In this document: piece after piece, positions 1 to 64,000 of the stretch
Layout of the letters: every line of letters begins with the position of its first letter
Position numbering within the stretch: the stretch's first letter is position 1
Origin: Candidatus Woesearchaeota archaeon
Lineage (GTDB): Archaea > Nanobdellota > Nanobdellia > Pacearchaeales > GW2011-AR1
Assembly: GCA_964516745.1 (NCBI GenBank)
Contig: CAZEYD010000001.1
Span: forward strand, 101,047 to 165,046
Reading direction: 5' to 3'
Length of the DNA stretch: 64,000 nucleotides
Position numbers and translations under genes: made by a program
The notes under the pieces: generated by a model
Told to the model about the DNA's origin: nothing
Seen by the model: the letters and a program-made list of their open reading frames with translations, nothing else
Databases searched by the model: none

Positions 1-370
1 TTAAATTAATACCCTCTTTTAATTTTGATACTAATTTGGTATTATCGTTATATGATCTTAACCAAAAAGTTCCGGGAACATAGTTTTTACCTAAAGCTAA
101 ATATCCATCCTTAATTCCATAATCTTCCACAATAGAGGGCACAATAGAAAGACTAGACAATCTTTTCAAAGCATCTACTTCTTTAAGAAGACCATCAAAA
201 TAATTACTATTCTCTTTAACAGGAGTAAATTTCATTACAAAATCTTTGCCAGAACCTTTTCTTACCCGATATACAGGCACACATGAAGGACATAATTTAG
301 AAATGATTTCTAAATTACTATCAAAATTATCGATAATTTCTCTATCTTTCTCATCAATTTTAATTTCCAT
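1..370 (-). CDS. Protein-kinase-like (ePK/APH-type phosphotransferase fold) protein, N-terminal 123 aa only; 3' end outside window
   Basis: Not in the ORF track because there is no stop in the window. ATG at 370-368. My translation is MEIKIDEKDREIIDNFDSNLEIISKLCPSCVPVYRVRKGSGKDFVMKFTPVKENSNYFDGLLKEVDALKRLSSLSIVPSIVEDYGIKDGYLALGKNYVPGTFW... RKGSGKDFVMKF (Gly-loop then Lys strand) is followed by an E-containing helix (LLKEVDALKRL), which is the kinase N-lobe order. Confidence 0.4.
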   Translation of the reverse strand, partial: MEIKIDEKDREIIDNFDSNLEIISKLCPSCVPVYRVRKGSGKDFVMKFTPVKENSNYFDGLLKEVDALKRLSSLSIVPSIVEDYGIKDGYLALGKNYVPGTFWLRSYNDNTKLVSKLKEGINL

Positions 371-446
371 AAAATAAAAAATAAAAGCAAACTTAAAAAC
401 CCTTCGGTCTGTAATCACTCTATAGTGACTCTATTGCCTCCAGACT

Positions 447-489
447 ATTTTTCTTTTTCCAAGGCTTTTATTTTTCTAAAAGAAAAGGC
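447..489 (-). terminator. Conserved hairpin / oligo-U terminator-like element, copy 1 (directly after the ParA/MinD stop)
   Basis: Minus-strand reading after TAA: GCCTTTTCTTTTAGAAAAATAAAAGCCTTGGAAAAAGAAAAAT. It has a U-rich 5' arm, an A-rich 3' arm, then TTGGAAAAAGAAA. The architecture matches 14434-14475 and 27981-28026. Confidence 0.5.
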
Positions 490-1287
490 TTAAACAATCT
501 GACTCTCATACAACTTCTGTCTATACATATCTCTATTCACTTTCTCTTTAGAAATCGTCGTAAGAAGCTTTTTAGTAACACTATTTTGGAACTCAGATTC
601 ACCACATAAACACGAAGCAAACCTACTAATCTCTTTAGACATATGGTCATTAGGAGCATGTATACCAACAGGTTTTTTGAAATGCGTTGACACAATTACC
701 TTCTTACTATCTTTAATCTTCGCCATAACGGGCATCTCATATAACTCTTCAATCTCAGCTAAATTATACTCATGCCTAGGAGAACGAATTTTATTAACAA
801 CAACACCCTCAACAGGAGTGTTCTCAGCCTTCGCAAGAACAGCAGCCTTAAGCGAAGTCTCCAAAGTAACATGATCAGGGGAAGTTACAACAAAAACCTT
901 ATCAGCCGCGTTAATAACTGGTTTCAATTCTTCATAATTCGGAGAAGAATCAATAATAATAAAATCATATCTAGGCTTAAATTTCTCTAAAATCTTTTTC
1001 AATTTAAATACATCAACACTATCATGAAAATACATAGAAGCAGGAACAACATCAACACCAAACGCCTCATAAATAGAATTGTGTAAAGGAGTATCTAATA
1101 AAACATCATGCAAAGTAAAATCGCTAGTCAAGTCCAAATAAAGTCCAACATTAGGAGCAGAAAAATTAGCATCCACAAGTAACACTCTTTTATTATAATT
1201 ATTCGCAAGAGCACTAGCCGTCTCTAAAGCCATAGTAGTTTTACCCACACCTCCCTTAATAGATACAAACGCAATTATTTCAGCCAT
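490..1287 (-). CDS. ParA/MinD-family P-loop ATPase
   Basis: N-terminus MAEIIAFVSIKGGVGKTT carries the deviant Walker A KGGxGKT. LLVDAN and IIIDSSP are the Walker A'/B-like strands. GAGGTGA lies 5 nt upstream of the ATG. Confidence 0.85.
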   Translation of the reverse strand: MAEIIAFVSIKGGVGKTTMALETASALANNYNKRVLLVDANFSAPNVGLYLDLTSDFTLHDVLLDTPLHNSIYEAFGVDVVPASMYFHDSVDVFKLKKILEKFKPRYDFIIIDSSPNYEELKPVINAADKVFVVTSPDHVTLETSLKAAVLAKAENTPVEGVVVNKIRSPRHEYNLAEIEELYEMPVMAKIKDSKKVIVSTHFKKPVGIHAPNDHMSKEISRFASCLCGESEFQNSVTKKLLTTISKEKVNRDMYRQKLYESQIV

Positions 1288-1490
1288 CTTTCACCTCTAT
1301 TATAAAATATATAATATAATATATAAAGCTTTACAAAAACAAATATATACCCTCTAAATTATCATATAAATCTTAACAAAATTAATTTATATGCAATATT
1401 ATGAAAAAATCTTAACAAATAAATATTCACAAGTTTAGTCACAAGAAAGTAGATTGAAGTAATCAATAATAAAAAACATTAAAGCAAAAA

Positions 1491-1499
1491 CTTTTAAAG
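1491..1499 (+). promoter_or_regulatory. TATA-like box (CTTTTAAAG) 29 nt upstream of the eS27 ATG; implies a leaderless mRNA
   Basis: Same motif class and spacing as at 2094, 2064(-), 29286(-) and 32777(-). No SD lies between box and ATG. Confidence 0.4.
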
Positions 1500-1519
1500 C
1501 AAAATATCTCCAAAGTTGT

Positions 1520-1699
1520 ATGACAAACAAAGAAAAAGCAAAATTTGTAAAAATCAAATGTTCTAAATGCAAGAATACACAAGTAATCTTCGGACGAGCA
1601 AGCAATAAAGTAAAGTGCTTAGAATGTGGCGGAATAGTAGCTTTACCAAGTGGTGGAAATGCTAAAATCAGAGCACGAGTCGAAGAAGTTTTACAATAA
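1520..1699 (+). CDS. rps27e: Ribosomal protein eS27 (S27e), 59 aa
   Basis: Below the ORF-track length cutoff; translated by hand as MTNKEKAKFVKIKCSKCKNTQVIFGRASNKVKCLECGGIVALPSGGNAKIRARVEEVLQ. It has the C4 zinc ribbon CxxC-15-CxxC and the PSGGKA-like tail typical of archaeal S27e. It lies next to rpl44e, as in many archaea. Confidence 0.85.
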   Translation: MTNKEKAKFVKIKCSKCKNTQVIFGRASNKVKCLECGGIVALPSGGNAKIRARVEEVLQ

Positions 1700-1744
1700 A
1701 TTCTATAAGATTTTAAAAATAATTATATCATCATATCTCAAGTA

Positions 1745-2035
1745 TCAGATTTCGAATATCACGTCTTTTCCAATCTTACCACCTTTAACCTTACCCCAAT
1801 TATCATCCAATCTCTCAAACTTCAAATCTGCAAAATCAATCTTAGCCAAATGACATAATTCAACAAAAACCTCCTCGGGCAACAATCTCCTCTCAATGTA
1901 ATAATTTTTCAACGCACTTAACGAACAATCAATTCCAAATTGCAACAAAGAAACAATATTCGGAGTATCTAGCTTCTCACAACACAAATTCAAAAACATT
2001 CTCTGTCTTCCCCTCTCAAATCTAATCCTAACCAT
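1745..2035 (-). CDS. Hypothetical small protein (possible HTH)
   Basis: 96-aa ORF with a TATA-like box (TTATAAAG) 28-29 nt upstream of its ATG. No family recognised. Confidence 0.4.
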   Translation of the reverse strand: MVRIRFERGRQRMFLNLCCEKLDTPNIVSLLQFGIDCSLSALKNYYIERRLLPEEVFVELCHLAKIDFADLKFERLDDNWGKVKGGKIGKDVIFEI

Positions 2036-2055
2036 AAAACAAAAAACAAAACAAA

Positions 2056-2064
2056 CTTTATAAC
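2056..2064 (-). promoter_or_regulatory. TATA-like box for the 1745-2035 gene (GTTATAAAG on minus strand)
   Basis: Located 29 nt upstream of the ATG at 2035, divergent from the rpl44e box. Confidence 0.35.
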
Positions 2065-2093
2065 GTTAACTGCGACACCTTATTACCCCAAAA

Positions 2094-2102
2094 CTTTAAA
2101 AA
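2094..2102 (+). promoter_or_regulatory. TATA-like box (CTTTAAAAA) 30 nt upstream of the rpl44e ATG
   Basis: AAACTTTAAAAAGG with no SD. The spacing is identical to the eS27 and Fic boxes. Confidence 0.4.
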
Positions 2103-2123
2103 GGTTTTTTTCAAAACATTAAT

Positions 2124-2426
2124 ATGAAGAAGCCAAAAAAAATGCAAAGATACTGTCCATATTGTAAAAAAAAGACAGAACAAAAATTGAAAGAACCAAG
2201 TAAGAATAAGGCTAGTAGCTTTAAGCGTGGTGGGAAAGCTAGAGTTCGATTAAGAGGACTGTGGAGAGGAATAGGAAATCAGGGAAGATATTCTCGTATG
2301 AAAAATCAACAGAAACAAAATAGAAAAACTACTAAAAAAACAAATATAATGTATATATGTCAAGAATGTGGAAAGGCAAAATATCAAAAAAAAGGAGTAA
2401 GAACTAGCAAACTAGTATTAGAATAA
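2124..2426 (+). CDS. rpl44e: Ribosomal protein eL42 (L44e)
   Basis: MKKPKKMQRYCPYCKKKTEQK...YICQECGKA forms a split C4 zinc ribbon. The central part is very basic (GGKARVRLRGLWRGIGNQGRY). Size is about 100 aa. Confidence 0.9.
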   Translation: MKKPKKMQRYCPYCKKKTEQKLKEPSKNKASSFKRGGKARVRLRGLWRGIGNQGRYSRMKNQQKQNRKTTKKTNIMYICQECGKAKYQKKGVRTSKLVLE

Positions 2427-2427
2427 G

Positions 2428-3174
2428 ATGGCAGAAAAAAAGAAATTCATAAATATTGATGCTCCGTTGTTACATACAACAATAGAGGCACTGGGAACAC
2501 CTGTTTCATTGCATAATAAAACAATAAAGTTAGACCTATCAAGAAAATTACGTGGGAAGGGACTAACCGCAACATTCCAAATAATAAATATTGACAACAA
2601 ACTAATTGCTGTCCCAAAAAGATACGAACTATCAACATCTTATGTAAGAAGAATAATGAGAAAAAGAGCAGATTATGTAGAAGATTCATTTAAGACACAA
2701 ACACAAGACAACATAACAGTCTCGATAAAACCATTATTAATTACAAGAAAAAGAGTTTCCAGAGTAGTAAGGAAAAGATTAAGAGAAGTCAGCAAAGAAT
2801 CAATTTTAGAATATGTAAAAACTAAAACATATATGGAATTATCAGAATCAATTCTTAATTCAGATTTACAAAAAATAATGTTACCTAAATTAAAAAAGAT
2901 ATATCCATTAGCATTTTGTGATTTGCGAGTATTTGAAACTACTGAAATTTCTAAATTGGATTTAGAAACATTAAATACAGCTATCGAAGAAGAAGAAAAA
3001 GTTGAATTTAAAGATGAAAAAGACATTCAAGATGAGGAAGATAAAGACATTCAAGATGAGGAAGATATTCAAGGCGACGAAGAAGAGATTAAAGAAGAAA
3101 ACATCCAAGACGAAGAAAAAGAAACTAAGGAATTAAACGAGGAAGATAAAGATGCCAACAAAGAACAAGCCTAA
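2428..3174 (+). CDS. rps3ae: Ribosomal protein eS1 (S3Ae) with an unusual acidic C-terminal extension
   Basis: Starts 2 nt after the rpl44e stop. FINIDAPLL...LRGKGLTATFQI...YVRRIMRKRADYVEDSF...ITRKRVSRVVRKRLREV matches the S3Ae pattern. The last ~65 aa are D/E/K-rich. Confidence 0.85.
   Translation: MAEKKKFINIDAPLLHTTIEALGTPVSLHNKTIKLDLSRKLRGKGLTATFQIINIDNKLIAVPKRYELSTSYVRRIMRKRADYVEDSFKTQTQDNITVSIKPLLITRKRVSRVVRKRLREVSKESILEYVKTKTYMELSESILNSDLQKIMLPKLKKIYPLAFCDLRVFETTEISKLDLETLNTAIEEEEKVEFKDEKDIQDEEDKDIQDEEDIQGDEEEIKEENIQDEEKETKELNEEDKDANKEQA
3019..3066 (+). repeat. Perfect 24-nt tandem duplication (AAAGACATTCAAGATGAGGAAGAT x2, plus a partial third unit) inside the eS1 acidic tail
   Basis: Read directly. 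It encodes KDIQDEED KDIQDEED IQGDEEE. Confidence 0.8.
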
Positions 3175-3301
3175 AAGATTTAAACGAAATAGGAGTTGGA
3201 GAGTAGCAAGAAGAAAATTGAGAATCGATAGATTAATAAAAGGAACAGGTAGAAACCGAAAGCCTAGACCAAAAAATAAAGAGAAATCTGAACTATATTA
3301 A
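3152..3301 (+). CDS. Small very basic protein, 49 aa (possible ribosomal or RNA-binding protein; family not recognised)
   Basis: Hand translation: MPTKNKPKRFKRNRSWRVARRKLRIDRLIKGTGRNRKPRPKNKEKSELY. Its ATG overlaps the last 23 nt of rps3ae, and its TAA abuts the ndk ATG (TAAATG). The tight packing argues it is real. Confidence 0.35.
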   Translation: MPTKNKPKRFKRNRSWRVARRKLRIDRLIKGTGRNRKPRPKNKEKSELY

Positions 3302-3793
3302 ATGATAGAACAAACATTAGTATTAATTAAACCAGACGGAGTCGCAAGAGGACTAACAGGAGAAATCATAAAGCGATTTGAACAACGAGGGTTAAAAATC
3401 GTTGGAATGAAAATGGTTGAAGTAAGAGAAGATTTCGCGAAAAAACATTATACAAATGATATCATAGAACGAAGAGGACAAAATGTTTACGATTGGTTGT
3501 TAGATTATATAACAGGAGGACCAATAATTGCCATGATCATTCAAGGAGTAAATGCAATTGAAAATGTAAGAAAATTAACAGGAGCAACAGAATCAAAATC
3601 AGCATTACCAGGAACAATTAGAGGAGACTATTCACACATGAGTTTTAATTATGCAGACAATAAAAAAATGATCATGAAAAATTTAGTACATGCATCAGCA
3701 GACAAAGAAGATGCAAAGAGAGAATTAGCATTATGGTTTTCAATTGACGAAATCCACAATTACAAACGAAGCGGCGACGAACATCTTATTTAA
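3302..3793 (+). CDS. ndk: Nucleoside diphosphate kinase
   Basis: MIEQTLVLIKPDGVARGL..EIIKRFEQRGLKIVGMK...PGTIRGDY...NLVHASA(D) is the canonical NDK motif order, including the catalytic His. Confidence 0.93.
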   Translation: MIEQTLVLIKPDGVARGLTGEIIKRFEQRGLKIVGMKMVEVREDFAKKHYTNDIIERRGQNVYDWLLDYITGGPIIAMIIQGVNAIENVRKLTGATESKSALPGTIRGDYSHMSFNYADNKKMIMKNLVHASADKEDAKRELALWFSIDEIHNYKRSGDEHLI

Positions 3794-3951
3794 GATTTTA
3801 GAAAATCTTATTTTTTTATATAATTAAAATATATAAAATTAGTCAATCTTCATCTTTTATAAAGATAATTGTAATAAAAAAAACAATGCTAAATCTTCAT
3901 GGAGTTAATTGCATCATTTAAATGGAAACTCAAAGCACAAAAGGGTGGGTC

Positions 3952-3971
3952 TTCACAAATTTATTTGTGAA
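3952..3971. terminator. Perfect 8-bp hairpin (TTCACAAA-TTTA-TTTGTGAA) between convergent ndk and ybjQ
   Basis: Read directly. It is flanked by GGGTGGGTC and CAGTGGGTATC. Confidence 0.4.
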
Positions 3972-4007
3972 ACAGTGGGTATCTTGCAATTAACGATAAA
4001 CAAAAAC

Positions 4008-4337
4008 CTACTTCAACTTAACTGCAGTCCCATACGCCAACATCTCCGACGCACCTTGCATAACAACCGACGTAGCAAATCTAACACCAATAACAGCATC
4101 AGCTTTCAACTCAACAGCCTCATTAATCATACGATTAAACGCCTCCTCTCTAGCCAAAGTAGTCATCTGAGTATAGGTCTTCACCTCACCACCAACCAAA
4201 TTCTTCAAACTAGCAACGAAATCAACACCAACATTCCTCACACGAATAGTATTTCCCTTAACAATACCTAAAACACTAACAACCTTCTTCCCAGGAACTT
4301 CATTAGAAGTAGTTGTCAAAATCTTTCCATCTTTCAT
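4008..4337 (-). CDS. ybjQ: YbjQ/UPF0145-family protein
   Basis: GIVKGNTIRVRNVGVDFVASLKNLVGGEVKTYTQMTTLAREEAFNRMINEAVELKADAVIGVRFATS...MLAYGTAVKL is collinear with the YbjQ family signature. Confidence 0.85.
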   Translation of the reverse strand: MKDGKILTTTSNEVPGKKVVSVLGIVKGNTIRVRNVGVDFVASLKNLVGGEVKTYTQMTTLAREEAFNRMINEAVELKADAVIGVRFATSVVMQGASEMLAYGTAVKLK

Positions 4338-4513
4338 TTTTTATTACCTCCTTTTTTTATATCTAATCTTTCTTCAATATTATTTTCACGCTTCCCAACA
4401 ACAAGTAATGTAATGCCTAAAAATAATAAACCAAAACCTAACCACGGAGATCTAAAAAATCCGAAAATACTTCCAATAATACAAACAATGCCAGTAACCT
4501 CTCCTGAATTCAT
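4334..4513 (-). CDS. Small membrane protein, 59 aa, translationally coupled to ybjQ
   Basis: Below the ORF-track cutoff. Hand translation: MNSGEVTGIVCIIGSIFGFFRSPWLGFGLLFLGITLLVVGKRENNIEERLDIKKGGNKK, with two hydrophobic helices. Its TGA overlaps the ybjQ ATG (ATGA). Confidence 0.5.
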   Translation of the reverse strand: MNSGEVTGIVCIIGSIFGFFRSPWLGFGLLFLGITLLVVGKRENNIEERLDIKKGGNKK

Positions 4514-4656
4514 ACAATAATAAATAAAACAACCTTTTTAATATCTCTGGTGTTTAAAAATCATATCAAAAGCTAAATCATATGTTCTGAAACCTTTTGC
4601 GAGTTTTTTAATATTTTCTCCTGTATAGCTACAATACAATATACATAACAAAATAT

Positions 4657-5562
4657 TTACTTTTTCTTATTATCTGTTTTTTTATTAAATTTCAGAAACC
4701 ACAACAAATTCATAACAACCAAAACTACAACAACTAAAACTACAGCCACGACAAGACCATCGCCATTATTTTTACTTCCTCTATTATCACTACTAACAGA
4801 ATAGGCCAAACCTAACACCTGCAATTCATCGACATCAACAATAAATTCTAATTCATTTTCTATTTTATTTATGCTATATTCAAGAGTTATATTTACATCA
4901 TAAGAACCCACCTCAACATCACCACTATCCCAAAAAAATGGAATAACCTGTTTACTAAACGGTGCTATATTATAACTAGATGAAAGAACTTTATCAACCA
5001 AAACTCCATTTTTATCAAAAATTTCCAACACTCCACGAATACCACTAACCGGCTCACTCCATTTATTTTCTAAAAGCATATCTACTTTCACAATTTTTCC
5101 CAAATTAAAATCACTAGAATAAATATCTTGCAATTCGATAAAAGATTTACCAACTTTAAATTCTTCTTCTAAATTTAAAACACCCTCGTCATAAACAAAT
5201 GTAACCTTAGCCTTATAATTTCCAATAAGAACATCAGCCTTCCACCGAGATACAATATCGACCTTTTCACCAAAAGGAGCAATATATTCATCACTTTTAA
5301 AATTAGCAATTTCTTCACCCAATTCACTATAAATACTAATATTAGCAAAAACATCTTCTAAACCAAGTTCCTTACGGGAAACAATAGAAAGAATAATTAC
5401 AGCCTCACCGCCAACCTCAGCATTGATAATTTCCAATTTTGAATCTAAACATCCCATCTCTTTAAAATCGCAATCATCAGCAAAAACCAAAGAAAAACAT
5501 CCAATAAAAAATAACGCGAAACAAAACAAACTTATTTTTTTCATATTAAATAATATAACCAT
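4657..5562 (-). CDS. Membrane-anchored surface protein (signal peptide, beta-sandwich-like region, C-terminal TM plus basic tail); paralog of the C-terminal 2/3 of 5582-6793
   Basis: N-terminal hydrophobic MKKISLFCFALFFIGCFSLVFA. C-terminus GLVVAVVLVVVVLVVMNLLWFLKFNKKTDNKKK. Long collinear similarity to the neighbour (NAEVGG.AV...WKADV..GNYKA.V...FIELQD.Y..DF.LG.IVKVDMLLENKWSEP). The start may instead be the ATG at 5544. Confidence 0.7.
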   Translation of the reverse strand: MVILFNMKKISLFCFALFFIGCFSLVFADDCDFKEMGCLDSKLEIINAEVGGEAVIILSIVSRKELGLEDVFANISIYSELGEEIANFKSDEYIAPFGEKVDIVSRWKADVLIGNYKAKVTFVYDEGVLNLEEEFKVGKSFIELQDIYSSDFNLGKIVKVDMLLENKWSEPVSGIRGVLEIFDKNGVLVDKVLSSSYNIAPFSKQVIPFFWDSGDVEVGSYDVNITLEYSINKIENELEFIVDVDELQVLGLAYSVSSDNRGSKNNGDGLVVAVVLVVVVLVVMNLLWFLKFNKKTDNKKK

Positions 5563-5581
5563 ATATTTTTAACCTCTTCGG

Positions 5582-6793
5582 TTATCTTTTCTTTTTCATC
5601 ATCTTTCTGAAAATTAAGAACCACAATAAATTTACCATCACCAACAAACCAACTATAATCAATAGAATTGTCACCATCCCATTATTTCCACTAGATTTTG
5701 TACTTCGTTTATCACTACTTATAACATAACCCAAACCTATCACTTGTAACTCATCGCTACTAACTATTAGTTCTAATTCACTATCAACTTTATTCTCACC
5801 GTATTCTAATGTTACAGTTGTATCATACGACCCTTCGCCGACACCAGCAGTATCCCAGAATGAAGAGACAACCTGTTTACTCAATGGCTCGATATCGTAA
5901 CTAGCAGATGATATTTCATCTAGTAACATTCCTCCCTCACTGAAAATTTCCATAACACTATGAACTCCAATAATAGGTTCACTCCATTTATTTTCCAAAA
6001 GCATATCTACTTTCACAATTTCACCCAAACTAAAATCATTAACATATAAATCTTGCAACTCAATAAAAGCTTCACCAACTTTGAATTCGTCCTCTAAATT
6101 TATAATTTTACCATCATAAATTAAAGCAACCCTAGCCTTATAATTACCAACGGGAACATCCGCTTTCCAATTATAAACAATATCTATCTTTTCACCAGAA
6201 GCTATACTATAACTTTCCGTATTAAAACTATCAATCTTCTTATTCATATCATCATAAACATCAATATTTGCATAAACATCAACCAAATCAAATTCACCAC
6301 GAGAAATAACGGGTATAATAAATACAGCATCTCCACCGACTTCAGCATTAACAATATTTAATTTAGCATCTGCATATTTTCCAGGATATGGAACATAGAC
6401 ATAAACCTGAGTAACAACAGCTAAAGTAGCTCCTACCGAATTAGATGCACCAATAATATCATCAACAGGTTCACTAATAACAATTTCACCAATGTGTAAC
6501 CCAGGACCTAATTCTTTCGGCAAGTTTAAATGATAAAAAACCTCAATCATATCATCACTACTAAGAATCTTCAAATTTTGTTTTTCTAAACTAATATATT
6601 TTGCCAAATCTCCTCTCACACTAATATCCAATTTCATTTCCTTAGCTTCAGAATTAATTACTTTAAAAGTATATTTTGTATTTGTATTAGATGTAAAATC
6701 CAATGTATTTCTAGCAGGAGTTACACCAAGAGCATAAACACTACTAATTAAAAATAAACATGCAAACATCAAAATAATTATTTTCTTATTCAT
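5582..6793 (-). CDS. Membrane-anchored surface protein (signal peptide, extra N-terminal beta domain, C-terminal TM plus basic tail)
   Basis: MNKKIIILMFACLFLISSVYALG signal. C-terminus MVTILLIIVGLLVMVNLLWFLIFRKMMKKKR. Tandem paralog of 4657-5562. Confidence 0.7.
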   Translation of the reverse strand: MNKKIIILMFACLFLISSVYALGVTPARNTLDFTSNTNTKYTFKVINSEAKEMKLDISVRGDLAKYISLEKQNLKILSSDDMIEVFYHLNLPKELGPGLHIGEIVISEPVDDIIGASNSVGATLAVVTQVYVYVPYPGKYADAKLNIVNAEVGGDAVFIIPVISRGEFDLVDVYANIDVYDDMNKKIDSFNTESYSIASGEKIDIVYNWKADVPVGNYKARVALIYDGKIINLEDEFKVGEAFIELQDLYVNDFSLGEIVKVDMLLENKWSEPIIGVHSVMEIFSEGGMLLDEISSASYDIEPLSKQVVSSFWDTAGVGEGSYDTTVTLEYGENKVDSELELIVSSDELQVIGLGYVISSDKRSTKSSGNNGMVTILLIIVGLLVMVNLLWFLIFRKMMKKKR

Positions 6794-7322
6794 CTAAACC
6801 TCCAACATATTTATTATCATCCGCAACACTTCTCTCACTAGGATCTAAACTAATATTTTCTAGAAACTTACTTTTATTATTATAAACTTCAATATTCAAA
6901 CGAACACTACCAGCATTAACAACATCATACCCATCTTTATTCTCTACTAATTCCAAAACAACAGCGTCCTTAATAGTCAATGTTCTAATCTCACTCTCTC
7001 TTATACCAACAACCTTCCAATAATAAACACCAGGTTCAAAAGATAATTTGAAGTTCTTTCGCAAATTAAATTCGTCTGGATCGCTAAAATTCATATTATC
7101 ATCTATCAAAAGTTTATCAGCACTCTTTATAGAAAACAATATTTCAGAACTCGTAGATTCATAATCATCAATTGGAGAAATAACTAATGGAGTAGAATAT
7201 CCTATCAAATATGCAACTGCCAATAAACTTCCAATTATAAAAATCATGTCTAAAACTATAACTGATTTTCGATGCCCGATATCTGATGTCTGACTTCCGA
7301 TGCCCAATGTCCGATTTTTCAT
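6786..7322 (-). CDS. N-terminally anchored membrane protein, 178 aa
   Basis: TM helix VIVLDMIFIIGSLLAVAYLIGY after a 20-aa polar head. Its ATG overlaps the giant gene stop by 1 nt (TAATG), and its 3' end overlaps the next ATG by 8 nt. Confidence 0.6.
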   Translation of the reverse strand: MKNRTLGIGSQTSDIGHRKSVIVLDMIFIIGSLLAVAYLIGYSTPLVISPIDDYESTSSEILFSIKSADKLLIDDNMNFSDPDEFNLRKNFKLSFEPGVYYWKVVGIRESEIRTLTIKDAVVLELVENKDGYDVVNAGSVRLNIEVYNNKSKFLENISLDPSERSVADDNKYVGGLDE

Positions 7323-10300
7323 TATACTACATCCTCCTCGGCGAAACTTGCCTCAAATACAACAGATGAACTCTTTAAACCGGGACCTTCATTCGGCGGA
7401 ACCTCTAAATAAATATCAATCTCAGCAGAATCTTCAGAATCACCATATTTCAATTTATCAATCAAAGTAACACGACCAGTAATACTCATATTCATCCAAT
7501 CAACGATAGAACTCAACCAAGTAAAAGCACCCTCTTTACCAGATCTATTATCCACTTTCGTTTTATAATATTCAGAAGCATTCGGTTGTGTCGCCCACAT
7601 CTGCGTAGCATTAGCAGAAATATTTATCTGGACATTCCCATCATTTTGAATAACAAAGGGCAAAGGATCATCATCACTAGTATCATCACTACTTAACTGA
7701 GCAATATTTCCAAACTCAACATCACTATTAACTAAACTAACAATTACATAAGAATTCATAGTAAAATTAAATTCATCCGTCCAAGCCCCAAAGGCCTCAC
7801 CGTCATGAGCTCGAACTCTCCACGTATAATAATATCCATAATCTCCCAAACATTTCAAATCAACAGTCGGTGTCCAAGAATCATCATTTAAATTAGTCCT
7901 ATTCCTATCATCAGAACACAATCCATCACCAGCACTCAAATGTTCATGAAGTTCAAGTTCATAAGTCAAATCATCACCATCTGCATCATAACCAGTCCAA
8001 TTAAATTCAGGCGTTCTATTAATAACGTCACTACTATCTTCAGGACTATTCAAAGTCACCGTCGGTAAATTATTAAATAAATAAATTGTATTAGACTCCA
8101 TACTCAAACCATCTTCAATCAAATCATTTGGTGTAACCATAACAGACCACCTCTCACCATCAACAGTCTCCTGTGAAACAATCTTCTCAACAGAATGATT
8201 CGCAACCCCAGCATTATAAATTTCATTGATTTGCTCGGCGGACAAAGAACGGTTAAAAATTAAAACTTCATCAATTGAACCGTTGAAATAAAAATAGTTT
8301 CCACTCCAAGAACCAATATTAAAATCTTCACTCGGATTATCGACATAAGAAGTAGGAAATGTTACATCTTTAACTTTTTCTGAATTTATATATAATTTTA
8401 GACTATCTCCATTCATTACAAAATTCACATAATACCAAGTATTTAATTCCAATGTCTCTGTCGTTACATATTCCAAACTTGAAGTTCCTGTATGTCCCCT
8501 AAATCTTAATTTACCTAGATTAGAAACAGCAAAGAAAAACCCCTGATTACTACTATATTTTTCAAAAATAGCTGCACCAACATTTGCATCAGTTGAATAT
8601 TTATTTAATTTGATCCAAGCTCCGCCTGAGAATATACTATCTTCATCAAAATCTTGAAAAGGAACAGATATATAATCATCATCCCCATCAAACTCATACG
8701 CACCACCAACTTTTCCACCACTAATATTCCATATCGCACAAAAAACAGTCCCATTATTCTCATTCTTAGAATAATCTCTCGTCCATGTAGAATTACTACC
8801 ACCTTCAAACGGCATATTCAAAACAGCCAAACTTTCATTCTCCACTCTCCAATCCGTAATATTAAAAACTGTATCCTCAGCATCAAAATCATGCGATTCA
8901 ATTGTAACCGATAAATTATCATACGCCCTATCATCTCCACTAGAAGAATTCAGAACAACAGAATCTGCAACCGGAGCAGTATTTATCCTTGTCCAAACTC
9001 TTTCTTCCGTCGCATTACAGTTATCCGCCAAATCACAGGCCGACGCACTATAATAGTAATCGCCACGAGATAAATTCGTCATATTCATAGATAAAGACCA
9101 TCCACTAGTAGATGATTTTTGTAAATTTGATTTATATAATAAATCTATTTCATCGGCGGACAAAGAACGATTATAAACACGAACTTCATCGATTTGACCA
9201 CTGAAATATTGACCACCATCACTTAATCTTCCAATCATATTATTTTTATCTGCCGTTAAAGTAGCAGTATAAGTTTCAGTATTATCCAATTGTCCATCTA
9301 TATATATTTTACCAACTCCATTATCATAGCTACAAGTTACATGATACCATTTTCCTATGTCTAAAGAATATGTTGAATATATAGTACCTGTAGTTAAATA
9401 AAATTTTATATAATTACTTCCTAATCCTGCAGATGAGTCTGCAACCCCAGTTACCCATCTACTATTTCCATTTGAGAAAATCGTTTTACCCATTTGATCT
9501 TCATTTAATTTTATCCAATGAGAAACTGTAAAAGTAGAAGTTGTTCCCATAATGTTTCTTTCCAAATCAACATAATTATCATTCCCATCAAAACTCATCG
9601 CCTTCCCAAACTTTCCACTATCAGTATAACTAGCCCCAACAACCGCACCATCATTTCCGTTTCCACTCACATCACTAACAAAACTATCATTTTCTTCTAA
9701 TGAACTCAAATTCTGAAAATTCATAGCTAAAACCAATCCATCTTCCAAAGAACTCAAGTTCGTCCCATTCCAACTAAAATTCAAATAACCTAAGCTATAA
9801 TCAGAAATCGAAATCTTTGCTTCCATAGAAGTATTCGTAGTCACCGTCGCATTATCAGGAGTTGGAAAAACGAATTGGATTTGTGGTGCCGCCGTATCAA
9901 CATAAAAAGGACCGAAACGAACAACTGAACCATAATTATCAGCGCCATCCAAAGCCTTAACATGAAAATAATTTGTTCCCTCAGTTGTTGGACAACTATA
10001 ATTCAAATCTGTAGTATTAATCAAATCATTCGGGATACTCGCTTGCCAATCATCACACAAAACAGAATACCCAGCAACATCAGTTGTTACACTCTCATTA
10101 TAAATTCTATATAACTTTGCATCATCCCACCAAATAGTACCACCAGCACCGCCATCATTATCCACTCTAACTGAAACATATCTCGTACCAACAGGGCATG
10201 TTTTGGACACCTCTGATTTTTCCCATGCAGTTTCAATAGTTTGAGAATTAGATACTAATCCATATGCAGAATAATCAAAATTAGAATCCAAACAGAAAAT

Positions 10301-13300
10301 ATATAATTGAATGTTCCTAGAAGAATCTGATTTCGCATAAATAGAATATTTGAATGTCGCAGCAGAATCCCCGCTAAGATTAATTAAAGGAGCACTACTA
10401 CCAACATAAGGACTAGTATATGAATCAGTACTAGTCGCAACATGTTTCAAAGATTGATTCCCGTTACGACTCACAGAATCGTCAATTGATATATCTCCTC
10501 TAGTAGCGCTAAAATAAGGAGAACTCAAAACATTCCTCTCAAAACTACCATCCCTAATAATACTTCTCTCATTCCCCTCACTATCCTCAGTACCAGCATG
10601 ATAAAAATAATCATCACCAGAATCTGTCGCAGCATCCCAGCTAAAGTTAATAACACTAGAAGTAGAAAATCCACCTTCAACAATATCAGAAGAATTTAAA
10701 TTAGAAATACTCGTTGGAGAAGTTCTATCAGAACCAGATAAATCCAAATAATTAGAACTAGAAACATTCCCACCATTTACTTCAAGTTTAAGATTATCAA
10801 ATAACAATTGATATGTAGAGTCTTGTTGGTAATTTATCAAAAATAACAATCTAACATATCGTGTCCCGTGCCAAAATGCGCCACTATAACTTGCACCACT
10901 CAGATATTCACCACTCATCACACTAGTACTACGTTTTGTCCATGTTGTTGGAATATATGAAGAACTAGCAGCAGAATACATAAAAGAGGAACCACTAATA
11001 TGCATTCTTACTTTAGTCCCAGCAGGATACGTTTTACCAACAGTTGTTGAAAATTCAATTTCGCAATAATCTCCCATATTTTGAACTCGTATTATACCTT
11101 GATTACTCATATCCCTATTAGGTAAATCCGCATAATTACCCGAATCATCAATATTAAATACCATACGAGCATGAGAAAGCACATACCAACTTAAACAATC
11201 AGGAATCTTAACTATTTTATCTGTGGAAACAATATCTTCATATAGAGTAGTCTGTGTATTGGATCTAACATTAACTTGTTCATTCGTAATCTGTTGCTTG
11301 TTCTTATCATAAGGGACGAACCCATAATATAACCTACTTAATCCACCACTACCATTTGACTTAAGCATTCCACTCAAAACATATTCAGAATTCATATCAA
11401 TTGGAATATATTGTGATCCAGTCACTGTTTTTCCACCCGTTTCATAAAATGCATAATCTCCCTCATAACTATCACTAGTAAGTCCATCAAATCCAAAATT
11501 AGTCGAATCTCCTAACTCAGCATCACCATTAACAATAGGAACACCAACATCCAAATACGTTCCACTCTCTGTCTCTGATCTATAAATTTTATGTTTAATC
11601 AAACCAGACTGCATATCGTCAATAATTTCTTCCTGAGTCAAAGAACGATTGTAAATTCTTACTTCATCGATCTTTCCAGTAAAATAATCATAAATTTCCG
11701 ATGTTTGTATTGGTAATGATTCACAAGTATTCTTACTCCATTGAGCACCAATAATAATTGGGTTTCCAGAGCCAGAACCATCAGTACTAGAATCTCCGCT
11801 TACTGTTTGTTCAATACCATTAACATAAAGTTTTACACCAGTTGACCCAAAAGGTTTTACCCAAGTTACATAATATATTTCCTCATTTGTTAAAATCGCA
11901 TCAGAACTATGAGTAACAAAGGTTGGAGCAGTATAATATCCAAAATAAAGTCGATTATTTTCAACATACATATTAAACTGACCATTATTGTTACAACCAT
12001 ATCTCCTTGAAAGAAGAGATTGTTTTGATGAATAACCACTTCCTTCAATCCAAAAACTATATGTAAAATTTCTTCCAACAGTATTAAACATACTGTCTCC
12101 AGTTAAATTAATATAATCCTCACTGCCATCAAAACTCAACGCACCACCATTTCCATCATCACCATTCACCCAACTCGCGCCAACAATCGTTCCAGTATTT
12201 TCCTCTCCACTCCAATCACTAGTTGTCGACCCTGTCCCCTCTTCAAAAGACATATACAAAATCAATCCTTCATCCGTCTCATCATTCTTCACATTAATTC
12301 CATTAGCTGAACTATTTTCTAACAATTCAAAAAACGGATTCAACGGCGCCGTTCTATCAGCAGTAATATTATACGCAATATTACTATAACCAGAATATGA
12401 GCCACCAACAAAACTTCTAATCTTATAAAAGAAAAGCAAATTATCATCCAGATCGTCATCAAAATAATCAACAACATTACTACCTACCGTATCAACCTCG
12501 ACAAAACTAGAATTGTCTCCACTTCTCTCAACGCTAAATCCATCCTCACCACCAGAATTATCATCCCAAGTTAAATTCAAAGATCCCAATTCAGAATTCA
12601 ATGTCTTATTATTAACAACACTAACATTCAATCCAGTCGGAAGCATATTAACTTCCAAAGAACGCAAAGACGAGTTTACATTCCCAGCCAAATCTTGAGC
12701 ATAAACAGTATAATTATAAAATCCATTAGAAACATCACTAAATACATTTCCATATTGATCAGTCTGCGCATCATAAATTGACTCAATCTCGGAATCTGAT
12801 AACGCCCGACTAAAAATCATAATATCGTCAATTGAACCGTGCCATGGTTCTCTACTTGTTATATCCAAGGAATCATAAACATAAGCTCCAATAACTCTAT
12901 ATGAATCATATCCAGCACTAACACTAGCTTCTGAATCAAAAACACCATTAACATATAATTTATGACTATCTCCATTTCTAACCAAACTTACATAAGACCA
13001 AGAATACCTAGTTAAAGCCGAACCAGTAACTCTACCATATAATTGAAATTGTAATGAACTATCCGGACATCCCCACTGCGGACTCCCTTTATTACTTAAT
13101 ATATTAAACCAATCACTATCTGTTGCAGCATCCGGATAAACCCAGGCACTAAGAGTATATCTATCCCCAACATTTATCTGAGAAAAACTTACATAATCAT
13201 CCACCCCATCAAACTCATACGCCAAACCTCTCTTCCCACCTGTAACATTCGGACAGGTAGAACCACTACAAATTCCATCGTTTCCATCGCCAGAAGAATC

Positions 13301-13987
13301 AACGAACGTAACTCCATCTTCTGTTTCTTCTAATTTCCACCAACCGACCAAACTATCATTAAAATCTAAAAACGTTGAATGTTCTCCAGATTCATCAGAG
13401 GAAGTCGCATTAATTATAAAATAACTGTTCTCAATTACAGCATCATCATCCGGTGTACTACCACTAAAAACCACATTTGGAATCTCACTATCAATTTCGA
13501 AACTTGTTACAGCACTCCCAACATTGCCAGCAGAATCATTACAGAAAATTGTCCAATTATTCAAACCAATAACTGTATCAGAATATACATTCGTCCAATT
13601 AACACCAGCAACAACCACACTAGAATTCGTAGAACTACCTTCTTTACTAAACCAACAATAATTGGCCGTAACATCAACAGAATAATTTACATCCCCAACA
13701 AAACTATAATAGAAGGCGTCATCGACAGGATAAATAATCGTGATCTGCGGCGCCGTCGTATCACTCCCATAAAACAAACCCAAATAACTATTGAAATTCA
13801 AAGAATTACTAATCCCCGATAAAATCCCTAACGCCAACTTAGAAAAGAAACCACTAGATTCTGTCTCCGTTCCACCAGAAGAAACTACAGCTGCGTCAAT
13901 ATTATAATTTGCACTACTAATTTGCGCAACCGCAAATCCAATTCCAATTAATAAAATTATAAAAAATAAAAAAGGTCTACTCTCCAT
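7322..13987 (-). CDS. Giant secreted lectin-domain protein, 2221 aa (4 LamG-type domains plus CBM-like jelly-roll and Ig/FN3-like modules)
   Basis: Signal-like MESRPFLFFIILLIGIGFAVA. There are four LamG (Laminin_G_3-type) C-terminal signatures: GSIDDIMIFSRALSDSEIESIY, GKIDEVRIYNRSLTQEEII, GQIDEVRVYNRSLSADEIDLLY and GSIDEVLIFNRSLSAEQINEIY. Each is preceded by the (A/G)xxFDGxDDY(V/I) strand. CBM4_9-like starts include NGDAELGD and RDGSFERN. Confidence 0.85.
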   Translation of the reverse strand: MESRPFLFFIILLIGIGFAVAQISSANYNIDAAVVSSGGTETESSGFFSKLALGILSGISNSLNFNSYLGLFYGSDTTAPQITIIYPVDDAFYYSFVGDVNYSVDVTANYCWFSKEGSSTNSSVVVAGVNWTNVYSDTVIGLNNWTIFCNDSAGNVGSAVTSFEIDSEIPNVVFSGSTPDDDAVIENSYFIINATSSDESGEHSTFLDFNDSLVGWWKLEETEDGVTFVDSSGDGNDGICSGSTCPNVTGGKRGLAYEFDGVDDYVSFSQINVGDRYTLSAWVYPDAATDSDWFNILSNKGSPQWGCPDSSLQFQLYGRVTGSALTRYSWSYVSLVRNGDSHKLYVNGVFDSEASVSAGYDSYRVIGAYVYDSLDITSREPWHGSIDDIMIFSRALSDSEIESIYDAQTDQYGNVFSDVSNGFYNYTVYAQDLAGNVNSSLRSLEVNMLPTGLNVSVVNNKTLNSELGSLNLTWDDNSGGEDGFSVERSGDNSSFVEVDTVGSNVVDYFDDDLDDNLLFFYKIRSFVGGSYSGYSNIAYNITADRTAPLNPFFELLENSSANGINVKNDETDEGLILYMSFEEGTGSTTSDWSGEENTGTIVGASWVNGDDGNGGALSFDGSEDYINLTGDSMFNTVGRNFTYSFWIEGSGYSSKQSLLSRRYGCNNNGQFNMYVENNRLYFGYYTAPTFVTHSSDAILTNEEIYYVTWVKPFGSTGVKLYVNGIEQTVSGDSSTDGSGSGNPIIIGAQWSKNTCESLPIQTSEIYDYFTGKIDEVRIYNRSLTQEEIIDDMQSGLIKHKIYRSETESGTYLDVGVPIVNGDAELGDSTNFGFDGLTSDSYEGDYAFYETGGKTVTGSQYIPIDMNSEYVLSGMLKSNGSGGLSRLYYGFVPYDKNKQQITNEQVNVRSNTQTTLYEDIVSTDKIVKIPDCLSWYVLSHARMVFNIDDSGNYADLPNRDMSNQGIIRVQNMGDYCEIEFSTTVGKTYPAGTKVRMHISGSSFMYSAASSSYIPTTWTKRSTSVMSGEYLSGASYSGAFWHGTRYVRLLFLINYQQDSTYQLLFDNLKLEVNGGNVSSSNYLDLSGSDRTSPTSISNLNSSDIVEGGFSTSSVINFSWDAATDSGDDYFYHAGTEDSEGNERSIIRDGSFERNVLSSPYFSATRGDISIDDSVSRNGNQSLKHVATSTDSYTSPYVGSSAPLINLSGDSAATFKYSIYAKSDSSRNIQLYIFCLDSNFDYSAYGLVSNSQTIETAWEKSEVSKTCPVGTRYVSVRVDNDGGAGGTIWWDDAKLYRIYNESVTTDVAGYSVLCDDWQASIPNDLINTTDLNYSCPTTEGTNYFHVKALDGADNYGSVVRFGPFYVDTAAPQIQFVFPTPDNATVTTNTSMEAKISISDYSLGYLNFSWNGTNLSSLEDGLVLAMNFQNLSSLEENDSFVSDVSGNGNDGAVVGASYTDSGKFGKAMSFDGNDNYVDLERNIMGTTSTFTVSHWIKLNEDQMGKTIFSNGNSRWVTGVADSSAGLGSNYIKFYLTTGTIYSTYSLDIGKWYHVTCSYDNGVGKIYIDGQLDNTETYTATLTADKNNMIGRLSDGGQYFSGQIDEVRVYNRSLSADEIDLLYKSNLQKSSTSGWSLSMNMTNLSRGDYYYSASACDLADNCNATEERVWTRINTAPVADSVVLNSSSGDDRAYDNLSVTIESHDFDAEDTVFNITDWRVENESLAVLNMPFEGGSNSTWTRDYSKNENNGTVFCAIWNISGGKVGGAYEFDGDDDYISVPFQDFDEDSIFSGGAWIKLNKYSTDANVGAAIFEKYSSNQGFFFAVSNLGKLRFRGHTGTSSLEYVTTETLELNTWYYVNFVMNGDSLKLYINSEKVKDVTFPTSYVDNPSEDFNIGSWSGNYFYFNGSIDEVLIFNRSLSAEQINEIYNAGVANHSVEKIVSQETVDGERWSVMVTPNDLIEDGLSMESNTIYLFNNLPTVTLNSPEDSSDVINRTPEFNWTGYDADGDDLTYELELHEHLSAGDGLCSDDRNRTNLNDDSWTPTVDLKCLGDYGYYYTWRVRAHDGEAFGAWTDEFNFTMNSYVIVSLVNSDVEFGNIAQLSSDDTSDDDPLPFVIQNDGNVQINISANATQMWATQPNASEYYKTKVDNRSGKEGAFTWLSSIVDWMNMSITGRVTLIDKLKYGDSEDSAEIDIYLEVPPNEGPGLKSSSVVFEASFAEEDVV

Positions 13988-13999
13988 TTTGAAGAAAGT

Positions 14000-14257
14000 T
14001 TATTGACCTGTTTGTTGTAGACATTCAACAGCAACAATATTTAACGTTGTATTACCGTATGTTAATGGTATAGGAGCTTGACAAGTAGATACTCCGTTCA
14101 TAACATCCAAATAAGACTGTTGATAACCTACATTATAAGCATTTGTCAATTGATTTTGTTGAGCACGAACATAAGCACCATAACCAATATAACCAACAGC
14201 ACCAAGTAACAAAAGACCCAAAACGATAGCAATTATAATTGATGTTTTTATTTTCAT
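14000..14257 (-). CDS. Small N-terminally anchored membrane/secreted protein, 85 aa
   Basis: MKIKTSIIIAIVLGLLLLGAVGYIGY hydrophobic start. GGAGGT SD lies 7 nt upstream. It sits 12 nt upstream of the giant LamG gene. Confidence 0.55.
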   Translation of the reverse strand: MKIKTSIIIAIVLGLLLLGAVGYIGYGAYVRAQQNQLTNAYNVGYQQSYLDVMNGVSTCQAPIPLTYGNTTLNIVAVECLQQTGQ

Positions 14258-14433
14258 TTCTTTAACCTCCTTATATTTATTACAGTTTCGAATTCAAATA
14301 GCAACGCAAAACTATCATCCAATATAATAGCCTTTTCTCTTTATAAAAATAACGGTTTATCAACGAGAAACAACAAATTCAGAGTAGAAGAAAAGAAACT
14401 GTTTTTTTCTTTTCCAAAAGCTTTACAACCAAC

Positions 14434-14475
14434 GTTTCTTTTTCCCAGGGCTTTTTCTTTACAAAGAAAAAGGCC
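14434..14475 (-). terminator. Conserved hairpin / oligo-U terminator-like element, copy 2 (abuts the stop of the 2139-aa gene); half-copy at 14401-14424
   Basis: Minus strand: GGCCTTTTTCTTTGTAAAGAAAAAGCCCTGGGAAAAAGAAAC. A perfect 10-bp stem (CTTTTTCTTT/AAAGAAAAAG) is followed by TGGGAAAAAGAAA. Confidence 0.5.
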
Positions 14476-17400
14476 TATCCAAGCTTAATAATCACACTAC
14501 CACTCATAGAAGTAATCGTAACATTACCAGCCGTCGTATTAATAGTAGGTCCAGAAGAAGCATCATCAACATCAAACGTCAACCCTCCAGCAGTTCCATT
14601 AACTTCAAGCTTCTTAGATGGAGCAGTCGTTCCTATTCCGACTTTGCCATTTTCTTTAAGAGTCAAAACATCGTTGTACCCTGTTGTTGTACCATCACTT
14701 AGGGAAAATATCATTCCTCCATTTGCAGTATTACCGCTGTGAGAAGTTCTAATTTTGTGCAAGTAGGTTGATGCATAACCTAATCCTGCTGCTCCAAAAA
14801 ACACTTGGTCGCCATATGTTCCATCAATGTTTCCATTTTCAAAATACGTCGTCCCACGAATGTCCAATTTTCCTATTGGATTACTCGTACCAATTCCTAC
14901 TCTATTTCCAGTAGCGTCAACAAACAAAACTCCACTATCAAAACTCTGATTGTAAGCACCAAACGAATTTGCCTTATTGATAAACGCAATATTCGTAAAA
15001 TTCCCCGTCCACAATGGGTCAGATTCGGAACCTCCTAACTCACTATCCAAAACAAAATCACTTGAATTATATCCATCCAACTTATCAGCATCTAAACCAG
15101 TACCAGCACCATCGTTCCCAGCATGCCAAACTAAATTATTATTTACCATTAAAGTATCAACATCAAAATCAGCCTTAGATGTTCCACCAAAAGATGCCTC
15201 ATTGCTAATACTTGTTGAATTCACCACAGTGAAAATATTACTTGCATTAGTACTTACTATTCTTCCAGTAAAATAAGCTCCAGTCGTTTCAGGATAAGTA
15301 TTACCAGTATATTTTACAGCTACATAACTACTTCCAGAATAATTTACAGTTACTAATTGATACCGTTCACTACTTTGGAGAACTTGTAATGTTCTTAAAG
15401 CCCCACCATACATTGCAGAAGTTCCAGAAGAAACAATTACGTCTACAATTGCAGATTGATAATTTCCAGATGTTCTATCCACTTGAATTCGCCCATTTAC
15501 GTCATTATTTGCACCATTAATACATAAAAGTATATATTGTGGACTAAAATTCTCTAACATTTCAAAACGACGATTAATAAAATTGCTTTCTTGCATCTGA
15601 ATATAACTTCCGAAAGTTCCAGTACCATCCATTTGTAAATTACCATTATCTAAATCTATAGAACCTCTTTCAGTTCCAGAACCTCTAAATCCAATAGAAT
15701 TTGCTGAAGTATCCCAATAAATTCCCCAATTTGTAGCAGTTTTCATCCAATATTTAGAAGCATCATTAAAATTAATTCCACCATTATTATTTGTAATTGA
15801 TAAATCTCCACCAGAAACGGTTACATCCCCTCCAAAAGTTCCATTCCCATCAACTATTAAATTAGGAGTTCCAATTAATTGAAAGGAAGTGTCATCAGTA
15901 AATCTAGCCCAAACTGTATTTGAATCTTCAGGCTCATAAATCTCCAAATTCTCTCCATTACCTCTTATAGCTACATCTCCTGTTCCAGCTGCATCAAAGA
16001 AAATAGTAGGTGTAGTTTTATCTAATCTCAAATCCCCCGTCATCGTATCACCTGAACTATTCACCCAAACATCAGTAGCACCACCAGCAGTAATATAACC
16101 CGCCGGATTAGAAGCATTATAAAAAGTACTAGCATGTAATCCATCTAATAAATCAGCATCCAAACCAGTACCACTACCATCATCAGAATTAGCCCAATCA
16201 ATATCAATTATTGCATGATTATCCATATCAAGCTTATCACTCAAATGCACATCATCATCCTCATCACTCAAATAACCATCAGAACTAATAACCAGTCCAG
16301 TTCCTTCAGCACCAATAATTGCATTTCCTATCACTTCTAATTTTGCATCCGGATTCGTCGTTCCAATTCCTACATTATCCTCGAAATAAGCTCCATACTG
16401 ATTTGTAATTGTTCCTGTTCCCGTTGGAGCATCAACATATAATCCATAATAAGAGGTAATATTTCCATTAACAACCCCAGAAGAGTGTAGCGCATAAGCG
16501 TTTGGTACAGGCATTGCAGTAGTACTTCCATCTATTTCTATCTGTCCAGCTACCCCAAATAAACTAGTAGTAATTCCTGAAGCAGGTGTTCCATCATATT
16601 TTCCAATACCAACAACACCTCTCGCAGCATAACCAAACCCACCTGTTTTTTCTGCAATACCAACAACACCATATCCATAAGTATTTGCTGAACCACTCAT
16701 TGTGGTTTTAAAATATCCAGCATATCTAGTTTCAGTATTTACAGTAGGTGTTGATGTAGATACATATAATCTTGCATCTTCATCCGGAGTCGTTGTTCCA
16801 ATTCCTACATTATTACGAGTAGCATTAATAAACAAAGTCCCACTATCAAAATTCTGATTGTAAGCACCAAAAGTATTCGCCTTATTGATAAACGCAACAT
16901 TCGACTCATTCCCAGTCCACAATGGATCAGTTTCAGCTCCACCCAATTCACCATCCAGAATAAAATCACTTGAATTATATCCATCCAACAAATCAGCATC
17001 TAAACTAGAACCACTACCATCATTATAATTATTCCAAGCTGTCTTTAAAGTTACTGTCGCATTCTTAGTACTTTCAATTTGTGCAGAATTTGAAATAGAA
17101 GTTACTCTATTATAAGAATCTCCTCCCGCTTTTCTAACATGGACACTAAAAGATTGCCAATAACCTATTCTAGGCCACCAAAAACAAAGATCTCCGTCAT
17201 CCTCAAATATGTAAATAGATGATGCAAAGTTACCTCCATAACTAATTCCAGCAGTATTAATAATGCCACTATTATAGAGATAACCTTGTGCAATTACTTT
17301 AAATGGTGGATTCGTTGAACTATAGCTTTTTCCAGAAATTTCTATAACAAAGGAATCACCTATTGCCGCAGTAGCTGAAATGCTAGTTCTCACAAGAGTG

Positions 17401-20400
17401 CCATCTGTAAAATCACTTCCAGAATGAGTAGATATTATTTCACTTAATTGGTACCCATCCAATAAATCAGCATTCAAATTAGCGACTTTTGTCGTAGACG
17501 CAACGATCAAAGGAGCTGTCCCTGTTGCCTGATCACTCTCAAAAGTTTTCGCCCTTATCTCATACCCACCAGCATCCCAATCAGCAGTTAAAGTACCAAG
17601 AGATAAATCCACATCGCCATCTGGTCCATAAAGAGTATTATCCCCACCGCCAGACAAACCAGATCCAGCAACAAGATCAACTGCCCTACCATAAAGTTCA
17701 TTAGCACCCTGTCCAGTATCAAGAGTCGCAACAGTTAAAGCACCAGTAAAATTCCCAGTCCCAATGACATTTAAATTTCCAACTGGCTCCACCGTCCCAA
17801 TTCCAACATCACCATGCATTATTGTATTATGTGTTCCATAAGTTCCATCATCAGCTCCAATTTCAAAACCGTAATTATGAGAGAATTTTATATTCCCAAT
17901 TGTACTACCACTATCATGAAATTGAATCATAGTATAATCCAAACCATCAAGCCTAAGAGTAGAACTGACATTATAATTAACTCCTGAACTTCCAATATAA
18001 GCGTTCCCTTCAACATCTAACGATGCGTCAGGACCTGTTTTTCCTATTCCAACCCTATTAGCAGAACCATCCACAAAAAGAGTGTTTGCATCAAAATTCA
18101 CATCATAATTTGCCTGTGTTATTGCCAAAGTTGCATCCAAAGTTATTGTGTCTTTTAATTGTGTTCCGTCAATACTATCAGCAGTTACAGCAACACTAGG
18201 AATAGGACCATCTTCATTTGTAACAGTAATAGCAGTACCACCAGATACACCAGTAACATCTCCACCACCAATGGTTCCATTTACCGCTTGCAACTGAGAA
18301 TAAGTCACAGCATCAGCATCAGCACTTCCATCAGCTAACCCAGTAATCTTATTATCTGCCATCACAACATTTCCCGTCATCGTCAAACCACCAGCATAAA
18401 CAGAACCCGTAAAATTAGCATCACCAACAACATTCAAAGCATTCTCAGGCGTCACCGTCCCAATTCCAACTCTCTTATTCTGCACTCCACCAGCACCATC
18501 ACTCTCAGCATAAACCGTCATAATATTATCTCTATCAATCTTAAACGCATATCCCTCTGGACTTCCTATCTCCGCATCCGACGTCACCGGCATATCAACA
18601 AACGTCACCAATCCAGAATCCGCACTAAACTCAAAACTCCCAATATTTAAAGCCGCCCCAACCTCAATCTGATTCTCCGAATTCACCTTAAACATATTCA
18701 CCACCCCATCACCAGCAGCATTCTTAGCAGAAATCCATCCATCATTCGCAAGTTGCAAAGGAGTTGTAGGGTCAGTTACGTTAATACCAAGATAACTAAC
18801 ATTCGTCAAATTCTTCCCATTCAAATCAACAGAACCAGTCGCACCAGTATAAGGAACATAAGAATCAGCCGATGCTGTATTACCTAAACACGTCCCATCA
18901 TTCAAACAAATATCCCCACTAGCATTAATATACCCAGAAACATCCAAAGTTACACCAGGAGTCATTCCAATTCCTACATTACCAGGAATATAAACATCAG
19001 TATTATCTCTATTAAATCTCAAAACTTCTGTCCCATCAACATTATTATTATGCATAAATAACTGAAATAAATTATCTCCACCATCATAATGCCATCTTGC
19101 TCCATAAGTCAATAAATCATTCTCCACAAAGAAATGGTCGATATCTGGATTCCCATTTGTAGTATCGACAACTCTCAATAAATGCCCTTCTGTTTTTGGA
19201 TCACTGGTATCTCCACTTGAGAATACACTTAATTCGTTTTCTACCGATAATTTATACCCTGGGCTACTCGTTCCTATTCCTACATATCCGCTCGTAGAAT
19301 TAACAAATAAATCTCCATCATTAGCATTAATATCTCCACTAACGGTTAAATCCGCTGGATACATATTCCCGGAACTATCAACAACTAGCTTCCTCGAAGA
19401 ATCATCATTATCAACAACTCTAGCTGTATTCATAACATATAAACTACTTATAGTATTTCTAGACTTATATAATTTCATCCCAGCATATCTTACTTTACTT
19501 GTAGATTGTCCTAGATAATTCATTAATAGAAGAAATCTAGCATATTCTGTTCCAGAAATAAAATTACCCGTTGAAGCTCCAACTCCAGAAATCTTACCTC
19601 TAACTAAATACCATTCTCCATCATTTCTAGTATCTTCATCAAATTGCTCTCCATTAGATCCCCAATATCTCTGATTATTACCATAAGAAGTTTTACTACC
19701 ATTATACATTTCCCACCCAGCATAAAAATAAGTTGCCGTATCACCCGCGCCATCTTCTACCTTTACCCAAGTTTCAAAAATATATTCTGAACCTACATCT
19801 ATCTTCCAATAACGACTACCAGTAAAAGACCTAGCCCCTGTCGTTTCAAAACATCCAGGAGCAGGAGCAGTAGAATCATCACATTTCGTCATACCTGAAG
19901 ATGAAGTTCCCATAGCAGCAGCAATTTCACCTATACTCAAATCATCACTTTCTAAATTCAATAAATATTCATCTGCAGGACTTCCTCCAACACTTGGGAG
20001 ATTAATTATATCTTTACAATTTGCACCACTTTCATCACAATAATCCGTAGACCAAACATCACCACTCGTTTTTATGTTTCCAGTCGAAGTCAGTCCATCG
20101 GAGGCCACACTTCCTTTAACCGATAGATCTCCAGCATCAGAAGTTAAATTCATTAATTCTATAGCTCCATTACTTCTCCAAGTGAATGAAGGGATAACTC
20201 CTGTACTACCATAAGCTGCCTGATTTGGAACATGAAAAGATAATTGTCGATTTGCCTCATCATTAGTTAATCCAATCCCATATCTTCCTGAGCTCGCACT
20301 TCTAGTACCCAAATCAAACATATACCAATCTGCAGTACCAACATTATAAAATCCATTATCTCCACCACTAGTCGTTACATCCCCAGTCGAAGTTATAGTA

Positions 20401-20894
20401 CTACCAAAAGATGCAGCACTATCTGCACGAAATGTCCCCGCGACATCCAATTTATAATCAGGTGTACTATCTCCAATCCCAACATCTCCACCAGCTTCGA
20501 TAACCATTTTAGCATTAGTATAATTTTCTCCGATATAATAATAATTAAGTGCAGAATTAGTTCCATAACCACCAAAACCACCACTATCAAGTCCAGTGTT
20601 TGTCAAAAAACCATACTCATAAGCCCAACCAGATGTATCCCCTGTCCTTTGCAATCTCACCCCCTTTGAATTATATGTTTTAAAATGTCTATCTCCTTCG
20701 GAAGTATTATAAAGCACATCAAAAGTATCACTAGGACTCCCCGTCCCCACCCCAATATTTCCCGAGCTTCCATTCACAAAAAATAACTGATTCCCATTAG
20801 AAGTTATATTAAAATTCTTCGCCGAAACCACTCCAATCGAACTAACTAAAATAAACATGCATAAAACTAAAACCCATCCATTCACTTTTCTCAT
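14475..20894 (-). CDS. Giant secreted tail-fibre-like repeat protein, 2139 aa
   Basis: Sec-type signal MRKVNGWVLVLCMFILVSSIGVVSA|KNF. I count 11 copies of x-VGIG(T)-xxP-xxxL(D/E/N)V. Also present are the motifs LDADLLDG(Y/L)(N/H)(S/A)S(D/T)F and KITGLADGSADADAVTYSQLQAV. Its ATG overlaps the upstream Bro-N stop (ATGA). Confidence 0.85.
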   Translation of the reverse strand: MRKVNGWVLVLCMFILVSSIGVVSAKNFNITSNGNQLFFVNGSSGNIGVGTGSPSDTFDVLYNTSEGDRHFKTYNSKGVRLQRTGDTSGWAYEYGFLTNTGLDSGGFGGYGTNSALNYYYIGENYTNAKMVIEAGGDVGIGDSTPDYKLDVAGTFRADSAASFGSTITSTGDVTTSGGDNGFYNVGTADWYMFDLGTRSASSGRYGIGLTNDEANRQLSFHVPNQAAYGSTGVIPSFTWRSNGAIELMNLTSDAGDLSVKGSVASDGLTSTGNIKTSGDVWSTDYCDESGANCKDIINLPSVGGSPADEYLLNLESDDLSIGEIAAAMGTSSSGMTKCDDSTAPAPGCFETTGARSFTGSRYWKIDVGSEYIFETWVKVEDGAGDTATYFYAGWEMYNGSKTSYGNNQRYWGSNGEQFDEDTRNDGEWYLVRGKISGVGASTGNFISGTEYARFLLLMNYLGQSTSKVRYAGMKLYKSRNTISSLYVMNTARVVDNDDSSRKLVVDSSGNMYPADLTVSGDINANDGDLFVNSTSGYVGIGTSSPGYKLSVENELSVFSSGDTSDPKTEGHLLRVVDTTNGNPDIDHFFVENDLLTYGARWHYDGGDNLFQLFMHNNNVDGTEVLRFNRDNTDVYIPGNVGIGMTPGVTLDVSGYINASGDICLNDGTCLGNTASADSYVPYTGATGSVDLNGKNLTNVSYLGINVTDPTTPLQLANDGWISAKNAAGDGVVNMFKVNSENQIEVGAALNIGSFEFSADSGLVTFVDMPVTSDAEIGSPEGYAFKIDRDNIMTVYAESDGAGGVQNKRVGIGTVTPENALNVVGDANFTGSVYAGGLTMTGNVVMADNKITGLADGSADADAVTYSQLQAVNGTIGGGDVTGVSGGTAITVTNEDGPIPSVAVTADSIDGTQLKDTITLDATLAITQANYDVNFDANTLFVDGSANRVGIGKTGPDASLDVEGNAYIGSSGVNYNVSSTLRLDGLDYTMIQFHDSGSTIGNIKFSHNYGFEIGADDGTYGTHNTIMHGDVGIGTVEPVGNLNVIGTGNFTGALTVATLDTGQGANELYGRAVDLVAGSGLSGGGDNTLYGPDGDVDLSLGTLTADWDAGGYEIRAKTFESDQATGTAPLIVASTTKVANLNADLLDGYQLSEIISTHSGSDFTDGTLVRTSISATAAIGDSFVIEISGKSYSSTNPPFKVIAQGYLYNSGIINTAGISYGGNFASSIYIFEDDGDLCFWWPRIGYWQSFSVHVRKAGGDSYNRVTSISNSAQIESTKNATVTLKTAWNNYNDGSGSSLDADLLDGYNSSDFILDGELGGAETDPLWTGNESNVAFINKANTFGAYNQNFDSGTLFINATRNNVGIGTTTPDEDARLYVSTSTPTVNTETRYAGYFKTTMSGSANTYGYGVVGIAEKTGGFGYAARGVVGIGKYDGTPASGITTSLFGVAGQIEIDGSTTAMPVPNAYALHSSGVVNGNITSYYGLYVDAPTGTGTITNQYGAYFEDNVGIGTTNPDAKLEVIGNAIIGAEGTGLVISSDGYLSDEDDDVHLSDKLDMDNHAIIDIDWANSDDGSGTGLDADLLDGLHASTFYNASNPAGYITAGGATDVWVNSSGDTMTGDLRLDKTTPTIFFDAAGTGDVAIRGNGENLEIYEPEDSNTVWARFTDDTSFQLIGTPNLIVDGNGTFGGDVTVSGGDLSITNNNGGINFNDASKYWMKTATNWGIYWDTSANSIGFRGSGTERGSIDLDNGNLQMDGTGTFGSYIQMQESNFINRRFEMLENFSPQYILLCINGANNDVNGRIQVDRTSGNYQSAIVDVIVSSGTSAMYGGALRTLQVLQSSERYQLVTVNYSGSSYVAVKYTGNTYPETTGAYFTGRIVSTNASNIFTVVNSTSISNEASFGGTSKADFDVDTLMVNNNLVWHAGNDGAGTGLDADKLDGYNSSDFVLDSELGGSESDPLWTGNFTNIAFINKANSFGAYNQSFDSGVLFVDATGNRVGIGTSNPIGKLDIRGTTYFENGNIDGTYGDQVFFGAAGLGYASTYLHKIRTSHSGNTANGGMIFSLSDGTTTGYNDVLTLKENGKVGIGTTAPSKKLEVNGTAGGLTFDVDDASSGPTINTTAGNVTITSMSGSVIIKLG
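18286..18985. repeat. Shared fibre block R1, copy in the 2139-aa gene (core 18470-18790)
   Basis: Encodes ...TDPTTPLQLANDGWISAKNAAGDGVVNMFKVNSENQIEVGAALNIGSFEFSADSGLVTFVDMPVTSDAEIGSPEGYAFKIDRDNIMTVYAESDGAGGVQNKRVGIGT... By eye it is roughly 90% identical at the DNA level to 46330-47125. Confidence 0.8.
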
Positions 20895-21799
20895 TTTAAT
20901 AACTCCTTTTTGTTTTTGCCGACCTTGTCCGCGTCAGCGGATGCCATCTGGGCAGGAGATAGACCCTTGGGTGTAATTCCAAAATAGTTTTTCTCTGAAA
21001 CAACCTTTTTCCTCGTTTTTTTCTCCAAATCTTTTCTAGCATCACCAGCAATTTTGCCACCCTCTCTAGCAACATTTCTATTCTCTTCAAAGCTCCGCGT
21101 ATCTATCCCTCTAGCTATCTCCGCTGTTGAAGCTTCTCCCAACATCCCAAAAATCAATTCCAAATCAGTCATATGATCTCTCAAATTCTGATTCTTAAAT
21201 TTAGGCTCCAAACCCTTAATACCCTTATGTTCTTCAATAGACACTCCAAAAGTCGCTTTCGCAATCTCATTAGTTAAAATTGCAAAATCTTTATTGCCCT
21301 CAATCCCTCTTTGCTTCCACTCATCTGTCAAATCCTGGCGTATCGCAATTCCTCTCAATCTCTTATCAATCCACGATTTAGGATATCCTTTCTGTTCATA
21401 AAGCATCTTCATTCTATCTTGTGCTAACTCCGGATTCTCAATCTCATCAATCCTCTCACTACCAACTTTCGCCAACCACAACTTAAACGGCTCCGCCTTT
21501 TTAGAAGAAATTGACTGAATAATTCTAAAAAGACCCTGCTTATTTGCACAGTCTGTCTCTCTCATTTTCCCATCTGGAGCTTCTAATTTCAACTGTACGA
21601 TAAAATCGTACATTTGAAATCCCTCTTCTTTTAATTTAACCTTTAAATCAGACCAATATCTTCTATAATTAACATTACCTATCAAAGCACCAACCACATC
21701 AACCACAGAAAACCACCAATCATCTTCGTACCAAACTCGTCTAATCTTCTTATCCTCGAATACAATCATCTTTTTTTCAGCCCTCATTTCAATATTCAT
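20891..21799 (-). CDS. Bro-N domain / DinD-like (DNA-damage-inducible protein D family) protein, copy 1
   Basis: IVFEDKKIRRVWYEDDWWFSVVDVVGAL (Bro-N start), KAEPFKLWLAKVGSERIDEIENPELAQDR, ILTNEIAKATFG, NLRDHMTDLELIFGMLGEASTAEIAR. It is sandwiched between two giant genes, with a 21-nt gap upstream and a 4-nt overlap downstream. Confidence 0.8.
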   Translation of the reverse strand: MNIEMRAEKKMIVFEDKKIRRVWYEDDWWFSVVDVVGALIGNVNYRRYWSDLKVKLKEEGFQMYDFIVQLKLEAPDGKMRETDCANKQGLFRIIQSISSKKAEPFKLWLAKVGSERIDEIENPELAQDRMKMLYEQKGYPKSWIDKRLRGIAIRQDLTDEWKQRGIEGNKDFAILTNEIAKATFGVSIEEHKGIKGLEPKFKNQNLRDHMTDLELIFGMLGEASTAEIARGIDTRSFEENRNVAREGGKIAGDARKDLEKKTRKKVVSEKNYFGITPKGLSPAQMASADADKVGKNKKELLK

Positions 21800-21820
21800 A
21801 TCCCATTTTATTTAAACAAT

Positions 21821-24800
21821 TTAATCCGATAAATCAATAATGACATCGCCCGTTACCTCCAATTTAGCATTAGGGCTATCCGTCCCTATCCCTACATTAC
21901 CACCAGCAGCAAGAGTCATTATTTCATTATCATTAACTTTAAAATTAAAATCAAAATTACCAAGAGTCCCGACAAAAGCTTCTTGAGCGAAAAATAATTC
22001 ATTAGGATCCATAGTAATTCCACCTGATTCCCCTATTTTTAACCAACCATTAGCATACGTCGCACCACCAATAGTAGCCCCACCTCCCTGAATTAAAACA
22101 TCTCCTAAAACATCTAATTTTTCAGATGGCGTCGAGTCTCCTATCCCTACATTACCAGCAAAATAATTATCTCCAGTTCCATTTGAATAAACTTCACCAC
22201 TCAAATACAAATCTTTCCATCTTAAACTTGAGTTTCCAATATCAAATGAATCATCAAATCCTGTCATTGGTAATAGTGAACCATTGATTCTCAAAGTATC
22301 AACATCCAATCCTGTAATATTATAGAAGTATCCTGTCTGTGCATATATGTCTCCATCGATTATACTCACACCACCACTTTGCCAATCTCCACCAAAATCT
22401 ACTTGACCTGCAAATTCAGAATCACCCGTAACGTCTAAACTCCCCGCCAAAGTCAAACCACCACCAGAAGTAAAATCAGTTCCAGCATCACCAATATTTG
22501 TAATTAAACTATTACTCATATTTAAAATACCCGTCATCGTATCTCCACCTTTTTCAACATAAATATCTCCCGTCCCTCCTTCACCCATATAATCTGCAAC
22601 AAAATCATAAACCGCATCCGCCGTCGGAATCGAATTTGTATCACCATTATCAATAGTAATATCGTCTCCCAAATCCATAGCACCAGAACCAGTATCAATA
22701 GTAGCGGCAGACAAAGCGCCACCCAAACTTAAACCTGCAGCAGTAACTATAGTATTTGGAATACTAACAGAATAAGCACTATGATCCACATAACCAAAAC
22801 GATTTGCTGATGGAGTAAATGCTAAACTTGTTGTATATTTAAGATTTACAGTAAATGTTTGACCTGATCCACATGATGGATTTACAACAAGATATATTAC
22901 TTTCCCAGCTGCATCATCATTATTATAATCTCCAGCTACACTTCCATTCCACAATCCTACATGATTACCGCTACCAGAAGATTCAGTAAGCCTTGAGGAA
23001 ACTTTGTCTCCTACCACTAATAAATACTTTTTATGCTCCATATACCCAGTATTAGTGTATCCTCTATGTGAACCAGTTATTTCTATTTCCATATAACTTT
23101 GATAAGGAGAACTTGCAGTAATTGTTCCAAGAGTATATACTCTTGCAGGATCCACACATTCTGGATAATCACTCGATGTTGTTACCGTTCCTGAAACATA
23201 TTCAATATTATCAGTTTGTATAATCCCATTGTCAATATCTACTTTAAAATCCCCACCAACGATCAAATTACTAGTAAAAGTAGCAGCCCCTGCCGAAATT
23301 CCCGCATTCGCACTACCACCATCAGCACCAAATTCAAAATCATTACCCGTCTCATCATAAAGAATCTTATCATCATTTTCAAAATAAATATTGTTCCCAT
23401 CTAACTCAATATTCCCAGTAACATAAAAATCATTCGCCGTACTTACCTGCTCAGAAGTTCCAGTCCCAATCGTCACACCCTCACCTGGGACATGAGTTCC
23501 AACACCAATCACTTCCGCATCAAGTCTACCATCTATCCTTACAACAGTTACAGCCTCAGTACCACCAATTACAAAACCATCCTCCGACCCAGTAGCAACC
23601 GCACCATTCGAATGCTTATAACTTATCCATCCTCTTTGTCCATATGCAGCAACATTATCACTAAAATTTATCGTTGCTCCAACCGCATTTGTTGATGATT
23701 GGATATATAGACCATCATCCGATCGATGAGTCAACCGCCCCGTCATCGTATCCCCACTCTTCAAAACATAACTACCAGCAGCACTAGAATTCACCGCTTG
23801 TAACTGAGCAAAAGTCACAGCATCAGCATCAGCTGTTCCAGCAGCTAAATTATTAATCTGACCAGAATCCATATTCAAAGTACCATTAATTAAAACATCA
23901 CCCGCAACATGAAGAAGTTCTTGAGGCGTCGTCGTCCCAATACCAACTTTGCCTCCCAAAAGTGTAGGCCCTCTTACCCAAATTGTCAACTGCATCCCAG
24001 TCACACTATTTGTTCCATACTGCGATTCTCCACCAAATTGACCATGATAGTTTGGATTAAAGTCATTATGCTCTCCTGCATCGGAAGAAGTAAAAGTAGA
24101 TCTATCTACATCATTACTTTCATCATCATTATGCCAAGTACGGAGATAACTTTTTTCAAAATAACCACCACTAGCAGTACCAACCGAGTATGTTGCAGGA
24201 TATTGGGCATAATAATAATTGGCTGCCTGGCCAGTTCCAGGATCTGCATTACCAAGCATATCTCGTACATTATTATGATTTCCTGTATCTACAATTAGCT
24301 GGTCTTCCCTAGGAGATATTGATTTAAACATCATCTCTATGTAAGGAACCATATCGTAAGCCTTACTTTTTCCTGTTCCAGATGGTGAAGTAAGAATAGT
24401 CGTAGACCCTTCCTGCCACCAACCATCCCATCGGGAATTATATGTTGCATCCATATTATCTGCAGAAAATACTAGAGTCCACCCACCACCATCAGTTGTC
24501 ATATCACAATAAACTTGGAAAGGTTCACTACCATCAGGGCTAATCCAATAAATACCGCTAATTGCTCCCTGTTTCTGATGTAGGATGTCTAAACAATTAC
24601 TTCCAGGCCTTCCAGATTCACCAACAGCCTGTGTATTATTTGCATAAAAATCACCAGAGACAGTTAAATCTCCACCAAAACTTCCATTTCCATCAACTAT
24701 TAAATTAGGAGTTCCAATTAATTGAAACGAGGTATCATCAGTAAATCTAGCCCAAACTTTATTTGAATCTTCAGGCTCAAAAATTTCCAAATTCTCTCCA

Positions 24801-26746
24801 TTGCCTCTTATAGCTACATCTCCGGTAGCAGCTGCATCAAAGAAAAGAGTAGGTGTCGTACCAGTATTTATTCTTAAATCTCCAGTCATAGTATCACCAG
24901 AACTATTTACCCAAACATCCGAAATACCAGAAATATATCCTTCCGGATTAGAAGCATTATAAAAAGTACTAGCATGCAATCCATCCAACTTATCAGCATC
25001 TAAACCACTGCCAGCACCAGCACCAGAAATTCCTGTAATTGGTAAAGTAATTGCACCATTAGGATCAAAAGTTCCAGCAACTTCCAAACCACCACCAAGA
25101 ATTTTAACCGAACCAGTACCAGGTGTATCAATATTTAATTGACTTGATGTATCAGTATACATTTTAGTTACTAAACGCCTATCTACTCGACCACTTCCAG
25201 AATAAATCTCCCCAACAAACTGGGGACCACTATTTATTCTTTTCAAAGTGACATGATCCATCTGAGTTACCGAATTGGAAGAACTTCCATAATTAATCAA
25301 AACCAAAACTCTTACAAATTTGGTCCCAACTGGAAAATTCGGATAACTGGTTCCTTCTCCTGTTGTTACTGCAGAAAACTTGTGCCAATTACCATCAGAA
25401 TTTAAATCATAACCAGATGCCGCAAAATAACAATAGGTTCCACAAGGAGCACTCGTAATTACAGATTTATTTTCATCAAAAGCCTGATAACCAAAATAAA
25501 TAATACCAGGTGTTGTACCATCAACAGTTTTTTTAAAATATCCTTCTAATTGCAAAATATCATAATCAGGATCAACCGGAATATAATAATTATTTAGAAC
25601 TGTTGAAGCACCTACAGCCTCAGCAACATATTTTCCAGAATAAGCTCCACTATTATTAATACTATCAAAACCAGACCAACCATCTCTAGTTCCAGTTTCA
25701 AAATCACCATTTATCAAAAGATTATCCGTAGAAAGAGAACCACCTACAAAATCATGAACCGCATCCGCCGTCGGAATTGAATTTGTATCACCATTATCAA
25801 TAGTAGTATCATCTCCAAGTTCCATAGCACCACTACCAGTATTTAGAGTTGATCCTGAAAGTGCTCCAGAAGCAGATATTGCTCCAGGAAAAGAAGAATC
25901 TCCAGCAGAATTTACCAAGGTAGCTTCATGTCTACCAGCCCACCCAGTAGCCATATTATCAGAAGAAGAAACTATTTTTACACCAGATTCCGCTCCTAAC
26001 CATATAGTTTCACTAGTCCCCAAATTACCTTTCAGAGTTGCTTCCATTTCCCCAGCACCAATACCTAATTGAGAAGAAAGCCCTCCAATAAAATCTGTAT
26101 GCAATTGATCCCCTGTTGTAATGGTCAAATCTCCAGTCATCGTATCTCCACTCTTCAAAACATAACTACCAGCAGCACTAGAATTTACCGACTGCAACTG
26201 AGCAAAAGTCACGGCATCAGCATCAGCTGTTCCAGCAGCTAAATTTTTAATCTGACCAGAATCCATATTTAAAGTTCCATTAATAATAACAGAACCATTA
26301 ACATGAAGCCTTTCTTGAGGGGTTATCGTCCCTATTCCTACATTACCAATCTTATCAATTCTCATTGCTTCAATATTATTAGGCATAAAACGGATGTGAC
26401 CCCCGGTCGCTCCCCATGTCCCAGAAGTATCTGTAACAATATCTAAACCAGCATTACTAGAATCACCTCTATTCATCCACAATTTAGTAGCATAAATATC
26501 TAACCAATTATTAACATTATCAGATGTTGAAACCCTAGTACCTGCGAAACCAGCTATAGAATTAATATCTAATAATGCCCCCGGCGTCCCCGTCCCAATA
26601 CCAACCCTACCCGTCGTCCCATTCACAGCAAAATATGAAGAAGCAGGAGCCGAATTATTATAAAGCACAAAATCTTTCGCAGACACCAACGGAGTAACAA
26701 CTAATAAGAACACTAAAAATAAAAATAAAAATCTTTTACAATCCAT
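21821..26746 (-). CDS. Giant secreted tail-fibre-like protein with embedded CBM-like and fibrinogen-like (YCDxxxxGGGW) domains, ~1641 aa
   Basis: The track start at 26749 is a TTG. The ATG at 26746 has AGGAG 6 nt upstream. Signal FLFLFLVFLLVVTPLVSA|KDF. It has 5 VGIGT motifs, a CBM-like start (LINGDFETGTRDGWSG) and the FReD-like core CLDILHQKQGAISGIYWISPDGSEPFQVYCDMTTDGGGWTLV. Confidence 0.85.
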   Translation of the reverse strand: MDCKRFLFLFLVFLLVVTPLVSAKDFVLYNNSAPASSYFAVNGTTGRVGIGTGTPGALLDINSIAGFAGTRVSTSDNVNNWLDIYATKLWMNRGDSSNAGLDIVTDTSGTWGATGGHIRFMPNNIEAMRIDKIGNVGIGTITPQERLHVNGSVIINGTLNMDSGQIKNLAAGTADADAVTFAQLQSVNSSAAGSYVLKSGDTMTGDLTITTGDQLHTDFIGGLSSQLGIGAGEMEATLKGNLGTSETIWLGAESGVKIVSSSDNMATGWAGRHEATLVNSAGDSSFPGAISASGALSGSTLNTGSGAMELGDDTTIDNGDTNSIPTADAVHDFVGGSLSTDNLLINGDFETGTRDGWSGFDSINNSGAYSGKYVAEAVGASTVLNNYYIPVDPDYDILQLEGYFKKTVDGTTPGIIYFGYQAFDENKSVITSAPCGTYCYFAASGYDLNSDGNWHKFSAVTTGEGTSYPNFPVGTKFVRVLVLINYGSSSNSVTQMDHVTLKRINSGPQFVGEIYSGSGRVDRRLVTKMYTDTSSQLNIDTPGTGSVKILGGGLEVAGTFDPNGAITLPITGISGAGAGSGLDADKLDGLHASTFYNASNPEGYISGISDVWVNSSGDTMTGDLRINTGTTPTLFFDAAATGDVAIRGNGENLEIFEPEDSNKVWARFTDDTSFQLIGTPNLIVDGNGSFGGDLTVSGDFYANNTQAVGESGRPGSNCLDILHQKQGAISGIYWISPDGSEPFQVYCDMTTDGGGWTLVFSADNMDATYNSRWDGWWQEGSTTILTSPSGTGKSKAYDMVPYIEMMFKSISPREDQLIVDTGNHNNVRDMLGNADPGTGQAANYYYAQYPATYSVGTASGGYFEKSYLRTWHNDDESNDVDRSTFTSSDAGEHNDFNPNYHGQFGGESQYGTNSVTGMQLTIWVRGPTLLGGKVGIGTTTPQELLHVAGDVLINGTLNMDSGQINNLAAGTADADAVTFAQLQAVNSSAAGSYVLKSGDTMTGRLTHRSDDGLYIQSSTNAVGATINFSDNVAAYGQRGWISYKHSNGAVATGSEDGFVIGGTEAVTVVRIDGRLDAEVIGVGTHVPGEGVTIGTGTSEQVSTANDFYVTGNIELDGNNIYFENDDKILYDETGNDFEFGADGGSANAGISAGAATFTSNLIVGGDFKVDIDNGIIQTDNIEYVSGTVTTSSDYPECVDPARVYTLGTITASSPYQSYMEIEITGSHRGYTNTGYMEHKKYLLVVGDKVSSRLTESSGSGNHVGLWNGSVAGDYNNDDAAGKVIYLVVNPSCGSGQTFTVNLKYTTSLAFTPSANRFGYVDHSAYSVSIPNTIVTAAGLSLGGALSAATIDTGSGAMDLGDDITIDNGDTNSIPTADAVYDFVADYMGEGGTGDIYVEKGGDTMTGILNMSNSLITNIGDAGTDFTSGGGLTLAGSLDVTGDSEFAGQVDFGGDWQSGGVSIIDGDIYAQTGYFYNITGLDVDTLRINGSLLPMTGFDDSFDIGNSSLRWKDLYLSGEVYSNGTGDNYFAGNVGIGDSTPSEKLDVLGDVLIQGGGATIGGATYANGWLKIGESGGITMDPNELFFAQEAFVGTLGNFDFNFKVNDNEIMTLAAGGNVGIGTDSPNAKLEVTGDVIIDLSD
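23965..24625 (-). other. Fibrinogen-like YCDxxxxGGGW domain region (copy 1 of 4)
   Basis: NCLDIL..G...SGIYWI.PDG..PFQVYCDMTTDGGGWTLV. It is nearly collinear with 39525-40175 at both protein and DNA level. Confidence 0.65.
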
Positions 26747-27291
26747 CAATCACTCCTTCCAATTTTTCTCTAGGACTCTTCACACCCTCAATATCCAATT
26801 CCTCGACCTCCAAAACACCTTCTATCATCATTTATTTTCTTAGAATTTACAAAAAAATCAACAGCACCAAAAGACATCAAAAACTCTAAACAAAACACCT
26901 CACATACCATCTTTATTTTAAGAATTTATTATATATAAAGTTAAGGATTCTATCACAAACACCCTCAATAAATAGACAAAATATCCAAATTTATTTCTAA
27001 AATATAATCAAAGTAAAAAGAGAAAAATTCTACACTCTAATTTCCTTCAAAATCTAAATTTCAACCTATAAACTTTCTACTAAAATTACTAATTTCATCA
27101 TAGAAATTAACACCATCAATCTAAGCACAGATTTTCTTCACCATAATGAAAAATCCTATCATATTCACCACATAACAGGAAATAAAACCAGAATTTTACC
27201 AAAGTAAATTAAGGCATCCTACATCACAATACAATCAATTCTTTTTATTATTTAAATCTTACTATAAAACTGAATTTCATACAAGAATAGC

Positions 27292-27741
27292 TTATAATAG
27301 TTTGTCTTTCTTTTCCTTTGTCTCCACTTTATCATCTTTCTTTTTTATACAAAAATAATTCTCCTTAGAAAGAATACTCTTCCCGATTCTATTCTCAACA
27401 TCAATTCTCTCACTCCCAACCTTCGCCAACCACAACTTAAACGGTTCCGCTTTCTTAGAAGGGATTGATTGAATAATTCTAAAAAGACCTTGCTTATTAG
27501 CACAATCAGTCAAATACATTTTACCATCCGAAGATTTTAATTTCAGTTGGTGACAAATTGTCACCATCTCACTTCCTCCAGCCCTTAATCTCTAAATAAG
27601 TTTATTCCAATATTTTCTCCCATCAACACTCTCCGTCAGTACCACAACAACATCGACCACAGAAAACCACCAATTATCTTCGTGCCAAACTCGTCTAATT
27701 TTCTTATCCTCAAATACAATTAATTTCTTTTCATCTACCAT
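27292..27741 (-). pseudogene. Decayed Bro-N/DinD-like gene (in-frame stop plus internal deletion)
   Basis: From the ATG at 27741: MVDEKKLIVFEDKKIRRVWHEDNWWFSVVDVVVVLTESVDGRKYWNKLI*. It resumes out of frame as ...LKLKSSDGKMYLTDCANKQGLFRIIQSIPSKKAEPFKLWLAKVGSERIDVENRIG.. and jumps straight to the C-terminal ..KENYF.. region. The whole central DinD-like part is missing relative to 41672-42550. Confidence 0.8.
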
Positions 27742-27980
27742 AATTCCACTTAACAAAACCAAACAAAATCAACTATTTAACACTTATCACATAACCTTAT
27801 CCAAAAACTAAATATTAGAGATACTCTATTAGAAAAAACTTGTATTCGTTTAGATTTTTCATAAAAAAATCAAACACCTAGCACAGACAAACACACCAAC
27901 GCAGGAGTCCTTTAGACAAACGACAAACAACAATTTAATGCACAATACTTAACTAACTATTTTTTGATTCCAAAGCTACT

Positions 27981-28026
27981 GTTTTTTTCTTTCCAAAGTT
28001 TCTTTTTTTATAAAAAAAGAAAGCTT
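27981..28026 (-). terminator. Conserved hairpin / oligo-U terminator-like element, copy 3 (67 nt after the Fic stop); half-copy at 27961-27977
   Basis: Minus strand: AAGCTTTCTTTTTTTATAAAAAAAGAAACTTTGGAAAGAAAAAAAC. A perfect 12-bp stem (TTTCTTTTTTTA/TAAAAAAAGAAA) is followed by TTTGGAAAGAAAAA. Confidence 0.5.
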
Positions 28027-28092
28027 AAACAAAATCACAGAGAAGAACGGGTGAACACCAGACTACAGAACACAGACTAATTCTCCTACAAC

Positions 28093-29256
28093 TTAGACTA
28101 ATTTTCCCATAACAACTTCATGATAAATCAAATGCAACAACAAAATCTTCAAATCATCATCTTTTCTAGAAACAGATAATTTCGTCAAAGACATATATTT
28201 ATCAAAAGATCCTTTCTTCAGAATTAATAAAGGAAACCCAAACTTCATTAGCAACCAATTAACAATCAATCTAGTAACCCTACTATTCCCATCAGAAAAT
28301 GGATGAAGATGTTGAAATTCATTATGAATATAACCAATTTTTTTTAAGACATCATCTCTCGATTTTATAGAATTAAATAATTTACAGAAATTATTTAATT
28401 TAAAAGACAGGTTTTTATAATTTTCAATTAGAAAATGAAGATTCCCTTTAATCTTAACATTATTATCTCTTCTAATAACTCCGGCACCCCTATGTAAAGA
28501 AAATAAACATAATTTATCCAACATCTCAATATTCTCAACACTCAAATCAACATCCAAATTATCCAAGACATACAAAAATGCCTCATTCAAATTTTTAACA
28601 ATCTGAATATCTTTACTAGATTTATCAGGATAAATATCTTTCGTCAACAATTCAATAGTCTCACCAATACTAACAGTAGCACCCTCTAATTGTGCAGAAC
28701 CTGCCAAAAATTCAAAAATCTTCAAATCAAACGGATTCATCTCCTGTCTCTTAGTGTGCAAAATTAGATCTTTCATATCTTTAAAAGATAAAAATCTCTC
28801 ATTAACATTCAAGTCAACATCATTATATTCAGCAAGATAACCAAACATTTCATGATTAAGCATCACACCCAACTTTGGTCTTTTATTATACATCAAAATA
28901 AACTGATTTTCCAACAAAAAATTAATTATCTTTGTATTATATATATTCCCTGACAATTTCAAAGGATTCAAGTTAGGAATTGCCTTCGGTAAAATCTCTA
29001 AAATCTTTTTAAAATTTCCATTGAACCAAAAATTAATTTCAAAAAAATTCTTCAAGGACCACTTAATAATATTAAAAATCTTTCGTGTTCTTTTATTATT
29101 TATTGGAAGTAAAAAACCCTCCTTAGATTTCCTAACCAAACCTTCACTAATTAAAAGCTCAATCTGAGAGCTAACCCTACCACTAAAACCCAAACCCCTA
29201 GGTCTACAAGGAGCTTTCTCAATTATTTCTGCAAATACATCATATTTTGTAACCAT
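28093..29256 (-). CDS. Fic-domain protein (class II arrangement: inhibitory SxxxEG motif upstream of the Fic core) with an N-terminal wHTH-like region
   Basis: Fic core HNEFQHLHPFSDGNSRVTRLIVNWLL (HxFx[DE]GN[G->S]RxxR). Upstream is FLAGSAQLEGATVSIGETIELL (S-x-x-x-E-G). It has its own TATA-like box 30 nt upstream. Confidence 0.85.
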   Translation of the reverse strand: MVTKYDVFAEIIEKAPCRPRGLGFSGRVSSQIELLISEGLVRKSKEGFLLPINNKRTRKIFNIIKWSLKNFFEINFWFNGNFKKILEILPKAIPNLNPLKLSGNIYNTKIINFLLENQFILMYNKRPKLGVMLNHEMFGYLAEYNDVDLNVNERFLSFKDMKDLILHTKRQEMNPFDLKIFEFLAGSAQLEGATVSIGETIELLTKDIYPDKSSKDIQIVKNLNEAFLYVLDNLDVDLSVENIEMLDKLCLFSLHRGAGVIRRDNNVKIKGNLHFLIENYKNLSFKLNNFCKLFNSIKSRDDVLKKIGYIHNEFQHLHPFSDGNSRVTRLIVNWLLMKFGFPLLILKKGSFDKYMSLTKLSVSRKDDDLKILLLHLIYHEVVMGKLV

Positions 29257-29276
29257 ATCAAATACAACACATTAAC

Positions 29277-29286
29277 CTTTATAAAA
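29277..29286 (-). promoter_or_regulatory. TATA-like box (TTTTATAAAG on minus strand) 30 nt upstream of the Fic ATG
   Basis: Same motif and spacing as the ribosomal-protein promoters. Confidence 0.4.
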
Positions 29287-29385
29287 TTAACTAAAACTGC
29301 ATAAATAATACATTAATTACTAATTATTACAAAACTACAATGGAGAACAAACCGATTTTTAACATCAGACTTCTGACCTCAAACA

Positions 29386-32300
29386 TCATCGCCCCTTATC
29401 GTATAATAGTTTAACTTCTGCATCTGATAATTCCCTATTATACATTTTCACATCCTGAATTTTCCCATCCCAAGTACGTACAGAAGCTCCAGTAGTATAA
29501 GCACCAATATAAAATGCAGTAGGAATTGCTGGGCTATAAGCAGTTGTAGTTCCGTCTGGTAATATCACACCATCTACAATAGCATAGCAGTGTGTTCCAT
29601 CATATACTTGTCCATACATATGCCACCCAGTATCGGTGATATCAATAGTGTAATCTCTATACTCAGTCTCACAGTGAACACGAAATTTATCACTAGTCAA
29701 CCAAATTCCTGGATTCCATCTTGCTCCTGTACCAACAAAAACAGTTTTCAAATTAGTAGAATCCCCAGAAACAGGGATGAGAGCAGTATCAGCTTTTGCC
29801 CAAAGTGCAACAGTATAAGGAAGTTCAACATCAACATTAGTATTGAATTGAATAGATCCGGTACTCCCATCAAAATCAGCACCATCACTTCCAATCGTCG
29901 CCCCACGATTCGTCCCATCATTACTATACGGCGTCTTATCCGTCATAATCTCCGAACCAACCGTCTCCGTTTTAGTATAAGTAGACGTCAACGGCATATC
30001 CAAAACTAACCCCTTATTCAAAGACGACGCCGAAGCCTTAGGCTTATAGACGCTATAAAGAGATTGGACTTCTGAAGGTGATAAGGCATAGTCATAGATA
30101 CGAGCATCAGATACAAATGTTTGCTTTCCTCCTCCACTATTCCCAATTTTTATATTAGAAGTAGAATCATCAATTAAATAATTAGACAACCCCGATAAAG
30201 TTGTACCTGATTGAACTACTCCATTTTTATAGATATAAGCTTTTCTAGTATCACTATCATAAGTATAAACTATATTATACCAATTACCATCGTATGGAAG
30301 AGGAGTTGTTAAAGCAGCTCTTCTCGTACCATCAATATAAACTTCTGAACGAATTAGCCCAGAATTATAAGAATCATAAAAATACCAAGAAGGAGATCTA
30401 GATAAGTAAAAACAATCAGATGATTGAGTATAAGTAGAATTTCTTTTTAGCCATAAAGAAAGTGTTATTGCTTCTCCTACATCTAATTGGGAAGCATAAG
30501 GAACTTCAACATAATCGCTTGTTCCAACTAAAAAACTACCTTCACTCTCTCCTTTAACTCCCTTTGCCAAAGTCGCTCCAACAATAATACCATTATTACT
30601 ATAAGGCGTTTTATCTTTAGTATATTTTAATCTCGTCCCATCAACAAAAGGTGTTGCATGGTCTTTTTCTTCTACCTGTCCTCCCCAAACATCTAGATTA
30701 GTATCAGAGGGGTTTGTTCCATATCCTATATTCGGATAAACACCACATTGTAGTTGATTAACACCAGAACTAGGAGCAGTAACAGAGAAGGAATAACGAG
30801 TCCAATCATCTATATCATCTATATCTACGGCTAATCCATTTGCATTTGAAACAAGTGCACCGTTTAACCCAAAAGCATATCTAAGATTAAAATCAGTCGT
30901 TAAATTTACATTTTTTAAATATATTGAACAAGTATATGTTGTATCAGCCTCTACCGTAATAGACTGTGTAAATCTTGAATACCCATATCCTAACCTATCT
31001 GCTGTCAAAGTCCCGTCCGGAGCTATTGAAATATCGGTAGTCACTACACTATTTATCCAATTACTGAACAAATTTCCAGTCCATGAAGAAAAATCATTTG
31101 GGTCCGAGACCAAATTCTCAGTCTCTTCTGTCTTCTCACTATCCCCATCCAACATCCAATGACCAACCAACCCCTTACTCGCCTTTATTGTCAACTTCGG
31201 ATTATAAGAATCATACAATTTCTTAATCTCAGTAGCAGATAACACACGATTGTAAACACGAATATCATCAAGTTTCCCATCAAAATCTTGTCCAAAAATC
31301 GTTGTAGATTTAAAACCAGACGGGACATCACCCTCCTGATAATTAGTAGCGCTCTTATCCAAGGCTCCATCTAAATAAATTTTACAAATTCTATCAGATG
31401 TTCTATATACATAAGTAAAATAAATCCATTGACCGGTAGGAATTACTCCCGAAGAATAAGTATAATGATCATTTGCTCCACCATTCCCATACAATAACGC
31501 TTTACCACCACTTGAATGAATAATTTCATTCCCAACATTAAAGTTATTAAAATCTTGAGGTATATCATTCCTATCTAAATATACCCAACCTGCAACAGTC
31601 CATTCTTGATTAACACTATCATCAAATAATTTATCTGTTACAATAGTACTGCTCCCATCAAATTCCATCGCACCCTCAGTCTTTCCATGCCTATCCGTCG
31701 CAAATGTCGCACCATGAACCACACCATTATTTCCATTCGGAGTCTTATCTTTTTGTATGGTGGATTCTCTTACAAACCACCAGAGCTTTGTTGTTGCATC
31801 AACACCCGCACTTACACCAACATTTGTTACATTAGTAGCTCCAAATCTAGCAGTAGCACCACCATCATCATAACCTATTTTTGCATTCTGCGTAGAACGA
31901 TCCTGTCCAGTTATACAATTAGGAATATCCACAGGACAAATCCCTAATGAACCATCACTCACCGGACTAGAACAACTAGCTCCATTATCACCATTGTAAT
32001 AACATAAACTATAAATTCCAAATGAATTACCTGATGTAGTTAGTGCCTCCCAAAAATTTGGAAGACATCCGGCATTACTATCACCCTGATAAGCCCAATC
32101 ATCAAGATTATTCCAAGTTTGAGCAACCTGATATTCAAATTTAATATTATAACTATAACTAAATGGATGTAATGCATGTCTTGGATGTGTCGACCTATAA
32201 CCATTTGAAATATCTCCTCCCAGGTTAGCAGATGGTGCCCAAACTTCTTTCCAACTAACAGAATCAGTATAATGATAATACCAATCTGCATAAGCATCTC

Positions 32301-32745
32301 CTCCAGTATCCGTTACCGAATCTGACGCCATAACTCTAAAATAATTAATTTGGGCATCTCCAAAATTTGAAGAAACAGCATTTTTAGCTGTAGTTCCAAA
32401 AGCATCAGAAGTAGTAGTAGATGTTTTTGTCCATTCTTGAGCAGTATCCCAAGACCCCACCAACATCCAACCACCACCATCGGTAGTCATATCACAATAA
32501 ACATCAAATGCAGCATCACCACCAGGACCATCAGGATCAATTGAGTAAATTCCATCTCCTGTCGAATCTCCATAATCAAGAATTGCTTTACATGATTTAT
32601 CTGCTTCAACACTACTTCCATCCAACTCCCAATGTAAAACCAAACCCTTCGACAAAGAATCCCCACTACTAATAACCGTCACAGCAAAAACCACACCAAT
32701 CAACAACACCATCCCAATCGACAAAATCAAAATTTTCTTATTCAT
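29386..32745 (-). CDS. Secreted lectin-domain protein, 1119 aa: signal - fibrinogen-like domain - LamG - CBM-like - LamG - LamG
   Basis: Signal MNKKILILSIGMVLLIGVVFAVTVIS (this 26-aa stretch recurs identically from the ATG at 35337 in the next gene). CKAILDYGDSTGDGIYSIDPDGPGGDAAFDVYCDMTTDGGGWMLV. LamG ends DDIRVYNRVLSATEIKKLYDS, DARIYDYALSPSEVQSLYSV and IQDVKMYNRELSDAEVKLLYDKGR*. Confidence 0.85.
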   Translation of the reverse strand: MNKKILILSIGMVLLIGVVFAVTVISSGDSLSKGLVLHWELDGSSVEADKSCKAILDYGDSTGDGIYSIDPDGPGGDAAFDVYCDMTTDGGGWMLVGSWDTAQEWTKTSTTTSDAFGTTAKNAVSSNFGDAQINYFRVMASDSVTDTGGDAYADWYYHYTDSVSWKEVWAPSANLGGDISNGYRSTHPRHALHPFSYSYNIKFEYQVAQTWNNLDDWAYQGDSNAGCLPNFWEALTTSGNSFGIYSLCYYNGDNGASCSSPVSDGSLGICPVDIPNCITGQDRSTQNAKIGYDDGGATARFGATNVTNVGVSAGVDATTKLWWFVRESTIQKDKTPNGNNGVVHGATFATDRHGKTEGAMEFDGSSTIVTDKLFDDSVNQEWTVAGWVYLDRNDIPQDFNNFNVGNEIIHSSGGKALLYGNGGANDHYTYSSGVIPTGQWIYFTYVYRTSDRICKIYLDGALDKSATNYQEGDVPSGFKSTTIFGQDFDGKLDDIRVYNRVLSATEIKKLYDSYNPKLTIKASKGLVGHWMLDGDSEKTEETENLVSDPNDFSSWTGNLFSNWINSVVTTDISIAPDGTLTADRLGYGYSRFTQSITVEADTTYTCSIYLKNVNLTTDFNLRYAFGLNGALVSNANGLAVDIDDIDDWTRYSFSVTAPSSGVNQLQCGVYPNIGYGTNPSDTNLDVWGGQVEEKDHATPFVDGTRLKYTKDKTPYSNNGIIVGATLAKGVKGESEGSFLVGTSDYVEVPYASQLDVGEAITLSLWLKRNSTYTQSSDCFYLSRSPSWYFYDSYNSGLIRSEVYIDGTRRAALTTPLPYDGNWYNIVYTYDSDTRKAYIYKNGVVQSGTTLSGLSNYLIDDSTSNIKIGNSGGGKQTFVSDARIYDYALSPSEVQSLYSVYKPKASASSLNKGLVLDMPLTSTYTKTETVGSEIMTDKTPYSNDGTNRGATIGSDGADFDGSTGSIQFNTNVDVELPYTVALWAKADTALIPVSGDSTNLKTVFVGTGARWNPGIWLTSDKFRVHCETEYRDYTIDITDTGWHMYGQVYDGTHCYAIVDGVILPDGTTTAYSPAIPTAFYIGAYTTGASVRTWDGKIQDVKMYNRELSDAEVKLLYDKGR
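31765..32610 (-). other. Fibrinogen-like YCDxxxxGGGW domain region (copy 2 of 4)
   Basis: Motif as above. The portion after GGGW diverges from the other copies. Confidence 0.55.
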
Positions 32746-32767
32746 TTACAAACACTATACCCACTTT

Positions 32768-32777
32768 TAATTTTAAA
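32768..32777 (-). promoter_or_regulatory. Candidate TATA-like box (ATTTAAAATT on minus strand) ~31 nt upstream of the ATG at 32745
   Basis: It lies in the 42-nt spacer between two LamG genes, with no SD. This suggests the downstream gene can be transcribed independently. Confidence 0.3.
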
Positions 32778-32787
32778 TATTTTTCCA

Positions 32788-35337
32788 TCATCGCCCCTTA
32801 TCGTATAATAATTTAATTTCTGTGTCCGAAAGCGCTCTATTGTAGATTTTGACAGAAGATATATTGCCAGTAGAATAAGATATAGAATCACTTCTATAAT
32901 AATACCTTCCTATATTCCTATAATTAGCAGCACTTGTAGCTAAAGGATACATGCCACTAAATGAGTTACTATCAATTAATTCTCCATTTACATAAAAATT
33001 TATAGAATCACTATCAATAATTGCCCCAACATGACTCCATTCATTCATTTCTACTTCCCCATTATCACTTGATGGTGTAAAATGAGCGGCAGCAACATGT
33101 TGAACATCTATCGTTAAAGAACCATCTGCATCAACTCTAAAATAATTCATATAACCATTATGACTATTGCTACTTCCGTGTTGGAATATATATGTAGAAG
33201 AACTAGGATTTACCCAAGCAGATATAGAAAGTTCGGTTAGCCCTACTAAAAATCCATTAAACCCTGCAACATAATCACTCCCATCAAAACTCATACTATC
33301 TTCCCCAACCGTCGCACCATAATTCTGACCATGATTACTATATGGCGTTTTATCCGTCATTATTTCAGAACCTACTGTATTAGATTTCTTATAAGTAGAC
33401 GTCAAAGGCATATCTAGAACTAAACCTTTCGTCAAAGACGACGCAGCAACCTTATGCTCATACGCATCATAAAGAGATTTTATTTCTGTGGGTGACAAGG
33501 CGTAGTTGTAGATACGAACGTCTGAGATAGAGCCATTTAAAATTGAAGAACTTCTTTTGCCTATAAATAAACTTTCACTATTAACTTGTAAACTTCCACT
33601 ATTCGACCAGTCAGTATCTTTACAGACATTATTAACACAGATATATACTTTACTTCCATCATATTTTGCCACAACATGATACCATTCATTTAATTCTGGA
33701 AGACTACCCCAACCTAGATACTTAATATTTGATTCATCATCAGTAAAATAAGCAAAAAATCCTGACGTTGGATGTAATTCTAAACCATAAGCAGGGCTAC
33801 TAGTGCCACTTTGCTTTCTTACAATTCCTGGCCAACCTCCTGATATACCATCTAAATATACCCATGAGCTTATTGTGACATTCCCAGAAATATCTAAGCT
33901 ATCATCATCAACAATCTCCACATAATCATCAACACCATCAAAACTCATCGCACCTTCACTCTTCCCATGCCTATCTGTCGTCGAAGAGGGAGTATCTAAT
34001 CCAGAGTTTGTAACTCCATGATTTTCAAAAGGAGTACTGTCAGTTACCTTACTTTGTCTTGTTCCATTAATAAAAGAAGTTGCATGATCTTTCAACTCAA
34101 CCTGAAAGTCATTTATAGTTATAATATCGCCACCAACAGTACCAGCCGGTGTATGAAAAAGCCAAATAGAACTAGCGTCACAATTCTCCACAATTTCAAA
34201 ATAACCAGTGTCTTCATCAAACGACCATGTACTAGCAGCAGAAGAATGATATGTATTAGCTCTATTACCAGGCAAAGTGTGTGGGTCCCCATTTTTGAAC
34301 AAATATCCACTTAGGGTAATAATATTACCATTATAATTGACTCCATTATGAACTGTTAAATACTGAGCTCCTCCCTCAACCATGGTAAAAGTTAAATCTT
34401 GCCCATCTCTTTCTAATGTATTATAAGGAGTATATGGACTAAGAGTACCTACTGCTAGATTTTCAGTATATTCATCATATGTATCCCCATCCAAAGGCCA
34501 ATGCCCAACCAAACCCTTACTCGACTTCATCGCCAACTTCGGATTATAAGAATCATAAAGTTTACCAATCTCTTTCTCAGACAACGCACGATTGTAGATA
34601 CGGACGTCGTCCATTGAGCCATCGAAGCTTTTAGCATAATGATAACTTGTTGATCCTGTTGACCTCCCTATGCTACCAAAACTAAAATACTCTGTACCGG
34701 GGTAAGTACCACCATCCATACTCCCTGTATAAAACATTTCTCCATTCTGATACCATCGAACAGGTCTATTGGTTTCATTGTTTGCAAAAACAATTACAAA
34801 ATGAGACCAAGCTCCTCTAACATCATCAGGGAAAGCACCTGTACCAAAATTATATCCGTTCTGTCGTGCTGCTTCTGTTCTAAAATATTTGCCAGAACTA
34901 AATATTTCTATATGTCTTATTGTACCACTACCTCTAAATAAAGCCATTCTATCAACTGCGTCGGTGTCTACATAAATCCAGACACTATAAGTGCAACCGT
35001 CAGGATAATTATTTGTACTAGTTATGCTCTCAGGCATAATAATATTATCACCATATGTTACTCCATCTACAGTTCCACTTCCATCAAAACTCATCGCCCC
35101 TTCACTTTTTCCCATCCTATCCGTAGTCAAAGTTGCCCCACTATTCGCTCCATGATTTTCATAAGGCGTCGAATCTCCAACTCTATTCGTCGCAGAATCA
35201 TAATCATCACCGTCCAAAGACCAATGACCAATCAATCCCTTCGACAAAGAATCAGTAGTACTAATAACCGTAACAGCAAAGACAACACCTATCAACAACA
35301 CCATACCAATCGACAAAATCAAAATTTTCTTATTCAT
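32788..35337 (-). CDS. Secreted lectin-domain protein, ~849 aa: signal - LamG - variable beta-domain - LamG - LamG
   Basis: The track start at 35370 is a TTG. The ATG at 35337 gives MNKKILILSIGMVLLIGVVFAVTVIS, identical to the paralog. LamG ends MDDVRIYNRALSEKEIGKLYDS, ISDVRIYNYALSPTEIKSLYDAY and ISSVKIYNRALSDTEIKLLYDKGR*. Confidence 0.85.
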   Translation of the reverse strand: MNKKILILSIGMVLLIGVVFAVTVISTTDSLSKGLIGHWSLDGDDYDSATNRVGDSTPYENHGANSGATLTTDRMGKSEGAMSFDGSGTVDGVTYGDNIIMPESITSTNNYPDGCTYSVWIYVDTDAVDRMALFRGSGTIRHIEIFSSGKYFRTEAARQNGYNFGTGAFPDDVRGAWSHFVIVFANNETNRPVRWYQNGEMFYTGSMDGGTYPGTEYFSFGSIGRSTGSTSYHYAKSFDGSMDDVRIYNRALSEKEIGKLYDSYNPKLAMKSSKGLVGHWPLDGDTYDEYTENLAVGTLSPYTPYNTLERDGQDLTFTMVEGGAQYLTVHNGVNYNGNIITLSGYLFKNGDPHTLPGNRANTYHSSAASTWSFDEDTGYFEIVENCDASSIWLFHTPAGTVGGDIITINDFQVELKDHATSFINGTRQSKVTDSTPFENHGVTNSGLDTPSSTTDRHGKSEGAMSFDGVDDYVEIVDDDSLDISGNVTISSWVYLDGISGGWPGIVRKQSGTSSPAYGLELHPTSGFFAYFTDDESNIKYLGWGSLPELNEWYHVVAKYDGSKVYICVNNVCKDTDWSNSGSLQVNSESLFIGKRSSSILNGSISDVRIYNYALSPTEIKSLYDAYEHKVAASSLTKGLVLDMPLTSTYKKSNTVGSEIMTDKTPYSNHGQNYGATVGEDSMSFDGSDYVAGFNGFLVGLTELSISAWVNPSSSTYIFQHGSSNSHNGYMNYFRVDADGSLTIDVQHVAAAHFTPSSDNGEVEMNEWSHVGAIIDSDSINFYVNGELIDSNSFSGMYPLATSAANYRNIGRYYYRSDSISYSTGNISSVKIYNRALSDTEIKLLYDKGR

Positions 35338-35373
35338 CTTTCTCTCCCAGCAATCCAATGTCCGATTCAATTC

Positions 35374-35745
35374 TCATTTTAAAAGCACCTTTATCTGTTT
35401 AATTAAAACCTCAGATTTCATTATCTCCCCTTCAACAATTTTCTTATTAAAAATAACAAATACGCTAATATTCCCATAATCTGCTTGCATTCTCAAATCA
35501 TATAAATGTCTTAAATGATCATAAAAAAATTCACCCAAAAACTTAGCACACAACTCCCAAATCTTCTGATGATTCTTCGGAACCTTTACCTCTTTAAACA
35601 TCAAATAAGCAATAACAGCCTTCTCAAAAGAAAAATACAAACGATTAGCTGAAGTCTTTAAACTCAAATTAAGATTATTTCTTGCTACCTTCAAAAATTC
35701 ATCTGCAACTTCTAATTCATTTAAATATCTTTTTTCCAATCTCAA
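35374..35745 (-). CDS. HEPN-domain protein (pair A)
   Basis: All-helical 123 aa. It has the A..FL..A..NL start, VPKNHQKIWEL (conserved His helix) and LYDLRMQADYG (R-x4-Y), as in classical archaeal HEPN partners of minimal nucleotidyltransferases. It overlaps the upstream NTase by 29 nt. Confidence 0.7.
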   Translation of the reverse strand: MRLEKRYLNELEVADEFLKVARNNLNLSLKTSANRLYFSFEKAVIAYLMFKEVKVPKNHQKIWELCAKFLGEFFYDHLRHLYDLRMQADYGNISVFVIFNKKIVEGEIMKSEVLIKQIKVLLK

Positions 35746-36505
35746 CCCCCACCTTCTTTAAATCATTTATATTTTTAACTTTATATTTTTTATTAAAAAA
35801 ATCCAAAGCATCCAATTTAGTCTTTGGAAGAAATCCCTCCAAAAAACAATAAACATAAGACAAATTCACCAAAGCACTATCAAAAAGTTCCTTATCTTTT
35901 CCAACTATCAAATCATATACAGAATTCACAAATTCAAAATAATGCTTCTGAGCCTTAGAATATTCTAAAACATAAGACGACTGATAAATAACCACCCCAT
36001 TAAATAAATTATCAAAATTAAAACTATCTTTATGAAAATTTAAAATTACTCCAAAAGATCTCTCAATTTTACTTTTCATATCATTTAAAGATTTAAGGTC
36101 CTCAACTTTAAGATTATCACCAAGCAAAAGAATATCAATATCATTAAATTTCTTCCCCTTTAAAACACTTCCAAAAAGCAAAGCAGCTTTTATTTTCTTC
36201 TTATCAAATAAGGAGAAAACTAGAACATCAACCACAAGTTTTACAAAAGAATCCAAAGACTTAAACTCCATCGAATCAAGATAATATTTAAACTGTAAAA
36301 CAGAATTATCCCTTGTTAAACCAACAATCCTTTGATTACCATAATTTTTAATTCTAATAAATCCTCTCTCCTCAAGAAACCTTAATGCTTCAAAAGAAGA
36401 ATTTCTCCCAGTTTTAGCTTCACGAATAAGAACCTCTATACTTTTTTCTTCACCACTAAGAAGAATCTTTTCCATCAACTTAAGCATACTCTTTTGATAT
36501 TTCAT
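35717..36505 (-). CDS. wHTH + minimal nucleotidyltransferase (MNT) protein (pair A)
   Basis: The N-terminal ~70 aa are wHTH-like (SIEVLIREAKTGRNSSFEALRFLEERGFIRI). NTase signature LLFGSVLKGKKFNDIDILLLGD (GS-x9-11-DxD). Confidence 0.75.
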   Translation of the reverse strand: MKYQKSMLKLMEKILLSGEEKSIEVLIREAKTGRNSSFEALRFLEERGFIRIKNYGNQRIVGLTRDNSVLQFKYYLDSMEFKSLDSFVKLVVDVLVFSLFDKKKIKAALLFGSVLKGKKFNDIDILLLGDNLKVEDLKSLNDMKSKIERSFGVILNFHKDSFNFDNLFNGVVIYQSSYVLEYSKAQKHYFEFVNSVYDLIVGKDKELFDSALVNLSYVYCFLEGFLPKTKLDALDFFNKKYKVKNINDLKKVGVEIGKKIFK

Positions 36506-36553
36506 TGTATTCTTATAATACCCTACTGTATTCTTTTAATATTATAAACTTTC

Positions 36554-36620
36554 CTATTATCAACCAATCCATAGACAAAATCTTTTTTCCAACACCTAAT
36601 ATTTGTTTATTCTTATTCAT
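36554..36620 (-). pseudogene. Fossil of a LamG-cassette 5' end (signal-peptide region)
   Basis: The minus strand from 36620, ATGAATAAGAA..AAAGATTTTGTCTATGGATTGGTTGATAATAGG, aligns with ATGAATAAGAAAATTTTGATTTTGTCGATTGGGATGGTGTTGTTGATTGG at 32745 and 35337. No ORF follows. Confidence 0.4.
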
Positions 36621-36640
36621 TTTTATTTAACCTTTATTTA

Positions 36641-36760
36641 ACCAATCATCCTCATACCAAACTCGCCTAATCCTCAAACACAATTAATTTCTTTTCACTC
36701 ACCATAATCTCACCTAACAAAACCAAACAAAATCAATTAATTAATACTTATCACATCGCA
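36641..36760 (-). pseudogene. Fossil of a Bro-N gene start plus its upstream leader
   Basis: 36706-36760 aligns by eye at roughly 85% identity with 27742-27795 (..AACAAAACCAAACAAAATCAA..TTATCACAT..). From the ATG at 36705: MVSEKKLIVFED*, then WYEDDW in another frame. This is a deleted version of MVDEKKLIVFEDKKIRRVW.EDxWW. Confidence 0.6.
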
Positions 36761-36842
36761 TTCTCCATAAATCAGCTAGTTTCTGTTATTGTCATCTGTT
36801 CACGGTTATTTATTTACAGTCAACCGTTTTTGACTTCAAACA

Positions 36843-39800
36843 TCATCGTCCCTTGTCGTATAATAATTTCACTTCAGTATCCGACAACGCTCTATTGTAA
36901 ATTTTAGTACTAGCAATATTTCCAACAACCAAATAAGTTGAACCATCGTTACTAGCTCCAATTCTTGTAGGAGATGAAGCAATGACATAAGCAGGCAAAT
37001 TATATTGTTTGTTAAATTCCCCATTAACAAATACCCTAACTACACTCCCATCATACGAAGCAACAAGATGCCACCATTCATTCAACGTTCCAGTAATTCC
37101 AGTATCACCGGCAGTCCAACCCAGTCCTGCATTGGCTCCAATCGTTGCAACAAGAGTATTAGCAGCAGACATCCCAATCCAAAATTCACTATTTCCAACA
37201 CTAGTATCCGTAGGATTTTTATGCAAAGTACACCTATAAGTTCCAGCTCCACCAGTCATTCTAAACCAAGAGGAAACTGTTAATCCATCTGGATTAGAAG
37301 GTAGAAAATCATCATTAATTTTTATATAGTCATTAACAAAACTCGCACCATCCTCCCCAATCGTCGCACCATAATTCTGCCCATCATTACTATACGGAGT
37401 CCTATCCGCCACAACCTCAGAACCAACAGTTTCAGTCTTAACATCATCAAGAGTCAACGGCATATCTAAAACCAAACCCTTTGTCAAAGAAGACGCAGCA
37501 GCCTTAGGCTCATACGCATCATAAATAGATTCTATCTCGTCAGAAGAAAGAGCATAGTTATAGATACGGAAATCGTCAATTGAGCCACTGAACCATCTTG
37601 CAGAATCTGTTGAAAAACCTCTACCAATATTAATGTTTGAAAAGGTTGAAGGCCAAGATGTATGAGATGCATTTAATTTATTATCACCATCGATATAAGC
37701 ATATAAACGATTATTTGTTTTATCTCCCACAATACTAATATGATACCATGTATCTTCTGCCAAATCTGTAACTATTGTTTCCCCTCTCCAAGTGCTATCT
37801 AAGGAAACGCCTACATTTAGCTGACCTCCTGTGTATTGCTCAATTCTAACTCCAGCATTTGAAGAACCAGAAACTGGGAACTCTGTATGCAATATGTTTC
37901 TATAATTAGAAACACTAGTCGAATAAAACCACAATCCTATTGTAAAATCTTCAATATTATCAATATTAACAATATCAATATAATCTCCCCCATCAAAACT
38001 CATCGCACCTTCACTCTTTCCCATCCTATCCGTCGCCAACGTCGCCCCATAAATAATACCATTATTTCCATTTGTAGTTTTATCAATCATATCATTTAAT
38101 TCAGACACAGAATCTTCTCTAATAAAAACATACATTATCCCATCATCATATGCATCATTTGGAGATAACAATGTCTCTGTCATTAAACTTCCACCACCAT
38201 TAGTTCCAAGTGTACCCCTTATAGCATTTTCTTGACAACTACCTGTAGTACTTGGAAATGATACTTCGTTATACCAATTCCCCCCGTCCCCCCAACAACC
38301 AATTCCACCAGCCTGATTACATGACCCAACAGATACTTTATTATACCAAATTCTAAATGGATCATTACCATTACCATTTGTTTGAAATATTAAATTTGAT
38401 CCATACCAATTAGACGCATCTGCATTATTTGTATAACTTCTTGTCCAGCTAGGATTAGCATTGTTTATAGTTCTAGTTGTCTGACTTTTTAAGGTTCCAG
38501 TATTTGTACCTAAAAACGCTGCCGCCATTCTTTTAACTTGTCCAGAAGTATATCTGTAATCTATTAAAATCTCATCCCAATTTGTTACATCATAATATGT
38601 AGGAGATAAATAATCATCATTGTTCGATAAAGAACCTTGCTCTGTAGAAGCTGTCCAAAAAGATGTGCCCCATTGTTGTGTTGTCGCATCATTAGTGTTT
38701 AATCTTAATGCCATCGTCCACCCACCACCATCCGTCGTCATATCACAATAAACCTGATACGAATCCTCACCACCAGGACCATCAGGATCAATTGTATAAA
38801 CTCCATCACCATAAGAATCACCACTATCAAGAATAGCCTTACACGACCACGACCAATCTGGCTTAACACTATCCCCACTCATATCCCAATGCCCAACCAA
38901 CCCCTTACCCGACTTTATCGTCAACTTGGGATTATACGAATCATACAACTTCCCAATCTCACTTTCAGATAACGCACGATTATAGATACGAACATCGTCG
39001 ATTAAGCCGTTGAAATATACATCACTCCCATGTCCTCCAGTTGCTATCTTAGGGCTAACGGAACTCACTAGGTATGCTTGACCTGTAGATTTAGTCTCTT
39101 CCCACTCACCATCAAGATATCTTTTCAAACTAGTTGTATCAAATGTCCCAACAACATGATGCCACTCACCATCTTCAATATCCGTCCCAGTATATGCATC
39201 CCAATAACCACTATTATCACCTTTTCTTGCTGAAAATGCAGGAACTCCTTGTCTAATTCTCATAGCTATCCCAGCTGAGCCCACCCCAGTCCCAAGAGTG
39301 ACAACACCACCTTCCGAAGTAGTTCCATCAGTTTTTATCCACATAGAAAGAGTCATAGCATTCTCATTATTCAAATCCGTTGCATCACTCCCTAAATCAA
39401 TATAATCATCTCCTCCATCAAAATCCATCGCACCCTCGCTCTTCCCCATTCTATCAGTCGTAAAAGTCGCACCAAGAACCGTCCCATCATTTTCATTCGG
39501 AGTTTTATCCTTTTGTATAGTAGACTTTCTTACCCACATTGTCAAATGCATCCCAGTCACACTATTTGTTCCATGTTGCGATTCTCCACCAAATTGACCA
39601 TGGTAGTTCGGATTAAAGTCATTATGCGTAGCTGCATTAGAAGAAGTAAAGGTAGCCCTATCTACATCATTATTCTCATTGTCATTATGCCAAATACGGA
39701 GATAACTTTGTTCAAAATAACCACCACTAGCAACACCAACCGAGTATGTTGCAGGATATTGGGCATAATACCAATAGTCTACTTGGCCACCTCCAGGGTC

Positions 39801-40475
39801 TGCATTACCAAGCATGTCTCGTATATTATTATGACTTCCTGTATTTACGATTAGCTGGTCTTCCCTAGGAGCGGTTGATTTAAACATCATCTCTACAAAA
39901 GGAACCATATCGTAAGCTTTACTTTTTCCCGTTCCAGATGGTGAGGTAAGAGCGGTCGTATACCCTTCCTGCCACCAACCATCCCACCGAGAGTGATATG
40001 TTGTATCCCTATTATCTGCAGCATGCACTAAAGTCCAACCACCACCATCCGTCGTCATATCACAATAAACATCAAATGAATCCTCACCACCAGAACCATC
40101 AGGATCAATAGTATAAACACCATCCCCCGTAGAATCTCCATAATCAAGAATAGTTTTACAAGATCTATCTGCTTCAACACCATACCCATCCAACTCCCAA
40201 TGACCAACCAAGCCCTTCGACAATGAATCCCCACTAGTCAAAACCGTCACAGCCAACACAGTCCCGACCGCCAAAATCATCACGACCGCCAAAATTAAAA
40301 GAAACATTCTCCTGTTTACCCGTTTACCTGCAATCTGTTTTTCTGTAATACGTCTTCCATCTTTATGGTTCCCCGTTTTCCTGTTCTTCTGTCCCCCCGA
40401 CAAACCGACAAACCGCCTCGTAGAGGTTCTCGCACCTCCTTGGTAACCAGCCGACAATCCGATTTTCTTAACCAT
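36843..40475 (-). CDS. Secreted lectin-domain protein, 1210 aa as drawn: (basic leader?) - TM/signal - fibrinogen-like - LamG - fibrinogen-like - LamG - LamG
   Basis: The ATG at 40475 overlaps the HEPN stop (ATGGTTAA). The paralog-like hydrophobic signal starts only at M57 (ATG 40307, MFLLILAVVMILAVGTVLAVTVLTSGDSLSKGL), so the true start is uncertain. It has two YCDMTTDGGGWT cores. LamG ends IDDVRIYNRALSESEIGKLYDS, IDDFRIYNYALSSDEIESIYDAY and IASTKIYNRALSDTEVKLLYDKGR*. Confidence 0.85.
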   Translation of the reverse strand: MVKKIGLSAGYQGGARTSTRRFVGLSGGQKNRKTGNHKDGRRITEKQIAGKRVNRRMFLLILAVVMILAVGTVLAVTVLTSGDSLSKGLVGHWELDGYGVEADRSCKTILDYGDSTGDGVYTIDPDGSGGEDSFDVYCDMTTDGGGWTLVHAADNRDTTYHSRWDGWWQEGYTTALTSPSGTGKSKAYDMVPFVEMMFKSTAPREDQLIVNTGSHNNIRDMLGNADPGGGQVDYWYYAQYPATYSVGVASGGYFEQSYLRIWHNDNENNDVDRATFTSSNAATHNDFNPNYHGQFGGESQHGTNSVTGMHLTMWVRKSTIQKDKTPNENDGTVLGATFTTDRMGKSEGAMDFDGGDDYIDLGSDATDLNNENAMTLSMWIKTDGTTSEGGVVTLGTGVGSAGIAMRIRQGVPAFSARKGDNSGYWDAYTGTDIEDGEWHHVVGTFDTTSLKRYLDGEWEETKSTGQAYLVSSVSPKIATGGHGSDVYFNGLIDDVRIYNRALSESEIGKLYDSYNPKLTIKSGKGLVGHWDMSGDSVKPDWSWSCKAILDSGDSYGDGVYTIDPDGPGGEDSYQVYCDMTTDGGGWTMALRLNTNDATTQQWGTSFWTASTEQGSLSNNDDYLSPTYYDVTNWDEILIDYRYTSGQVKRMAAAFLGTNTGTLKSQTTRTINNANPSWTRSYTNNADASNWYGSNLIFQTNGNGNDPFRIWYNKVSVGSCNQAGGIGCWGDGGNWYNEVSFPSTTGSCQENAIRGTLGTNGGGSLMTETLLSPNDAYDDGIMYVFIREDSVSELNDMIDKTTNGNNGIIYGATLATDRMGKSEGAMSFDGGDYIDIVNIDNIEDFTIGLWFYSTSVSNYRNILHTEFPVSGSSNAGVRIEQYTGGQLNVGVSLDSTWRGETIVTDLAEDTWYHISIVGDKTNNRLYAYIDGDNKLNASHTSWPSTFSNINIGRGFSTDSARWFSGSIDDFRIYNYALSSDEIESIYDAYEPKAAASSLTKGLVLDMPLTLDDVKTETVGSEVVADRTPYSNDGQNYGATIGEDGASFVNDYIKINDDFLPSNPDGLTVSSWFRMTGGAGTYRCTLHKNPTDTSVGNSEFWIGMSAANTLVATIGANAGLGWTAGDTGITGTLNEWWHLVASYDGSVVRVFVNGEFNKQYNLPAYVIASSPTRIGASNDGSTYLVVGNIASTKIYNRALSDTEVKLLYDKGR
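38110..38860 (-). other. Fibrinogen-like YCDxxxxGGGW domain region (copy 3 of 4)
   Basis: WSCKAILDSGDSYGDGVYTIDPDGPGGEDSYQVYCDMTTDGGGWTMAL. It occupies the slot that holds a CBM-like or other beta-domain in the two paralogs. Confidence 0.55.
39525..40175 (-). other. Fibrinogen-like YCDxxxxGGGW domain region (copy 4 of 4)
   Basis: RSCKTILDYGDSTGDGVYTIDPDGSGGEDSFDVYCDMTTDGGGWTLVHAADN...NSVTGMHLTMWVR. It is collinear with 23965-24625 in a tail-fibre-type gene. Confidence 0.65.
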
Positions 40476-40941
40476 TCAAAACCACCTCTACTTTTTCAAC
40501 AATTTCCTTAGATTTAATAACCAAAATATCAAGTAACTCCTTGTTAACTTCTGTTTCAATTCCATATTGAAATTCCTCTCTCAAAGATTTAGCATTTTTA
40601 TTTGTCATCTGCTCAGTAGTTCTAATAAAAGCAACATCATCCAAATCCAAATCAATATCTTTAATTTCAATCAAATATTCAATGACGCTAATTGTACATT
40701 CATGATTCTTAGATTCATAACCTCTATCAAACAAAATAGCTAATAAAGAATGATACATTGCATAATACAATTGAGAAACAGCCCAATCTTCAAACCCTGA
40801 TCTAATACTAAGATCAGCCGCTTTCAAATTATGTTTCGCTTTCTTAATATGTCCCTCAGCAACACCCCTATCAGAACTAATCTTTTTCATTCTCTTTTCA
40901 TTTTTTAAACACCAATCCAATTTCGACTTATAATCTCGCAT
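40468..40941 (-). CDS. HEPN-domain protein (pair B)
   Basis: 157 aa, helical. AEGHIKKAKHNLKAADL start, GYESKNHECTISVI His helix, SLREEFQYG (R-x4-Y). It overlaps the NTase by 14 nt and the downstream giant ORF by 8 nt. Confidence 0.7.
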   Translation of the reverse strand: MRDYKSKLDWCLKNEKRMKKISSDRGVAEGHIKKAKHNLKAADLSIRSGFEDWAVSQLYYAMYHSLLAILFDRGYESKNHECTISVIEYLIEIKDIDLDLDDVAFIRTTEQMTNKNAKSLREEFQYGIETEVNKELLDILVIKSKEIVEKVEVVLNG

Positions 40942-41503
40942 CCTTTAACACCTCCACAAAAATATCTTCACCTTTCAGAACAACACCTGTCTTAATTATA
41001 TCCAGAATAGATTTCCTTTTTAATTTGATTTCTTTTATCAAATCGTTTTTCGTTAAAATCAAAGGAACAACCGGCCTAGATCTAACTTTTGAAATATCCA
41101 AACACAATTTAGAAACTTCTCTTAAATTACAACCAGAGAACAACACATCCACATCATTAAACTTATTTTTTTTCAAAACAGAACCAAAAAGAACAATCAA
41201 ATCACAATTAAAATTATCTAAATCATTAGCATAAACACCAGAAAAACCTTTTAAATTTCGCCGACCCTCAATTAAAATTAATTCTATAACTTTAACTAAT
41301 TCTAAATTATCAAAATTAATTCTATAATATATCGCATTTCCCATCCTCTCAGGCAAAACCCATTTCTTCTTTTCCAAATCTTTCAAAATCTTAAAAGCAC
41401 TTCCAACACTAATCTCAAGCTCTTTCGAAATTTGATTTATATTTTTCAATTCGAAATACCTTAAAAGATAATTCAATATTTTGTTTGTATTTTTTGTCAC
41501 CAT
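40928..41503 (-). CDS. wHTH + minimal nucleotidyltransferase protein (pair B)
   Basis: wHTH-like NINQISKELEISVGSAFKILKDLEKKKWV. NTase signature LFGSVLKKNKFNDVDVLFSG. Confidence 0.75.
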   Translation of the reverse strand: MVTKNTNKILNYLLRYFELKNINQISKELEISVGSAFKILKDLEKKKWVLPERMGNAIYYRINFDNLELVKVIELILIEGRRNLKGFSGVYANDLDNFNCDLIVLFGSVLKKNKFNDVDVLFSGCNLREVSKLCLDISKVRSRPVVPLILTKNDLIKEIKLKRKSILDIIKTGVVLKGEDIFVEVLKDARL

Positions 41504-41522
41504 TTTCAGTTAAAATGAATAA

Positions 41523-41648
41523 TCATTCACTATTTATGAATGTTTCTCTTTTATTTACAATATCAAATATCAAATACTTCCCATCACCAAAATGCTTTGA
41601 TAATTTAGATAAAAAACCAGCATCTATAAAAACTAAAGTCTTATCCAT
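41523..41648 (-). pseudogene. 41-aa ORF resembling the N-terminus of an NYN/LabA-like domain protein (probable truncated remnant)
   Basis: Hand translation: MDKTLVFIDAGFLSKLSKHFGDGKYLIFDIVNKRETFINSE*. GGAGGT SD lies 4-5 nt upstream. The V-F-I-D-(A/G)-x-(F/Y/N)-L start is NYN-like, but the ORF stops after 41 aa. Confidence 0.3.
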
Positions 41649-41671
41649 AAATACCTCCAACAATTCTATCT

Positions 41672-42550
41672 TTATATTTTTTTATTTTCATCATTTTTTC
41701 TCCTACTAACTTTTTTATTTTTTCTCTTCGTCCCATTTGTTAAACCCAAAACACCCTTACTAGAAACAACCTTCTTCCCAGATTTTTTCTCCAAATCTTT
41801 TCTAGCATCTCCAGCAACACTTCCACCTAACTTAGCAGCAACTAAATTTTTATCAAACCCTTTAACATCTTTATTTCTCACAATTTCAGTAGTAGAAGCT
41901 TCCCCCAGCATCCCGAAAATCAACTCCAAATCTGTCATATGGTCTCTCAAGTTTTGATTCTTGAATTTCGGTTCCAAACCCTTAATCCCCTTATGCTCAT
42001 CAATAGAAACTCCAAACGTCGCCTTCGCAATCTCATTCGTTAAAATAGCATATTCCTTCCCCTCTTTTACCCCCCTATCATCCCACTCCTGAGTCAAATC
42101 CTGCCTAATAGCAATTCCTCTTAATCTCTTTTCAATCCAACTCTTAGGATAACCTTTTTTCTCATAATACAACCTAGCTCTATCCTGAGCCAACTCCGGA
42201 TTCTCAATCTCATCAATCCTCTCACTCCCAACCTTCGCCAACCAAATTTTAAATGGTTCTGCTCTCTTTGAAGGAATCGATTGAATAATTCTGAAAAGGC
42301 CCTCTTTGTTTGCACAATCTGTTAGATACATTTTGCCATCAGAAGACTTCATTTTCAGTTGTATCCAAATTGGGGACAACTGAAGTTGCTCAAACTCTCG
42401 AACTTTGACTTTCCCCCAATATTGTCTTGGAGTTGGACTATTTGTTAAAGAAAACACTACATCAACAATGGAAAACCACCAATCCGCACCATGCCAGACT
42501 CGTCTAATTTTCTTATCTTCAAACACAATCATCTTTTCTCCTACCATCAT
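41672..42550 (-). CDS. Bro-N domain / DinD-like protein, copy 2
   Basis: MIVFEDKKIRRVWHGADWWFSIVDVV..., KRAEPFKIWLAKVGSERIDEIENPELAQDR, NLRDHMTDLELIFGMLGEASTTEI. Its ATG overlaps the stop of the 2072-aa gene by 4 nt. Confidence 0.8.
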   Translation of the reverse strand: MMVGEKMIVFEDKKIRRVWHGADWWFSIVDVVFSLTNSPTPRQYWGKVKVREFEQLQLSPIWIQLKMKSSDGKMYLTDCANKEGLFRIIQSIPSKRAEPFKIWLAKVGSERIDEIENPELAQDRARLYYEKKGYPKSWIEKRLRGIAIRQDLTQEWDDRGVKEGKEYAILTNEIAKATFGVSIDEHKGIKGLEPKFKNQNLRDHMTDLELIFGMLGEASTTEIVRNKDVKGFDKNLVAAKLGGSVAGDARKDLEKKSGKKVVSSKGVLGLTNGTKRKNKKVSRRKNDENKKI

Positions 42551-45500
42551 AATCCTATCCTCACCCCCTCATCATCATCAATAACACTCGAAGTTGTCAC
42601 ACTATTGGTACTATTAAACTTCGCCAAATAATTCGTAGTACCAGAAATACCACTACTCACCCCAGCACCAACAGCGTCATCAACATACGTTTTAACCGCC
42701 TTCTCCGTAGGAACAGCCAAATCAGAATTACCAGCTAAGTTAGTATCAGTTGAAAATTCATTAATCGCAGCACCAGTCATAAAAGTCATACTCCCATTAT
42801 TATTAATTCTCATTTTTTCAACTCCTTCAAAGAAAAATCCTAAATCCGCATCGTTACTACCTCTCCTAACAGCAGCAATATGAGTATCAGCATCACCAAC
42901 TCTGAACTGTAGAGTAGCCATCGTACCAATAGTACCATTAACATTTTCAACTCTTAAACCATCTGACCCCCAATCCCCCCCACCACCACCAGAAAAGACA
43001 ATATCTGGATTAGAGAAACGATTATCTAATTGATAGTATGGGCTTGTTATCCCAATACCAACCCTATTATTTGCAGCATCAACAAATAAAGTTCCACTAT
43101 CAAAATTTTGATTATAAGCACCAAAAGTATTAGCTTTATTGATAAATGCAACATTTGAATAATTGCCAGTCCAGTAAGGATCAGATTCAACAGCAGCACT
43201 AGTATTCACCGCTTGCAATTGAGAATAAGTCACCGCATCATTATTTGCCGTTCCATCAGCTAAACCAGTAATCTTATTTCCACTCATTGCAAGATCTCCC
43301 GTCATTGTATCACCAACAGTATTAATATATCTATTATCAAATTCAGATTGTTTTTTCCTCTTCATACCATCCAATCTTGAAGTATCTTGAACACTAACAG
43401 GTGCAGGTGCATAAACAATATAAGATGGGTTTGCATTATCATAAAATTTTATACTAGTATTATAAGCCACCTGTGGCCCTGTTGTTCCATATCCATTTAA
43501 TGATTGATCTGAAGCAAAATGATAAATTGCACCACCAGATCCACCACCACGAAGCATAAATACATAACCTATAGAATGTGTGTATATGTAAGCATTACCA
43601 ACTGTTGGATTATATTGTTCAGTGAATTCTTCTAACCTATCATAATAAATTGCACCACCCCAACCACCAAAATTACCCTGCCAAGTCAACATTAAACCGC
43701 CACCATGAGTGGATGAATACCAATCAGCTGGATGAAGTTCGGAATAACTTCGCCAAATCTTTATCGTTCTCATTACATTCTGATTACCACCATAGATTTG
43801 AACAGGATAATATTTATCAGAATCTCCATAAACAATTAAATCAAATGTGTTTGGTAAACCAGTACTACCAACAATATTTTGCACAGTAGTTGGCAACCTT
43901 ACTATGTCTAAAGTTCCTGATGTAATATTAGCTGCATCGTGAGTATGGAGATTCGCAACAGTATCTCTAATATCAACATAATCTTTCATAGAAGTATTAG
44001 CAGCAACAATTTGCGAATCAGTCTGTGTGGTATTATAATAATTACTCTTAGCTAACGTCCAGATCGGATCAGACTCAGCAACGCTCGCTGTCGTATTCAC
44101 CGCATCCAACTGAGCCTTCGTTACAGCATCCTGAGGTAAAGAACCATTAGCTAAACCAGTAATATAATTACCACTCATTGTGATATTGCTAGTTGTATTT
44201 ATTCCAGCGAATTTAACAGAACTAGTATTCAATACATCTTGATTCATAGCATAAAGTTCATTAGCACCCTGACCAGTATTTATCGTTGTAGAAGTCAAAG
44301 CTCCGGTACTCACAGCACCCGTCGTTGTTAAAAATTGAACTCCAAGATTAATCGCCTTCGTAGCACCAGTATAAGGAACGTAATCACCAGTTACAGTACT
44401 ATTCACCGACTGCAATTGAGAATAAGTCACCGCATCATTATCAGCACTTCCATCAGCCAAACCAGTAATCTTATTTCCACTCATCGCTACATTTCCTGTC
44501 ATCGTCAAACCAGAAAAAGTTGGAGAACTACTAGTCAAAACATTTTGATCCATATCATAAAGCTCATTAGCCCCTTGACCAGTATCAAGAGTCGCACCAT
44601 AAACAGCACCAGTAAAATTCGCATCACCAACAACATTCAGAGTATTCTTAGGCGTCGCCGTTCCAATACCAACCCTCTTATTCTGTATACTATCCATTCC
44701 ATCAGATTCAGAATAAATCGTCATAATATTATCACCATCAACCTTAAACACATAACTCTCAGAAGTCCCAGCACTAGCGTCTGCAGTCACCGGCATATCA
44801 ACAAACGTAACCAAACCAGAATCAGCACTAAACTCAAAACTCCCAATATTCAACGCCGCCCCAACCTCAATCTGATTCTCCGAGTTCACCTTAAACATAT
44901 TAATTGTTCCATCACCCACAGCATTCTTCGCAGAAATCCAACCATCATTAGCAAGCTGCAAAGGAGTCGTAGGGTCAGACACACCGATACCTAATCTATT
45001 AACATTTGTTAAATTTTTACTATTCAAATCAACAGAACCAGTCGCACCAGAGTAAGGAACGTAATCGCCAGTCATAGTACCACTAATCGCTTGAAGTTGA
45101 GAATAAGTCACAGCATCTTGAGCTGCCGACCCATTTCCCAAACCAGTAATGTAATGACTTCCCATTGATAAATTTCCACTCATTGTATCACCAGTAATAT
45201 CAACATAAATATCTCCCGTTCCTCCTGTGGCCATATAACTTGCAACAAAATCATAAACCGCATCCGCAGTCGGAATCGAATTTGTATCACTATTATCAAT
45301 AGTAGAGTCATCTCCCAAATTCATAGCACCATTTCCAGTATTAATAGTGTCAACAGTCAAAGCTCCTGTAAAATTTCCATCACCAATAACATTTAGCGTT
45401 CCAACTGGTGTTGTAGTCCCTATACCAACATTACCGCCAATGTTATATAAATCTCCATAATGAGTTTCATTCCCACTTGCTGATAATGGCTTATCATTAT

Positions 45501-48500
45501 ACGCAAAAGTCATTGGCCCTTCAAAAAGTCTCAAATCATCTATATACATATAATCATCTGAATCAGCCACATTAGTTGTTAACCACCAAGTTATCATAAT
45601 TCTTCTATCTTCTCTTGCAGTAAAAGTTCTTGTATACTGATGCCAAGAATCATCACTTGTTAATGCATTTGTAAATACATAGCTTGTTCCATCGTGAAAA
45701 CCTATTACTTTCTCTAAAGTATTTGTTGATGAAGAATTATACCAAAACGAAATTGTATATGTTTTAGAATCTGTAGAAATTCCTCTAGGGGGAATATATT
45801 GATAGATATATGAATATGTTCCAGTTGAAGTAAATTTACCTGAATAAGTTCCTGTTTTCACAATTGTTGATTCTCTTTCACTTATTGTTCCTCCATTTTT
45901 TGTCCATCCATCTGGAAGAGTTGAAGTTCCCGCAGTCCAACTTTCTAAATCACCATTAACAACAAGGTTTTGTGAAGAAGTCTCTGAAAATGCTTTACCT
46001 GGAGTATTCGATGCAGTCGTAGATAATAACCCACTAGTATCTACATATAATGCATTATTTTGAATTCTAAAATCACCATTAACATCAAGTTTTGCATTTG
46101 GAGCATTAGTCCCAATTCCAACTTTGTCAGGAATATACACTTCCCCACTATCTGAATCCAAAGTCAGATCACCTGATACATCACTAATTAATGAACCACC
46201 TACCTTCAAATAACCTATCGCACCATTACCTACTGTCAAACCAGGATTTGCTGTACTCGTAAAACTAGTAGCGGTTGCCGTCGTTGCACCTCGACCAGTT
46301 ACTGTAGCTAAAGTATCAGATTCAATAGCAGCACTAGTATTCACCGCATCCAACTGCGATTTCGTAACCGCATCCGTCGCAGCCGTCCCATTATCTAAAC
46401 CAGTAATCTTATTTCCTCCCATCGCAACATTACCCGTCATTGTCAAACCGGCAAAGGTTGGAGAACTAGTAGTCAAAACATTTTGATCCATATCATAAAG
46501 CTCATTAGCACCTTGACCAGTATCAAGAGTCGCAGCATAAACACTCCCAGTAAAGTTCGCATCGCCAACGACATTCAACGCATTCGCAGGCGTTGCCGTT
46601 CCAATACCAACTCTCTTATTCTGCACACCACCAGCGCCATCACTCTGAGCATAAATCGTCATAACATTATCCCTATCAATCTTAAACGCATATCCCTCTG
46701 GACTTCCTATATCCGCATCCGACGTCACCGGCATATCAACAAACGTAACCAAACCAGAATCCGCACTAAACTCAAAACTCCCAATATTCAACGCCGCTCC
46801 AACCTCAATCTGATTCTCAGAATTAACCTTAAACATATTAACAACACCGTCACCAGCAGCATTCTTCGCAGAAATCCATCCATCATTTGAAATCTGCAAA
46901 GGTGTTGTTGGGTCAGTTACGTTGATACCAAAATAATTAACATTCGTCAAATTCTTTCCGTTCAAATTAACAGAACCAGTCGCACCAGTGTAAGGAACGT
47001 AACCCGAAGCCGATGCAGCAGCACTTAAACACGTACCATCATTCAAACAAATATCCCCACTAGCATTAATATTCCCAGAAACATCTAAAGCTTCACCGGG
47101 AGTCATTCCAATTCCAACATTTGCTTCTAATATTTCAATATTTCCAGCAGTATCAAAAACTATTCTCTCTGCTCCAGAAATACCAATATATTTATCATCT
47201 GCCATATAGACATTTTGGTCTGTCTCAATATCTCCCGTAACATAAAAATCATTATCTCCTGTTGCTGTAGTAGCTGTACCACTTCCAATATATACAGGTT
47301 GATTTGCAACATCATTAATTCTTAACGCTGCCCCAGAAGAATCTAAATTATCTCCAGCAATTGTTAAGTCTGAATAAGTAGTAATTGCACCAACAGAATT
47401 TGCAGAGAGAAACATTTGAGATCCTTCAACTCTACCCTTATTAACATTTTCTTCGGTTAAAACCCCAACGGAATAAAATGATGCATGATTATACAATCTT
47501 ACTTTTGGAACTCCACTATCCAAATAAAATTCAACATGATTAGAGCTAGTTCCCGCCTCGTATTCTTTATAAATATGAAAATTTGTACCATCACCATAAA
47601 AATATGCAACCGCACCTGTTTGTGTTCCAGTGCTAATAATCAGTCCTTTTACCTTATAACTCCTAGTAGGAGTAAAAGCAGCACCAGTAGAATCAACCAA
47701 TATTGCCGGAGTAGTAGTATTTACTGAATAAGTTTTTTCATAAGTTTTATAGACATTATTATAATTAATACCATAACCATTTGAAAGAACTAAATTCCCC
47801 GTCATCGTATCACCAGATTTTAAAACATAGTCACCAGCAGCGCCGGCAACAGTACTCAAACACTCACCACTATTCAGACAAACATCACCACTAGCATTAA
47901 TATTACCAGAAACATCTAAGGCCTCACCCGGAGTCATTCCAATACCAACTTTTCCAGTCTTCTCAACAACGAATAATGCATTTGCACCATATTCTGGTTG
48001 GCTACCAGAAGCATCATATCCAATTTGAAAAGAATTAAATGAACCACCATACGGCATTCCAGAGAACCACTCCTCTCCTGAATAAGTTACATCTTTATAC
48101 ACAGTTCCTATTCCTCTACCTTCATATCCAAACATTTCTACCATAGCTGTTCTAGCTGGAGAACTTGCAGTATTTGTTGCAGTTATATACATTGTGGCAG
48201 CACTTTGAGAAGAACTTCCTAATCTAAGACTACTTCCATTAACATCCAAAGTTGATCCAGGACTAGTCGTCCCAATACCTACATTACCATCCATAAACCC
48301 AATATTTCCTCTTAAATTACCAATTTCTACTCCTCCTAAATTATGTTTTATATAAAATTGACTTGGGTCTCCTGCACCAGCATCATTACGAGATGTTAAA
48401 ATATATTCACTATCCGATGCCAAAACATCTATTGCACCTATAGAAGTTGCCAAAACCCCAAATGGAGTTACCGGATTACTAATCCCAATCCCAACATTCC

Positions 48501-48765
48501 CTCCAGAATAACTCAAATTAGTCCCAGTCATCGTCCAATAGCTAACAGCCGAAGAATCAATATTCGTAAGCAATGAACCATCACCCATAAAATATCCAGC
48601 TGTAATATTCCCATCCGCATTCAAATTTCCAGTAGTTCCATTCACAACAAAATAGTTTTGTGTAGAATCTGACTCATTCCTTATTACGAAATCCTTAGCA
48701 GAAACAAAACTAACAGCTAACAACAACACAAGAATCAAAAGTATTTTATTTTTATTTACCATCAT
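42547..48765 (-). CDS. Giant secreted tail-fibre-like repeat protein, 2072 aa (contains a CBM-like domain and two R1 blocks)
   Basis: Signal MMVNKNKILLILVLLLAVSFVSA|KDF. It has 9 VGIGT motifs, several (K/N)ITGLxxGxxxxDAVTxxQL motifs and a CBM-like start LVVNGDLESWTAGTSTLPDGWTKNGG. ATGA overlap with the upstream giant gene. Confidence 0.85.
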   Translation of the reverse strand: MMVNKNKILLILVLLLAVSFVSAKDFVIRNESDSTQNYFVVNGTTGNLNADGNITAGYFMGDGSLLTNIDSSAVSYWTMTGTNLSYSGGNVGIGISNPVTPFGVLATSIGAIDVLASDSEYILTSRNDAGAGDPSQFYIKHNLGGVEIGNLRGNIGFMDGNVGIGTTSPGSTLDVNGSSLRLGSSSQSAATMYITATNTASSPARTAMVEMFGYEGRGIGTVYKDVTYSGEEWFSGMPYGGSFNSFQIGYDASGSQPEYGANALFVVEKTGKVGIGMTPGEALDVSGNINASGDVCLNSGECLSTVAGAAGDYVLKSGDTMTGNLVLSNGYGINYNNVYKTYEKTYSVNTTTPAILVDSTGAAFTPTRSYKVKGLIISTGTQTGAVAYFYGDGTNFHIYKEYEAGTSSNHVEFYLDSGVPKVRLYNHASFYSVGVLTEENVNKGRVEGSQMFLSANSVGAITTYSDLTIAGDNLDSSGAALRINDVANQPVYIGSGTATTATGDNDFYVTGDIETDQNVYMADDKYIGISGAERIVFDTAGNIEILEANVGIGMTPGEALDVSGNINASGDICLNDGTCLSAAASASGYVPYTGATGSVNLNGKNLTNVNYFGINVTDPTTPLQISNDGWISAKNAAGDGVVNMFKVNSENQIEVGAALNIGSFEFSADSGLVTFVDMPVTSDADIGSPEGYAFKIDRDNVMTIYAQSDGAGGVQNKRVGIGTATPANALNVVGDANFTGSVYAATLDTGQGANELYDMDQNVLTTSSPTFAGLTMTGNVAMGGNKITGLDNGTAATDAVTKSQLDAVNTSAAIESDTLATVTGRGATTATATSFTSTANPGLTVGNGAIGYLKVGGSLISDVSGDLTLDSDSGEVYIPDKVGIGTNAPNAKLDVNGDFRIQNNALYVDTSGLLSTTASNTPGKAFSETSSQNLVVNGDLESWTAGTSTLPDGWTKNGGTISERESTIVKTGTYSGKFTSTGTYSYIYQYIPPRGISTDSKTYTISFWYNSSSTNTLEKVIGFHDGTSYVFTNALTSDDSWHQYTRTFTAREDRRIMITWWLTTNVADSDDYMYIDDLRLFEGPMTFAYNDKPLSASGNETHYGDLYNIGGNVGIGTTTPVGTLNVIGDGNFTGALTVDTINTGNGAMNLGDDSTIDNSDTNSIPTADAVYDFVASYMATGGTGDIYVDITGDTMSGNLSMGSHYITGLGNGSAAQDAVTYSQLQAISGTMTGDYVPYSGATGSVDLNSKNLTNVNRLGIGVSDPTTPLQLANDGWISAKNAVGDGTINMFKVNSENQIEVGAALNIGSFEFSADSGLVTFVDMPVTADASAGTSESYVFKVDGDNIMTIYSESDGMDSIQNKRVGIGTATPKNTLNVVGDANFTGAVYGATLDTGQGANELYDMDQNVLTSSSPTFSGLTMTGNVAMSGNKITGLADGSADNDAVTYSQLQSVNSTVTGDYVPYTGATKAINLGVQFLTTTGAVSTGALTSTTINTGQGANELYAMNQDVLNTSSVKFAGINTTSNITMSGNYITGLANGSLPQDAVTKAQLDAVNTTASVAESDPIWTLAKSNYYNTTQTDSQIVAANTSMKDYVDIRDTVANLHTHDAANITSGTLDIVRLPTTVQNIVGSTGLPNTFDLIVYGDSDKYYPVQIYGGNQNVMRTIKIWRSYSELHPADWYSSTHGGGLMLTWQGNFGGWGGAIYYDRLEEFTEQYNPTVGNAYIYTHSIGYVFMLRGGGSGGAIYHFASDQSLNGYGTTGPQVAYNTSIKFYDNANPSYIVYAPAPVSVQDTSRLDGMKRKKQSEFDNRYINTVGDTMTGDLAMSGNKITGLADGTANNDAVTYSQLQAVNTSAAVESDPYWTGNYSNVAFINKANTFGAYNQNFDSGTLFVDAANNRVGIGITSPYYQLDNRFSNPDIVFSGGGGGDWGSDGLRVENVNGTIGTMATLQFRVGDADTHIAAVRRGSNDADLGFFFEGVEKMRINNNGSMTFMTGAAINEFSTDTNLAGNSDLAVPTEKAVKTYVDDAVGAGVSSGISGTTNYLAKFNSTNSVTTSSVIDDDEGVRIGL
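44400..45010. repeat. Shared fibre block R1, second copy in the 2072-aa gene (core 44660-44990)
   Basis: ..SDPTTPLQLANDGWISAKNAVGDGTINMFKVNSENQIEVGAALNIGSFEFSADSGLVTFVDMPVTADASAGTSESYVFKVDGDNIMTIYSESDG..NKRVGIGT.. Confidence 0.8.
46330..47125. repeat. Shared fibre block R1, first copy in the 2072-aa gene (core 46610-46930)
   Basis: Nearly identical DNA to 18286-18985 (for example, compare 46621-46925 with 18481-18785). Confidence 0.8.
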
Positions 48766-51700
48766 ATTTCAATAATCACATCCCCCGTTACATGCATAGC
48801 CGCCTCAGGCGACGTTTGATTTATACCAACTTTACCATCTCCTCTAAATGTCATTAAATTATCCTCCGAACCACTTACTTCTGATCTAATATGTAATAAA
48901 TTATTATCACCACTTACTGAATTACCATCAAAGAAAAAACTAAACATTGAGGCAGTCTCTTGAAAATACATTTTATATTGATCAGTACCTGGAGAATCAA
49001 AATACATTCCTGCACCGGCAGTTTCATCATATAAATGCAATTGTCCTATCGGATTCGTCGTCCCAATTCCTACCCTCGCATTATTCGTATCAACAAATAA
49101 ATCACTACCACCAACACTAAAATTATTATTTCCTAAAACTACATTAGCATCAGCACCAGTATAAGGAACATAATCACCAGATACCACCGAACTAACAGCA
49201 TCTAACTGCGCCTTCGTCACCGCATCCGTCGCGGCCGTCCCGTTACCCAAGCCAGTAATCTTATTTCCCCCCATCGCGACATTCCCCGTCATCGTCAAAC
49301 CAGCAAAAGTTGGAGAACTAGTAGTCAAAACATTTTGATTCATATCATAAAGCTCATTAGCCCCTTGCCCAGTATCAAGAGTTGTAGCATAAACAGCCCC
49401 AGTAAAATTCGCATCACCAATAACATTCAAGGCATTCTTCGGAGTAATCGTCCCAATACCAACTCTCTTATTCTGCACTCCACCAGAACCATCAGCCTCA
49501 GAATAAACCGTCATAATATTATCCCCATCAACCTTAAACACATAACTCTCAGAATCCCCAGCGCTAGCATCAGCAGTCACCGGCATATCCGCAAAAGTAA
49601 CCAAACCAGAATCAGCAGCAAACTCAAAACTCCCGATATTCAATGCCGCCCCAACCTCAATTTGATTCTCCGAATTAACCTTAAACATATTAACAACACC
49701 ATCACCCGCAGCATTCTTCGCAGAAATCCATCCATCATTTGAAAGTTGTAGAAGAGTTGTTGGGTCGGAAACACCAAGACCTAATCTCTTATTCGTATTA
49801 TCCCATGTAAAATTTCCATCATAAGTTAAAGTGTCAGCATCAGACCAAAACGCAGCCTTATTCGCAGCACCCGAACCATCCAAACCAGACCCCGCCGCAG
49901 AATCAACATAAGCTTTAACCGCCTTCTCCGTAGGAACAGCTAAATCGGAATTACCAGCCAAAGCAGTATCCGTCGAGAATTCATTAATCATAGCACCATT
50001 AAGAAGAGTTAAGTTACCTTCGACATCTAATCTACCATCTATCCTCACAACTGTATTAGCCTCAGTACCACCAATTATAAAACCATCATTTGAACCGACA
50101 GCGACTGCACCATCCGCATGTTTATATTGTATCCAACCATTCTGTGTATAACCTGCAATATTATCACTAAAATTTATTGTTGCTCCAATTGCATTTGTTG
50201 ATGTTTTAATATACAATCCATCATCCGATAAATGAGTCAATCTTCCCGTCATAGTATCTCCCGTCTTCAAAACATAATCACCAGCAGCACCAGCAACAGT
50301 ACTCAAACACTCACCACTATCCAAACAAACATCACCCGTAGCGTTAATATTACCAATGACATCTAGAGCTTCACCAGGAGTTGATGTACCAATACCAATA
50401 TTACTATCATTATCCAAAACTAAAACATTTTTATTACTCGCAAAACCAAATTTTAATCCTCCTAAATCATTCAAACCATAGTATTCCCCATAACCAGTTG
50501 AAGAATTATATCCCACAGTGATCCTATTCCCTCCACTATTTTGAAAACTCATAAAATCCTCTACTGACAATCCTTGATCCGGCGTCGCCGTCCCAATCCC
50601 AACATTACCATCATTATAATAAATATCACTTCCTGTCGTCGTCCACTGACTAGTCCCAGCAACAGCATCACTCAAACAAGCACCATTAGCACAAATATCG
50701 CCACTAGCAGTAATATTACCAACAACATCCAAGGCTTCACCAGGATTAATTGTTCCAATACCTACGTTACCACCTACAGGATTAAGAGATAAATATTTAA
50801 CAGAATTATCATTATTTTGTGCTTGTATCCAAGTATATGCCGCACTCCCTACTCCAAACATTAATTTTGTACTTGTTGTTGATGATGCATCTAAAGCTAA
50901 TGCAGAATTTGTTAAAGTTGTTGCACCAGTAGAACTTGCCGCAGCCGCCGTTCCTTTGTCTACTTCCAATTTGGCATCTGGACTATTCGTCCCAATACCA
51001 ACAGACGCAGCACCTATAGTTTGTCTAGTATTAGAAGTATCAAACGCAGTAACATCTGTAACCGATGAAGTTGGTAGGCTCTTCAGGATATTAGCTGATA
51101 ATTCCGATTTAATCAAACCATCAAACCATACCTCCGTAAAAGGATACGGATTAGCAGATTGATATCTTAATGCAATATAATTATCTCCACTATAAGTAAC
51201 AGTAACCAAAGACCATTTTTCATCATTTTGAACACCCTGTTTAGTATTAATATAACCCCTTTTAGTATCTACATCATTAGCAGTAGTAACTAATATATCT
51301 ACTATAGACGCCTGATAATTACCAGAACTCCTATGCCCATAAAGAGTACCAAGAACTTCATTCGTACCCCTGCTATTATTCACAAGTAACCAAACTTGAT
51401 CCCCAACATTTTCTTGCCAAGTTAATGGTTTATATTGAACAAAGTTTCCACTACTAATTTGGCCATTGTCAGCAACTGTTACACCACTATCTTGAACAAT
51501 CTTACCAGTCGTAGAATCAAATCTTGCAATAGCATTATCAGTTGAAGATGCTGGACCAACAACATAACTATCAGCAGCACCAACACTAACAGCATCCAAT
51601 TGAGATTTAGTCACAGCATCCTGAGCTGCCGACCCATTTCCTAAACCAGTAATTTTATTAGTCCCCATCGCAATATTTCCCGTCATAGTCAAACCAGTTA

Positions 51701-53468
51701 ATGTTCCAACACCACTCCCATCAATACGAACTGTCCCATCACCAGTACCAGTCCTAATACCAAAAATCGCATTAACACCAACATCATCAACAATTCTCAT
51801 ATGAACCTTGTTTCCATCTTCTGGCTCATAAAAATCAAGTCCTTCAGCTGTTCCCCTAATCGCCATATCAATACCAGCATCAACAGCACCATCAAAAGTA
51901 ATCGCACGACTATTAGACGAATAATAATTCATATTCAAATCTCCCGTCATAGTATCCCCAGATTTCAAAACATAATCACCAGCAGCACCAGCAACAGTAC
52001 TCAAACACGCACCACCATCAATACAAATATCATCACTAGCAGTAATATTACCAACAACATCCAAAGCCTCACTAGGATCACTCGTTCCTATTCCTACTTT
52101 TCCATCATCTGTAATTCTCATTTTCTCTGAAGCATCTGCATTATATCGTGTTGTTCCAAAAGACATTCCCCAATGCTGACCATAAGAATCTTCCTCATTA
52201 ATTGATTTAATAAATCCACGAATTCCATCTTGTTGACTACTGCTATCCTCTCCATAAAATTCAATCTTCCCTACAGTATCTCCTATAACCCAATCATTTG
52301 AATCTTTAGTAGAAGTTAATCTAAAAGTAGTATTTAGAAGAGTACTAACATCTAGTGTTTTATTTGGACTAGTCGTCCCTATTCCAACATTTCCAGAAGA
52401 ACCATCAATAGTTAATTTATCTGTAGGATCTACTGCTGAACCCGGCGACATTTGTATCGTAAAATCAACAGAACCATCGCTTTGTCTTACACTGTTTAAG
52501 TTTGTTATTCCATTTTCAGCTGTTATTCCTGTTGTAGAAACAAATCTAAGTTGTGTTCCGGTCCCAGTAGTTGTATTTGAATTTTGTAATACCAGTTGAT
52601 TTATTAATTCCCCTCCATCAGTATTAGTAATTTGTAACTTTGTAGCTGGTGCAGCCGTCCCTATTCCAACATTTCCACTAGCATCAATCACCATATGATC
52701 AACTCCATTCATATCGAAATGCAACTTAGCACCAGAATAATATCTACTAATATACGCATTTTCAGTTCCACCAGAATTATAAGATAATTCAAAACGACTG
52801 CTTGAATCATATCCTCTACCTAGTGATAATCTACTTCTTGCTGAATCGGTATGCCAAAAATTAAGTTGATTTATAGAATCATCGTATATATGGAATGATG
52901 TATCCGGCGTCCCCGTCCCAATTCCCACATTTCCCCCGGAATAACTCAAATTCGTTCCCGTCATCGTCCAATAGCTAACAGCCGAAGAATCAATATTCGT
53001 AAGCAATGAACCATCACCCATAAAATAATCAGCTGTAATGTTTCCCGTCGTCAACAAATTCTGAGCACCAATATTAACCTCACTATCAAACTCAACACCA
53101 GCAATACTAACATTCTGAGCTCTAAAAGCATAAGGACTCGTTGTTAAATTAATCCTCGGTGTCATTTCTAAATCGGTTCCAACCTTAATCCCCAAAAAAT
53201 ATTGTGACTTAAAATCTAAACCACTAAGATCCAAAATCACATCATAAATACCTTCCGTATCAGGAGTCACAGATTTTAAACTAGAATACAAAGCACTCCC
53301 ACCACTAGTAACAGAATAAACAGAGAAATTAATATTCGTAGCCACAGAAACAGGAACACCAGAATCATCAGTCAACTTACCATGAATATTAAATGTCTGA
53401 GGGATTGCCAAAATACTAGGCAAAACAAAGATACAAAATATAAACATAAAAATTATTTTACTTCTCAT
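48762..53468 (-). CDS. Giant secreted tail-fibre-like repeat protein, 1568 aa
   Basis: Signal MRSKIIFMFIFCIFVLPSILA. It has 11 VGIG motifs. It shares an N-terminal block with the next gene (YFMGDGSLLTNIDSSAVSYWTMTGTNLSYSGGNVGIG) as well as R1 and other blocks. Its ATG lies inside the last 11 nt of the HEPN gene. Confidence 0.85.
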   Translation of the reverse strand: MRSKIIFMFIFCIFVLPSILAIPQTFNIHGKLTDDSGVPVSVATNINFSVYSVTSGGSALYSSLKSVTPDTEGIYDVILDLSGLDFKSQYFLGIKVGTDLEMTPRINLTTSPYAFRAQNVSIAGVEFDSEVNIGAQNLLTTGNITADYFMGDGSLLTNIDSSAVSYWTMTGTNLSYSGGNVGIGTGTPDTSFHIYDDSINQLNFWHTDSARSRLSLGRGYDSSSRFELSYNSGGTENAYISRYYSGAKLHFDMNGVDHMVIDASGNVGIGTAAPATKLQITNTDGGELINQLVLQNSNTTTGTGTQLRFVSTTGITAENGITNLNSVRQSDGSVDFTIQMSPGSAVDPTDKLTIDGSSGNVGIGTTSPNKTLDVSTLLNTTFRLTSTKDSNDWVIGDTVGKIEFYGEDSSSQQDGIRGFIKSINEEDSYGQHWGMSFGTTRYNADASEKMRITDDGKVGIGTSDPSEALDVVGNITASDDICIDGGACLSTVAGAAGDYVLKSGDTMTGDLNMNYYSSNSRAITFDGAVDAGIDMAIRGTAEGLDFYEPEDGNKVHMRIVDDVGVNAIFGIRTGTGDGTVRIDGSGVGTLTGLTMTGNIAMGTNKITGLGNGSAAQDAVTKSQLDAVSVGAADSYVVGPASSTDNAIARFDSTTGKIVQDSGVTVADNGQISSGNFVQYKPLTWQENVGDQVWLLVNNSRGTNEVLGTLYGHRSSGNYQASIVDILVTTANDVDTKRGYINTKQGVQNDEKWSLVTVTYSGDNYIALRYQSANPYPFTEVWFDGLIKSELSANILKSLPTSSVTDVTAFDTSNTRQTIGAASVGIGTNSPDAKLEVDKGTAAAASSTGATTLTNSALALDASSTTSTKLMFGVGSAAYTWIQAQNNDNSVKYLSLNPVGGNVGIGTINPGEALDVVGNITASGDICANGACLSDAVAGTSQWTTTGSDIYYNDGNVGIGTATPDQGLSVEDFMSFQNSGGNRITVGYNSSTGYGEYYGLNDLGGLKFGFASNKNVLVLDNDSNIGIGTSTPGEALDVIGNINATGDVCLDSGECLSTVAGAAGDYVLKTGDTMTGRLTHLSDDGLYIKTSTNAIGATINFSDNIAGYTQNGWIQYKHADGAVAVGSNDGFIIGGTEANTVVRIDGRLDVEGNLTLLNGAMINEFSTDTALAGNSDLAVPTEKAVKAYVDSAAGSGLDGSGAANKAAFWSDADTLTYDGNFTWDNTNKRLGLGVSDPTTLLQLSNDGWISAKNAAGDGVVNMFKVNSENQIEVGAALNIGSFEFAADSGLVTFADMPVTADASAGDSESYVFKVDGDNIMTVYSEADGSGGVQNKRVGIGTITPKNALNVIGDANFTGAVYATTLDTGQGANELYDMNQNVLTTSSPTFAGLTMTGNVAMGGNKITGLGNGTAATDAVTKAQLDAVSSVVSGDYVPYTGADANVVLGNNNFSVGGSDLFVDTNNARVGIGTTNPIGQLHLYDETAGAGMYFDSPGTDQYKMYFQETASMFSFFFDGNSVSGDNNLLHIRSEVSGSEDNLMTFRGDGKVGINQTSPEAAMHVTGDVIIEI
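49195..49800. repeat. Shared fibre block R1, copy in the 1568-aa gene (core 49445-49780)
   Basis: ..SDPTTLLQLSNDGWISAKNAAGDGVVNMFKVNSENQIEVGAALNIGSFEFAADSGLVTFADMPVTADASAGDSESYVFKVDGDNIMTVYSEADGSGGVQNKRVGIGT.. Confidence 0.8.
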
Positions 53469-53898
53469 TCCCGAAAACCTCCTGTAACTCTTTTCTAATT
53501 TTATCTACCTTAACGCTTGTCAATTTGGAAAAAACATCTCTTGATAAAACAAAGAAGTCATAAACATTATCCCAAATCAAATTCAAATCACTCTTATTAA
53601 CATCTCTATCAACATAATATTGTAAATTTCTCCTAACCAATAACGCCCTATCAATTAAATCAAAATACTTCTCCGAATAAAATTCAGATAAAAACCTCTT
53701 CATAAACTCTAAAGAACAACCATGAATATCACATCTAATACCAATTTTTTGCATAACAGCATAGAGAGAATAATAAATTGAATAATAACCCGCAGAAATA
53801 CTAAACCTAACACTTTCCTTCCTTTCCCTATCCATTGTTCCAAAAGCCTCTTCCGCCATTTTTAAATATCCAGAACCAATTCGTTCATTCGGCTCCAC
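53458..53898 (-). CDS. HEPN-domain protein (pair C)
   Basis: 146 aa, helical. YLKMAEEAFGTM start, GIRCDIHGCSLEF His helix, LLVRRNLQYYVD (R-x4-Y). Confidence 0.65.
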   Translation of the reverse strand: MEPNERIGSGYLKMAEEAFGTMDRERKESVRFSISAGYYSIYYSLYAVMQKIGIRCDIHGCSLEFMKRFLSEFYSEKYFDLIDRALLVRRNLQYYVDRDVNKSDLNLIWDNVYDFFVLSRDVFSKLTSVKVDKIRKELQEVFGNEK

Positions 53899-53933
53899 TA
53901 ATTTTAAACCATCCTTAGCCCTACTACACCATT

Positions 53934-54509
53934 TTAAACTAACGATTTTATCACCTCACCAACAAACAAATCCCCACCCTTTACCAAAACATGATTTTTC
54001 AATATCTCCTGGTAAATCTCTTTATTACTTTTAATCATCTGAGCAAAATCCCTAGAAGAAACATTAAATATCTGAACATCTATCCCATATTTCTTACCTA
54101 ATTTTTGAATACTCAAAGAATCCACCTTCCCAACAATTAATAAATCCAAATCCGAATTCTTAGTCGCCTTATCACTAGCATAACTACCAAAAACACAAAC
54201 GATATCACCACCAACTTGCCTAAAAAAATCAATAAGTCTCTTATTCTTTTCCAGAAATTCCAAACTATTAAAATTCTCAAATAACAAAACATTCTCAATC
54301 AAAAGAGGATTCAGTAAATTTAACTCATAATATTTTCTATTCCCACTCTGAATAGAACTAAGAATCCCATCATTCTCTAAATCCGTCAAAGTCAAAGCTA
54401 TATTCTTTTGACTTAAAGACACCTTCCCAACTAATTCTCTCCCATAAATCTTAGAAGTATATCCGTTCAAGAACATTTTCATCACCTCAAAATATTTGTT
54501 GTGTAACAT
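53934..54509 (-). CDS. wHTH + minimal nucleotidyltransferase protein (pair C)
   Basis: wHTH-like LSQKNIALTLTDLENDGILSS. NTase signature VFGSYASDKATKNSDLDLLIVG. TTTATAAG box lies ~35 nt upstream. Confidence 0.75.
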   Translation of the reverse strand: MLHNKYFEVMKMFLNGYTSKIYGRELVGKVSLSQKNIALTLTDLENDGILSSIQSGNRKYYELNLLNPLLIENVLLFENFNSLEFLEKNKRLIDFFRQVGGDIVCVFGSYASDKATKNSDLDLLIVGKVDSLSIQKLGKKYGIDVQIFNVSSRDFAQMIKSNKEIYQEILKNHVLVKGGDLFVGEVIKSLV

Positions 54510-54827
54510 CTTACTTATATGTGTAAATAATTACTTATAAATCCTCCTAAAAATTCGGTACTTATAGGTGCCTCAAAAGATAATAAAAAGTTTCTAAAAA
54601 AATAACCCTTCACCATCTATATTCCATAGATTTCTTCTATATAAATTTTAAGATTTCTTGATAATTTTCATAATAATAAACATCTCTACAACCTTTATTT
54701 TTATTTATATATATTAATTTCTGACATTTCCTCTTATTAATTTTATCTCTCCATCTACTAGGTAGAGAAAGAAACAAATTATATACTATCATAAAAATCC
54801 AAAATCAATTCCTTATATCTTCCCTTT

Positions 54828-57800
54828 CTACAGATAATTCTCAACAAATCCGCCTTGCAATTTCAAATTACCACTACTATCTAAAAACGCAACAACATCA
54901 TCTGTTGAATTTTGGAATTCCAATCTCGTTCCAGAACCAGATAAATCCGACCCAACATCAACAATACCCTTCAAAAACAAATCCCCATTACTATCAAAGA
55001 ACGAGACAACGCCACCAGATGAGTTTTGAATTATAAACGAATCTATCGATGGAGATAAAGAACTCTGACTAATAGAAACTTCACCCTTCAAATACATATC
55101 ACCCTTATCATCTACAAACGCCAAATCAGTACCAACACCACCACGAACCTCAAACCGATTTGCAGAAGGCGGACCAACCGCGAAAATATTAAACGGACCA
55201 AAATGACTAACAGCTCCAGTATTCCCAGCACCATCAACAGCCAAAACGTGAAAGTAATTATCACCATCAGGCAAATCAGTACAAACATAACCAGGTGATG
55301 CAACACTACTAAGATAACGAATTATAACAATACCTGAACCACCAGCAGAAGCTCTTGATGTTCTATCACTTGAACCACCAGCACCACCACCACCACTATT
55401 CACAGTACCAGCCGTCGTTACTGTTGAAGGATTTACACATGTCCCACCACCACCAGAACCACCAACTCCACCAGAGGTACCACCATAACCACCACCACCA
55501 CCGGCATAATAAGTTGCAGTACCACTTATACTTGAAAGCACACCAGTTCCACCAGCACCACCAACCCCCTCAGTTGCACTTGTTCCAACTGCGCTACCAC
55601 CACCACCACCAGAACCTGCATACGCTCGATAAGTATTATCCCCACCATTAAAACCTTGACCGACAGTCGCTATCCCACCATTAGTAATTCCGTCACCACC
55701 ATCTGTTGATGCATATGCCCCACCAGCACCACCACCAGAACCACCACCATATGTGTTTGTTGAACGATGACCAGCACCACGACCACCACCTATCGCAGTC
55801 AAACCAAAGGCTGCACTATTTTGACCATTTGAAAGAGCAGCCCCACCAGCACCCACAGTTATAGTATAAGATTGCTCAGTAACAGCAACGGTATCTATCA
55901 CAACACCACCACCACCACCACCAGAACCATCATCATAAATTCCTTCAGAACCACCACCACCACCAGCTACTAAAAGAACTTCAACATTCCCAGCAGCACT
56001 TGGAGTAAAAGTTCCATCTGACGTAAAAGTCTGGACAACATAATCTCCATCATAAATAATCGTCTCATCCGGAGTAGTTGAAGCCACTTGATCACAAGCA
56101 ACACGATAATTTGAAAGACCAGTTGTAATAGTTGAAGAATCTGCCTCATGAATCATTACATTATCTATCCAAAAATATTCAGTTCCTAAATTCTGAGCTA
56201 AGTAAGAGAATCCTATTTTAAGTTCTTTCATACACGTCGCTCCATCACATGCCGTAGAAAATGCTTCTGTATAATCAAATTCCCCAGTATAATGCTCCCA
56301 AGCACCACTTGTGTTAGAACTTGAACCACTTATTGAAGTAAGAGATTCAGTTGGCCATCCATTACCCATAGAACACCATCCAACAGTATAACACAAATAT
56401 ACAGACACACCGTCAGTAGCGACTCTATCACCCATATAATCAAATTCTAAAACATAAGATTTTCCTGGCTCTAAATTCCATCTGGAATAAACATTCGTTG
56501 CTTTCAATCCACCCCATTCATTATTACCATCATTATCTAATATCCTAGTAATCTTATAACTTTTATTTCCTGAATAAGCAACATTATTATCTATTGATAT
56601 ACTAATATCAGCTTGAGTATAAGACGACCAATCAGTCATACTTTGTTCAAATCCAGGATTCTCTGTTTTACTATCCTCATTCCCATCGACATCCCATTCT
56701 TTCAAAAAGTAAAAATAATCATCACCACTATCCGTCGCTGCCGTCCAATCAAATGTAGCAGTTGTATTACTAGAAATGCCTCCTTCATCGTGACTCGAAG
56801 AATCTAATGAACCAACAGCAGAAGGATCCGTATCATCAGTCGCCGTTGTATCAGAATAAATATCAGAAGCAACAAGAGGAGTAACTTTTACATTATCAAA
56901 ATGGATATCACCACCACTCGCCGTTCCTAAAAATAAACGTAAGGTAGTATCAGCAAAAGTATCATCTATAGCCTCATATGAAAAAATATCATTAACAAAC
57001 ATTTTATAATTATTACCGTATTTTATAATTTTAACATGAACCCATTCGTCATTAACAATATCTGGAATAACAATATCTCTAGCCGATTTTATATCAAAAT
57101 TCGTAGATGCTCCACCACTCTCAAATTCAACTATATCTGTCTTAGTAGTCGTCGTAGGATCACTAATATCTGTCCAACAACGCACACCATTAGTCGGATT
57201 AGCCACTGTCCAAGTATACGGCGAAGCTAAAAATCCCCACATAATATATTCTCCAACATCAACCAAAGTATCAAACTCTATCATCAAATTACTAGATAAA
57301 TCCTCTGATACATATCCACGTGCTTCGTCCCCAGTTGTTGATAAAATTTCTAAATAATTATTAGTAGCAGATAAAGAACTATAAAGAGCTTCCCAAGTTG
57401 GATCATTCGTAGCATCCCCATCACCAAAATCATCAGAAATCCCCTCTAAAGGAACATAATCACCACTAGACGTCTCCGATTGGTAAAATCCATGCTTCAA
57501 CAAGCCACTCTGCATATCATCAATAACTTCTTCCTGTGTTAATGTCCTATCATAAATTCGAACCTCATCAAGCAAACCCTCAAAATAACCAGTCCAATCT
57601 GAATAATCTCTACCGATTCCCATAGAAGAAGTAAAATCTCTTCCACTTGTCCCAATCGTTTTACTCTGCGCAAGACTACCATTAATATATAATGATATCT
57701 CAGAACCATCATAAACTCCAGAAGCATAATACCATTGATCATTACTCAATACATCAGAATAAATCGATTGATATCCACTATTATTATATACTAAGAAATA

Positions 57801-60800
57801 AACTCTTCCACTTGAACTCAAATATAAATTTGCCCTCGCATAATTAGCAATCATTTTTGCATTACTTCCTTGTGTTCCACCAGAATTAAACCACAACGAA
57901 AAAGTAAATGGATCACCAATATTAATATCAGGAGCAGTAGATTCCACATAATCATCAGCGCCATTAAAACTCAACGCTTCACCATTTCTATCTTTACCAT
58001 CTACATAAGATAAACCATTATAATGAGTTCCATCATGGTCCTCTACGCTCCAATCACTAGCCACCGTTCCGCTTCCTTCTTCAAACGGCATATATAATAC
58101 CAATCCATCATCTCCTTCCGCAGTTTCAATATCAATTCTATTATTCGCAACACTCGCAGTCAAATCAAATTCAGGACTATCAGGACCAGTTCTATCAGCC
58201 GTCAAATTACAAACCGTCGAAGACCAGGCAGAAGAATGCACAGCACCAGAATCTTGAACTCTAACTCTATAACAATACTCAATATTATCATCTAAAGAAA
58301 GATGTGTATAACTCAAAGAACTACCATTATAAAGACTCAACGACGAAGGACTAGTCATCTCTAAACCATATTCATAACTCGCAGGCAACGAACCAGTCCA
58401 AATCACAACAATTTCACCCGATTCAGAGATCAATGGAGAATCTGTTTGAGGACTTACACTAGAAATAACAGGAACAGAAACACCAGCACAATTATTTGTC
58501 GAGTTACAATATTCACTCGCATCACAATCTGAATCAGAACAACAATCAGAATAAGCTCCATCATCAGAACAAGAAGTCCCAGAACAAGAAGCTCTAATCC
58601 AATCCCCAGAACAACAAACTTTTGTTTCACCACCAATAGTACCCGTGTCAGTATTTGCAGTACAACTTCCAGCAGTAGTAATACTCACAGGAAAACTAAT
58701 CTCTAAATCCAAACAACCATTACTAGGACAAGTAATTTCATCTGCACCAACACAAGCTAAACCACTACTAGCACTATAATTATCAAAAGTATTGTCATCA
58801 ACATAAACATCATTATCTCCACAGAAATCCTCACAACCATCAGAACTAGTATAAACATCACCATCATCATTATTACTATCAGCATAACCAGCCGCACAAT
58901 CAACATAATTACATTTACTGTCAGTACATGTTGGAGCTGTTCCTGAAACATGAGGCAACCCTTCACAATTATAAGTGCATCCACCACACGCATTATCAGA
59001 AATAGTTAAATTAATACATTTTCCAGAGTCAAAATTACTACAAAACGTTGTTCCAGAATGACAAGACAACTGACAATCGCTATCATAATTATCTCCACCT
59101 GTTCCACAAGCAGCCCTAAGATCATTATCCGCACAAGTTGGTCCGGGTTCAGCACCACAACCATTATTATTATAACTAAACATATTAAAATCATGAAGAG
59201 AATATAAAGTGCCATCAGAAGAACATTCGTCACCACAATCCCCAGTTAAACACTTTAAACTACTCTTTGCATTACATAATCCAGACGTACAAACACCAAC
59301 ACCACACTCTGTTCCATTAACACAAGTTTCATCAGGATCACGACGACAAAACCCATTAGTTGCTTCCGCGACACCCTGACAATTAGCATTATATCCAATA
59401 TAACAACTCATATCATAAGATGTATCAGAACACATAGCATCACTATCACTATCAATTACAGAAGCATCATCACAAGCAACATTAAGAGCCTTCTGAACTG
59501 CACAGTTTCCAGAATTATTACAAAAGAAACCACTAGAACAATCAGAATGAGCATCACAATCTAAAGTACATTCACAATCAGACGAACATTCACCATTACA
59601 ATCAGAGTCCTGAACACAATCATCCGTCGTATCATCACCATTACAACAAGTATAAACACTAGACCAATATCCGTCAATACCAGTCGCTCCACAAGCAGTC
59701 TCATCATCATCAGCCGCCAACCAAGTTCCACTAGAACAATATTCTTTATCATCATCATCATCCCCACCACCTGTATTTTTAGTTACGGCATTATTATAAC
59801 AACCCCAAGATCCAGCAGGTCCACCAGTAGATGCATGATGTCCCATTTCCCAATCATCAACACAATCAGTTGAAGCATCACAACAAGAAGAAGAAGAACT
59901 TAAATCAACAGCACCGACTTCTGAAACTAAATAACCGACCATAACATCAGCAATAGCAAAACAACATTCATCAGCTTCAAACTCAAAAACATTCCATCCT
60001 GTTACAAATTGAGAAGTTGTAGTATCATTAAATGCCCAATATGCCCAATCATTATTACCAGAAGCAAATGAATTTGAAAAATATGTTTTATTAATTCTCA
60101 AAGTAAAATCATCATCCTCTTCCTCTGTATCATATGTATCATACATTATACAAGTATCAGATGTAGAAGTTAAAGAAATGTTAAAACACATATCACCAAA
60201 AGGATTATTATTTCTAGATGTTGTATCAAAAACACCTCTAGTTAAGGCAAAACAAGTATCACATTGATATCTTGCAGTCGAAGAAGTATCTGTATCACAA
60301 GTATTATATGTTCCACACTCTGTATCCGAATCACAACAACCAGCATTAACTCCATCACGACAACTTAGATATCCAACACATTCATTAGTTGTACAATCCG
60401 TACAGGTTCCCGTACTACAATACTGCCCACCTCCACAATTACTAGGGTCCCATGCCCCATTAGTACACAACCAATTCATACCATTTTCATCGTTATCTCC
60501 AGTCTCATAACAATCAGTCGCATCTCCAGTTTGACCAGAGCTACCAGTATCTACAGTTGTCCCATCATAAACACAATCATTAGAATCACCAGCACAAAAA
60601 CACTGTTCATTTATATCACAAAATCCATCGGTATTACTATCAACATCATCATAATCATCACGACAAAAATCAGAAGAACAAGCTCCATTACTTTCTGCAG
60701 AACTATCACTTTCCGTTATGCCAAAGTCACAATTCGATCCTGTTCCAAGTTCAGCATCACAAGTCCCATCTTCAGCACAAAAGAAACCAAGCACACAATC

Positions 60801-63800
60801 AGCATTCACAGAACAAGTATTAATACAATCATCCGTTACAGTGTTACATCTATACCCATTAGCAGTATCACATTGGGTATTCGTCAAACAATCCTTCCAT
60901 GTTCCACCAATACAATAATCAACATCAGCATCACCATCAGCATTATGAGTCAAAAGACCAGCAGCATAACAAGTATTATCGTCAATACATTTTCCAGAAG
61001 CCAAACAACAAGCTTCATCACTAGTATCTGTTGCATAACTCAAATCCATAGATACATCAGCAAGTCTCCAAAGATAACTTTCATCCGCATCATCACCACA
61101 ACAACCAAGAGTCGCAGTATTTGCATACTCTCCAACCCCAGCTTCCCCCGAAAAAACAGCATTCCAGTCCTGATCAGGATTACCACTATCTCTTGGACTA
61201 GAGACACCCTTTGCAGGACCACAAACATTACCACACCAATAATCCATAAAATCTGATTGATCACATTCTAACCATTTACCAACACCTCCACTATTATAAC
61301 AATGAGATTTATTATCATCACCTCCAACATTTAAACCAACATCAGTTGTTCCGGCATTTTGAACAGCATAACAAATCCCTCCAGCAACACAATCAGAAGC
61401 AACATTACAACAAGCAACTTCATTATTATCAAAAGCTATAGAGGTACTATATGTCTCCTCCATATTATAATTCTCACTTGCATCATCACCACAACAAAAA
61501 CCATTACTAGCTGTTCCATCACCACAAGTAACACCATCACTACAATCAGTACTATCTGTTTCTCTATCTCCACTTGTTATCGATGTCCAATCACTTCCTA
61601 AAGCACTACAAAAGCTTGTAGAATAATCACCATCAAAGGCCTGACATAAACTTGTAGAAGAAACATAACAAGAACTAAAAGCAGGACAACCCCGAAAATT
61701 AAGCCCAATCCCAGTATTATCTTTTGAATAACCTGCAGATTGCTCATCAGCAAAAATATCAACAGCATTGCCAGTATCATATTCACATTTTGTTGCCTCT
61801 TGGTTATCATATAGACTGTTAGTTCCAGTTGGTGTATAACAATGAAAATCATCAGTAGCACCTACTAAATCATCATCACAATGTCCATTAGCACAAGCAC
61901 TAGCATCCTCACTAGCACTATTCACAAAACTAACATCATCACAACCAGCACCATCTAACAATTGCGCTTGACAAAGTTGTGAATTATTACAAAAGAAACC
62001 AACACCACAATCAACGTTCACATTACAAGTATTGATACATTTATTTGTATTACATCTATAACCATTACCAGTATCACAGTCAGGAGTGGAACAACAATCA
62101 GAATAATCACCATCATCAGAACAAGAAGTCCCAGAACAAGAAGCTCTAATCCAATCTCCCGAACAACAAACCTTTGTTTCACCACCAATGCCAATGGTAT
62201 CCGTACCAGTATTTGCAGTACAACTTCCAGTTGTAATTGTCGTGGGTGCACTAATCTCTAAATTAAGACAACCACTACTCGCACAGTCAACATTACTAGA
62301 ACTATCACAAGCTAAACCACTACTATCATCAAAATCAGAAAACGTATTGTCGTCAACATAAACATCATTATCTTCACACCAATCTTCACAACCAGTACAA
62401 ACACCATAAACACAACCATCATCATTATCACTATCAGCATAACCAGCATCACAATCAACATAATTACATTTGCTATCAGTACATGTCGGAGCCGTTCCTG
62501 AAACATTTGGCAATCCTTCACAATCATTAGCACATCCACCACACGCATTATCTGAAATTGTCAAGTTAACACAATATCCCCATAAATTAAAAACTGGCGC
62601 GTTAGAACAATAAGTAGTACCCGCAAAACAAGAAGTTTGACAATCACTATCATAAGTATCACCAACGCCACCACAATTATTCACACTACCATCATCACCA
62701 CAAGTTGGTCCAGGTTCAACACCACAACCATTGTTATTAGCACTAAACATATTAAAATCATGAGTAGAATAAGTTGTTCCATCATAAGAACATTCAGTTC
62801 CACAAGATCCAGTTAAACATTTATCAACACTTTTAGTATTACATAATGCAGCAGTACAAACACCAACACCACAATGATTTCCACTAGTACAATCTTCACC
62901 AGGATCACGACGACAGAAACCTGATGACGCCGCCGCAACACCTTGACAATTAGCATTATATCCACTATAACAACTCATAGCATAAGTACCATCAGAACAC
63001 ATCGCATCACTATCAGTATCATACACAGAAGCATCAGCACAAGCAACACCAACACCTTTCTTTACAGTACAAATTCCAGCATTACTACAATAATAATTAC
63101 TATTTGCACTCGTACAATCCGAATGCTGAGTACAAGTATTAATACAATCATCAGTAGCTGTATTACACCTATAACCACTAGTAATAGCACATTGAGCATT
63201 AACATTACAATCTTTCCATACACCAGCATCACAATAATCCAAATCACCATCATTATCTAAATCAAATGTTTGAGTATTGGTTTTTAAACAATTACTTCCA
63301 GCACAATCATTAGTACTATTATCATGATTCGGATCAATTAAACAAACTCCACTAGCAACACAAATATCACTACCATCAAGCTCAGTACAAATAGCACTAT
63401 CCATTGAATCACACACTCCAGAATCTCTCAAAATGTCATAATTAGTATTCTGAACACACCTACCATTAGTACACGCCGAACTAGAATCACACTCTTCATA
63501 ACCATCATTACGCGTATAGACACAATCAGAAGTCGTACAAGTAGCAGAACATTCACCAGCAACATTACAAATATCACTTGTCTCAGTCCCAGCATAAGAA
63601 CCACCCGTTACATTACAAGTAGTAGCAACTGTAGCGGTTGTACAATCTTTCCATACACCAGCATCACAATAATCTAAATCATTATCATTATCTAAATCAA
63701 ATGTTTGAGTATTAGTTCTTAAACAATTACTTCCAGCACAATCATTAGTACTATTATCATGATTCGGATCAATTAAACAAACTCCACTAGTAACACAAAT

Positions 63801-64000
63801 ATCACTACCATCAAGCTCAGTACAAATAGCACCATTCATTAAATCACACACTCCGGCATATATCAAACTATCATAATTTGTATTCTGAACACATCTACCT
63901 CCATAGCAACCTATATCCCTATCACACTCTTCAAAACCATCATATCTCTTATAAAAACACCTCTCCCCATAATTTGTTATAGAATCACAACTTTCGTGAC
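54828..64000 (-). CDS. Mega-protein, >3056 aa, 5' end outside window: Cys-rich/DxDxDG repeat region - FN3-like - LamG - CBM-like modules - Gly-rich domain - C-terminal triple beta repeat
   Basis: The track start at 63866 is a TTG inside a repeat. The frame stays open to 64000 (..HESCDSITNYGERCFYKRYDGFEECDRDIGCYGGRCVQNTNYDSLIYAGVCD..). Cys is very abundant in the first ~1700 aa. LamG end: LLDEVRIYDRTLTQEEVIDDMQSGL. Modules paralogous to the 2221-aa protein include AATDSGDDYFY and DNYFHV.A.DGA.N.G.V..FGPF. Confidence 0.85.
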   Translation of the reverse strand, partial: HESCDSITNYGERCFYKRYDGFEECDRDIGCYGGRCVQNTNYDSLIYAGVCDLMNGAICTELDGSDICVTSGVCLIDPNHDNSTNDCAGSNCLRTNTQTFDLDNDNDLDYCDAGVWKDCTTATVATTCNVTGGSYAGTETSDICNVAGECSATCTTSDCVYTRNDGYEECDSSSACTNGRCVQNTNYDILRDSGVCDSMDSAICTELDGSDICVASGVCLIDPNHDNSTNDCAGSNCLKTNTQTFDLDNDGDLDYCDAGVWKDCNVNAQCAITSGYRCNTATDDCINTCTQHSDCTSANSNYYCSNAGICTVKKGVGVACADASVYDTDSDAMCSDGTYAMSCYSGYNANCQGVAAASSGFCRRDPGEDCTSGNHCGVGVCTAALCNTKSVDKCLTGSCGTECSYDGTTYSTHDFNMFSANNNGCGVEPGPTCGDDGSVNNCGGVGDTYDSDCQTSCFAGTTYCSNAPVFNLWGYCVNLTISDNACGGCANDCEGLPNVSGTAPTCTDSKCNYVDCDAGYADSDNDDGCVYGVCTGCEDWCEDNDVYVDDNTFSDFDDSSGLACDSSSNVDCASSGCLNLEISAPTTITTGSCTANTGTDTIGIGGETKVCCSGDWIRASCSGTSCSDDGDYSDCCSTPDCDTGNGYRCNTNKCINTCNVNVDCGVGFFCNNSQLCQAQLLDGAGCDDVSFVNSASEDASACANGHCDDDLVGATDDFHCYTPTGTNSLYDNQEATKCEYDTGNAVDIFADEQSAGYSKDNTGIGLNFRGCPAFSSCYVSSTSLCQAFDGDYSTSFCSALGSDWTSITSGDRETDSTDCSDGVTCGDGTASNGFCCGDDASENYNMEETYSTSIAFDNNEVACCNVASDCVAGGICYAVQNAGTTDVGLNVGGDDNKSHCYNSGGVGKWLECDQSDFMDYWCGNVCGPAKGVSSPRDSGNPDQDWNAVFSGEAGVGEYANTATLGCCGDDADESYLWRLADVSMDLSYATDTSDEACCLASGKCIDDNTCYAAGLLTHNADGDADVDYCIGGTWKDCLTNTQCDTANGYRCNTVTDDCINTCSVNADCVLGFFCAEDGTCDAELGTGSNCDFGITESDSSAESNGACSSDFCRDDYDDVDSNTDGFCDINEQCFCAGDSNDCVYDGTTVDTGSSGQTGDATDCYETGDNDENGMNWLCTNGAWDPSNCGGGQYCSTGTCTDCTTNECVGYLSCRDGVNAGCCDSDTECGTYNTCDTDTSSTARYQCDTCFALTRGVFDTTSRNNNPFGDMCFNISLTSTSDTCIMYDTYDTEEEDDDFTLRINKTYFSNSFASGNNDWAYWAFNDTTTSQFVTGWNVFEFEADECCFAIADVMVGYLVSEVGAVDLSSSSSCCDASTDCVDDWEMGHHASTGGPAGSWGCYNNAVTKNTGGGDDDDDKEYCSSGTWLAADDDETACGATGIDGYWSSVYTCCNGDDTTDDCVQDSDCNGECSSDCECTLDCDAHSDCSSGFFCNNSGNCAVQKALNVACDDASVIDSDSDAMCSDTSYDMSCYIGYNANCQGVAEATNGFCRRDPDETCVNGTECGVGVCTSGLCNAKSSLKCLTGDCGDECSSDGTLYSLHDFNMFSYNNNGCGAEPGPTCADNDLRAACGTGGDNYDSDCQLSCHSGTTFCSNFDSGKCINLTISDNACGGCTYNCEGLPHVSGTAPTCTDSKCNYVDCAAGYADSNNDDGDVYTSSDGCEDFCGDNDVYVDDNTFDNYSASSGLACVGADEITCPSNGCLDLEISFPVSITTAGSCTANTDTGTIGGETKVCCSGDWIRASCSGTSCSDDGAYSDCCSDSDCDASEYCNSTNNCAGVSVPVISSVSPQTDSPLISESGEIVVIWTGSLPASYEYGLEMTSPSSLSLYNGSSLSYTHLSLDDNIEYCYRVRVQDSGAVHSSAWSSTVCNLTADRTGPDSPEFDLTASVANNRIDIETAEGDDGLVLYMPFEEGSGTVASDWSVEDHDGTHYNGLSYVDGKDRNGEALSFNGADDYVESTAPDINIGDPFTFSLWFNSGGTQGSNAKMIANYARANLYLSSSGRVYFLVYNNSGYQSIYSDVLSNDQWYYASGVYDGSEISLYINGSLAQSKTIGTSGRDFTSSMGIGRDYSDWTGYFEGLLDEVRIYDRTLTQEEVIDDMQSGLLKHGFYQSETSSGDYVPLEGISDDFGDGDATNDPTWEALYSSLSATNNYLEILSTTGDEARGYVSEDLSSNLMIEFDTLVDVGEYIMWGFLASPYTWTVANPTNGVRCWTDISDPTTTTKTDIVEFESGGASTNFDIKSARDIVIPDIVNDEWVHVKIIKYGNNYKMFVNDIFSYEAIDDTFADTTLRLFLGTASGGDIHFDNVKVTPLVASDIYSDTTATDDTDPSAVGSLDSSSHDEGGISSNTTATFDWTAATDSGDDYFYFLKEWDVDGNEDSKTENPGFEQSMTDWSSYTQADISISIDNNVAYSGNKSYKITRILDNDGNNEWGGLKATNVYSRWNLEPGKSYVLEFDYMGDRVATDGVSVYLCYTVGWCSMGNGWPTESLTSISGSSSNTSGAWEHYTGEFDYTEAFSTACDGATCMKELKIGFSYLAQNLGTEYFWIDNVMIHEADSSTITTGLSNYRVACDQVASTTPDETIIYDGDYVVQTFTSDGTFTPSAAGNVEVLLVAGGGGGSEGIYDDGSGGGGGGVVIDTVAVTEQSYTITVGAGGAALSNGQNSAAFGLTAIGGGRGAGHRSTNTYGGGSGGGAGGAYASTDGGDGITNGGIATVGQGFNGGDNTYRAYAGSGGGGGSAVGTSATEGVGGAGGTGVLSSISGTATYYAGGGGGYGGTSGGVGGSGGGGTCVNPSTVTTAGTVNSGGGGAGGSSDRTSRASAGGSGIVIIRYLSSVASPGYVCTDLPDGDNYFHVLAVDGAGNTGAVSHFGPFNIFAVGPPSANRFEVRGGVGTDLAFVDDKGDMYLKGEVSISQSSLSPSIDSFIIQNSSGGVVSFFDSNGDLFLKGIVDVGSDLSGSGTRLEFQNSTDDVVAFLDSSGNLKLQGGFVENYL
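55316..55990 (-). other. Glycine-rich domain (poly-G strands alternating with short beta segments)
   Basis: NVEVLLVAGGGGGSEGIYDDGSGGGGGGVVIDTVAVTEQSYTITVGAGGAAL..NSAAFGLTAIGGGRGAG......GGGSGGGAGG...GGGGSAVG...GGAGGTG...YYAGGGGGYGGTSGGVGGSGGGG...SGGGGAGGS...AGGSGIVIIRY. It resembles the glycine-rich domain seen in phage-tail-fibre-like and other large surface proteins. Confidence 0.5.
58535..59560. repeat. ~1.03-kb intragenic segmental duplication, copy B
   Basis: Collinear with 62085-63130 (offset ~3.55-3.57 kb). Shared strings include GETKVCCSGDWIRASCSGTSCSDDG.YSDCCS, NLTISDNACGGC..NCEGLP.VSGTAPTCTDSKCNYVDC.AGYADS.NDDG and HDFNMFS.NNNGCG.EPGPTC. Confidence 0.85.
62085..63130. repeat. ~1.03-kb intragenic segmental duplication, copy A
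   Basis: See 58535-59560. Confidence 0.85.
63195..64000. repeat. Tandem 435-nt (145-aa) coding repeats at the 5' part of the mega-gene, at least 2 units in the window
   Basis: 63200-63430 and 63635-63865 are near-identical (ATCTAAATCAAATGTTTGAGTATT at 63255 and 63690). Each unit encodes GRCVQNTNYD...GVCD...AICTELDGSDICV.SGVCLIDPNHDNSTNDCAGSNCL.TNTQTFDLDND.DLDYCDAGVWKDC. Confidence 0.85.

Follow-up and report, generated by a model that had tools for sequence, protein, structure and literature searches.

Nine giant secreted lectin- and fibre-type proteins in a single-strand archaeal array interleaved with toxin-antitoxin-like and candidate defence genes

This locus raises the question of what a row of giant secreted proteins does in an archaeon, and whether the small genes lying between them belong to the same system. 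The window analysed, meaning the whole stretch of DNA, is 64,000 nt long, and from position 4657 to its right edge at 64000 every supported gene lies on the minus strand, as do all non-shadow open reading frames (ORFs) of at least 100 aa from 4008/4657 onwards. Nine intact ORFs are giants of 860 to >3056 aa, with a summed length of 47,690 nt, equal to 74.5% of the window and 80% of the interval 4657-64000, in agreement with the single-strand array that a preliminary description had reported. Because they run uninterrupted at such size in DNA of 31-40% G+C, the giant ORFs are not chance products. Archaeal ribosomal proteins L44e, S3Ae and S27e on the left flank support the supposed archaeal source, and the labels of the loci with NT2-type relatives (below) support its DPANN affinities; it is a small-genome archaeon with a probably symbiotic lifestyle. 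The giants are interleaved with three wHTH-NTase/HEPN pairs, one Fic gene and Bro-N copies (two intact, one fragmented and one further relic); the other small genes are the membrane proteins p178, p403 and p301 and two small ORFs (Table 1).

Table 1. Features of the array, in window positions.
Feature	Coordinates	Strand	Description
p178, p403, p301	4657..7322	-	membrane proteins overlapping or abutting G1
G1	7322-13987	-	2221 aa; LamG family
85-aa ORF	14000..14257	-	small membrane protein upstream of G1
A/T palindrome	14448-14475		3' of G2
G2	14475-20894	-	2139 aa; fibre family
Bro1	20891..21799	-	Bro-N/DinD-like, PDC-S13; between G3 and G2; stop overlaps G2 start by 4 nt
G3	21821-26749	-	1642 aa; fibre family
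Bro-N/DinD pseudogene	27292..27762	-	fragmented, two ORFs of 56 and 91 aa
Fic	28093..29256	-	Fic-domain protein; motif HPFSDGNSRVTR; PADLOC PDC-S04 and SoFic
G4	29386-32745	-	1119 aa; LamG family
G5	32788-35370	-	860 aa, or 849 from Met12; LamG family
HEPN1	35374..35745	-	PF05168; overlaps NT1
NT1	35717..36505	-	262-aa wHTH-NTase with C-terminal extension
Promoter/operator-like element	36506..36548	-	upstream of NT1; TTTATAA box, then ATATTAAAA and GTATTA...GAATAC
Bro-N relic	36642..36705	-	MVSEKKLIVFED, then stop; 3' of G6
G6	36843-40475	-	1210 aa; LamG family
HEPN2	40468..40941	-	PF05168; overlaps NT2
NT2	40928..41503	-	wHTH-NTase, widespread 191-194-aa type
Relic ORF	41523..41648	-	41 codons; homologous to a 220-aa gene after the NT1-type pair in locus L111
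Bro2	41672..42550	-	Bro-N/DinD-like; full-length PADLOC PDC-S13 match; start overlaps G7 stop by 4 nt
G7	42547-48765	-	2072 aa; fibre family
G8	48762-53468	-	1568 aa; fibre family
HEPN3	53458..53898	-	partner of NT3; aligns with HEPN1 and HEPN2; no Pfam match
NT3	53934..54509	-	wHTH and minimal nucleotidyltransferase, PDC-M05A-like
G9	54828->64000	-	>3056 aa, N-terminus outside window; LamG family

All eight giants whose N-terminus lies in the window start with a Sec-type signal, as previously claimed, each with one N-terminal hydrophobic segment, and in several a classical cleavage site falls between VSA and K. The signal peptides of G4 and G5 are nearly identical; since a basic 56-aa stretch precedes the hydrophobic segment of G6, the true start of this protein may be Met57 at 40307. 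The giants are predicted to be secreted, with cleaved signals and no C-terminal membrane anchor.

The giants form two mosaic families, fibres on the one hand and multi-LamG, lectin-like proteins on the other. Laminin_G_3 is strong throughout the second family (E 1e-26 to 1e-93): G1 carries four copies together with Toxin_R_bind_N, Big_13 and 58 N-glycosylation sequons, while G4, G5 and G6 have three each, joined in G4 by one and in G6 by two fibrinogen/intelectin-like domains, and in G9 about 1900 aa of Cys-rich repeats are followed by Laminin_G_3 and a Gly_rich_2 domain. The Fibrinogen_C matches (G3, G4 and, twice, G6; E down to 1e-17) cover only the N-terminal 60-70 residues of that domain, YCDMTTDGGGW included, and its best solved relatives are intelectin, serum lectin and FIBCD1. 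The copy in the middle of G3 is 72% identical in amino acids and 88% in DNA to that of G6. The fibre family is marked by VGIGT-type motifs, 5-10 per protein (10 in G8), and by YadA_stalk segments, found in five stretches in G7 (2e-30), in G3 and G8, and weakly in G2; these four proteins are probably trimeric fibres. Of the domain content first proposed, the LamG, fibrinogen-like and VGIGT elements were thus recovered, but CBM_4_9 stayed below threshold (E 0.02-0.07) and the strict DxDxDG motif occurs once in G9, whose Cys-rich region is better characterised by about 11% Cys and DLDNDxDLDYCD loops. Domain searches gave no family assignment for most of G2, G7 and G8 or for the first 1900 aa of G9.

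LamG/ConA-like and CBM-like folds are also found in glycoside hydrolases and S-layer-associated proteins, and the matches of G6 include both an 'S-layer domain-containing protein' (4qvs, E 9e-9) and an arabinanase module (5hon). The giants might accordingly serve the ordinary cell envelope or nutrient capture, as S-layer components or polysaccharide-binding or -degrading enzymes, and not as host-attachment factors. We regard this as very unlikely, since the domain searches detected a catalytic domain in none of the nine giants, CBM_4_9 is only sub-threshold, and nine divergent mosaic paralogues are unlike a lattice-forming S-layer gene. The searches thus bear out lectin- or fibre-type secreted proteins, as opposed to ordinary enzymes or S-layer proteins.

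A viral reading was also considered: tail-fibre PHROGs (2710, 9942, 18345, 25848) are matched by G3, G7 and G8, a head-decoration PHROG by G7, PHROGs of unknown function (25032, 5906) by G7 and G2, and phrog_15286 over its full length by Bro1, Bro-N being a classic virus and prophage domain. That the array is an integrated virus or a virus-derived tail-fibre cluster, with the fibre giants as receptor-binding proteins and Bro-N and Fic as viral accessory genes, is nevertheless highly improbable. Capsid, portal, terminase, integrase and tRNA were not found in the 64 kb, IMG/VR yielded no match to NT1 and only two to G8, both weak and partial, housekeeping genes directly abut the array, every fibre bears a cellular Sec signal, and Bro-N genes belong to a chromosomal family found widely across archaeal phyla.

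How the array was built can be read in part from its repeats. Protein blocks that are 58-86% identical occupy different positions in different giants, and internal DNA comparisons gave 48 direct HSPs and no inverted one, the best being 89.1% identical over 589 nt (G2 and G7) and 87.8% over 551 nt (G3 and G6); blocks of G7 show 82-89% DNA identity to G2 and G8. We propose that the array grew via tandem duplication, which would explain the shared orientation of all genes and of all 48 internal DNA repeats, and that its paralogues would continue to diversify by swapping modules of 100-600 nt. All six assemblies of the locus agree at 100% identity and so do not demonstrate that recombination is still under way. 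Programmed hypervariation, in which a diversity-generating retroelement (DGR), an invertible promoter or silent-cassette conversion would vary the giants antigenically, would fit the mosaic sharing of modules, and in one related locus (L165) a DGR (bAvd, reverse transcriptase and FGE-sulfatase target) adjoins an NT1-type pair and fibre genes. Here, however, such a program is barely credible: the window has no reverse transcriptase and no inverted repeats of at least 40 nt, the mismatches in the eight best repeat pairs lack adenine bias, the 5' regions lack meaningful tandem repeats, each of the giants possesses a start and a signal of its own, and the assemblies do not differ.

All interleaved small genes match candidate defence or toxin-antitoxin families, namely PDC-M05 (NTase/HEPN), PDC-S13 (Bro-N/DinD) and SoFic. 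By PADLOC, the NTases match PDC-M05A at E 1e-7 to 1e-15, the Bro-N genes PDC-S13 at E ~1e-114, and the Fic gene PDC-S04/SoFic at E 1e-21 and 1e-15; enrichment of SoFic and of multiple candidate systems in DPANN archaea, and of PDC-M05 in archaea, has been reported (PMC12988326). Judged by sequence, the NTase/HEPN pairs are putative type VII-like modules, of toxin-antitoxin or candidate defence type; against a background of about 2 per 100 kb, wHTH-NTase genes occur here at only about 2.5 times that density. The AF2 model of Bro1 resembles the DNA-binding protein DdrC. Among the membrane proteins, p403 and p301 have a signal and Ig-like domains that distantly resemble WxLIP_HBD, and they carry a basic tail as well as a C-terminal TM segment; their family has 2358 representative clusters.

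Relatives show which small genes keep company with giants. Blocks made of a same-strand giant, one or more NTase/HEPN pairs and a further giant recur. We compared NT1-type pairs from ten lineages (50-85% identical) and found the pair on the same strand as fibre or LamG homologues in 9 of 10 other loci examined, and a homology-free count placed giants near the pair in 8/10 loci of NT1 type vs 7/65 of NT2 type (Fisher p = 1.4e-5), although the ten NT1 lineages may descend from one ancestral island and so are not necessarily independent. The NT1-type pair thus co-localises consistently with giant genes, and the NT3-type pair probably does likewise. Relatives of the NT2-type pair, all but a few of whose 68 genome loci are labelled Woese-, Pace- or Nanoarchaeota, precede a giant in only 1-2 of the 42 other loci compared. 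The Bro-N/DinD family is very widespread, its neighbours in 80 metagenome loci being mostly DUF262, helicase and restriction-like genes, with giants nearby in only 2-3. Synteny between small genes and giants therefore holds for the NT1-type pair and fails for Bro-N and the NT2-type pair. The fixed order of pair, giants, Bro-N or Fic and terminator, from which a modular system had been proposed, could not be upheld on these counts, and it is further weakened by the decay of two of the four Bro copies and by locus L013. There the order of small TM ORF (a homologue of the 85-aa protein), G1-like giant, p178 and p403 is preserved, but two NTase/HEPN pairs occupy two junctions that the window leaves empty.

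Could the pairs, especially those of NT1 and NT3 type, nonetheless be working or stabilising parts of the giant operons? The wHTH would then bind a conserved GTATTA operator, making adhesin expression dependent on what state the toxin-antitoxin-like pair is in; the pairs might instead, or as well, act as addiction modules that penalise deletion of the costly giants via long direct repeats. The NT1-type co-localisation argues for such a role, as do the TATA box and repeated or palindromic GTATTA motifs kept upstream of the NT1-type gene in 10 of 10 loci. The HEPN stop and the giant start overlap by 4-11 nt, in the window (11 nt for HEPN3-G8; 8 nt for HEPN2-G6, provided that G6 uses its long start) and in L165, L168 and L172, two of these being lineages with an NT1-type pair; HEPN1 and G5 are separated by 4-36 nt without promoter-like sequence. 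Mutual identity of only 21-30% indicates that the three pairs were not copied along with the giants, and deletions of up to 28 kb would follow from recombination between direct repeats (up to 589 nt, 89% identity); stabilisation of genomic islands by toxin-antitoxin genes has a published precedent (PMC8978831). Against this role, the NT2-type pair directly before G6 seldom precedes a giant elsewhere, pairs are missing from the G1 operon and from the G3-Bro1-G2 unit, L013 has pairs where the window has none, and no Rx4-6H RNase motif is present in the HEPN proteins, leaving their toxicity putative. The NT1-type pair itself lies upstream, downstream or between giants, a variable placement that would be expected of a gene pair residing in an island that rearranges. 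With a possible single ancestry of the NT1 lineages also to be considered, we think a functional module possible but doubtful.

Alternatively, the small genes may simply lodge in the few junctions that tolerate them, and decay there, in an array so largely occupied by giant ORFs. The Bro pseudogene and two gene relics in spacers support such passive accumulation, as do the lack of synteny for Bro-N and the NT2-type pair, the added pairs in L013 and the modest excess of wHTH-NTase genes over background, and 'preferential attachment' of defence and mobilome genes has been described in archaeal islands (PMC6393860); the co-localisation of the NT1-type pair is not easily explained in this way. Transcription is predicted to proceed as about six units, within which we infer co-transcription: G9; NT3-HEPN3-G8-G7-Bro2, headed by NT3; NT2-HEPN2-G6; NT1-HEPN1-G5-G4; Fic, then G3-Bro1-G2; and small TM ORF-G1-p178-p403-p301. 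As small genes head operons, their autoregulated promoters probably drive giants too, at least as a by-product. The proposed shared terminator comes down to a similar A/T palindrome behind each of G2 and Fic, together with one shared 15-mer, which is weaker than first stated.

In conclusion, with moderate confidence we read the locus as an adhesin island that undergoes recombination and gathers modules of toxin-antitoxin and defence type, in the flexible genome of a Woesearchaeota/Pacearchaeota-type DPANN archaeon. Its organisation had been thought undescribed, which is only partly right, as arrays of LamG giants and adhesins in DPANN archaea are already published (PMC10266531, PMC7443923, PMC5498576). 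The nanohaloarchaeon Ca. Nanohalococcus occultus has nine LamG, adhesin-like and related surface-protein genes in 55,476 bp (5.85% of its genome), where LamG proteins share one operon with an adhesin-like protein of 1693 aa that resembles trimeric autotransporters, and they were interpreted as serving host attachment (PMC10266531); organism-specific LamG lectin-like proteins have likewise been described as a host-specific attachment system (PMC7443923). From their domain content and the published interpretation of equivalent DPANN loci, the giants most likely mediate attachment to host cells or surface glycans. The gene investment in surface proteins is near-identical to that of Ca. Nanohalococcus occultus, but, unlike in the attachment islands described in related archaea, toxin-antitoxin-like and candidate antiviral genes stand at the head of the array and at intervals within it.

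From position 4657 rightward to the edge of the window, the minus strand carries every real ORF, as the preliminary description of this DNA had proposed, and its estimate that nine giant genes (here G1 to G9) cover about 74% of the window was recomputed at 74.5% (47,690 nt summed, in ORFs of 860 to >3056 aa). Since uninterrupted ORFs of this length lie in A+T-rich DNA (window G+C is 31-40%, with a GC skew that tracks the coding strand), chance is excluded as their origin. G9 crosses the right edge, and the ENA contig with the locus goes on for 3253 nt beyond. Consistent with a DPANN host, the array is flanked by archaeal ribosomal proteins (see the table of features; S27e was called in the same housekeeping flank on the longer contig), and Woese-, Pace- or Nanoarchaeota MAGs are overwhelmingly the source of relatives, both for the giants and for the NTase, HEPN and Bro genes. 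Six independent assemblies of the locus (L001-L012: three ENA ERZ2731xxxx, JGI 3300023292, SRR7529099 and SRR8526173) are 100.000% identical to the window; the shorter ones break inside giants, as expected from the internal repeats of these genes. Two small single-TM ORFs were initially missed, given the cut-off of 100 aa used in the ORF listing.

Features located in the window and predicted transcription units of the array (L-numbers are related loci from other assemblies)
Feature	Position	Remark
ParA/MinD ATPase, L44e, S3Ae, nucleoside diphosphate kinase, YbjQ	1-4400	archaeal housekeeping genes
Small single-TM ORF, ~59 aa	4430-4610	below the 100-aa ORF cut-off
p178, p403, p301	4657-7322 (-)	membrane proteins overlapping or abutting G1
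Small single-TM ORF, 85 aa	14000-14257	below the 100-aa ORF cut-off; homologue 5' of G1-like giant in L013
Split Bro-N pseudogene	27292-27762	spacer
Bro-N relic	36642-36705	spacer
41-codon relic	41523-41648	homologue is the gene following the NT1-type pair in L111
Internal duplication of G9, ~1 kb	58521-59523 and 62073-63090	78.5%
Predicted unit 1		G9
Predicted unit 2		NT3-HEPN3-G8-G7-Bro2
Predicted unit 3		NT2-HEPN2-G6
Predicted unit 4		NT1-HEPN1-G5-G4
Predicted unit 5		Fic
Predicted unit 6		G3-Bro1-G2
Predicted unit 7		small TM ORF-G1-p178-p403-p301

The transcription units were predicted from spacing, overlaps and A/T-rich promoter-like spacers. Of the terminator that had been thought to be shared among modules, similar A/T palindromes after G2 and after the Fic gene are what remains, and a scan of the window for sigma-70 promoters and intrinsic terminators returned counts equal to those of shuffles, these bacterial models not being meaningful for an archaeon. 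With two relics and a split pseudogene between them, the intergenic spacers are gene graveyards.

All eight giants with their N-terminus inside the window carry one N-terminal hydrophobic segment, with a clear VSA↓K signal-peptidase site in several, confirming the Sec-type signals described before; none of the eight has a C-terminal membrane segment. The LamG and VGIGT assignments were equally borne out, and on this one strand, over 59 kb, Laminin_G_3 was found in five giants and YadA_stalk in four. In Pfam searches, Laminin_G_3 occurs in three or four copies each in G1, G4, G5 and G6 and once in G9, accompanied in G1 by Toxin_R_bind_N and Big_13 and in G9 by Gly_rich_2. YadA_stalk forms five stretches in G7 (E 2e-30), is present in G3 and G8 and is weak in G2; these four fibre proteins also hold 5-10 VGIGT-type motifs each, absent from the other giants. 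Tail-fibre PHROGs are matched by G3, G7 and G8, while G2 matches only a PHROG of unknown function.

Other parts of the earlier domain assignment needed revision. The fibrinogen-like YCDxxxxGGGW domain was recovered in G3, G4 and (twice) G6, but as the N-terminal 60-70 residues of a fibrinogen C domain (including YCDMTTDGGGW), a match that spans profile positions 3-71 of 221 only, versus a complete FReD fold of ~220 aa. Its best solved relatives are a serum lectin, intelectins/XEEL, FIBCD1 and fibrinogen beta, so that by sequence the domain is classed as fibrinogen/intelectin-like, with its N-terminal subdomain confirmed. An AF2 model of G6 residues 95-335, built from 4 window paralogues, had a pLDDT of 31.7 and is unusable for fold assignment. 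For the proposed CBM4_9-like jelly rolls, CBM_4_9 appeared at sub-threshold level only (E 0.02-0.07). The DxDxDG repeats of G9 turned out to be DLDNDxDLDYCD loops; the Cys-rich character stands (~11% cysteine over ~1900 aa), and this region has no family match. Relatives of G9 are very few: in a search of 5.8 billion proteins, which did not recover full-length G9 itself, only three distant ones reached E<1e-20, including an Aenigmarchaeota giant ('DUF2341', 3925 aa). The search of solved structures gave only a LamG-type match for G9, nothing for G7 and no useful match for the family profile of p403. An NCBIfam hit of G1 to the TafC fimbrial protein was rejected, its score being far below the cut-off and its alignment covering only profile positions 183-363 of 373, at the LamG-type repeats. 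Giants of related loci (L013:12946, L015:5316 and L167:1989) share a conserved basic cytoplasmic motif, MVYKKYIKR..(G)PY.Y.S.R, before the hydrophobic segment, suggestive of an N-terminal signal anchor that is not cleaved; should the long start of G6 (40475) be the true one, its 56-aa basic N-terminal extension is unlike that motif. Domain content and literature analogy point to a probable role of the giants in adhesion, and we consider it very unlikely that they serve an ordinary envelope or enzyme function.

An all-against-all comparison revealed amino-acid blocks 58-86% identical at differing positions in different giants, and at the DNA level 48 direct and 0 inverted repeats at E<1e-20. 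The top repeat links G2 and G7 (89.1% over 589 nt), the fibrinogen-like domain is 87.8% identical between G3 and G6 over 551 nt of DNA, and G7 and G8 share repeats of 84-86% over 570-640 nt. Such a pattern is as expected from tandem duplication followed by module exchange, which would also account for the strict co-orientation of the array. Programmed hypervariation would be another source of diversity among the giants, and it appears highly improbable, as the window contains no reverse transcriptase, mismatches between repeats show unbiased spectra without the adenine preference of a diversity-generating retroelement, and invertible segments were not found; nor were inverted repeats, informative tandem repeats, tRNAs or Rfam families. 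An origin of the array from a virus we regard as scarcely credible: Pfam and PHROGs revealed no virion morphogenesis genes, integrase or attachment sites in the scanned ORFs, a tRNA is absent as well, and two IMG/VR scans were essentially negative.

Three wHTH-NTase/HEPN pairs are interleaved with the giants (NT1/HEPN1, NT2/HEPN2 and NT3/HEPN3). In each, an NTase with an N-terminal winged helix and a GS...DxD motif precedes a HEPN protein, the two genes overlapping in the first two pairs and lying 35 nt apart in NT3/HEPN3. The motif residues G, S, D and D are invariant in A1 and A3, and Polbeta and NTP_transf_2 are matched; the MntA_antitoxin profile scored 19.8 bits versus a cut-off of 60. 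The three pairs are mutually 21-30% identical, and thus old, independent and not copied together with the giants. In 77 aligned HEPN sequences, no His was found 4-6 residues past the Arg, as the Rx4-6H RNase motif would have it, and the conserved residues are R121-x4-Y126 and N79-H80. This pattern matches the HEPN-T/PF05168 class, in which the His is frequently substituted and a different His is conserved at another site (Anantharaman et al., PMC3710099). With R-x4-Y and N-H in place of Rx4-6H, RNase toxicity of these proteins is left as a candidate activity.

All three NTases matched PDC-M05A in PADLOC (E 1e-7 to 1e-15), and none of the three window HEPN proteins matched any PADLOC model. The two intact Bro-N/DinD-like genes, Bro1 and Bro2, belong by sequence to PDC-S13, a single-gene candidate defence family of putative role, whose profile both match along their whole length (Bro1 residues 5-275 against profile positions 1-269 of 286, E 8e-115; Bro2, E 1e-113). 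A reasonably confident AF2 model of Bro1 (pLDDT 73.7) resembles Deinococcus DdrC (Foldseek probability 1.0, E 1e-5, TM 0.36-0.50), a DNA-binding protein of the DNA-damage response, a likeness that fits a DNA-binding rather than a surface role. The Fic protein matched Pfam Fic (4e-14), PDC-S04 (1e-21) and SoFic of PADLOC (1e-15), its NCBIfam SoFic score being far under the cut-off; its motif, HPFSDGNSRVTR, fits HxFx(D/E)GN(G/K)RxxR except for a Ser in place of Gly/Lys. A 2026 survey described DPANN as poor in CRISPR and restriction-modification and enriched in AbiE, SoFic and several such candidates; it also described PDC-M05 (NTase plus HEPN) as enriched in archaea, its antiviral role being unconfirmed (PMC12988326).

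The membrane proteins p403 and p301 belong to a large family of ~400 aa (2358 representative clusters at E<1e-3, 516 at E<1e-30) whose members have a signal and Ig-like domains, together with a TM segment at the C-terminus and a basic tail. WxLIP_HBD was matched weakly by 18 of 30 members of the p403 family, all far below the Pfam threshold. The pair p178 and p403 adjoins giants also in the related locus L013 (L013:11134-12806), and proteins such as p403 and p301 might conceivably tether the anchor-less giants.

The gene neighbourhoods of relatives separated the small genes from one another. The wHTH-NTase family has at least 646 matches. A genome scan gave 68 NT2-type loci, all but a few of them carrying a Woese-, Pace- or Nanoarchaeota label, with a HEPN gene of ~158 aa next in most (HEPN2 homologues in 67); the gene that follows is on the same strand in 18 of 42, reaches at least 600 aa in two and bears a signal in one of those two. 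The Bro-N/DinD family comprises at least 8000 candidates, all at E<1e-10, and the best 120 relatives of Bro1 (62-74% identical) include Methanoperedens, Altiarchaeales and Aenigmarchaeota. At 80 metagenome Bro-N loci, the large genes nearby are of DUF262-like, helicase, restriction-like or housekeeping type, with fibre or LamG neighbours only in L085 and perhaps in L091 and L111. These neighbourhoods indicate that Bro-N genes and NT2-type pairs are not part of a conserved giant-gene system.

The closest relative, L085:1-9157 (Ga0208647_1000624), repeats the building blocks of the array and their orientation: a G5-like LamG protein, a Bro-N fragment, an intact Bro-N/DinD gene (72%), another Bro-N fragment, two unrelated genes, a fibre of 857 aa whose N-terminus is G7-like, and a G2-like fibre. 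In L045:3-10851, an NT2-type pair is flanked on both sides by LamG giants of ~1588 aa, which are encoded on the opposite strand, another insertion of the junction type.

The result was different for the NT1-type pair, with its 262-aa NTase carrying the wHTH at the N-terminus. In ten further loci (L013/14, L015/16, L084, L111, L165, L166, L171, L172-175, L176 and L177), with NTases mutually 50-85% identical, the pair is on the same strand as signal-bearing fibre or LamG homologues in nine, the sole exception being L084, whose contig stops just past the HEPN gene. A homology-free count, requiring a same-strand ORF at most 3 kb away, of at least 500 aa (at least 300 aa if open-ended) and with a signal or an open 5' end, found such a neighbour at 8/10 NT1-type versus 7/65 NT2-type loci (Fisher p = 1.4e-5). 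Of the modular gene order suspected in the preliminary description, the recurrence of the NT1-type pair with giants is borne out, but a fixed order that includes Bro-N and the NT2-type pair is not supported. The HEPN stop overlaps the start of the giant by 4 nt in L165 and L172, and similar overlaps are seen in L168 and, in the window, at HEPN3-G8 and, provided that G6 uses its long start, at HEPN2-G6. Each of the ten NT1-type genes is preceded by a TTTATAA box, then an (A/G)TATTAAAA repeat, with an invariant GTATTA 10-17 nt before the ATG, often within the palindrome AGTATTAAAATAATACT. This element looks like a promoter with a predicted operator for the fused wHTH; further copies of the GTATTA operator in the window were limited to coding-sequence matches with one mismatch each.

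One of these loci, L165 (L165:4498-14116; Logan SRR24079432_13051), holds a complete-looking diversity-generating retroelement directly 5' of its NT1-type pair, made up of a bAvd-like gene, an RVT_1 reverse transcriptase, a target of FGE-sulfatase fold and two NYN proteins; the overlapping giant there is a 996-aa fibre gene, and a phage-type integrase stands at the contig end.

In line with the association of NT1-type pairs with same-strand giants and with the shared TTTATAA and GTATTA element, the main rival reading is that pairs of NT1 and NT3 type are genuine parts of the operons, either as regulators through the conserved operator or as addiction modules that counter-select deletions between long direct repeats, or both. 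We hold this to be possible yet rather unlikely. Speaking against an obligatory role, L013 keeps the order small TM ORF, G1-like giant, p178 and p403 in common with the window, yet two junctions with nothing between the genes in the window are occupied by NTase/HEPN pairs there. Where the NT1-type pair stands with respect to giants also differs between loci, and wHTH-NTase genes, at 5 per 100 kb of the array, are only ~2.5x as dense as in the background of related loci. The reading best supported, and in our judgement probably correct, is that of a flexible-genome island which encodes a diversifying repertoire of secreted lectins and fibres for attachment and has accumulated toxin-antitoxin and candidate defence modules. 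These modules would have gathered, and partly decayed, at a few permissive junctions. Given that three modules stand at operon heads, transcription of the giants is probably driven or modulated by them. A more specific proposal, which we put forward only tentatively and with considerable doubt, is that in DPANN of the Woese/Pacearchaeota type the NT1-type (probably also NT3-type) pairs were recruited as heads of giant-adhesin operons, where the wHTH would sit on the conserved GTATTA operator, production of the host-attachment fibres would be gated by the state of a toxin-antitoxin-like switch, and the pair would penalise recombinational loss of the costly, repeat-rich giants.

Although the organisation of the array had at first not been recognised as described, its core is published for nanohaloarchaea. 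In Candidatus Nanohalococcus occultus, one operon (SVXNc_0798-0813 region) combines three LamG genes with those for a knob/MSCRAMM protein and for an adhesin-like protein of 1693 aa that resembles trimeric autotransporters; its nine surface-protein genes (PKD/LamG-containing plus those two) take up 55,476 bp or 5.85% of the genome, and 14 such genes make up 6.15% in Candidatus Nanohalovita (PMC10266531). Organism-specific LamG lectin-like proteins are considered a host-specific means of attachment that is common in nanohaloarchaea and 'ARMAN' (PMC7443923, PMC5498576). The window shares with these clusters, including those of Candidatus Nanohalobium and 'ARMAN' Mia14, a DPANN host and several secreted LamG/ConA-like proteins, those published having up to five such domains (PMC10266531, PMC7443923, PMC5498576). 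Unlike the clusters as described there, it belongs to a non-halophile of the Woese/Pacearchaeota type, different at phylum level, has VGIGT/tail-fibre-like repeats, fibrinogen/intelectin-like domains and extensive module sharing, and has operons headed by wHTH-NTase/HEPN and interleaved with Bro-N/DinD and Fic genes. The SPEARE-type giants of nanohaloarchaea (SVXNc_0300, 9409 aa) are likewise very large Sec-dependent DPANN proteins, implicated in host interaction; they are, however, encoded by single genes of 26-28 kb and combine arrays of Ig-like domains with a membrane segment at the C-terminus and an ATPase domain like VirB4/TraG, and none of this was found in the window giants (PMC10266531).

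With type VII HepT/MntA and PDC-M05 the pairs have in common the NTase gene 5' of HEPN, the GSx(n)DxD motif, a conserved C-terminal Tyr in HEPN and the PDC-M05A matches. They differ from HepT/MntA by the fused N-terminal wHTH, by a HEPN of the PF05168 (HEPN-T) type with R-x4-Y and N-H, and by giant secreted-protein genes next to them, often with overlapping codons. A toxin role of HEPN and its neutralisation through AMPylation by the NTase would be candidate activities. The stalk segments (five in G7), repetitive fibres, PHROG matches and module shuffling of the kind seen in phage RBPs recall YadA-family adhesins and phage tail fibres, in contrast to which the window giants bear a Sec signal and are encoded in a chromosomal region devoid of virion genes. 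The YadA_anchor beta-barrel and the Peptidase_S74 chaperone domain are absent from all giants, which have only the stalk segments, and archaea have no outer membrane. Like Gram-positive WxL operons, p403/p301, with their WxLIP-like traits, are in a predicted operon with large secreted anchor-less proteins, but the giants lack a WxL domain, the WxLIP_HBD matches are sub-threshold and the host is an archaeon. In the literature searched, we found no precedent for VGIGT fibres with fibrinogen/intelectin-like domains, for this degree of module sharing between paralogues, or for a wHTH-NTase/HEPN subfamily with a conserved operator heading, or lying between, giant genes.

DPANN account for a large share of the diversity of archaea, and a host-attached life is presumed for them, but to our knowledge there is no cultured host-symbiont pair for Woese- and Pacearchaeota. 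What makes the finding valuable is mainly the NT1-type link, which can be tested, and a catalogue of candidate attachment modules for an uncultured lineage. The mosaic paralogues illustrate how a repertoire may diversify without a retroelement, and genes called 'candidate defence' from guilt-by-embedding may occupy surface-protein islands for reasons that are not antiviral. The NT1-type pair with its conserved operator offers a testable handle on the regulation or retention of attachment genes; if the recruitment of such pairs as operon heads were true, a toxin-antitoxin module would have been domesticated to control and stabilise the attachment repertoire of a symbiont. The island itself is a list of candidate attachment proteins with separable lectin modules (LamG, fibrinogen/intelectin-like and fibre tips), which could serve as probes for the hosts or their surface glycans.

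What the first reader, a model, noticed from the sequence alone, without database searches (positions are those of the whole stretch)
29386..40475. Three LamG-type genes share identical ends and linkers but carry swapped middle domains (domain-cassette architecture)
The 5' ends at 32640-32745 and 35235-35337 are near-identical, encoding the same 26-aa signal peptide. A fossil third copy lies at 36554-36620. The 3' ends at 29386-29460, 32788-32860 and 36843-36915 all encode (K/N)(I/M)YNR(A/E)LSD(T/A)E(I/V)KLLYDKGR*. Linker 1, YDSYNPKL(T/A)(I/M)K(A/S)(S/G)KGLVGHW, occurs at ~31150-31230, ~34490-34570 and ~38880-38960. Linker 2, ASSL(N/T)KGLVLDMPLT...TVGSE(I/V)..D(K/R)TPYSN.G, occurs at ~29930-30040, ~33340-33450 and ~37400-37500. 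Between these conserved joints the content differs. The N-terminal slot is a fibrinogen-like domain in two genes and absent in one. The middle slot is a CBM-like domain, another beta domain, or a second fibrinogen-like domain. Conserved joints around variable inserts suggest homologous exchange of binding modules.
Basis: seen in the sequence. Interest (0 to 1): 0.6.

Follow-up and report, generated by a model that had tools for sequence, protein, structure and literature searches.

The report
Mosaic triple-LamG surface lectin genes
Three neighbouring genes of a tiny symbiotic archaeon encode surface lectin-like proteins built on one conserved three-domain frame whose binding parts have been swapped like cassettes, partly with relatives in CPR bacteria, which suggests how such cells might change what they attach to.

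Summary
The window comes from a ~1 Mb Pacearchaeota (DPANN) genome.

Genes A (29386-32745), B (32788-35337) and C (36843-40475) each encode an N-terminal hydrophobic anchor plus three Laminin_G_3 units.

The extra domains sit between that first strand and the rest of the LamG. They are a fibrinogen-like YCDxxxxGGGW domain, a phage/GTA head-spike-fibre (CBM-like) domain, and a small beta domain. This looks like nested insertion.

Identity switches sharply between joints (70-100% aa) and cores (10-30%). Most LamG cores have one much closer relative (48-73%) in a different protein, often at another position, without the insert, or in CPR bacteria.

The joints group by lineage and share codons beyond expectation (z 4.7-7.3 within genomes, 0 or below between genomes). 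That is a recombination mosaic, not vertical divergence.

No reverse transcriptase and no silent cassettes were found, so this is evolutionary shuffling rather than programmed switching. A host-attachment lectin function is inferred from the domain families and the literature.

The parts
29386..32745 (-). Gene A, 1119 aa. Anchor, then unit 1 (beta1 | fibrinogen-like domain | LamG1), unit 2 (beta1 | GTA-spike-fibre/CBM-like domain | LamG2), unit 3 (LamG3).
   Evidence: ORF and translation. Pfam finds 3x Laminin_G_3 (146 bits) and Fibrinogen_C. NCBIfam finds GGGWT_bact at 51-96 and GTA_spike_fiber at 541-701.
32788..35337 (-). Gene B, 849 aa from the ATG (the ORF runs on to a TTG at 35370). Anchor, then LamG1 without insert, unit 2 (beta1 | small beta domain | LamG2), LamG3.
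   Evidence: 3x Laminin_G_3, 228 bits. The insert matches the CBM-type profile only over its last 39 residues.
36843..40475 (-). Gene C, 1210 aa. A 56-aa basic N-extension, anchor, unit 1 (beta1 | fibrinogen-like 1 | LamG1), unit 2 (beta1 | fibrinogen-like 2 | LamG2), LamG3.
   Evidence: GGGWT_bact twice, 128 bits. An N-extension before the anchor is also present in the G017 homologues.
32668..32745 (-). Signal peptide/anchor of A. The same 26 aa occur in B at 35260-35337. C's anchor is at 40233-40307.
   Evidence: This is the only strongly hydrophobic 19-aa window in each protein (Kyte-Doolittle mean 2.9-3.05). The rest of each protein stays at 1.2 or below. Repeat D6.
31126..31269 (-). Joint 1 of A: end of LamG1 (DDIRVYNRVLSATEIKKLY), linker, and beta1 of unit 2 (KGLVGHWMLDG). 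Copies in B at 34468-34611 and in C at 38856-38999.
   Evidence: Repeat D3. Amino-acid identity 71-82% among paralogues. Same-codon excess z = 5.1. A, B and C form a clade, support 90/93.
29851..30108 (-). Joint 2 of A: end of LamG2, linker, LDMPLT-type beta1, and the TVGSE..DKTPYSN.G head of LamG3. Copies in B at 33268-33522 and in C at 37320-37574.
   Evidence: Repeat D1. Identity 70-72%. Same-codon z = 4.7. Clade with P0015, support 100/99. The joint is found in 94 representative clusters at E <= 1e-30.
31756..32607 (-). Fibrinogen-like YCDxxxxGGGW domain nested in LamG1 of A.
   Evidence: 64-67% identical to domains in ~900-1860-aa proteins, two of which carry NCBI names (Candidatus Shapirobacteria, Elusimicrobiota). 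Only the first ~50 aa resemble C's copies.
30622..31125 (-). GTA/phage head-spike-fibre (CBM-like) domain nested in LamG2 of A.
   Evidence: NF048003, E 5.8e-20, 72.6 bits against a cut-off of 36. Inserts in relatives hit CBM_4_9. The close homologue L031 unit 2 (65%) lacks this insert.
39516..40175 (-). Fibrinogen-like domain 1 of C. It is shared with the fibre-type gene D (21821-26749).
   Evidence: 75% aa identity to D residues 719-930. 88.2% nt identity over 543 nt, 39528-40070 against 23972-24514.
38091..38855 (-). Fibrinogen-like domain 2 of C, nested in LamG2.
   Evidence: Fibrinogen_C and GGGWT_bact match its head. The body has no close relative.
34048..34467 (-). Small beta domain nested in LamG2 of B.
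   Evidence: It shares only the terminal QVELKDHATSFINGTR strand region with CBM-type inserts (hhalign probability 82%).
35374..36505 (-). HEPN (35374-35745) and nucleotidyltransferase (35717-36505) gene pair between C and B. A second pair lies at 40468-41503, upstream of C.
   Evidence: Pfam HEPN, Polbeta and NTP_transf_2.

Best explanation
A, B and C are tandem members of a large family of N-terminally anchored, extracellular lectin-like proteins found in DPANN archaea and CPR bacteria.

Architecture:
- The frame is a chain of (here) three LamG jelly-roll units.
- Each unit starts with a conserved first strand and ends with the conserved DVRIYNRALSxxEIxxLY strand.
- A further binding domain can sit inside a unit, in the loop after the first strand. 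It can be fibrinogen-like, phage-spike/CBM-like, or a small beta domain.

Evolution:
- The conserved edge strands and linkers ('joints') are kept by structure. They are also kept alike among paralogues of one lineage by recombination or gene conversion.
- The LamG cores and nested domains between the joints are old, very divergent cassettes. They have been exchanged between genes, between positions in the protein, between lineages and across the archaea/bacteria divide.
- This is shuffling on an evolutionary time scale, not programmed switching.

The likely function, which is inferred, is binding of glycans on host cells or surfaces.
For: Shown:
- Each protein has three Laminin_G_3 domains and one hydrophobic N-terminal segment.
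- Every unit begins with KGL[VI]xxxxL and ends with the RIYNRALS motif.
- Close homologues of A's LamG1 (P0017, 73%) and LamG2 (L031 unit 2, 65%) are contiguous LamG domains. In them the first strand directly precedes DxTPYxNxG. So A's 285-aa and 170-aa domains are insertions after that strand.
- The LamG that follows the fibrinogen-like domain in A has no first strand of its own. The CPR homologue P0013 has one (PIAYWKFDEG).
- In both AlphaFold models the isolated first strand (residues 19-23) has pLDDT 86-88 between low-confidence flanks. The LamG core is at 70-96.
- A solved LamG-like domain (5hon) aligns from the first-strand region of the profile.
- Most cores are mosaic. They are 25-36% identical to the other two genes. 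Each of the following has a single far closer partner elsewhere:
  - A fibrinogen-like domain: 64-67%, to large proteins including ones NCBI names as Shapirobacteria and Elusimicrobiota.
  - A LamG3: 63%, P0010.
  - B LamG1: 69%, the last unit of P0022 and L019.
  - C LamG2: 50%, the first unit of a Falkowbacteria protein.
  - C LamG3: 48-50%, non-terminal units in L023, L029 and L038.
- B's LamG2 and LamG3 reach only about 35-41% to any sampled protein.
- On the core tree, position in the protein is random (33 changes against 32.9 when shuffled). Cross-position pairs are supported at 98-100.
- Joints: within-genome amino-acid identity is 0.69-0.89, against 0.54-0.63 between genomes. The same-codon excess is z = 4.7-7.3 within G000 and within G017, and z <= 0 between genomes.
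- Joint DNA trees group A, B and C together, and group the four dispersed G017 paralogues together.
- A family member with the same joints lies beside bacterial NusA and trigger factor.
- The joint occurs in 265 representative clusters at E <= 1e-10. Protein lengths fall in classes of about 450, 690, 850 and over 1000 aa.

From the literature: LamG surface proteins of DPANN and CPR organisms are proposed host-attachment factors. In a cultivated nanohaloarchaeon they are operonic with autotransporter-like fibres (PMC10266531, PMC11310336).
Against: - No recombination event is recent. Joints are only 72-90% identical in DNA, and the longest exact matches are 23-36 nt. The best core partners are 48-73% identical.
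- Part of the joint conservation is plain structural constraint, since joints are 54-63% identical even between genomes.
- After P0015 was added, monophyly of A, B and C for joint 2 is not resolved (AU p = 0.33).
- Docking of the first strand into the LamG sandwich rests on pLDDT and on homology. Model coordinates could not be inspected.
- The nested domains were poorly modelled (pLDDT 25-60).
- Function was not tested.
Confidence: 0.72

Rival explanations
1. Plain vertical divergence. An ancestral three-LamG gene duplicated. The joints stayed alike only through purifying selection, the cores drifted apart, and no exchange of modules took place.
For: The conserved islands coincide with the generally conserved start and end of LamG_3-type domains. 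They are also conserved between genomes at 54-63%.
Against: - It cannot explain cores that are 25-36% identical to their neighbours yet 48-73% identical to units of other proteins, at other positions and in other lineages.
- It cannot explain codon sharing at joints that is seen only within genomes.
- It cannot explain the presence, absence or replacement of unrelated nested domains.
Confidence: 0.06
2. Programmed, rapid cassette switching of the antigenic or phase-variation type, as in pilE/pilS, vlsE or tprK. The joints would serve as recombination sites used during the life of a population.
For: - There are conserved flanks around variable segments.
- The copies are in tandem.
- Exact matches of 23-36 nt could support RadA-dependent exchange.
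Against: - The genome holds only three full-length genes, each with a start codon and an anchor. There are no promoterless partial cassettes.
- Joint DNA identity is only 72-90%.
- No recombinase or invertase lies beside the genes.
- There is no reverse transcriptase.
- A second record of the locus (L050) is 100% identical over 23.3 kb and appears to be the same assembly, so it carries no population information.
Confidence: 0.07
3. Assembly or binning artefact. The genes would be chimeras joined at repeated joints by the metagenome assembler.
For: This is a MAG assembled from short reads. The contig name of the matching public record (k141_...) suggests a k-mer size of 141. The locus contains internal repeats.
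Against: - The longest exact match between the paralogues is 36 nt, far below an assumed k of 141.
- All three reading frames are intact over 2.5-3.6 kb.
- The same skeleton and the same kinds of insert are seen in many independent assemblies.
Confidence: 0.03

Closest known systems
LamG/concanavalin-like surface proteins of DPANN archaea and CPR bacteria, for example the LamG operon of Ca. Nanohalococcus occultus (PMC10266531)
   Same: - Secreted or membrane-bound proteins with several LamG domains.
- Clustered with autotransporter-like fibre genes in large surface-protein islands.
- Proposed role in attachment to hosts.
   Different: In the papers I found, these proteins are described only at the level of domain counts. 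The fixed three-unit frame, the domains nested after the first strand, and the mosaic history of cores against joints are not described there.
DUF2341-LamG arrays of Patescibacteria, ~1800 aa (hits P0005, P0006, P0009, P0011, P0014)
   Same: - They carry the same fibrinogen-like domain body as gene A (63-65% identity; the shorter DUF2341 proteins P0012 and P0013 reach 66-67%).
- They carry arrays of LamG_3 domains with the same end motif.
   Different: - They have an N-terminal DUF2341 domain and six or more LamG units.
- The fibrinogen-like domain lies in tandem before a complete LamG, not nested.
- They are bacterial.
- A, B and C lack DUF2341.
Modular mosaicism of phage tail-fibre and receptor-binding proteins
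   Same: - Conserved joining segments flank exchangeable receptor-binding modules.
- One nested module of A belongs to a phage/GTA head-spike-fibre family.
- A possibly viral contig (L053) carries a LamG core 60% identical to A's LamG1.
   Different: These are cellular genes with N-terminal anchors, lying on the genome's largest contig (371 kb). No virion genes are adjacent to them.
Mosaic evolution of bacterial outer-membrane and surface proteins by local recombination (for example the E. coli OMP families, PMC12175518)
   Same: Conserved framework segments are under purifying selection and alternate with variable exposed segments replaced by recombination.
   Different: - Here whole folded domains are exchanged, not loops.
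- The exchange crosses paralogue positions and the archaea/bacteria boundary.
Hypervariable Ig-domain protein module of Thermococcales (PMC8416519)
   Same: An archaeal locus centred on a large, highly variable multi-domain surface protein, with domain shuffling and accessory genes.
   Different: It has a different fold (Ig against LamG), different neighbouring genes and a different lineage. No conserved-joint or nested-insert frame is reported.

Membership tests
Laminin_G_3 / concanavalin A-like lectin superfamily (PF13385) | Profile match above the curated cut-off | tested here: met
   146.5, 228.1 and 213.9 bits against a cut-off of 27.6, with three stretches per protein.
Laminin_G_3 / concanavalin A-like lectin superfamily (PF13385) | Jelly-roll beta-sandwich fold | tested here: met
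   The AlphaFold LamG cores have pLDDT 70-96 and are all-beta. Foldseek best hits are the lectin-like jelly-roll subdomains of solved structures, probability 1.00. The profile hits the solved LamG-like domains 4qvs and 5hon.
Laminin_G_3 / concanavalin A-like lectin superfamily (PF13385) | Carbohydrate or Ca2+ binding | not testable with these tools
   No binding-site analysis or assay was possible.
Fibrinogen-like YCDxxxxGGGW domain (NCBIfam NF040941, GGGWT_bact) | Profile match above the cut-off, with the YCDxxxxGGGW motif | tested here: met
   A 69.3 bits, C 128.4 bits (two copies), D 69.5 bits, against a cut-off of 30. YCDMTTDGGGW can be read directly.
Fibrinogen C-terminal globular domain (PF00147) | Full-length FReD fold, including the ligand-binding P subdomain | tested here: inconclusive
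   Pfam covers only profile positions 3-72 of 221. The body of C's second copy was modelled at pLDDT 25-40.
Phage/GTA head spike fibre domain (NCBIfam NF048003) | Profile match above the cut-off | tested here: met
   A residues 541-701 cover profile positions 5-171 of 182, at 72.6 bits against a cut-off of 36. B's insert is not a member. It has no NCBIfam hit, and hhalign matches only its last 39 residues.
Programmed cassette (antigenic-variation) systems such as pilE/pilS, vlsE, tprK | One expression site plus silent, promoterless partial donor cassettes | tested here: not met
   The genome has only three family members. All are full-length with a start codon and an anchor.
Programmed cassette (antigenic-variation) systems such as pilE/pilS, vlsE, tprK | Variants within one population | not testable with these tools
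The second public record of the locus (L050) is 100% identical to the window, apparently the same assembly.
Diversity-generating retroelement targets | Reverse transcriptase and a template/variable repeat pair | tested here: not met
   No RVT_1 match in the whole genome, while the control genomes did match. The differences between cores are not adenine-specific; the cores are about 30% identical.
DUF2341-LamG arrays of Patescibacteria | N-terminal DUF2341 (PF10102) domain | tested here: not met
   There is no PF10102 hit in A, B or C. It is present in hits P0005, P0006, P0009 and P0011-P0014.

The most novel reading that the evidence does not exclude
The conserved joints may act as recombination adapters for a shared pool of lectin cassettes (LamG cores, fibrinogen-like bodies, phage-spike/CBM domains). 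These cassettes would circulate among DPANN archaea, CPR bacteria and possibly their viruses. Ultra-small episymbionts of two domains of life would then re-tool host attachment by importing ready-made binding domains into a fixed frame. The frame would include an unusual 'domain inside the first loop of LamG' design.
Probability: 0.3. Interest if true: 0.8.

Novelty: new variant of a known kind. Interest (0 to 1): 0.55.

Why it matters
DPANN archaea and CPR bacteria depend on attaching to other cells. Which proteins choose the partner, and how that choice evolves, is largely unknown.

This locus shows a concrete and testable design:
- a fixed LamG frame;
- exchangeable lectin cores;
- binding domains nested inside the cores;
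- cassettes shared across lineages and across the archaea/bacteria boundary.

It provides defined domain boundaries for expression and glycan-binding tests. It also gives a marker, the 85-aa joint, found in at least 265 representative clusters. That marker can be used to track the family in metagenomes and to link cassette content with host range.

Tried and rejected
- **Fossil signal-peptide copy (36554-36620).** A local alignment was no better than 82 of 500 shuffles, so I rejected it as unproven.
- **DGR-type diversification.** There is no reverse transcriptase in the genome.
- **Population variants.** The other public record of the locus (L050) is 100% identical over 23.3 kb, so it carries no independent information.
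- **Pfam on the nested domains of A and B.** No hit even at E <= 1. NCBIfam identified A's insert.
- **Alignment A4 for a model of A unit 1.** MAFFT misplaced the first strand of insert-free units. I dropped it and modelled C unit 2 with alignment A7, which anchors that strand correctly.
- **Ungapped joint comparison between genomes.** It was misaligned by indels and was replaced by pairwise alignment.
- **Model coordinates.** Only pLDDT and secondary structure were used.
- **Regex unit parser.** It misses some units in database proteins. Every cross-position claim in the report therefore rests on BLAST coordinates that I read directly.
- **PHROGs on the P0020 contig.** It gave only weak virion-protein hits, so a viral origin is left open.
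Full report
**Where the window lies.** The window is C1:101047-165046 of a 1.0-Mb, 31% G+C genome in 15 contigs. A genome of the same genus (G017) is the record 'Candidatus Pacearchaeota archaeon SO_2017_LW2_78', so the organism is a DPANN archaeon. Nearly all long ORFs in the window are on the minus strand. They encode very large surface-type proteins with LamG, YadA-stalk-like and fibrinogen-like domains. Bro-N, HEPN/nucleotidyltransferase and Fic genes lie between them.

**Checking the observation.**
- The three genes are A 29386-32745 (1119 aa), B 32788-35337 (849 aa from the ATG) and C 36843-40475 (1210 aa).
They are the 3' ends (D9), linker 1 (D3, 160 nt, 73-78%), linker 2 (D1, 256 nt, 72-75%) and the 5' ends (D6, D4).
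- A and B encode the same first 26 residues, with 89.6% nucleotide identity over 106 nt.
- A codon-aware sliding window shows sharp switches. Islands have 0.7-1.0 amino-acid identity and 0.75-0.9 nucleotide identity. Amino-acid identity falls to 0.0-0.3 within 10-30 codons.
- The 'fossil' copy at 36554-36620 is not above chance. 82 of 500 shuffles scored as high.

**What the joints and slots are.** Each protein has one strongly hydrophobic N-terminal segment and no other. Each has three Laminin_G_3 domains.
- Every unit begins with KGL[VI]GHWxLD, or with KGLVLDMPLT in the last unit. Every unit ends with D[VI]R[IV]YNRALSxxEIxxLY.
- The additional domains lie between that first strand and the DxTPYxNxG...FDG head of the same LamG (alignments A3 and A7).

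Four observations indicate true nested insertions.
1. A's LamG1 and LamG2 have close homologues (P0017, 73%; L031 unit 2, 65%). Those are contiguous LamG domains in which the first strand directly precedes the head.
2. After A's fibrinogen-like domain only five residues precede DKTPNGNNG. The CPR homologue P0013 has a complete LamG with its own first strand at that place.
3. A profile of insert-free units aligns from its first-strand region to the solved LamG-like domain 5hon, at the start of that chain.
4. In AlphaFold models of A unit 2 and C unit 2, the isolated first strand (residues 19-23) has pLDDT 86-88 between low-confidence flanks. The LamG cores reach 70-96.

Coordinates could not be inspected, so the strand pairing itself is inferred.

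**Identity of the nested domains.**
- A 51-96, C 105-150 with a second copy in C unit 2 (Pfam match about residues 553-610), and fibre gene D 718-760 all match NCBIfam 'fibrinogen-like YCDxxxxGGGW'.
- A 541-701 matches 'phage head spike fiber domain' (NF048003, 72.6 bits against a cut-off of 36). Related inserts in other members hit CBM_4_9.
- B's insert shares only the last ~39 residues with that type.

**The family.**
- G017 has four dispersed paralogues with the same skeleton. Their inserts are none, slot 1, none and slot 2.
- A pattern scan of species genomes found 32 loci in DPANN MAGs and CPR MAGs.
- One CPR member sits beside bacterial NusA and trigger factor. Another CPR contig carries RecJ.
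- The 85-aa joint 2 alone finds 265 representative clusters at E <= 1e-10. Protein lengths fall in classes of about 450, 690, 850 and over 1000 aa, as expected for two or three units with or without inserts.

**The mosaic test.** A module-by-protein identity matrix shows that LamG cores of A, B and C are only 25-36% identical to each other. Seven of the nine cores, and two of the nested domains, have one much closer partner, and the partner is a different protein each time.

| Module | Identity | Closest partner |
|---|---|---|
| A fibrinogen-like body | 64-67% | large proteins (~900-1860 aa); two have NCBI names, Shapirobacteria and Elusimicrobiota |
| A LamG1 | 73% | P0017 unit 1, without insert |
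| A LamG2 | 65% | L031 unit 2, without insert |
| A LamG3 | 63% | P0010 |
| B LamG1 | 69% | the last unit of P0022 and L019 |
| C fibrinogen-like 1 | 75% aa; 88% nt over 543 nt | the neighbouring fibre gene D |
| C LamG1 | 49% | P0037 middle unit |
| C LamG2 | 50% | the first unit of a Falkowbacteria protein |
| C LamG3 | 48-50% | non-terminal units of L023, L029 and L038 |

- B's LamG2 and LamG3 have no partner above about 41% among the sampled proteins.
- On a tree of 72 cores, the position label is as scattered as in shuffles (33 changes against 32.9). Cross-position pairs have 98-100 support.
- L031 unit 1 (insert plus core) is unit 2 in a G017 gene.

**The joints behave differently.**
- They are 54-63% identical between genomes, which is structural constraint. 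Within G000 and within G017 they are 69-89% identical.
- Identical residues use the same codon far more often than codon usage predicts within genomes (z = 5.1 and 4.7 in G000; 6.8 and 7.3 in G017). Between genomes the excess is absent (z <= 0).
- DNA trees of the joints group A, B and C together. For joint 1 the support is 90/93. For joint 2 they group with P0015, from a sibling sample, at 100/99.
- The four dispersed G017 genes also group together.

So the joints are young and lineage-specific, while the cores are old and shared across lineages. That requires recombination with breakpoints between joint and core. Either paralogue joints are homogenised by gene conversion, or foreign cores are imported into resident frames, or both.

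**Mechanism and limits.**
- Exact matches between paralogues reach only 23-36 nt, and joint DNA identity is 72-90%.
- No sampled donor is closer than 73%.
- The genome has no silent partial cassettes and no reverse transcriptase. No recombinase lies beside the genes.

I therefore read this as shuffling over evolutionary time, not programmed switching. An assembly chimera is unlikely, because no exact repeat approaches the k-mer size of 141 suggested by the contig name.

The only other public record of the locus is 100% identical to the window, apparently the same assembly. Population-level variation remains untested.

**Function.** Function is inferred.
- LamG, fibrinogen-like and CBM-like domains are typically carbohydrate-binding folds. 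This rests on my own knowledge of these families.
- LamG surface proteins of DPANN and CPR organisms are proposed attachment factors. In a cultivated nanohaloarchaeon they are operonic with autotransporter-like fibres, as they are here (PMC10266531).
- Viruses of these groups also encode LamG proteins (PMC11310336, PMC12911398).

**Novelty.** Four full-text searches found no description of this frame, of the nested inserts, or of the joint-against-core mosaic in DPANN or CPR organisms. Mosaic surface proteins as such are well known (for example PMC12175518). An earlier, unchecked note of this scan reports a similar cassette pattern in CPR DUF2341-LamG arrays. I rate this a new variant of a known kind.

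Noticed in passing
window 39528-40070 vs 23972-24514: The first fibrinogen-like domain of LamG gene C and the one inside the 1642-aa YadA-stalk-type fibre gene D are 88.2% identical in DNA over 543 nt. This is the most recent-looking module transfer in the window, and it links two different protein architectures.
   Followed up: partly
window 35374-36505 and 40468-41503: HEPN plus nucleotidyltransferase (wHTH) gene pairs sit directly upstream of B and C. The HEPN stop overlaps C's long start codon (ATGGTTAA). A Fic gene (28093-29256) follows A, and Bro-N genes lie at 41672-42550 and 20891-21799.
   Followed up: partly
L022 (Falkowbacteria contig JBAXLJ010000001.1), 50-13947: In a CPR bacterium, a 698-aa triple-LamG family member is flanked by two ~1950-aa proteins with VGIGT-type repeats. 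This is the same LamG-plus-fibre island layout as in this archaeal window.
   Followed up: partly
L053 (jgi 3300045924 Ga0496407_002313), 839-16341: This contig has tightly packed large ORFs without signal peptides. P0020 (773 aa) on it carries a LamG core 60% identical to A's LamG1 and a CBM-type domain ending in QLEKKDHATPFVNGTR. PHROGs gives weak hits to virion structural and tail-fibre families. It may be a virus that shares cassettes with the cellular genes.
   Followed up: partly
L031 (CAZTFL01, labelled Woesearchaeota) and L028 (JAEWUG01, labelled Nanoarchaeota): The joint 2 and LamG3 regions of these two genes are almost identical (branch lengths 0.02-0.06) although the MAGs carry different labels. 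They may be the same species under two names, or there may have been a recent transfer.
   Followed up: no
L020, L039, L045, L047, L049: Family members lie on contigs of MAGs labelled 'uncultured Gammaproteobacteria'. These are probably mis-binned or mislabelled DPANN or CPR contigs.
   Followed up: no
window 32746-32787: The 42-nt gap between B and A contains AAATATTTAAAATTAAAA about 25-35 nt before A's ATG. This is a TATA-box-like element, so A may have its own promoter.
   Followed up: no
window 40308-40475: C has a 56-residue Gly/Arg/Lys-rich extension before its hydrophobic anchor. The G017 homologues have 35-45-residue extensions at the same place, whereas A and B start directly at MNKK. 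Topology or processing may differ between the paralogues.
   Followed up: no
L052 (ena ERZ27316756 k141_770394): In a sibling sample, P0010 (with an A-like LamG3) lies in tandem after another family member and before a VGIGT-repeat fibre gene that itself contains a LamG. The starts and stops of these genes overlap.
   Followed up: partly

Follow-up and report, generated by a model that had tools for sequence, protein, structure and literature searches.

Three MNT-HEPN pairs ahead of giant surface-protein genes in a DPANN archaeon are probably self-regulated toxin-antitoxin-like cassettes

Several described systems join a nucleotidyltransferase (NTase) to a HEPN protein. In the MntA/HepT type VII toxin-antitoxin (TA) system the NTase comes first and the HEPN protein second, their reading frames overlap, and the toxic HEPN is neutralised through (oligo)AMPylation by the NTase. 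AF0298-like HEPN-T proteins lack the motif His and carry a second, strongly conserved His N-terminal to it (PMC3710099). PDC-M05, an NTase + HEPN pair, is a candidate phage defence system enriched in Archaea, and DPANN archaea are reported to have an excess of SoFic and PDCs (PMC12988326). MNT-HEPN clusters in archaeal islands combine several divergent pairs per island with other TA- or defence-like genes (PMC3710099, PMC6393860). We found no description in the literature of MNT-HEPN modules tied to giant surface genes in DPANN.

We analysed a 64,000-nucleotide stretch of DNA (the window) that holds a 59-kb island of a Pacearchaeota/Woesearchaeota-like DPANN archaeon. Giant genes on one strand make up 80% of this island. 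The original prediction placed three pairs (A, B and C), each a wHTH-NTase gene with a HEPN gene, at the head of giant surface-protein operons. All six ORFs lie on the minus strand exactly as it described (Table 1), and each pair sits on the same strand as a giant secreted-protein gene and directly upstream of it, with corrections at the junctions. Behind HEPN_A, ATG 35337 is the real start of the 849-aa LamG gene because the N-terminus is the same as that of its 1119-aa paralogue; the spacer is 36 nt, not 37, and the start is preceded by a Shine-Dalgarno-like GGGAGAG. The overlap of the HEPN_B stop with the start of the 1210-aa ORF (ATGGTTAA) holds as sequence, but the true start of this gene may lie 160 nt downstream of the ORF start, at ATG 40307, since paralogues place the signal anchor at Met57. 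This alternative ATG has GGAG ahead of it, and the HEPN_B-giant spacer is GC-rich and lacks a TATA box. An RNA element at this junction was ruled out: the 160-nt spacer has no Rfam match and a folding z of -0.99. HEPN_C keeps its predicted coordinates as a 146-aa ORF, but this ORF begins with GTG; the ancestral ATG has been lost, homology extends about 17 codons upstream, and the GTG start cuts into the conserved N-terminal WC motif. The start of the 1568-aa gene overlaps the final 11 nt of HEPN_C, with GGAGG 10 nt upstream.

Table 1. Features of the three pairs and their neighbours, in window coordinates.
Feature	Size	Position	Strand	Evidence
NT_A: wHTH + minimal nucleotidyltransferase + C-terminal four-helix bundle	262 aa	35717..36505	-	ORF; Pfam Polbeta 8.7e-7; PADLOC PDC-M05A 7.1e-9
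HEPN_A, AF0298-type	123 aa	35374..35745	-	Pfam HEPN 6.2e-6, 26.8 bits (cut-off 22)
Predicted promoter/operator of pair A		36506..36552	-	TATA-like AAAGTTTATAATATT, then two AAGAATACA repeats up to ATG
Secreted LamG protein	849 aa	32788..35337	-	Pfam Laminin_G_3 6e-68; 36 nt past HEPN_A
NT_B: wHTH + nucleotidyltransferase	191 aa	40928..41503	-	Pfam HTH_41/MarR/TrmB + Polbeta (2e-3), all below cut-off; PADLOC PDC-M05A 3.7e-7
HEPN_B, AF0298/UPF0332-type	157 aa	40468..40941	-	Pfam HEPN 2e-12, 47.7 bits (cut-off 22); PDB 2hsb (AF0298) 1.8e-8
Predicted operator of pair B		41505..41541	-	ATTCA-N7-TGAAT-N3-ATTCA-N6-TGAA, ending about 1 nt ahead of the ATG region
LamG/fibrinogen-C surface protein	1210 aa	36843..40475	-	Pfam; ORF start overlaps HEPN_B stop; alternative start ATG 40307
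Bro-N protein	292 aa	41672..42550	-	Pfam Bro-N 5.8e-10; PADLOC PDC-S13 9.7e-114
NT_C: wHTH + nucleotidyltransferase	191 aa	53934..54509	-	Pfam NTP_transf_2 1.2e-8; NCBIfam ArsR-type HTH 1.7e-3; PADLOC PDC-M05A 2.6e-15
HEPN_C	146 aa from GTG	53458..53898	-	No Pfam match; BLASTP to HEPN_B 6.6e-7
Predicted promoter/operator of pair C		54510..54541	-	TTTATAAGTAATTATTTACACATATAAGTAAG directly ahead of ATG
Secreted fibre protein, YadA-stalk repeats	1568 aa	48762..53468	-	Pfam; N-terminal signal peptide

On their sequences, the three pairs are MNT-HEPN TA-like modules with AF0298-type HEPNs, of kinds already catalogued (AF0298-type HEPN-T/MNT; PDC-M05). With MntA/HepT they share the gene order, the overlapping reading frames (29 nt for NT_A/HEPN_A and 14 nt for NT_B/HEPN_B), a conserved Tyr in the HEPN motif region and Foldseek matches to the MNT antitoxin/HEPN-MNT structures 8xeo, 8xeh and 6m6w. 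The Pol-beta GS-x(8-14)-DxD motif is present in all three NTases and invariant in the family alignments: GS...DxD is kept in 26 homologues of NT_A (FGSVLKGKKFNDIDIL), FGS...FNDxD is invariant in the alignment of NT_B (FGSVLKKNKFNDVDVL; 753 homologues), and FGSYA...SDxD is conserved for NT_C (FGSYASDKATKNSDLDLL; 120 homologues). They differ from MntA/HepT in that the HEPNs are of the PF05168/AF0298 type, with R-x4-Y in place of Rx4HxY and no Pfam match to PF01934 (HepT) in any of the three, and in that the NTases carry an N-terminal wHTH. This domain had been predicted on each NTase and is borne out by an AlphaFold model for NT_A (pLDDT 91.9; wHTH 4-63, NTase 107-175, helices 184-260), by an ArsR-type HTH match for NT_C and, below cut-off, by HTH_41/MarR/TrmB matches for NT_B. 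Foldseek with the NT_A model retrieves the MNT antitoxin (8xeo/8xeh) and ArsR/SmtB repressors. Against the NCBIfam MntA_antitoxin equivalog (cut-off 60 bits), A scores 19.8, C scores 24.4 and B has no match, leaving all three below.

The pairs resemble AF0298/UPF0332-like HEPN-T + MNT dyads in the HEPN motif: in all three HEPNs the His of Rx4-6H is absent, the Arg is kept and a second His lies N-terminal to it. HEPN_A carries R-x4-Y as LRMQADYG with the upstream His in PKNHQK, HEPN_C carries CDIHGCS and VRRNLQYY, and SKNHECT and LREEFQYG reach at least 90% conservation among 59 sequences of the HEPN_B family. The MNT takes the 5' position here as in those dyads, of which relatives hold 133. 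The island subfamilies differ from them in being DPANN-specific and in having the partner NTase fused to a wHTH, with an extra helical bundle in family A. HEPN_A and HEPN_B pass the PF05168 gathering score. The HEPN_A family comprises nine members beside A-type NTases, and phmmer recovered HEPN_C family members together with the B family; we discarded an hhalign profile comparison between HEPN_C and HEPN_B as circular, B members having been drawn into the C set. PDC-M05 shares the two-gene architecture, and each of the three NTases aligns over almost its whole length, wHTH and NTase included, to PDC-M05A (PDLC04368), for which the PADLOC library used has no curated cut-off. The HEPN partners differ, matching no PADLOC model, PDC-M05B included, at E up to 10. 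Both the missing PDC-M05B match and the NTase scores far below the MntA cut-off count against a TA-like assignment.

As the original prediction had it, the pairs are not recent copies of one another: identity is 31% for NTases A/B and 27% for B/C, with no match for A/C, and the HEPNs are at most 23% identical. As in known archaeal MNT-HEPN islands, several divergent pairs share one island with further genes of TA or defence type (Fic, Bro-N, NYN); here, in contrast to those islands, the bulk consists of giant secreted LamG/YadA-stalk proteins with the pairs as first cistrons. The remaining small genes between the giants are all defence- or mobile-element-like, among them a Fic gene assigned by PADLOC to PDC-S04/SoFic, the intact Bro-N gene, and Bro-N and NYN remnants. 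Gene order is pair C-1568-2072-Bro-N, pair B-1210-Bro-N remnant and pair A-849-1119-Fic-Bro-N remnant (giants given by length in aa), the intact Bro-N ending the first unit as part of the island context outside the pairs. No tRNA genes were found in the window, and an Rfam scan of its whole length gave no match. IMG/VR scans with the family A and family C profiles returned no relatives, leaving a viral origin of the pairs unsupported.

Each pair family keeps its own conserved TATA box and family-specific repeat or palindrome half-sites just ahead of the NTase start. In family A, the layout GTTTATAAGTATTAAAA.AGTATTAATAAGTATTAAAATAATACT immediately before ATG also stands upstream of 8 homologues, and the window has just three copies of AAGAATACA, two of which belong to the pair A operator. 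The pair B operator motif, present as a single copy in the window, lies upstream of 74/75 family-B NTases, in 66 of those 74 loci with TTTAWAWA at most 16 nt upstream. In family C, TTTATATATGTAAT..TTTACACAATTAAGTAAA immediately before ATG is conserved among homologues, and TATAAGTA has three copies inside 55 nt; the pair C mRNA is likely leaderless. Near the other giants of the window, none of the three operator motifs was found again, and a tblastn search with 266 NT/HEPN proteins detected no additional or decayed pairs in front of them. Because each family keeps its own TATA box and operator, the pairs look like autonomous, self-regulated cassettes. The operators differ from family to family and are conserved irrespective of the gene behind the pair, so the wHTH is best read as a repressor acting on the promoter of its own pair.

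No TATA box was found between HEPN and giant at the junctions, and the giants are led by Shine-Dalgarno sites. Oligo-T runs were dropped as candidate archaeal terminators since at 2.8 per kb in the window, and also inside the pairs, they are too frequent to inform. Each pair thus likely stands at the 5' end of its transcription unit and is probably co-transcribed with the giant behind it, to judge from these signals.

The original prediction also took the adjacency of 3/3 divergent pairs to suggest a maintained linkage, but the data do not support a dedicated or maintained one. Inside the window the adjacency is unremarkable (P = about 0.18 by chance, in-window null) because giants fill 80% of the island on one strand; 9/15 of the non-pair genes are giants, and three giant-gene units have no pair. 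In 54 other species with family B, the next gene is at least 800 aa in 1/54 (1.9%) against a background of 2.1%, and it lies on the same strand in 26/54 and on the opposite strand in 28/54. No giants stand beside distant family-C relatives. Over all pairs, the next gene reaches 800 aa in 5/125 versus 18/1445 (p = 0.03).

A census of coupling to large secreted genes among relatives gave a mixed answer. Tight coupling (at most 20 nt) to a secreted protein of at least 450 aa is found for 7/125 pairs versus 12/1378 other genes (p = 5e-4; OR about 7, or about 7 to 10 times other genes), but this enrichment is carried by five loci that were fetched as relatives of the island's A and C pairs, so it cannot count as independent of what was first observed. 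Stop and start overlap or nearly abut between the same pair families and large secreted proteins at some relatives' loci: L135, L025, L117, L130, L134 and L086. Families A and C recur in similar islands of relatives, where several different NT/HEPN pairs form arrays. A relative of pair B at 82% identity precedes another secreted fibre, again with an 8-nt overlap; in L135 and L025 the same pair stands before swapped cargo; A-type pairs precede a 698-aa LamG protein in one case and a 996-aa protein in another, and one lies in a housekeeping context. In L134, a C-type pair (HEPN 62% identical to HEPN_C) precedes a 706-aa protein and then a Bro-N gene 60% identical to the intact one here. The match of pair to cargo is many-to-many: the same family goes with different cargo types and different families with the same type. 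Flanking giants are mosaic paralogues that recombine; orthology could not be established locus versus locus, and since their likeness is mosaic and at domain level only, a clean synteny test is impossible. In summary, because relatives carry the modules as self-contained cassettes mostly elsewhere, the census suggests a weak, island-specific tendency and no dedicated system.

We consider it probable that the pairs are autonomous, self-regulated MNT-HEPN TA-like cassettes (defence candidates) from three old families, lodged in a hypervariable island of surface-protein and defence genes, and that the giants are transcribed downstream of them as a by-product, with no dedicated circuit. The wHTH-NTase, alone or with HEPN, would bind the predicted operator and repress its own promoter, and by analogy with MntA/HepT the NTase would neutralise the HEPN RNase, possibly via nucleotidylation of the conserved Tyr in R-x4-Y. 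The giants would be downstream cistrons of the cassette promoter, as no recognisable promoter or terminator follows HEPN and the giants have Shine-Dalgarno sites. The position in front of a giant would come mainly from the make-up of the island, in whose few intergenic gaps alone cassettes would survive, and co-transcription would follow as a side effect that may bring some benefit through hitch-hiking or stabilisation. Two of the census observations count against this explanation: the tight coupling to secreted proteins, and the many-to-many junctions, which could be repeatedly re-created or selected.

A dedicated controller seems unlikely to us. The wHTH-NTase/HEPN pair would then be a regulatory leader whose autoregulated promoter, possibly together with HEPN cleavage of the polycistronic mRNA, times the production of costly adhesins (for example under stress or on host contact). 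The pair does supply the sole recognisable TATA box and operator of each unit, the Shine-Dalgarno-led giants overlap or abut HEPN, tight coupling is enriched in relatives, and pair-giant junctions recur there in all three families (pair B at 82% with another fibre, the C-type pair in L134, the two A-type cases). Yet about 90% of relatives' pairs precede ordinary or opposite-strand genes, the operators are conserved regardless of the downstream gene, three giant-gene units of the window do without a pair, the enrichment rests on the five island-related loci, and the start loss of HEPN_C is more in keeping with a decaying selfish module than with a regulator the cell needs. We are equally doubtful of a broader claim, that in a Pacearchaeota-like DPANN lineage autoregulated wHTH-NTase/HEPN modules have repeatedly been recruited as promoter-bearing first cistrons of giant adhesin/fibre operons, often closed by Bro-N, such that a TA switch gates the expression or retention of the host-attachment repertoire; the many-to-many pairing would then stem from selection acting on the junction instead of common descent.

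It is also improbable that pair, giant gene(s) and Bro-N form an exchangeable unit in which the TA-like pair stabilises the giants against deletion or travels along in recombination. The order pair-giant-Bro-N (or remnant) repeats across the three window units and in L134, the giants are recombining mosaics, and the same pair occurs with swapped cargo in L135 and L025; against this, most family-B pairs stand alone in unrelated settings and pair-free units persist in the same island. To our knowledge, no chromosomal segment of these organisms is known to cause post-segregational killing, which also counts against such a role. Least of all do we expect a two-subunit nucleotidyltransferase enzyme with no TA function, in which HEPN is the substrate-binding partner (as in kanamycin nucleotidyltransferase) and the target a small molecule or protein, possibly surface-related: the absence of the canonical Rx4-6H His, the modelled extra C-terminal helical bundle on NT_A, the unusually good conservation of family B (47-82% identity, 80 species) and the description of domesticated MNT-HEPN enzymes (PMC3710099) favour it, but the alternative conserved His and the Arg fit a predicted AF0298-type RNase site, and the wHTH with operator, antitoxin-first order and patchy, variable context are what TA modules typically show.

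DPANN archaea depend on attachment to host cells, a task for which their giant surface proteins are leading candidates. As the evidence stands, this analysis contributes three DPANN subfamilies to a known module type, predicted operator sequences for the wHTH domains of three NTases and the description of a mixed surface-protein/defence island, a useful annotation rather than a new system. If TA-like cassettes truly drive or stabilise the giants, this would reveal a new role of MNT-HEPN modules and offer a handle on symbiont-host control.

We found all six open reading frames of the three pairs, each a wHTH-nucleotidyltransferase (NT_A, NT_B or NT_C) with its HEPN partner (HEPN_A, HEPN_B or HEPN_C), exactly where the original prediction had placed them. 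The three NTases are pol-beta nucleotidyltransferases: the Pfam Polbeta/NTP_transf_2 models match NT_A (8.7e-7), NT_C (1.2e-8) and, weakly, NT_B (2e-3), which also matches HTH_41/MarR/TrmB, and the GS...DxD motif is intact in all three and invariant within each family of homologues (families A, B and C). All align nearly end to end with PADLOC PDC-M05A, a wHTH + NTase model (NT_C 2.6e-15, NT_A 7e-9, NT_B 3.7e-7). An AlphaFold model of NT_A (pLDDT 91.9, pTM 0.84) predicts a winged helix (residues 4-63), two linker helices, an NTase core (107-175) and a four-helix bundle (184-260); its best PDB matches are minimal nucleotidyltransferase (MNT) antitoxins or HEPN-MNT complexes (8xeo, 8xeh, 6m6w) and ArsR/SmtB-type repressors. 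This C-terminal bundle (gene 35717-36505), which is confidently modelled, is extra in family A and absent from families B and C. As proposed, the pairs are not recent copies of one another: NTase identity is 31% for A/B and 27% for B/C, A/C gives no match, and the HEPNs share at most 23%.

HEPN_A and HEPN_B pass the Pfam HEPN threshold, and HEPN_B matches the AF0298 structure 2hsb (1.8e-8). HEPN_C, which has no Pfam match, is similar to HEPN_B (BLASTP 6.6e-7) and 62% identical to the HEPN beside the C-type NTase of L134, one of the loci from relatives' genomes and metagenomes that we analysed with their flanks (L-numbers). In all three, R-x4-Y replaces R-x4-H and a conserved His lies further N-terminal, exactly the pattern described for AF0298-like HEPN-T, where it is a predicted alternative RNase site (Anantharaman et al., PMC3710099); across 59 family-B sequences, SKNHECT and LREEFQYG reach at least 90% conservation. 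No PADLOC model matches any of the three HEPN subunits, so the pairs resemble PDC-M05, an archaeal-enriched NTase + HEPN phage-defence candidate (PDC) of unproven function (PMC12988326), in their NTase subunit only. Judged by these matches, the modules belong to known kinds, AF0298-type HEPN-T/MNT and, for the NTase, PDC-M05-like. The HEPN_C frame runs on upstream of its GTG (53899-53949, minus strand), after a stop codon, as GDKIVSLKWCSRAKDGLKLV; this extension is homologous to the relatives' N-terminus MDKIKWCLKQKGGLKLV, and the ancestral ATG is now GGT. Either HEPN_C would start 17 codons late, minus the conserved WC motif, or the toxin gene may be decaying.

Of 75 family-B NTases from different species (L006-L085), 74 are preceded by the same, very strongly conserved non-coding element. 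It consists of a TATA box, TTTATAAA (in 66), followed by ATTCA-N7-TGAAT-N3-ATTCA-N6-TGAA, and lies 38-46 nt before the ATG or, with the TATA box, about 38-60 nt upstream of the NTase start. Families A and C have conserved TATA-plus-repeat elements of their own, different from that of B and ending at the start codon. Family-specific operators that are kept whatever gene lies downstream are as predicted for an autorepressing wHTH antitoxin; each pair is a self-contained cassette, apparently self-regulated through a presumed autorepression step.

Predicted regulatory elements and small defence- or mobile-element-like genes in the window
Feature	Position	Strand	Remarks
Pair-A TATA-plus-repeat element	36506-36552	-	window copy
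Pair-B predicted operator	41505-41541	-	sole copy in window
Pair-C TATA-plus-repeat element	54510-54541	-	window copy
Bro-N, intact, 292 aa	41672-42550	-	PADLOC PDC-S13 at 1e-113
Bro-N, intact, second copy	20891-21799	-	70% identical to 41672-42550 copy
Bro-N remnant, 350 nt	27391-27744	-	tblastn 2e-41
Bro-N N-terminal remnant, tiny, frameshifted	36642-36702	-	decayed fragment
Fic/DOC protein, 387 aa, PADLOC PDC-S04/SoFic-like	28093-29256	-	alone between giant-gene units
NYN-domain gene N-terminal remnant, 41-aa ORF	41523-41648	-	just upstream of pair B

None of the three HEPN-to-giant intervals contains a TATA-like element, and GGAG-type Shine-Dalgarno sequences precede the giant surface-protein genes (giants), as expected of internal cistrons. 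The junctions are close or overlapping: 36 nt separate HEPN_A from the start of the 849-aa LamG gene, and the 1568-aa fibre gene, whose product has a signal peptide at its extreme N-terminus, starts within the final 11 nt of HEPN_C. Because of these features, co-transcription of the pairs with the giants is likely. The proposed overlap of the 1210-aa ORF with HEPN_B holds in part: ATGGTTAA is present, but comparison with paralogues puts the signal anchor at Met57 (ATG 40307). The 160 nt in between are rich in GC and contain neither a promoter-like sequence nor a structured RNA. Oligo-T runs occur too often for terminators to be called from them.

The window is archaeal (ribosomal proteins L44e and S3Ae are encoded at 2124-3174), with a GC content of ~0.35. 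From 4657 to 63866 nearly all genes lie on the minus strand, and nine ORFs of 860-3012 aa occupy 47.6 of the 59.2 kb of this island (80%). The giants begin with signal or anchor sequences, carry Laminin_G_3, fibrinogen-C, YadA-stalk and Gly-rich domains, and are mosaic paralogues of each other, with common internal blocks of 50-85% identity that point to recent recombination or gene conversion. The 849-aa (32788-35337) and 1119-aa (29386-32745) LamG proteins have identical first 26 residues, MNKKILILSIGMVLLIGVVFAVTVIS. All remaining small genes between giants are defence- or mobile-element-like (Bro-N, Fic, NYN), and a 2026 survey (PMC12988326) reports an enrichment of SoFic and of PDC candidates among DPANN archaea. 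The giant-then-Bro-N order is repeated in the window and recurs in L134. The NYN remnant runs at its 3' end into the pair-B operator; over 29 aa it shares 79% identity with an NYN protein in L119 that precedes a 1463-aa giant. Since giants make up 9 of the 15 possible next genes in the island, P(3 of 3) is 0.18, and the position of all three pairs ahead of giants does not exceed chance there.

Family B has 753 detectable homologues, and our sample comprised 80 loci from 80 species genomes (Pace-, Woese- and Nanoarchaeota MAGs), 58 of them with an intact pair, mostly with the 14-nt overlap. A downstream neighbour was called for 54 of these; it shares the pair's strand in 26, is at least 450 aa long in 5 (background 10.4%) and at least 800 aa long in 1 (background 2.1%). 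The flanks total 940 kb, of which ORFs of at least 800 aa take up 8.1%, an unremarkable share. Taken by itself, family B has no link to giant genes, and about ten distant family-C loci from metagenomes have no giants. The pooled census covered 133 NT/HEPN dyads, 125 with a downstream neighbour, in 1.45 Mb of related DNA outside the source organism. The next gene reaches at least 800 aa for 5/125 pairs versus 18/1445 in the background (p = 0.03), and is tightly coupled (at most 20 nt), secreted and at least 450 aa long for 7/125 versus 12/1378 (OR 6.8, p = 5e-4). These seven cases come from five loci, most of them fetched as relatives of the island's A and C pairs; the tight-coupling rate in independent family-B loci is 1/78, equal to background. 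The sample does contain a real excess, yet one that is bound to island and lineage and lacks phylogenetic independence. This excess in five related loci gives weak support to a dedicated association with giant adhesin-like genes, and family B speaks against it.

Closer relatives of families A and C differ from these, several of them lying in similar islands. In L115/L116, LamG or fibre proteins flank or follow the A-type pairs (2138-aa LamG upstream, gene of at least 3645 aa downstream). A-type pairs also stand ahead of a 698-aa LamG protein in L117-L120, downstream of a 1208-aa LamG protein in L124 and, in L130, ahead of a 996-aa protein (4-nt overlap) beside a diversity-generating retroelement; those of L128 (housekeeping context) and L131 lack a LamG/fibre arrangement. 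The retroelement (L130:2498-7945) comprises bAvd and reverse transcriptase, an FGE-sulfatase-fold target protein and two NYN genes. Another pair, NT160+139, runs 4 nt into the start of the target gene. Downstream of its C-type pair, L134 encodes a 706-aa secreted protein and then a Bro-N that shares 60% identity with its counterpart in the window, repeating the order of pair C, fibres and Bro-N there. In L135, the closest family-B relative (82% identity), the next gene has the same 8-nt overlap and encodes a secreted fibre-type protein; within the window, this protein is similar to the 1568-aa gene rather than to the 1210-aa gene. The best comparator is L086 (JGI Ga0233437_1002471, 1-18791), from a second organism: a single 19-kb island combines an A-type pair (56%/68% identity), a B-like pair and a C-type pair (59%/52%) with LamG proteins, fibre proteins and a fragment of Bro-N.

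The most economical reading, and the one towards which we lean, is that the pairs are ordinary MNT-HEPN cassettes, toxin-antitoxin (TA)-like or defence-candidate, from three old subfamilies of DPANN archaea. Each cassette would bring its own autoregulated promoter, and cassettes would have accumulated, alongside genes for Bro-N, Fic and NYN proteins, in a hypervariable island made up mostly of giant surface-protein genes. Since they carry promoters and sit in the few gaps between the genes of a one-strand island, they would end as first cistrons of giant-gene units. It is doubtful that the pair is a true regulatory leader of the giant genes: the fact that module families and cargo types combine many-to-many keeps that idea alive, while the lost ancestral start codon of HEPN_C and three giant units in the window without a pair argue against an obligatory regulatory role. 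The same many-to-many pairing sustains an addiction or cassette role for pair-giant-Bro-N units, which we consider unlikely, and a two-subunit enzyme is improbable. Beyond the ordinary cassettes that we favour, two details are new, the operators with their conservation and the mixed surface-protein/TA islands that recur in this DPANN lineage; our literature search found no paper on either. The family-B element offers a ready-made predicted operator for its wHTH-NTase family.
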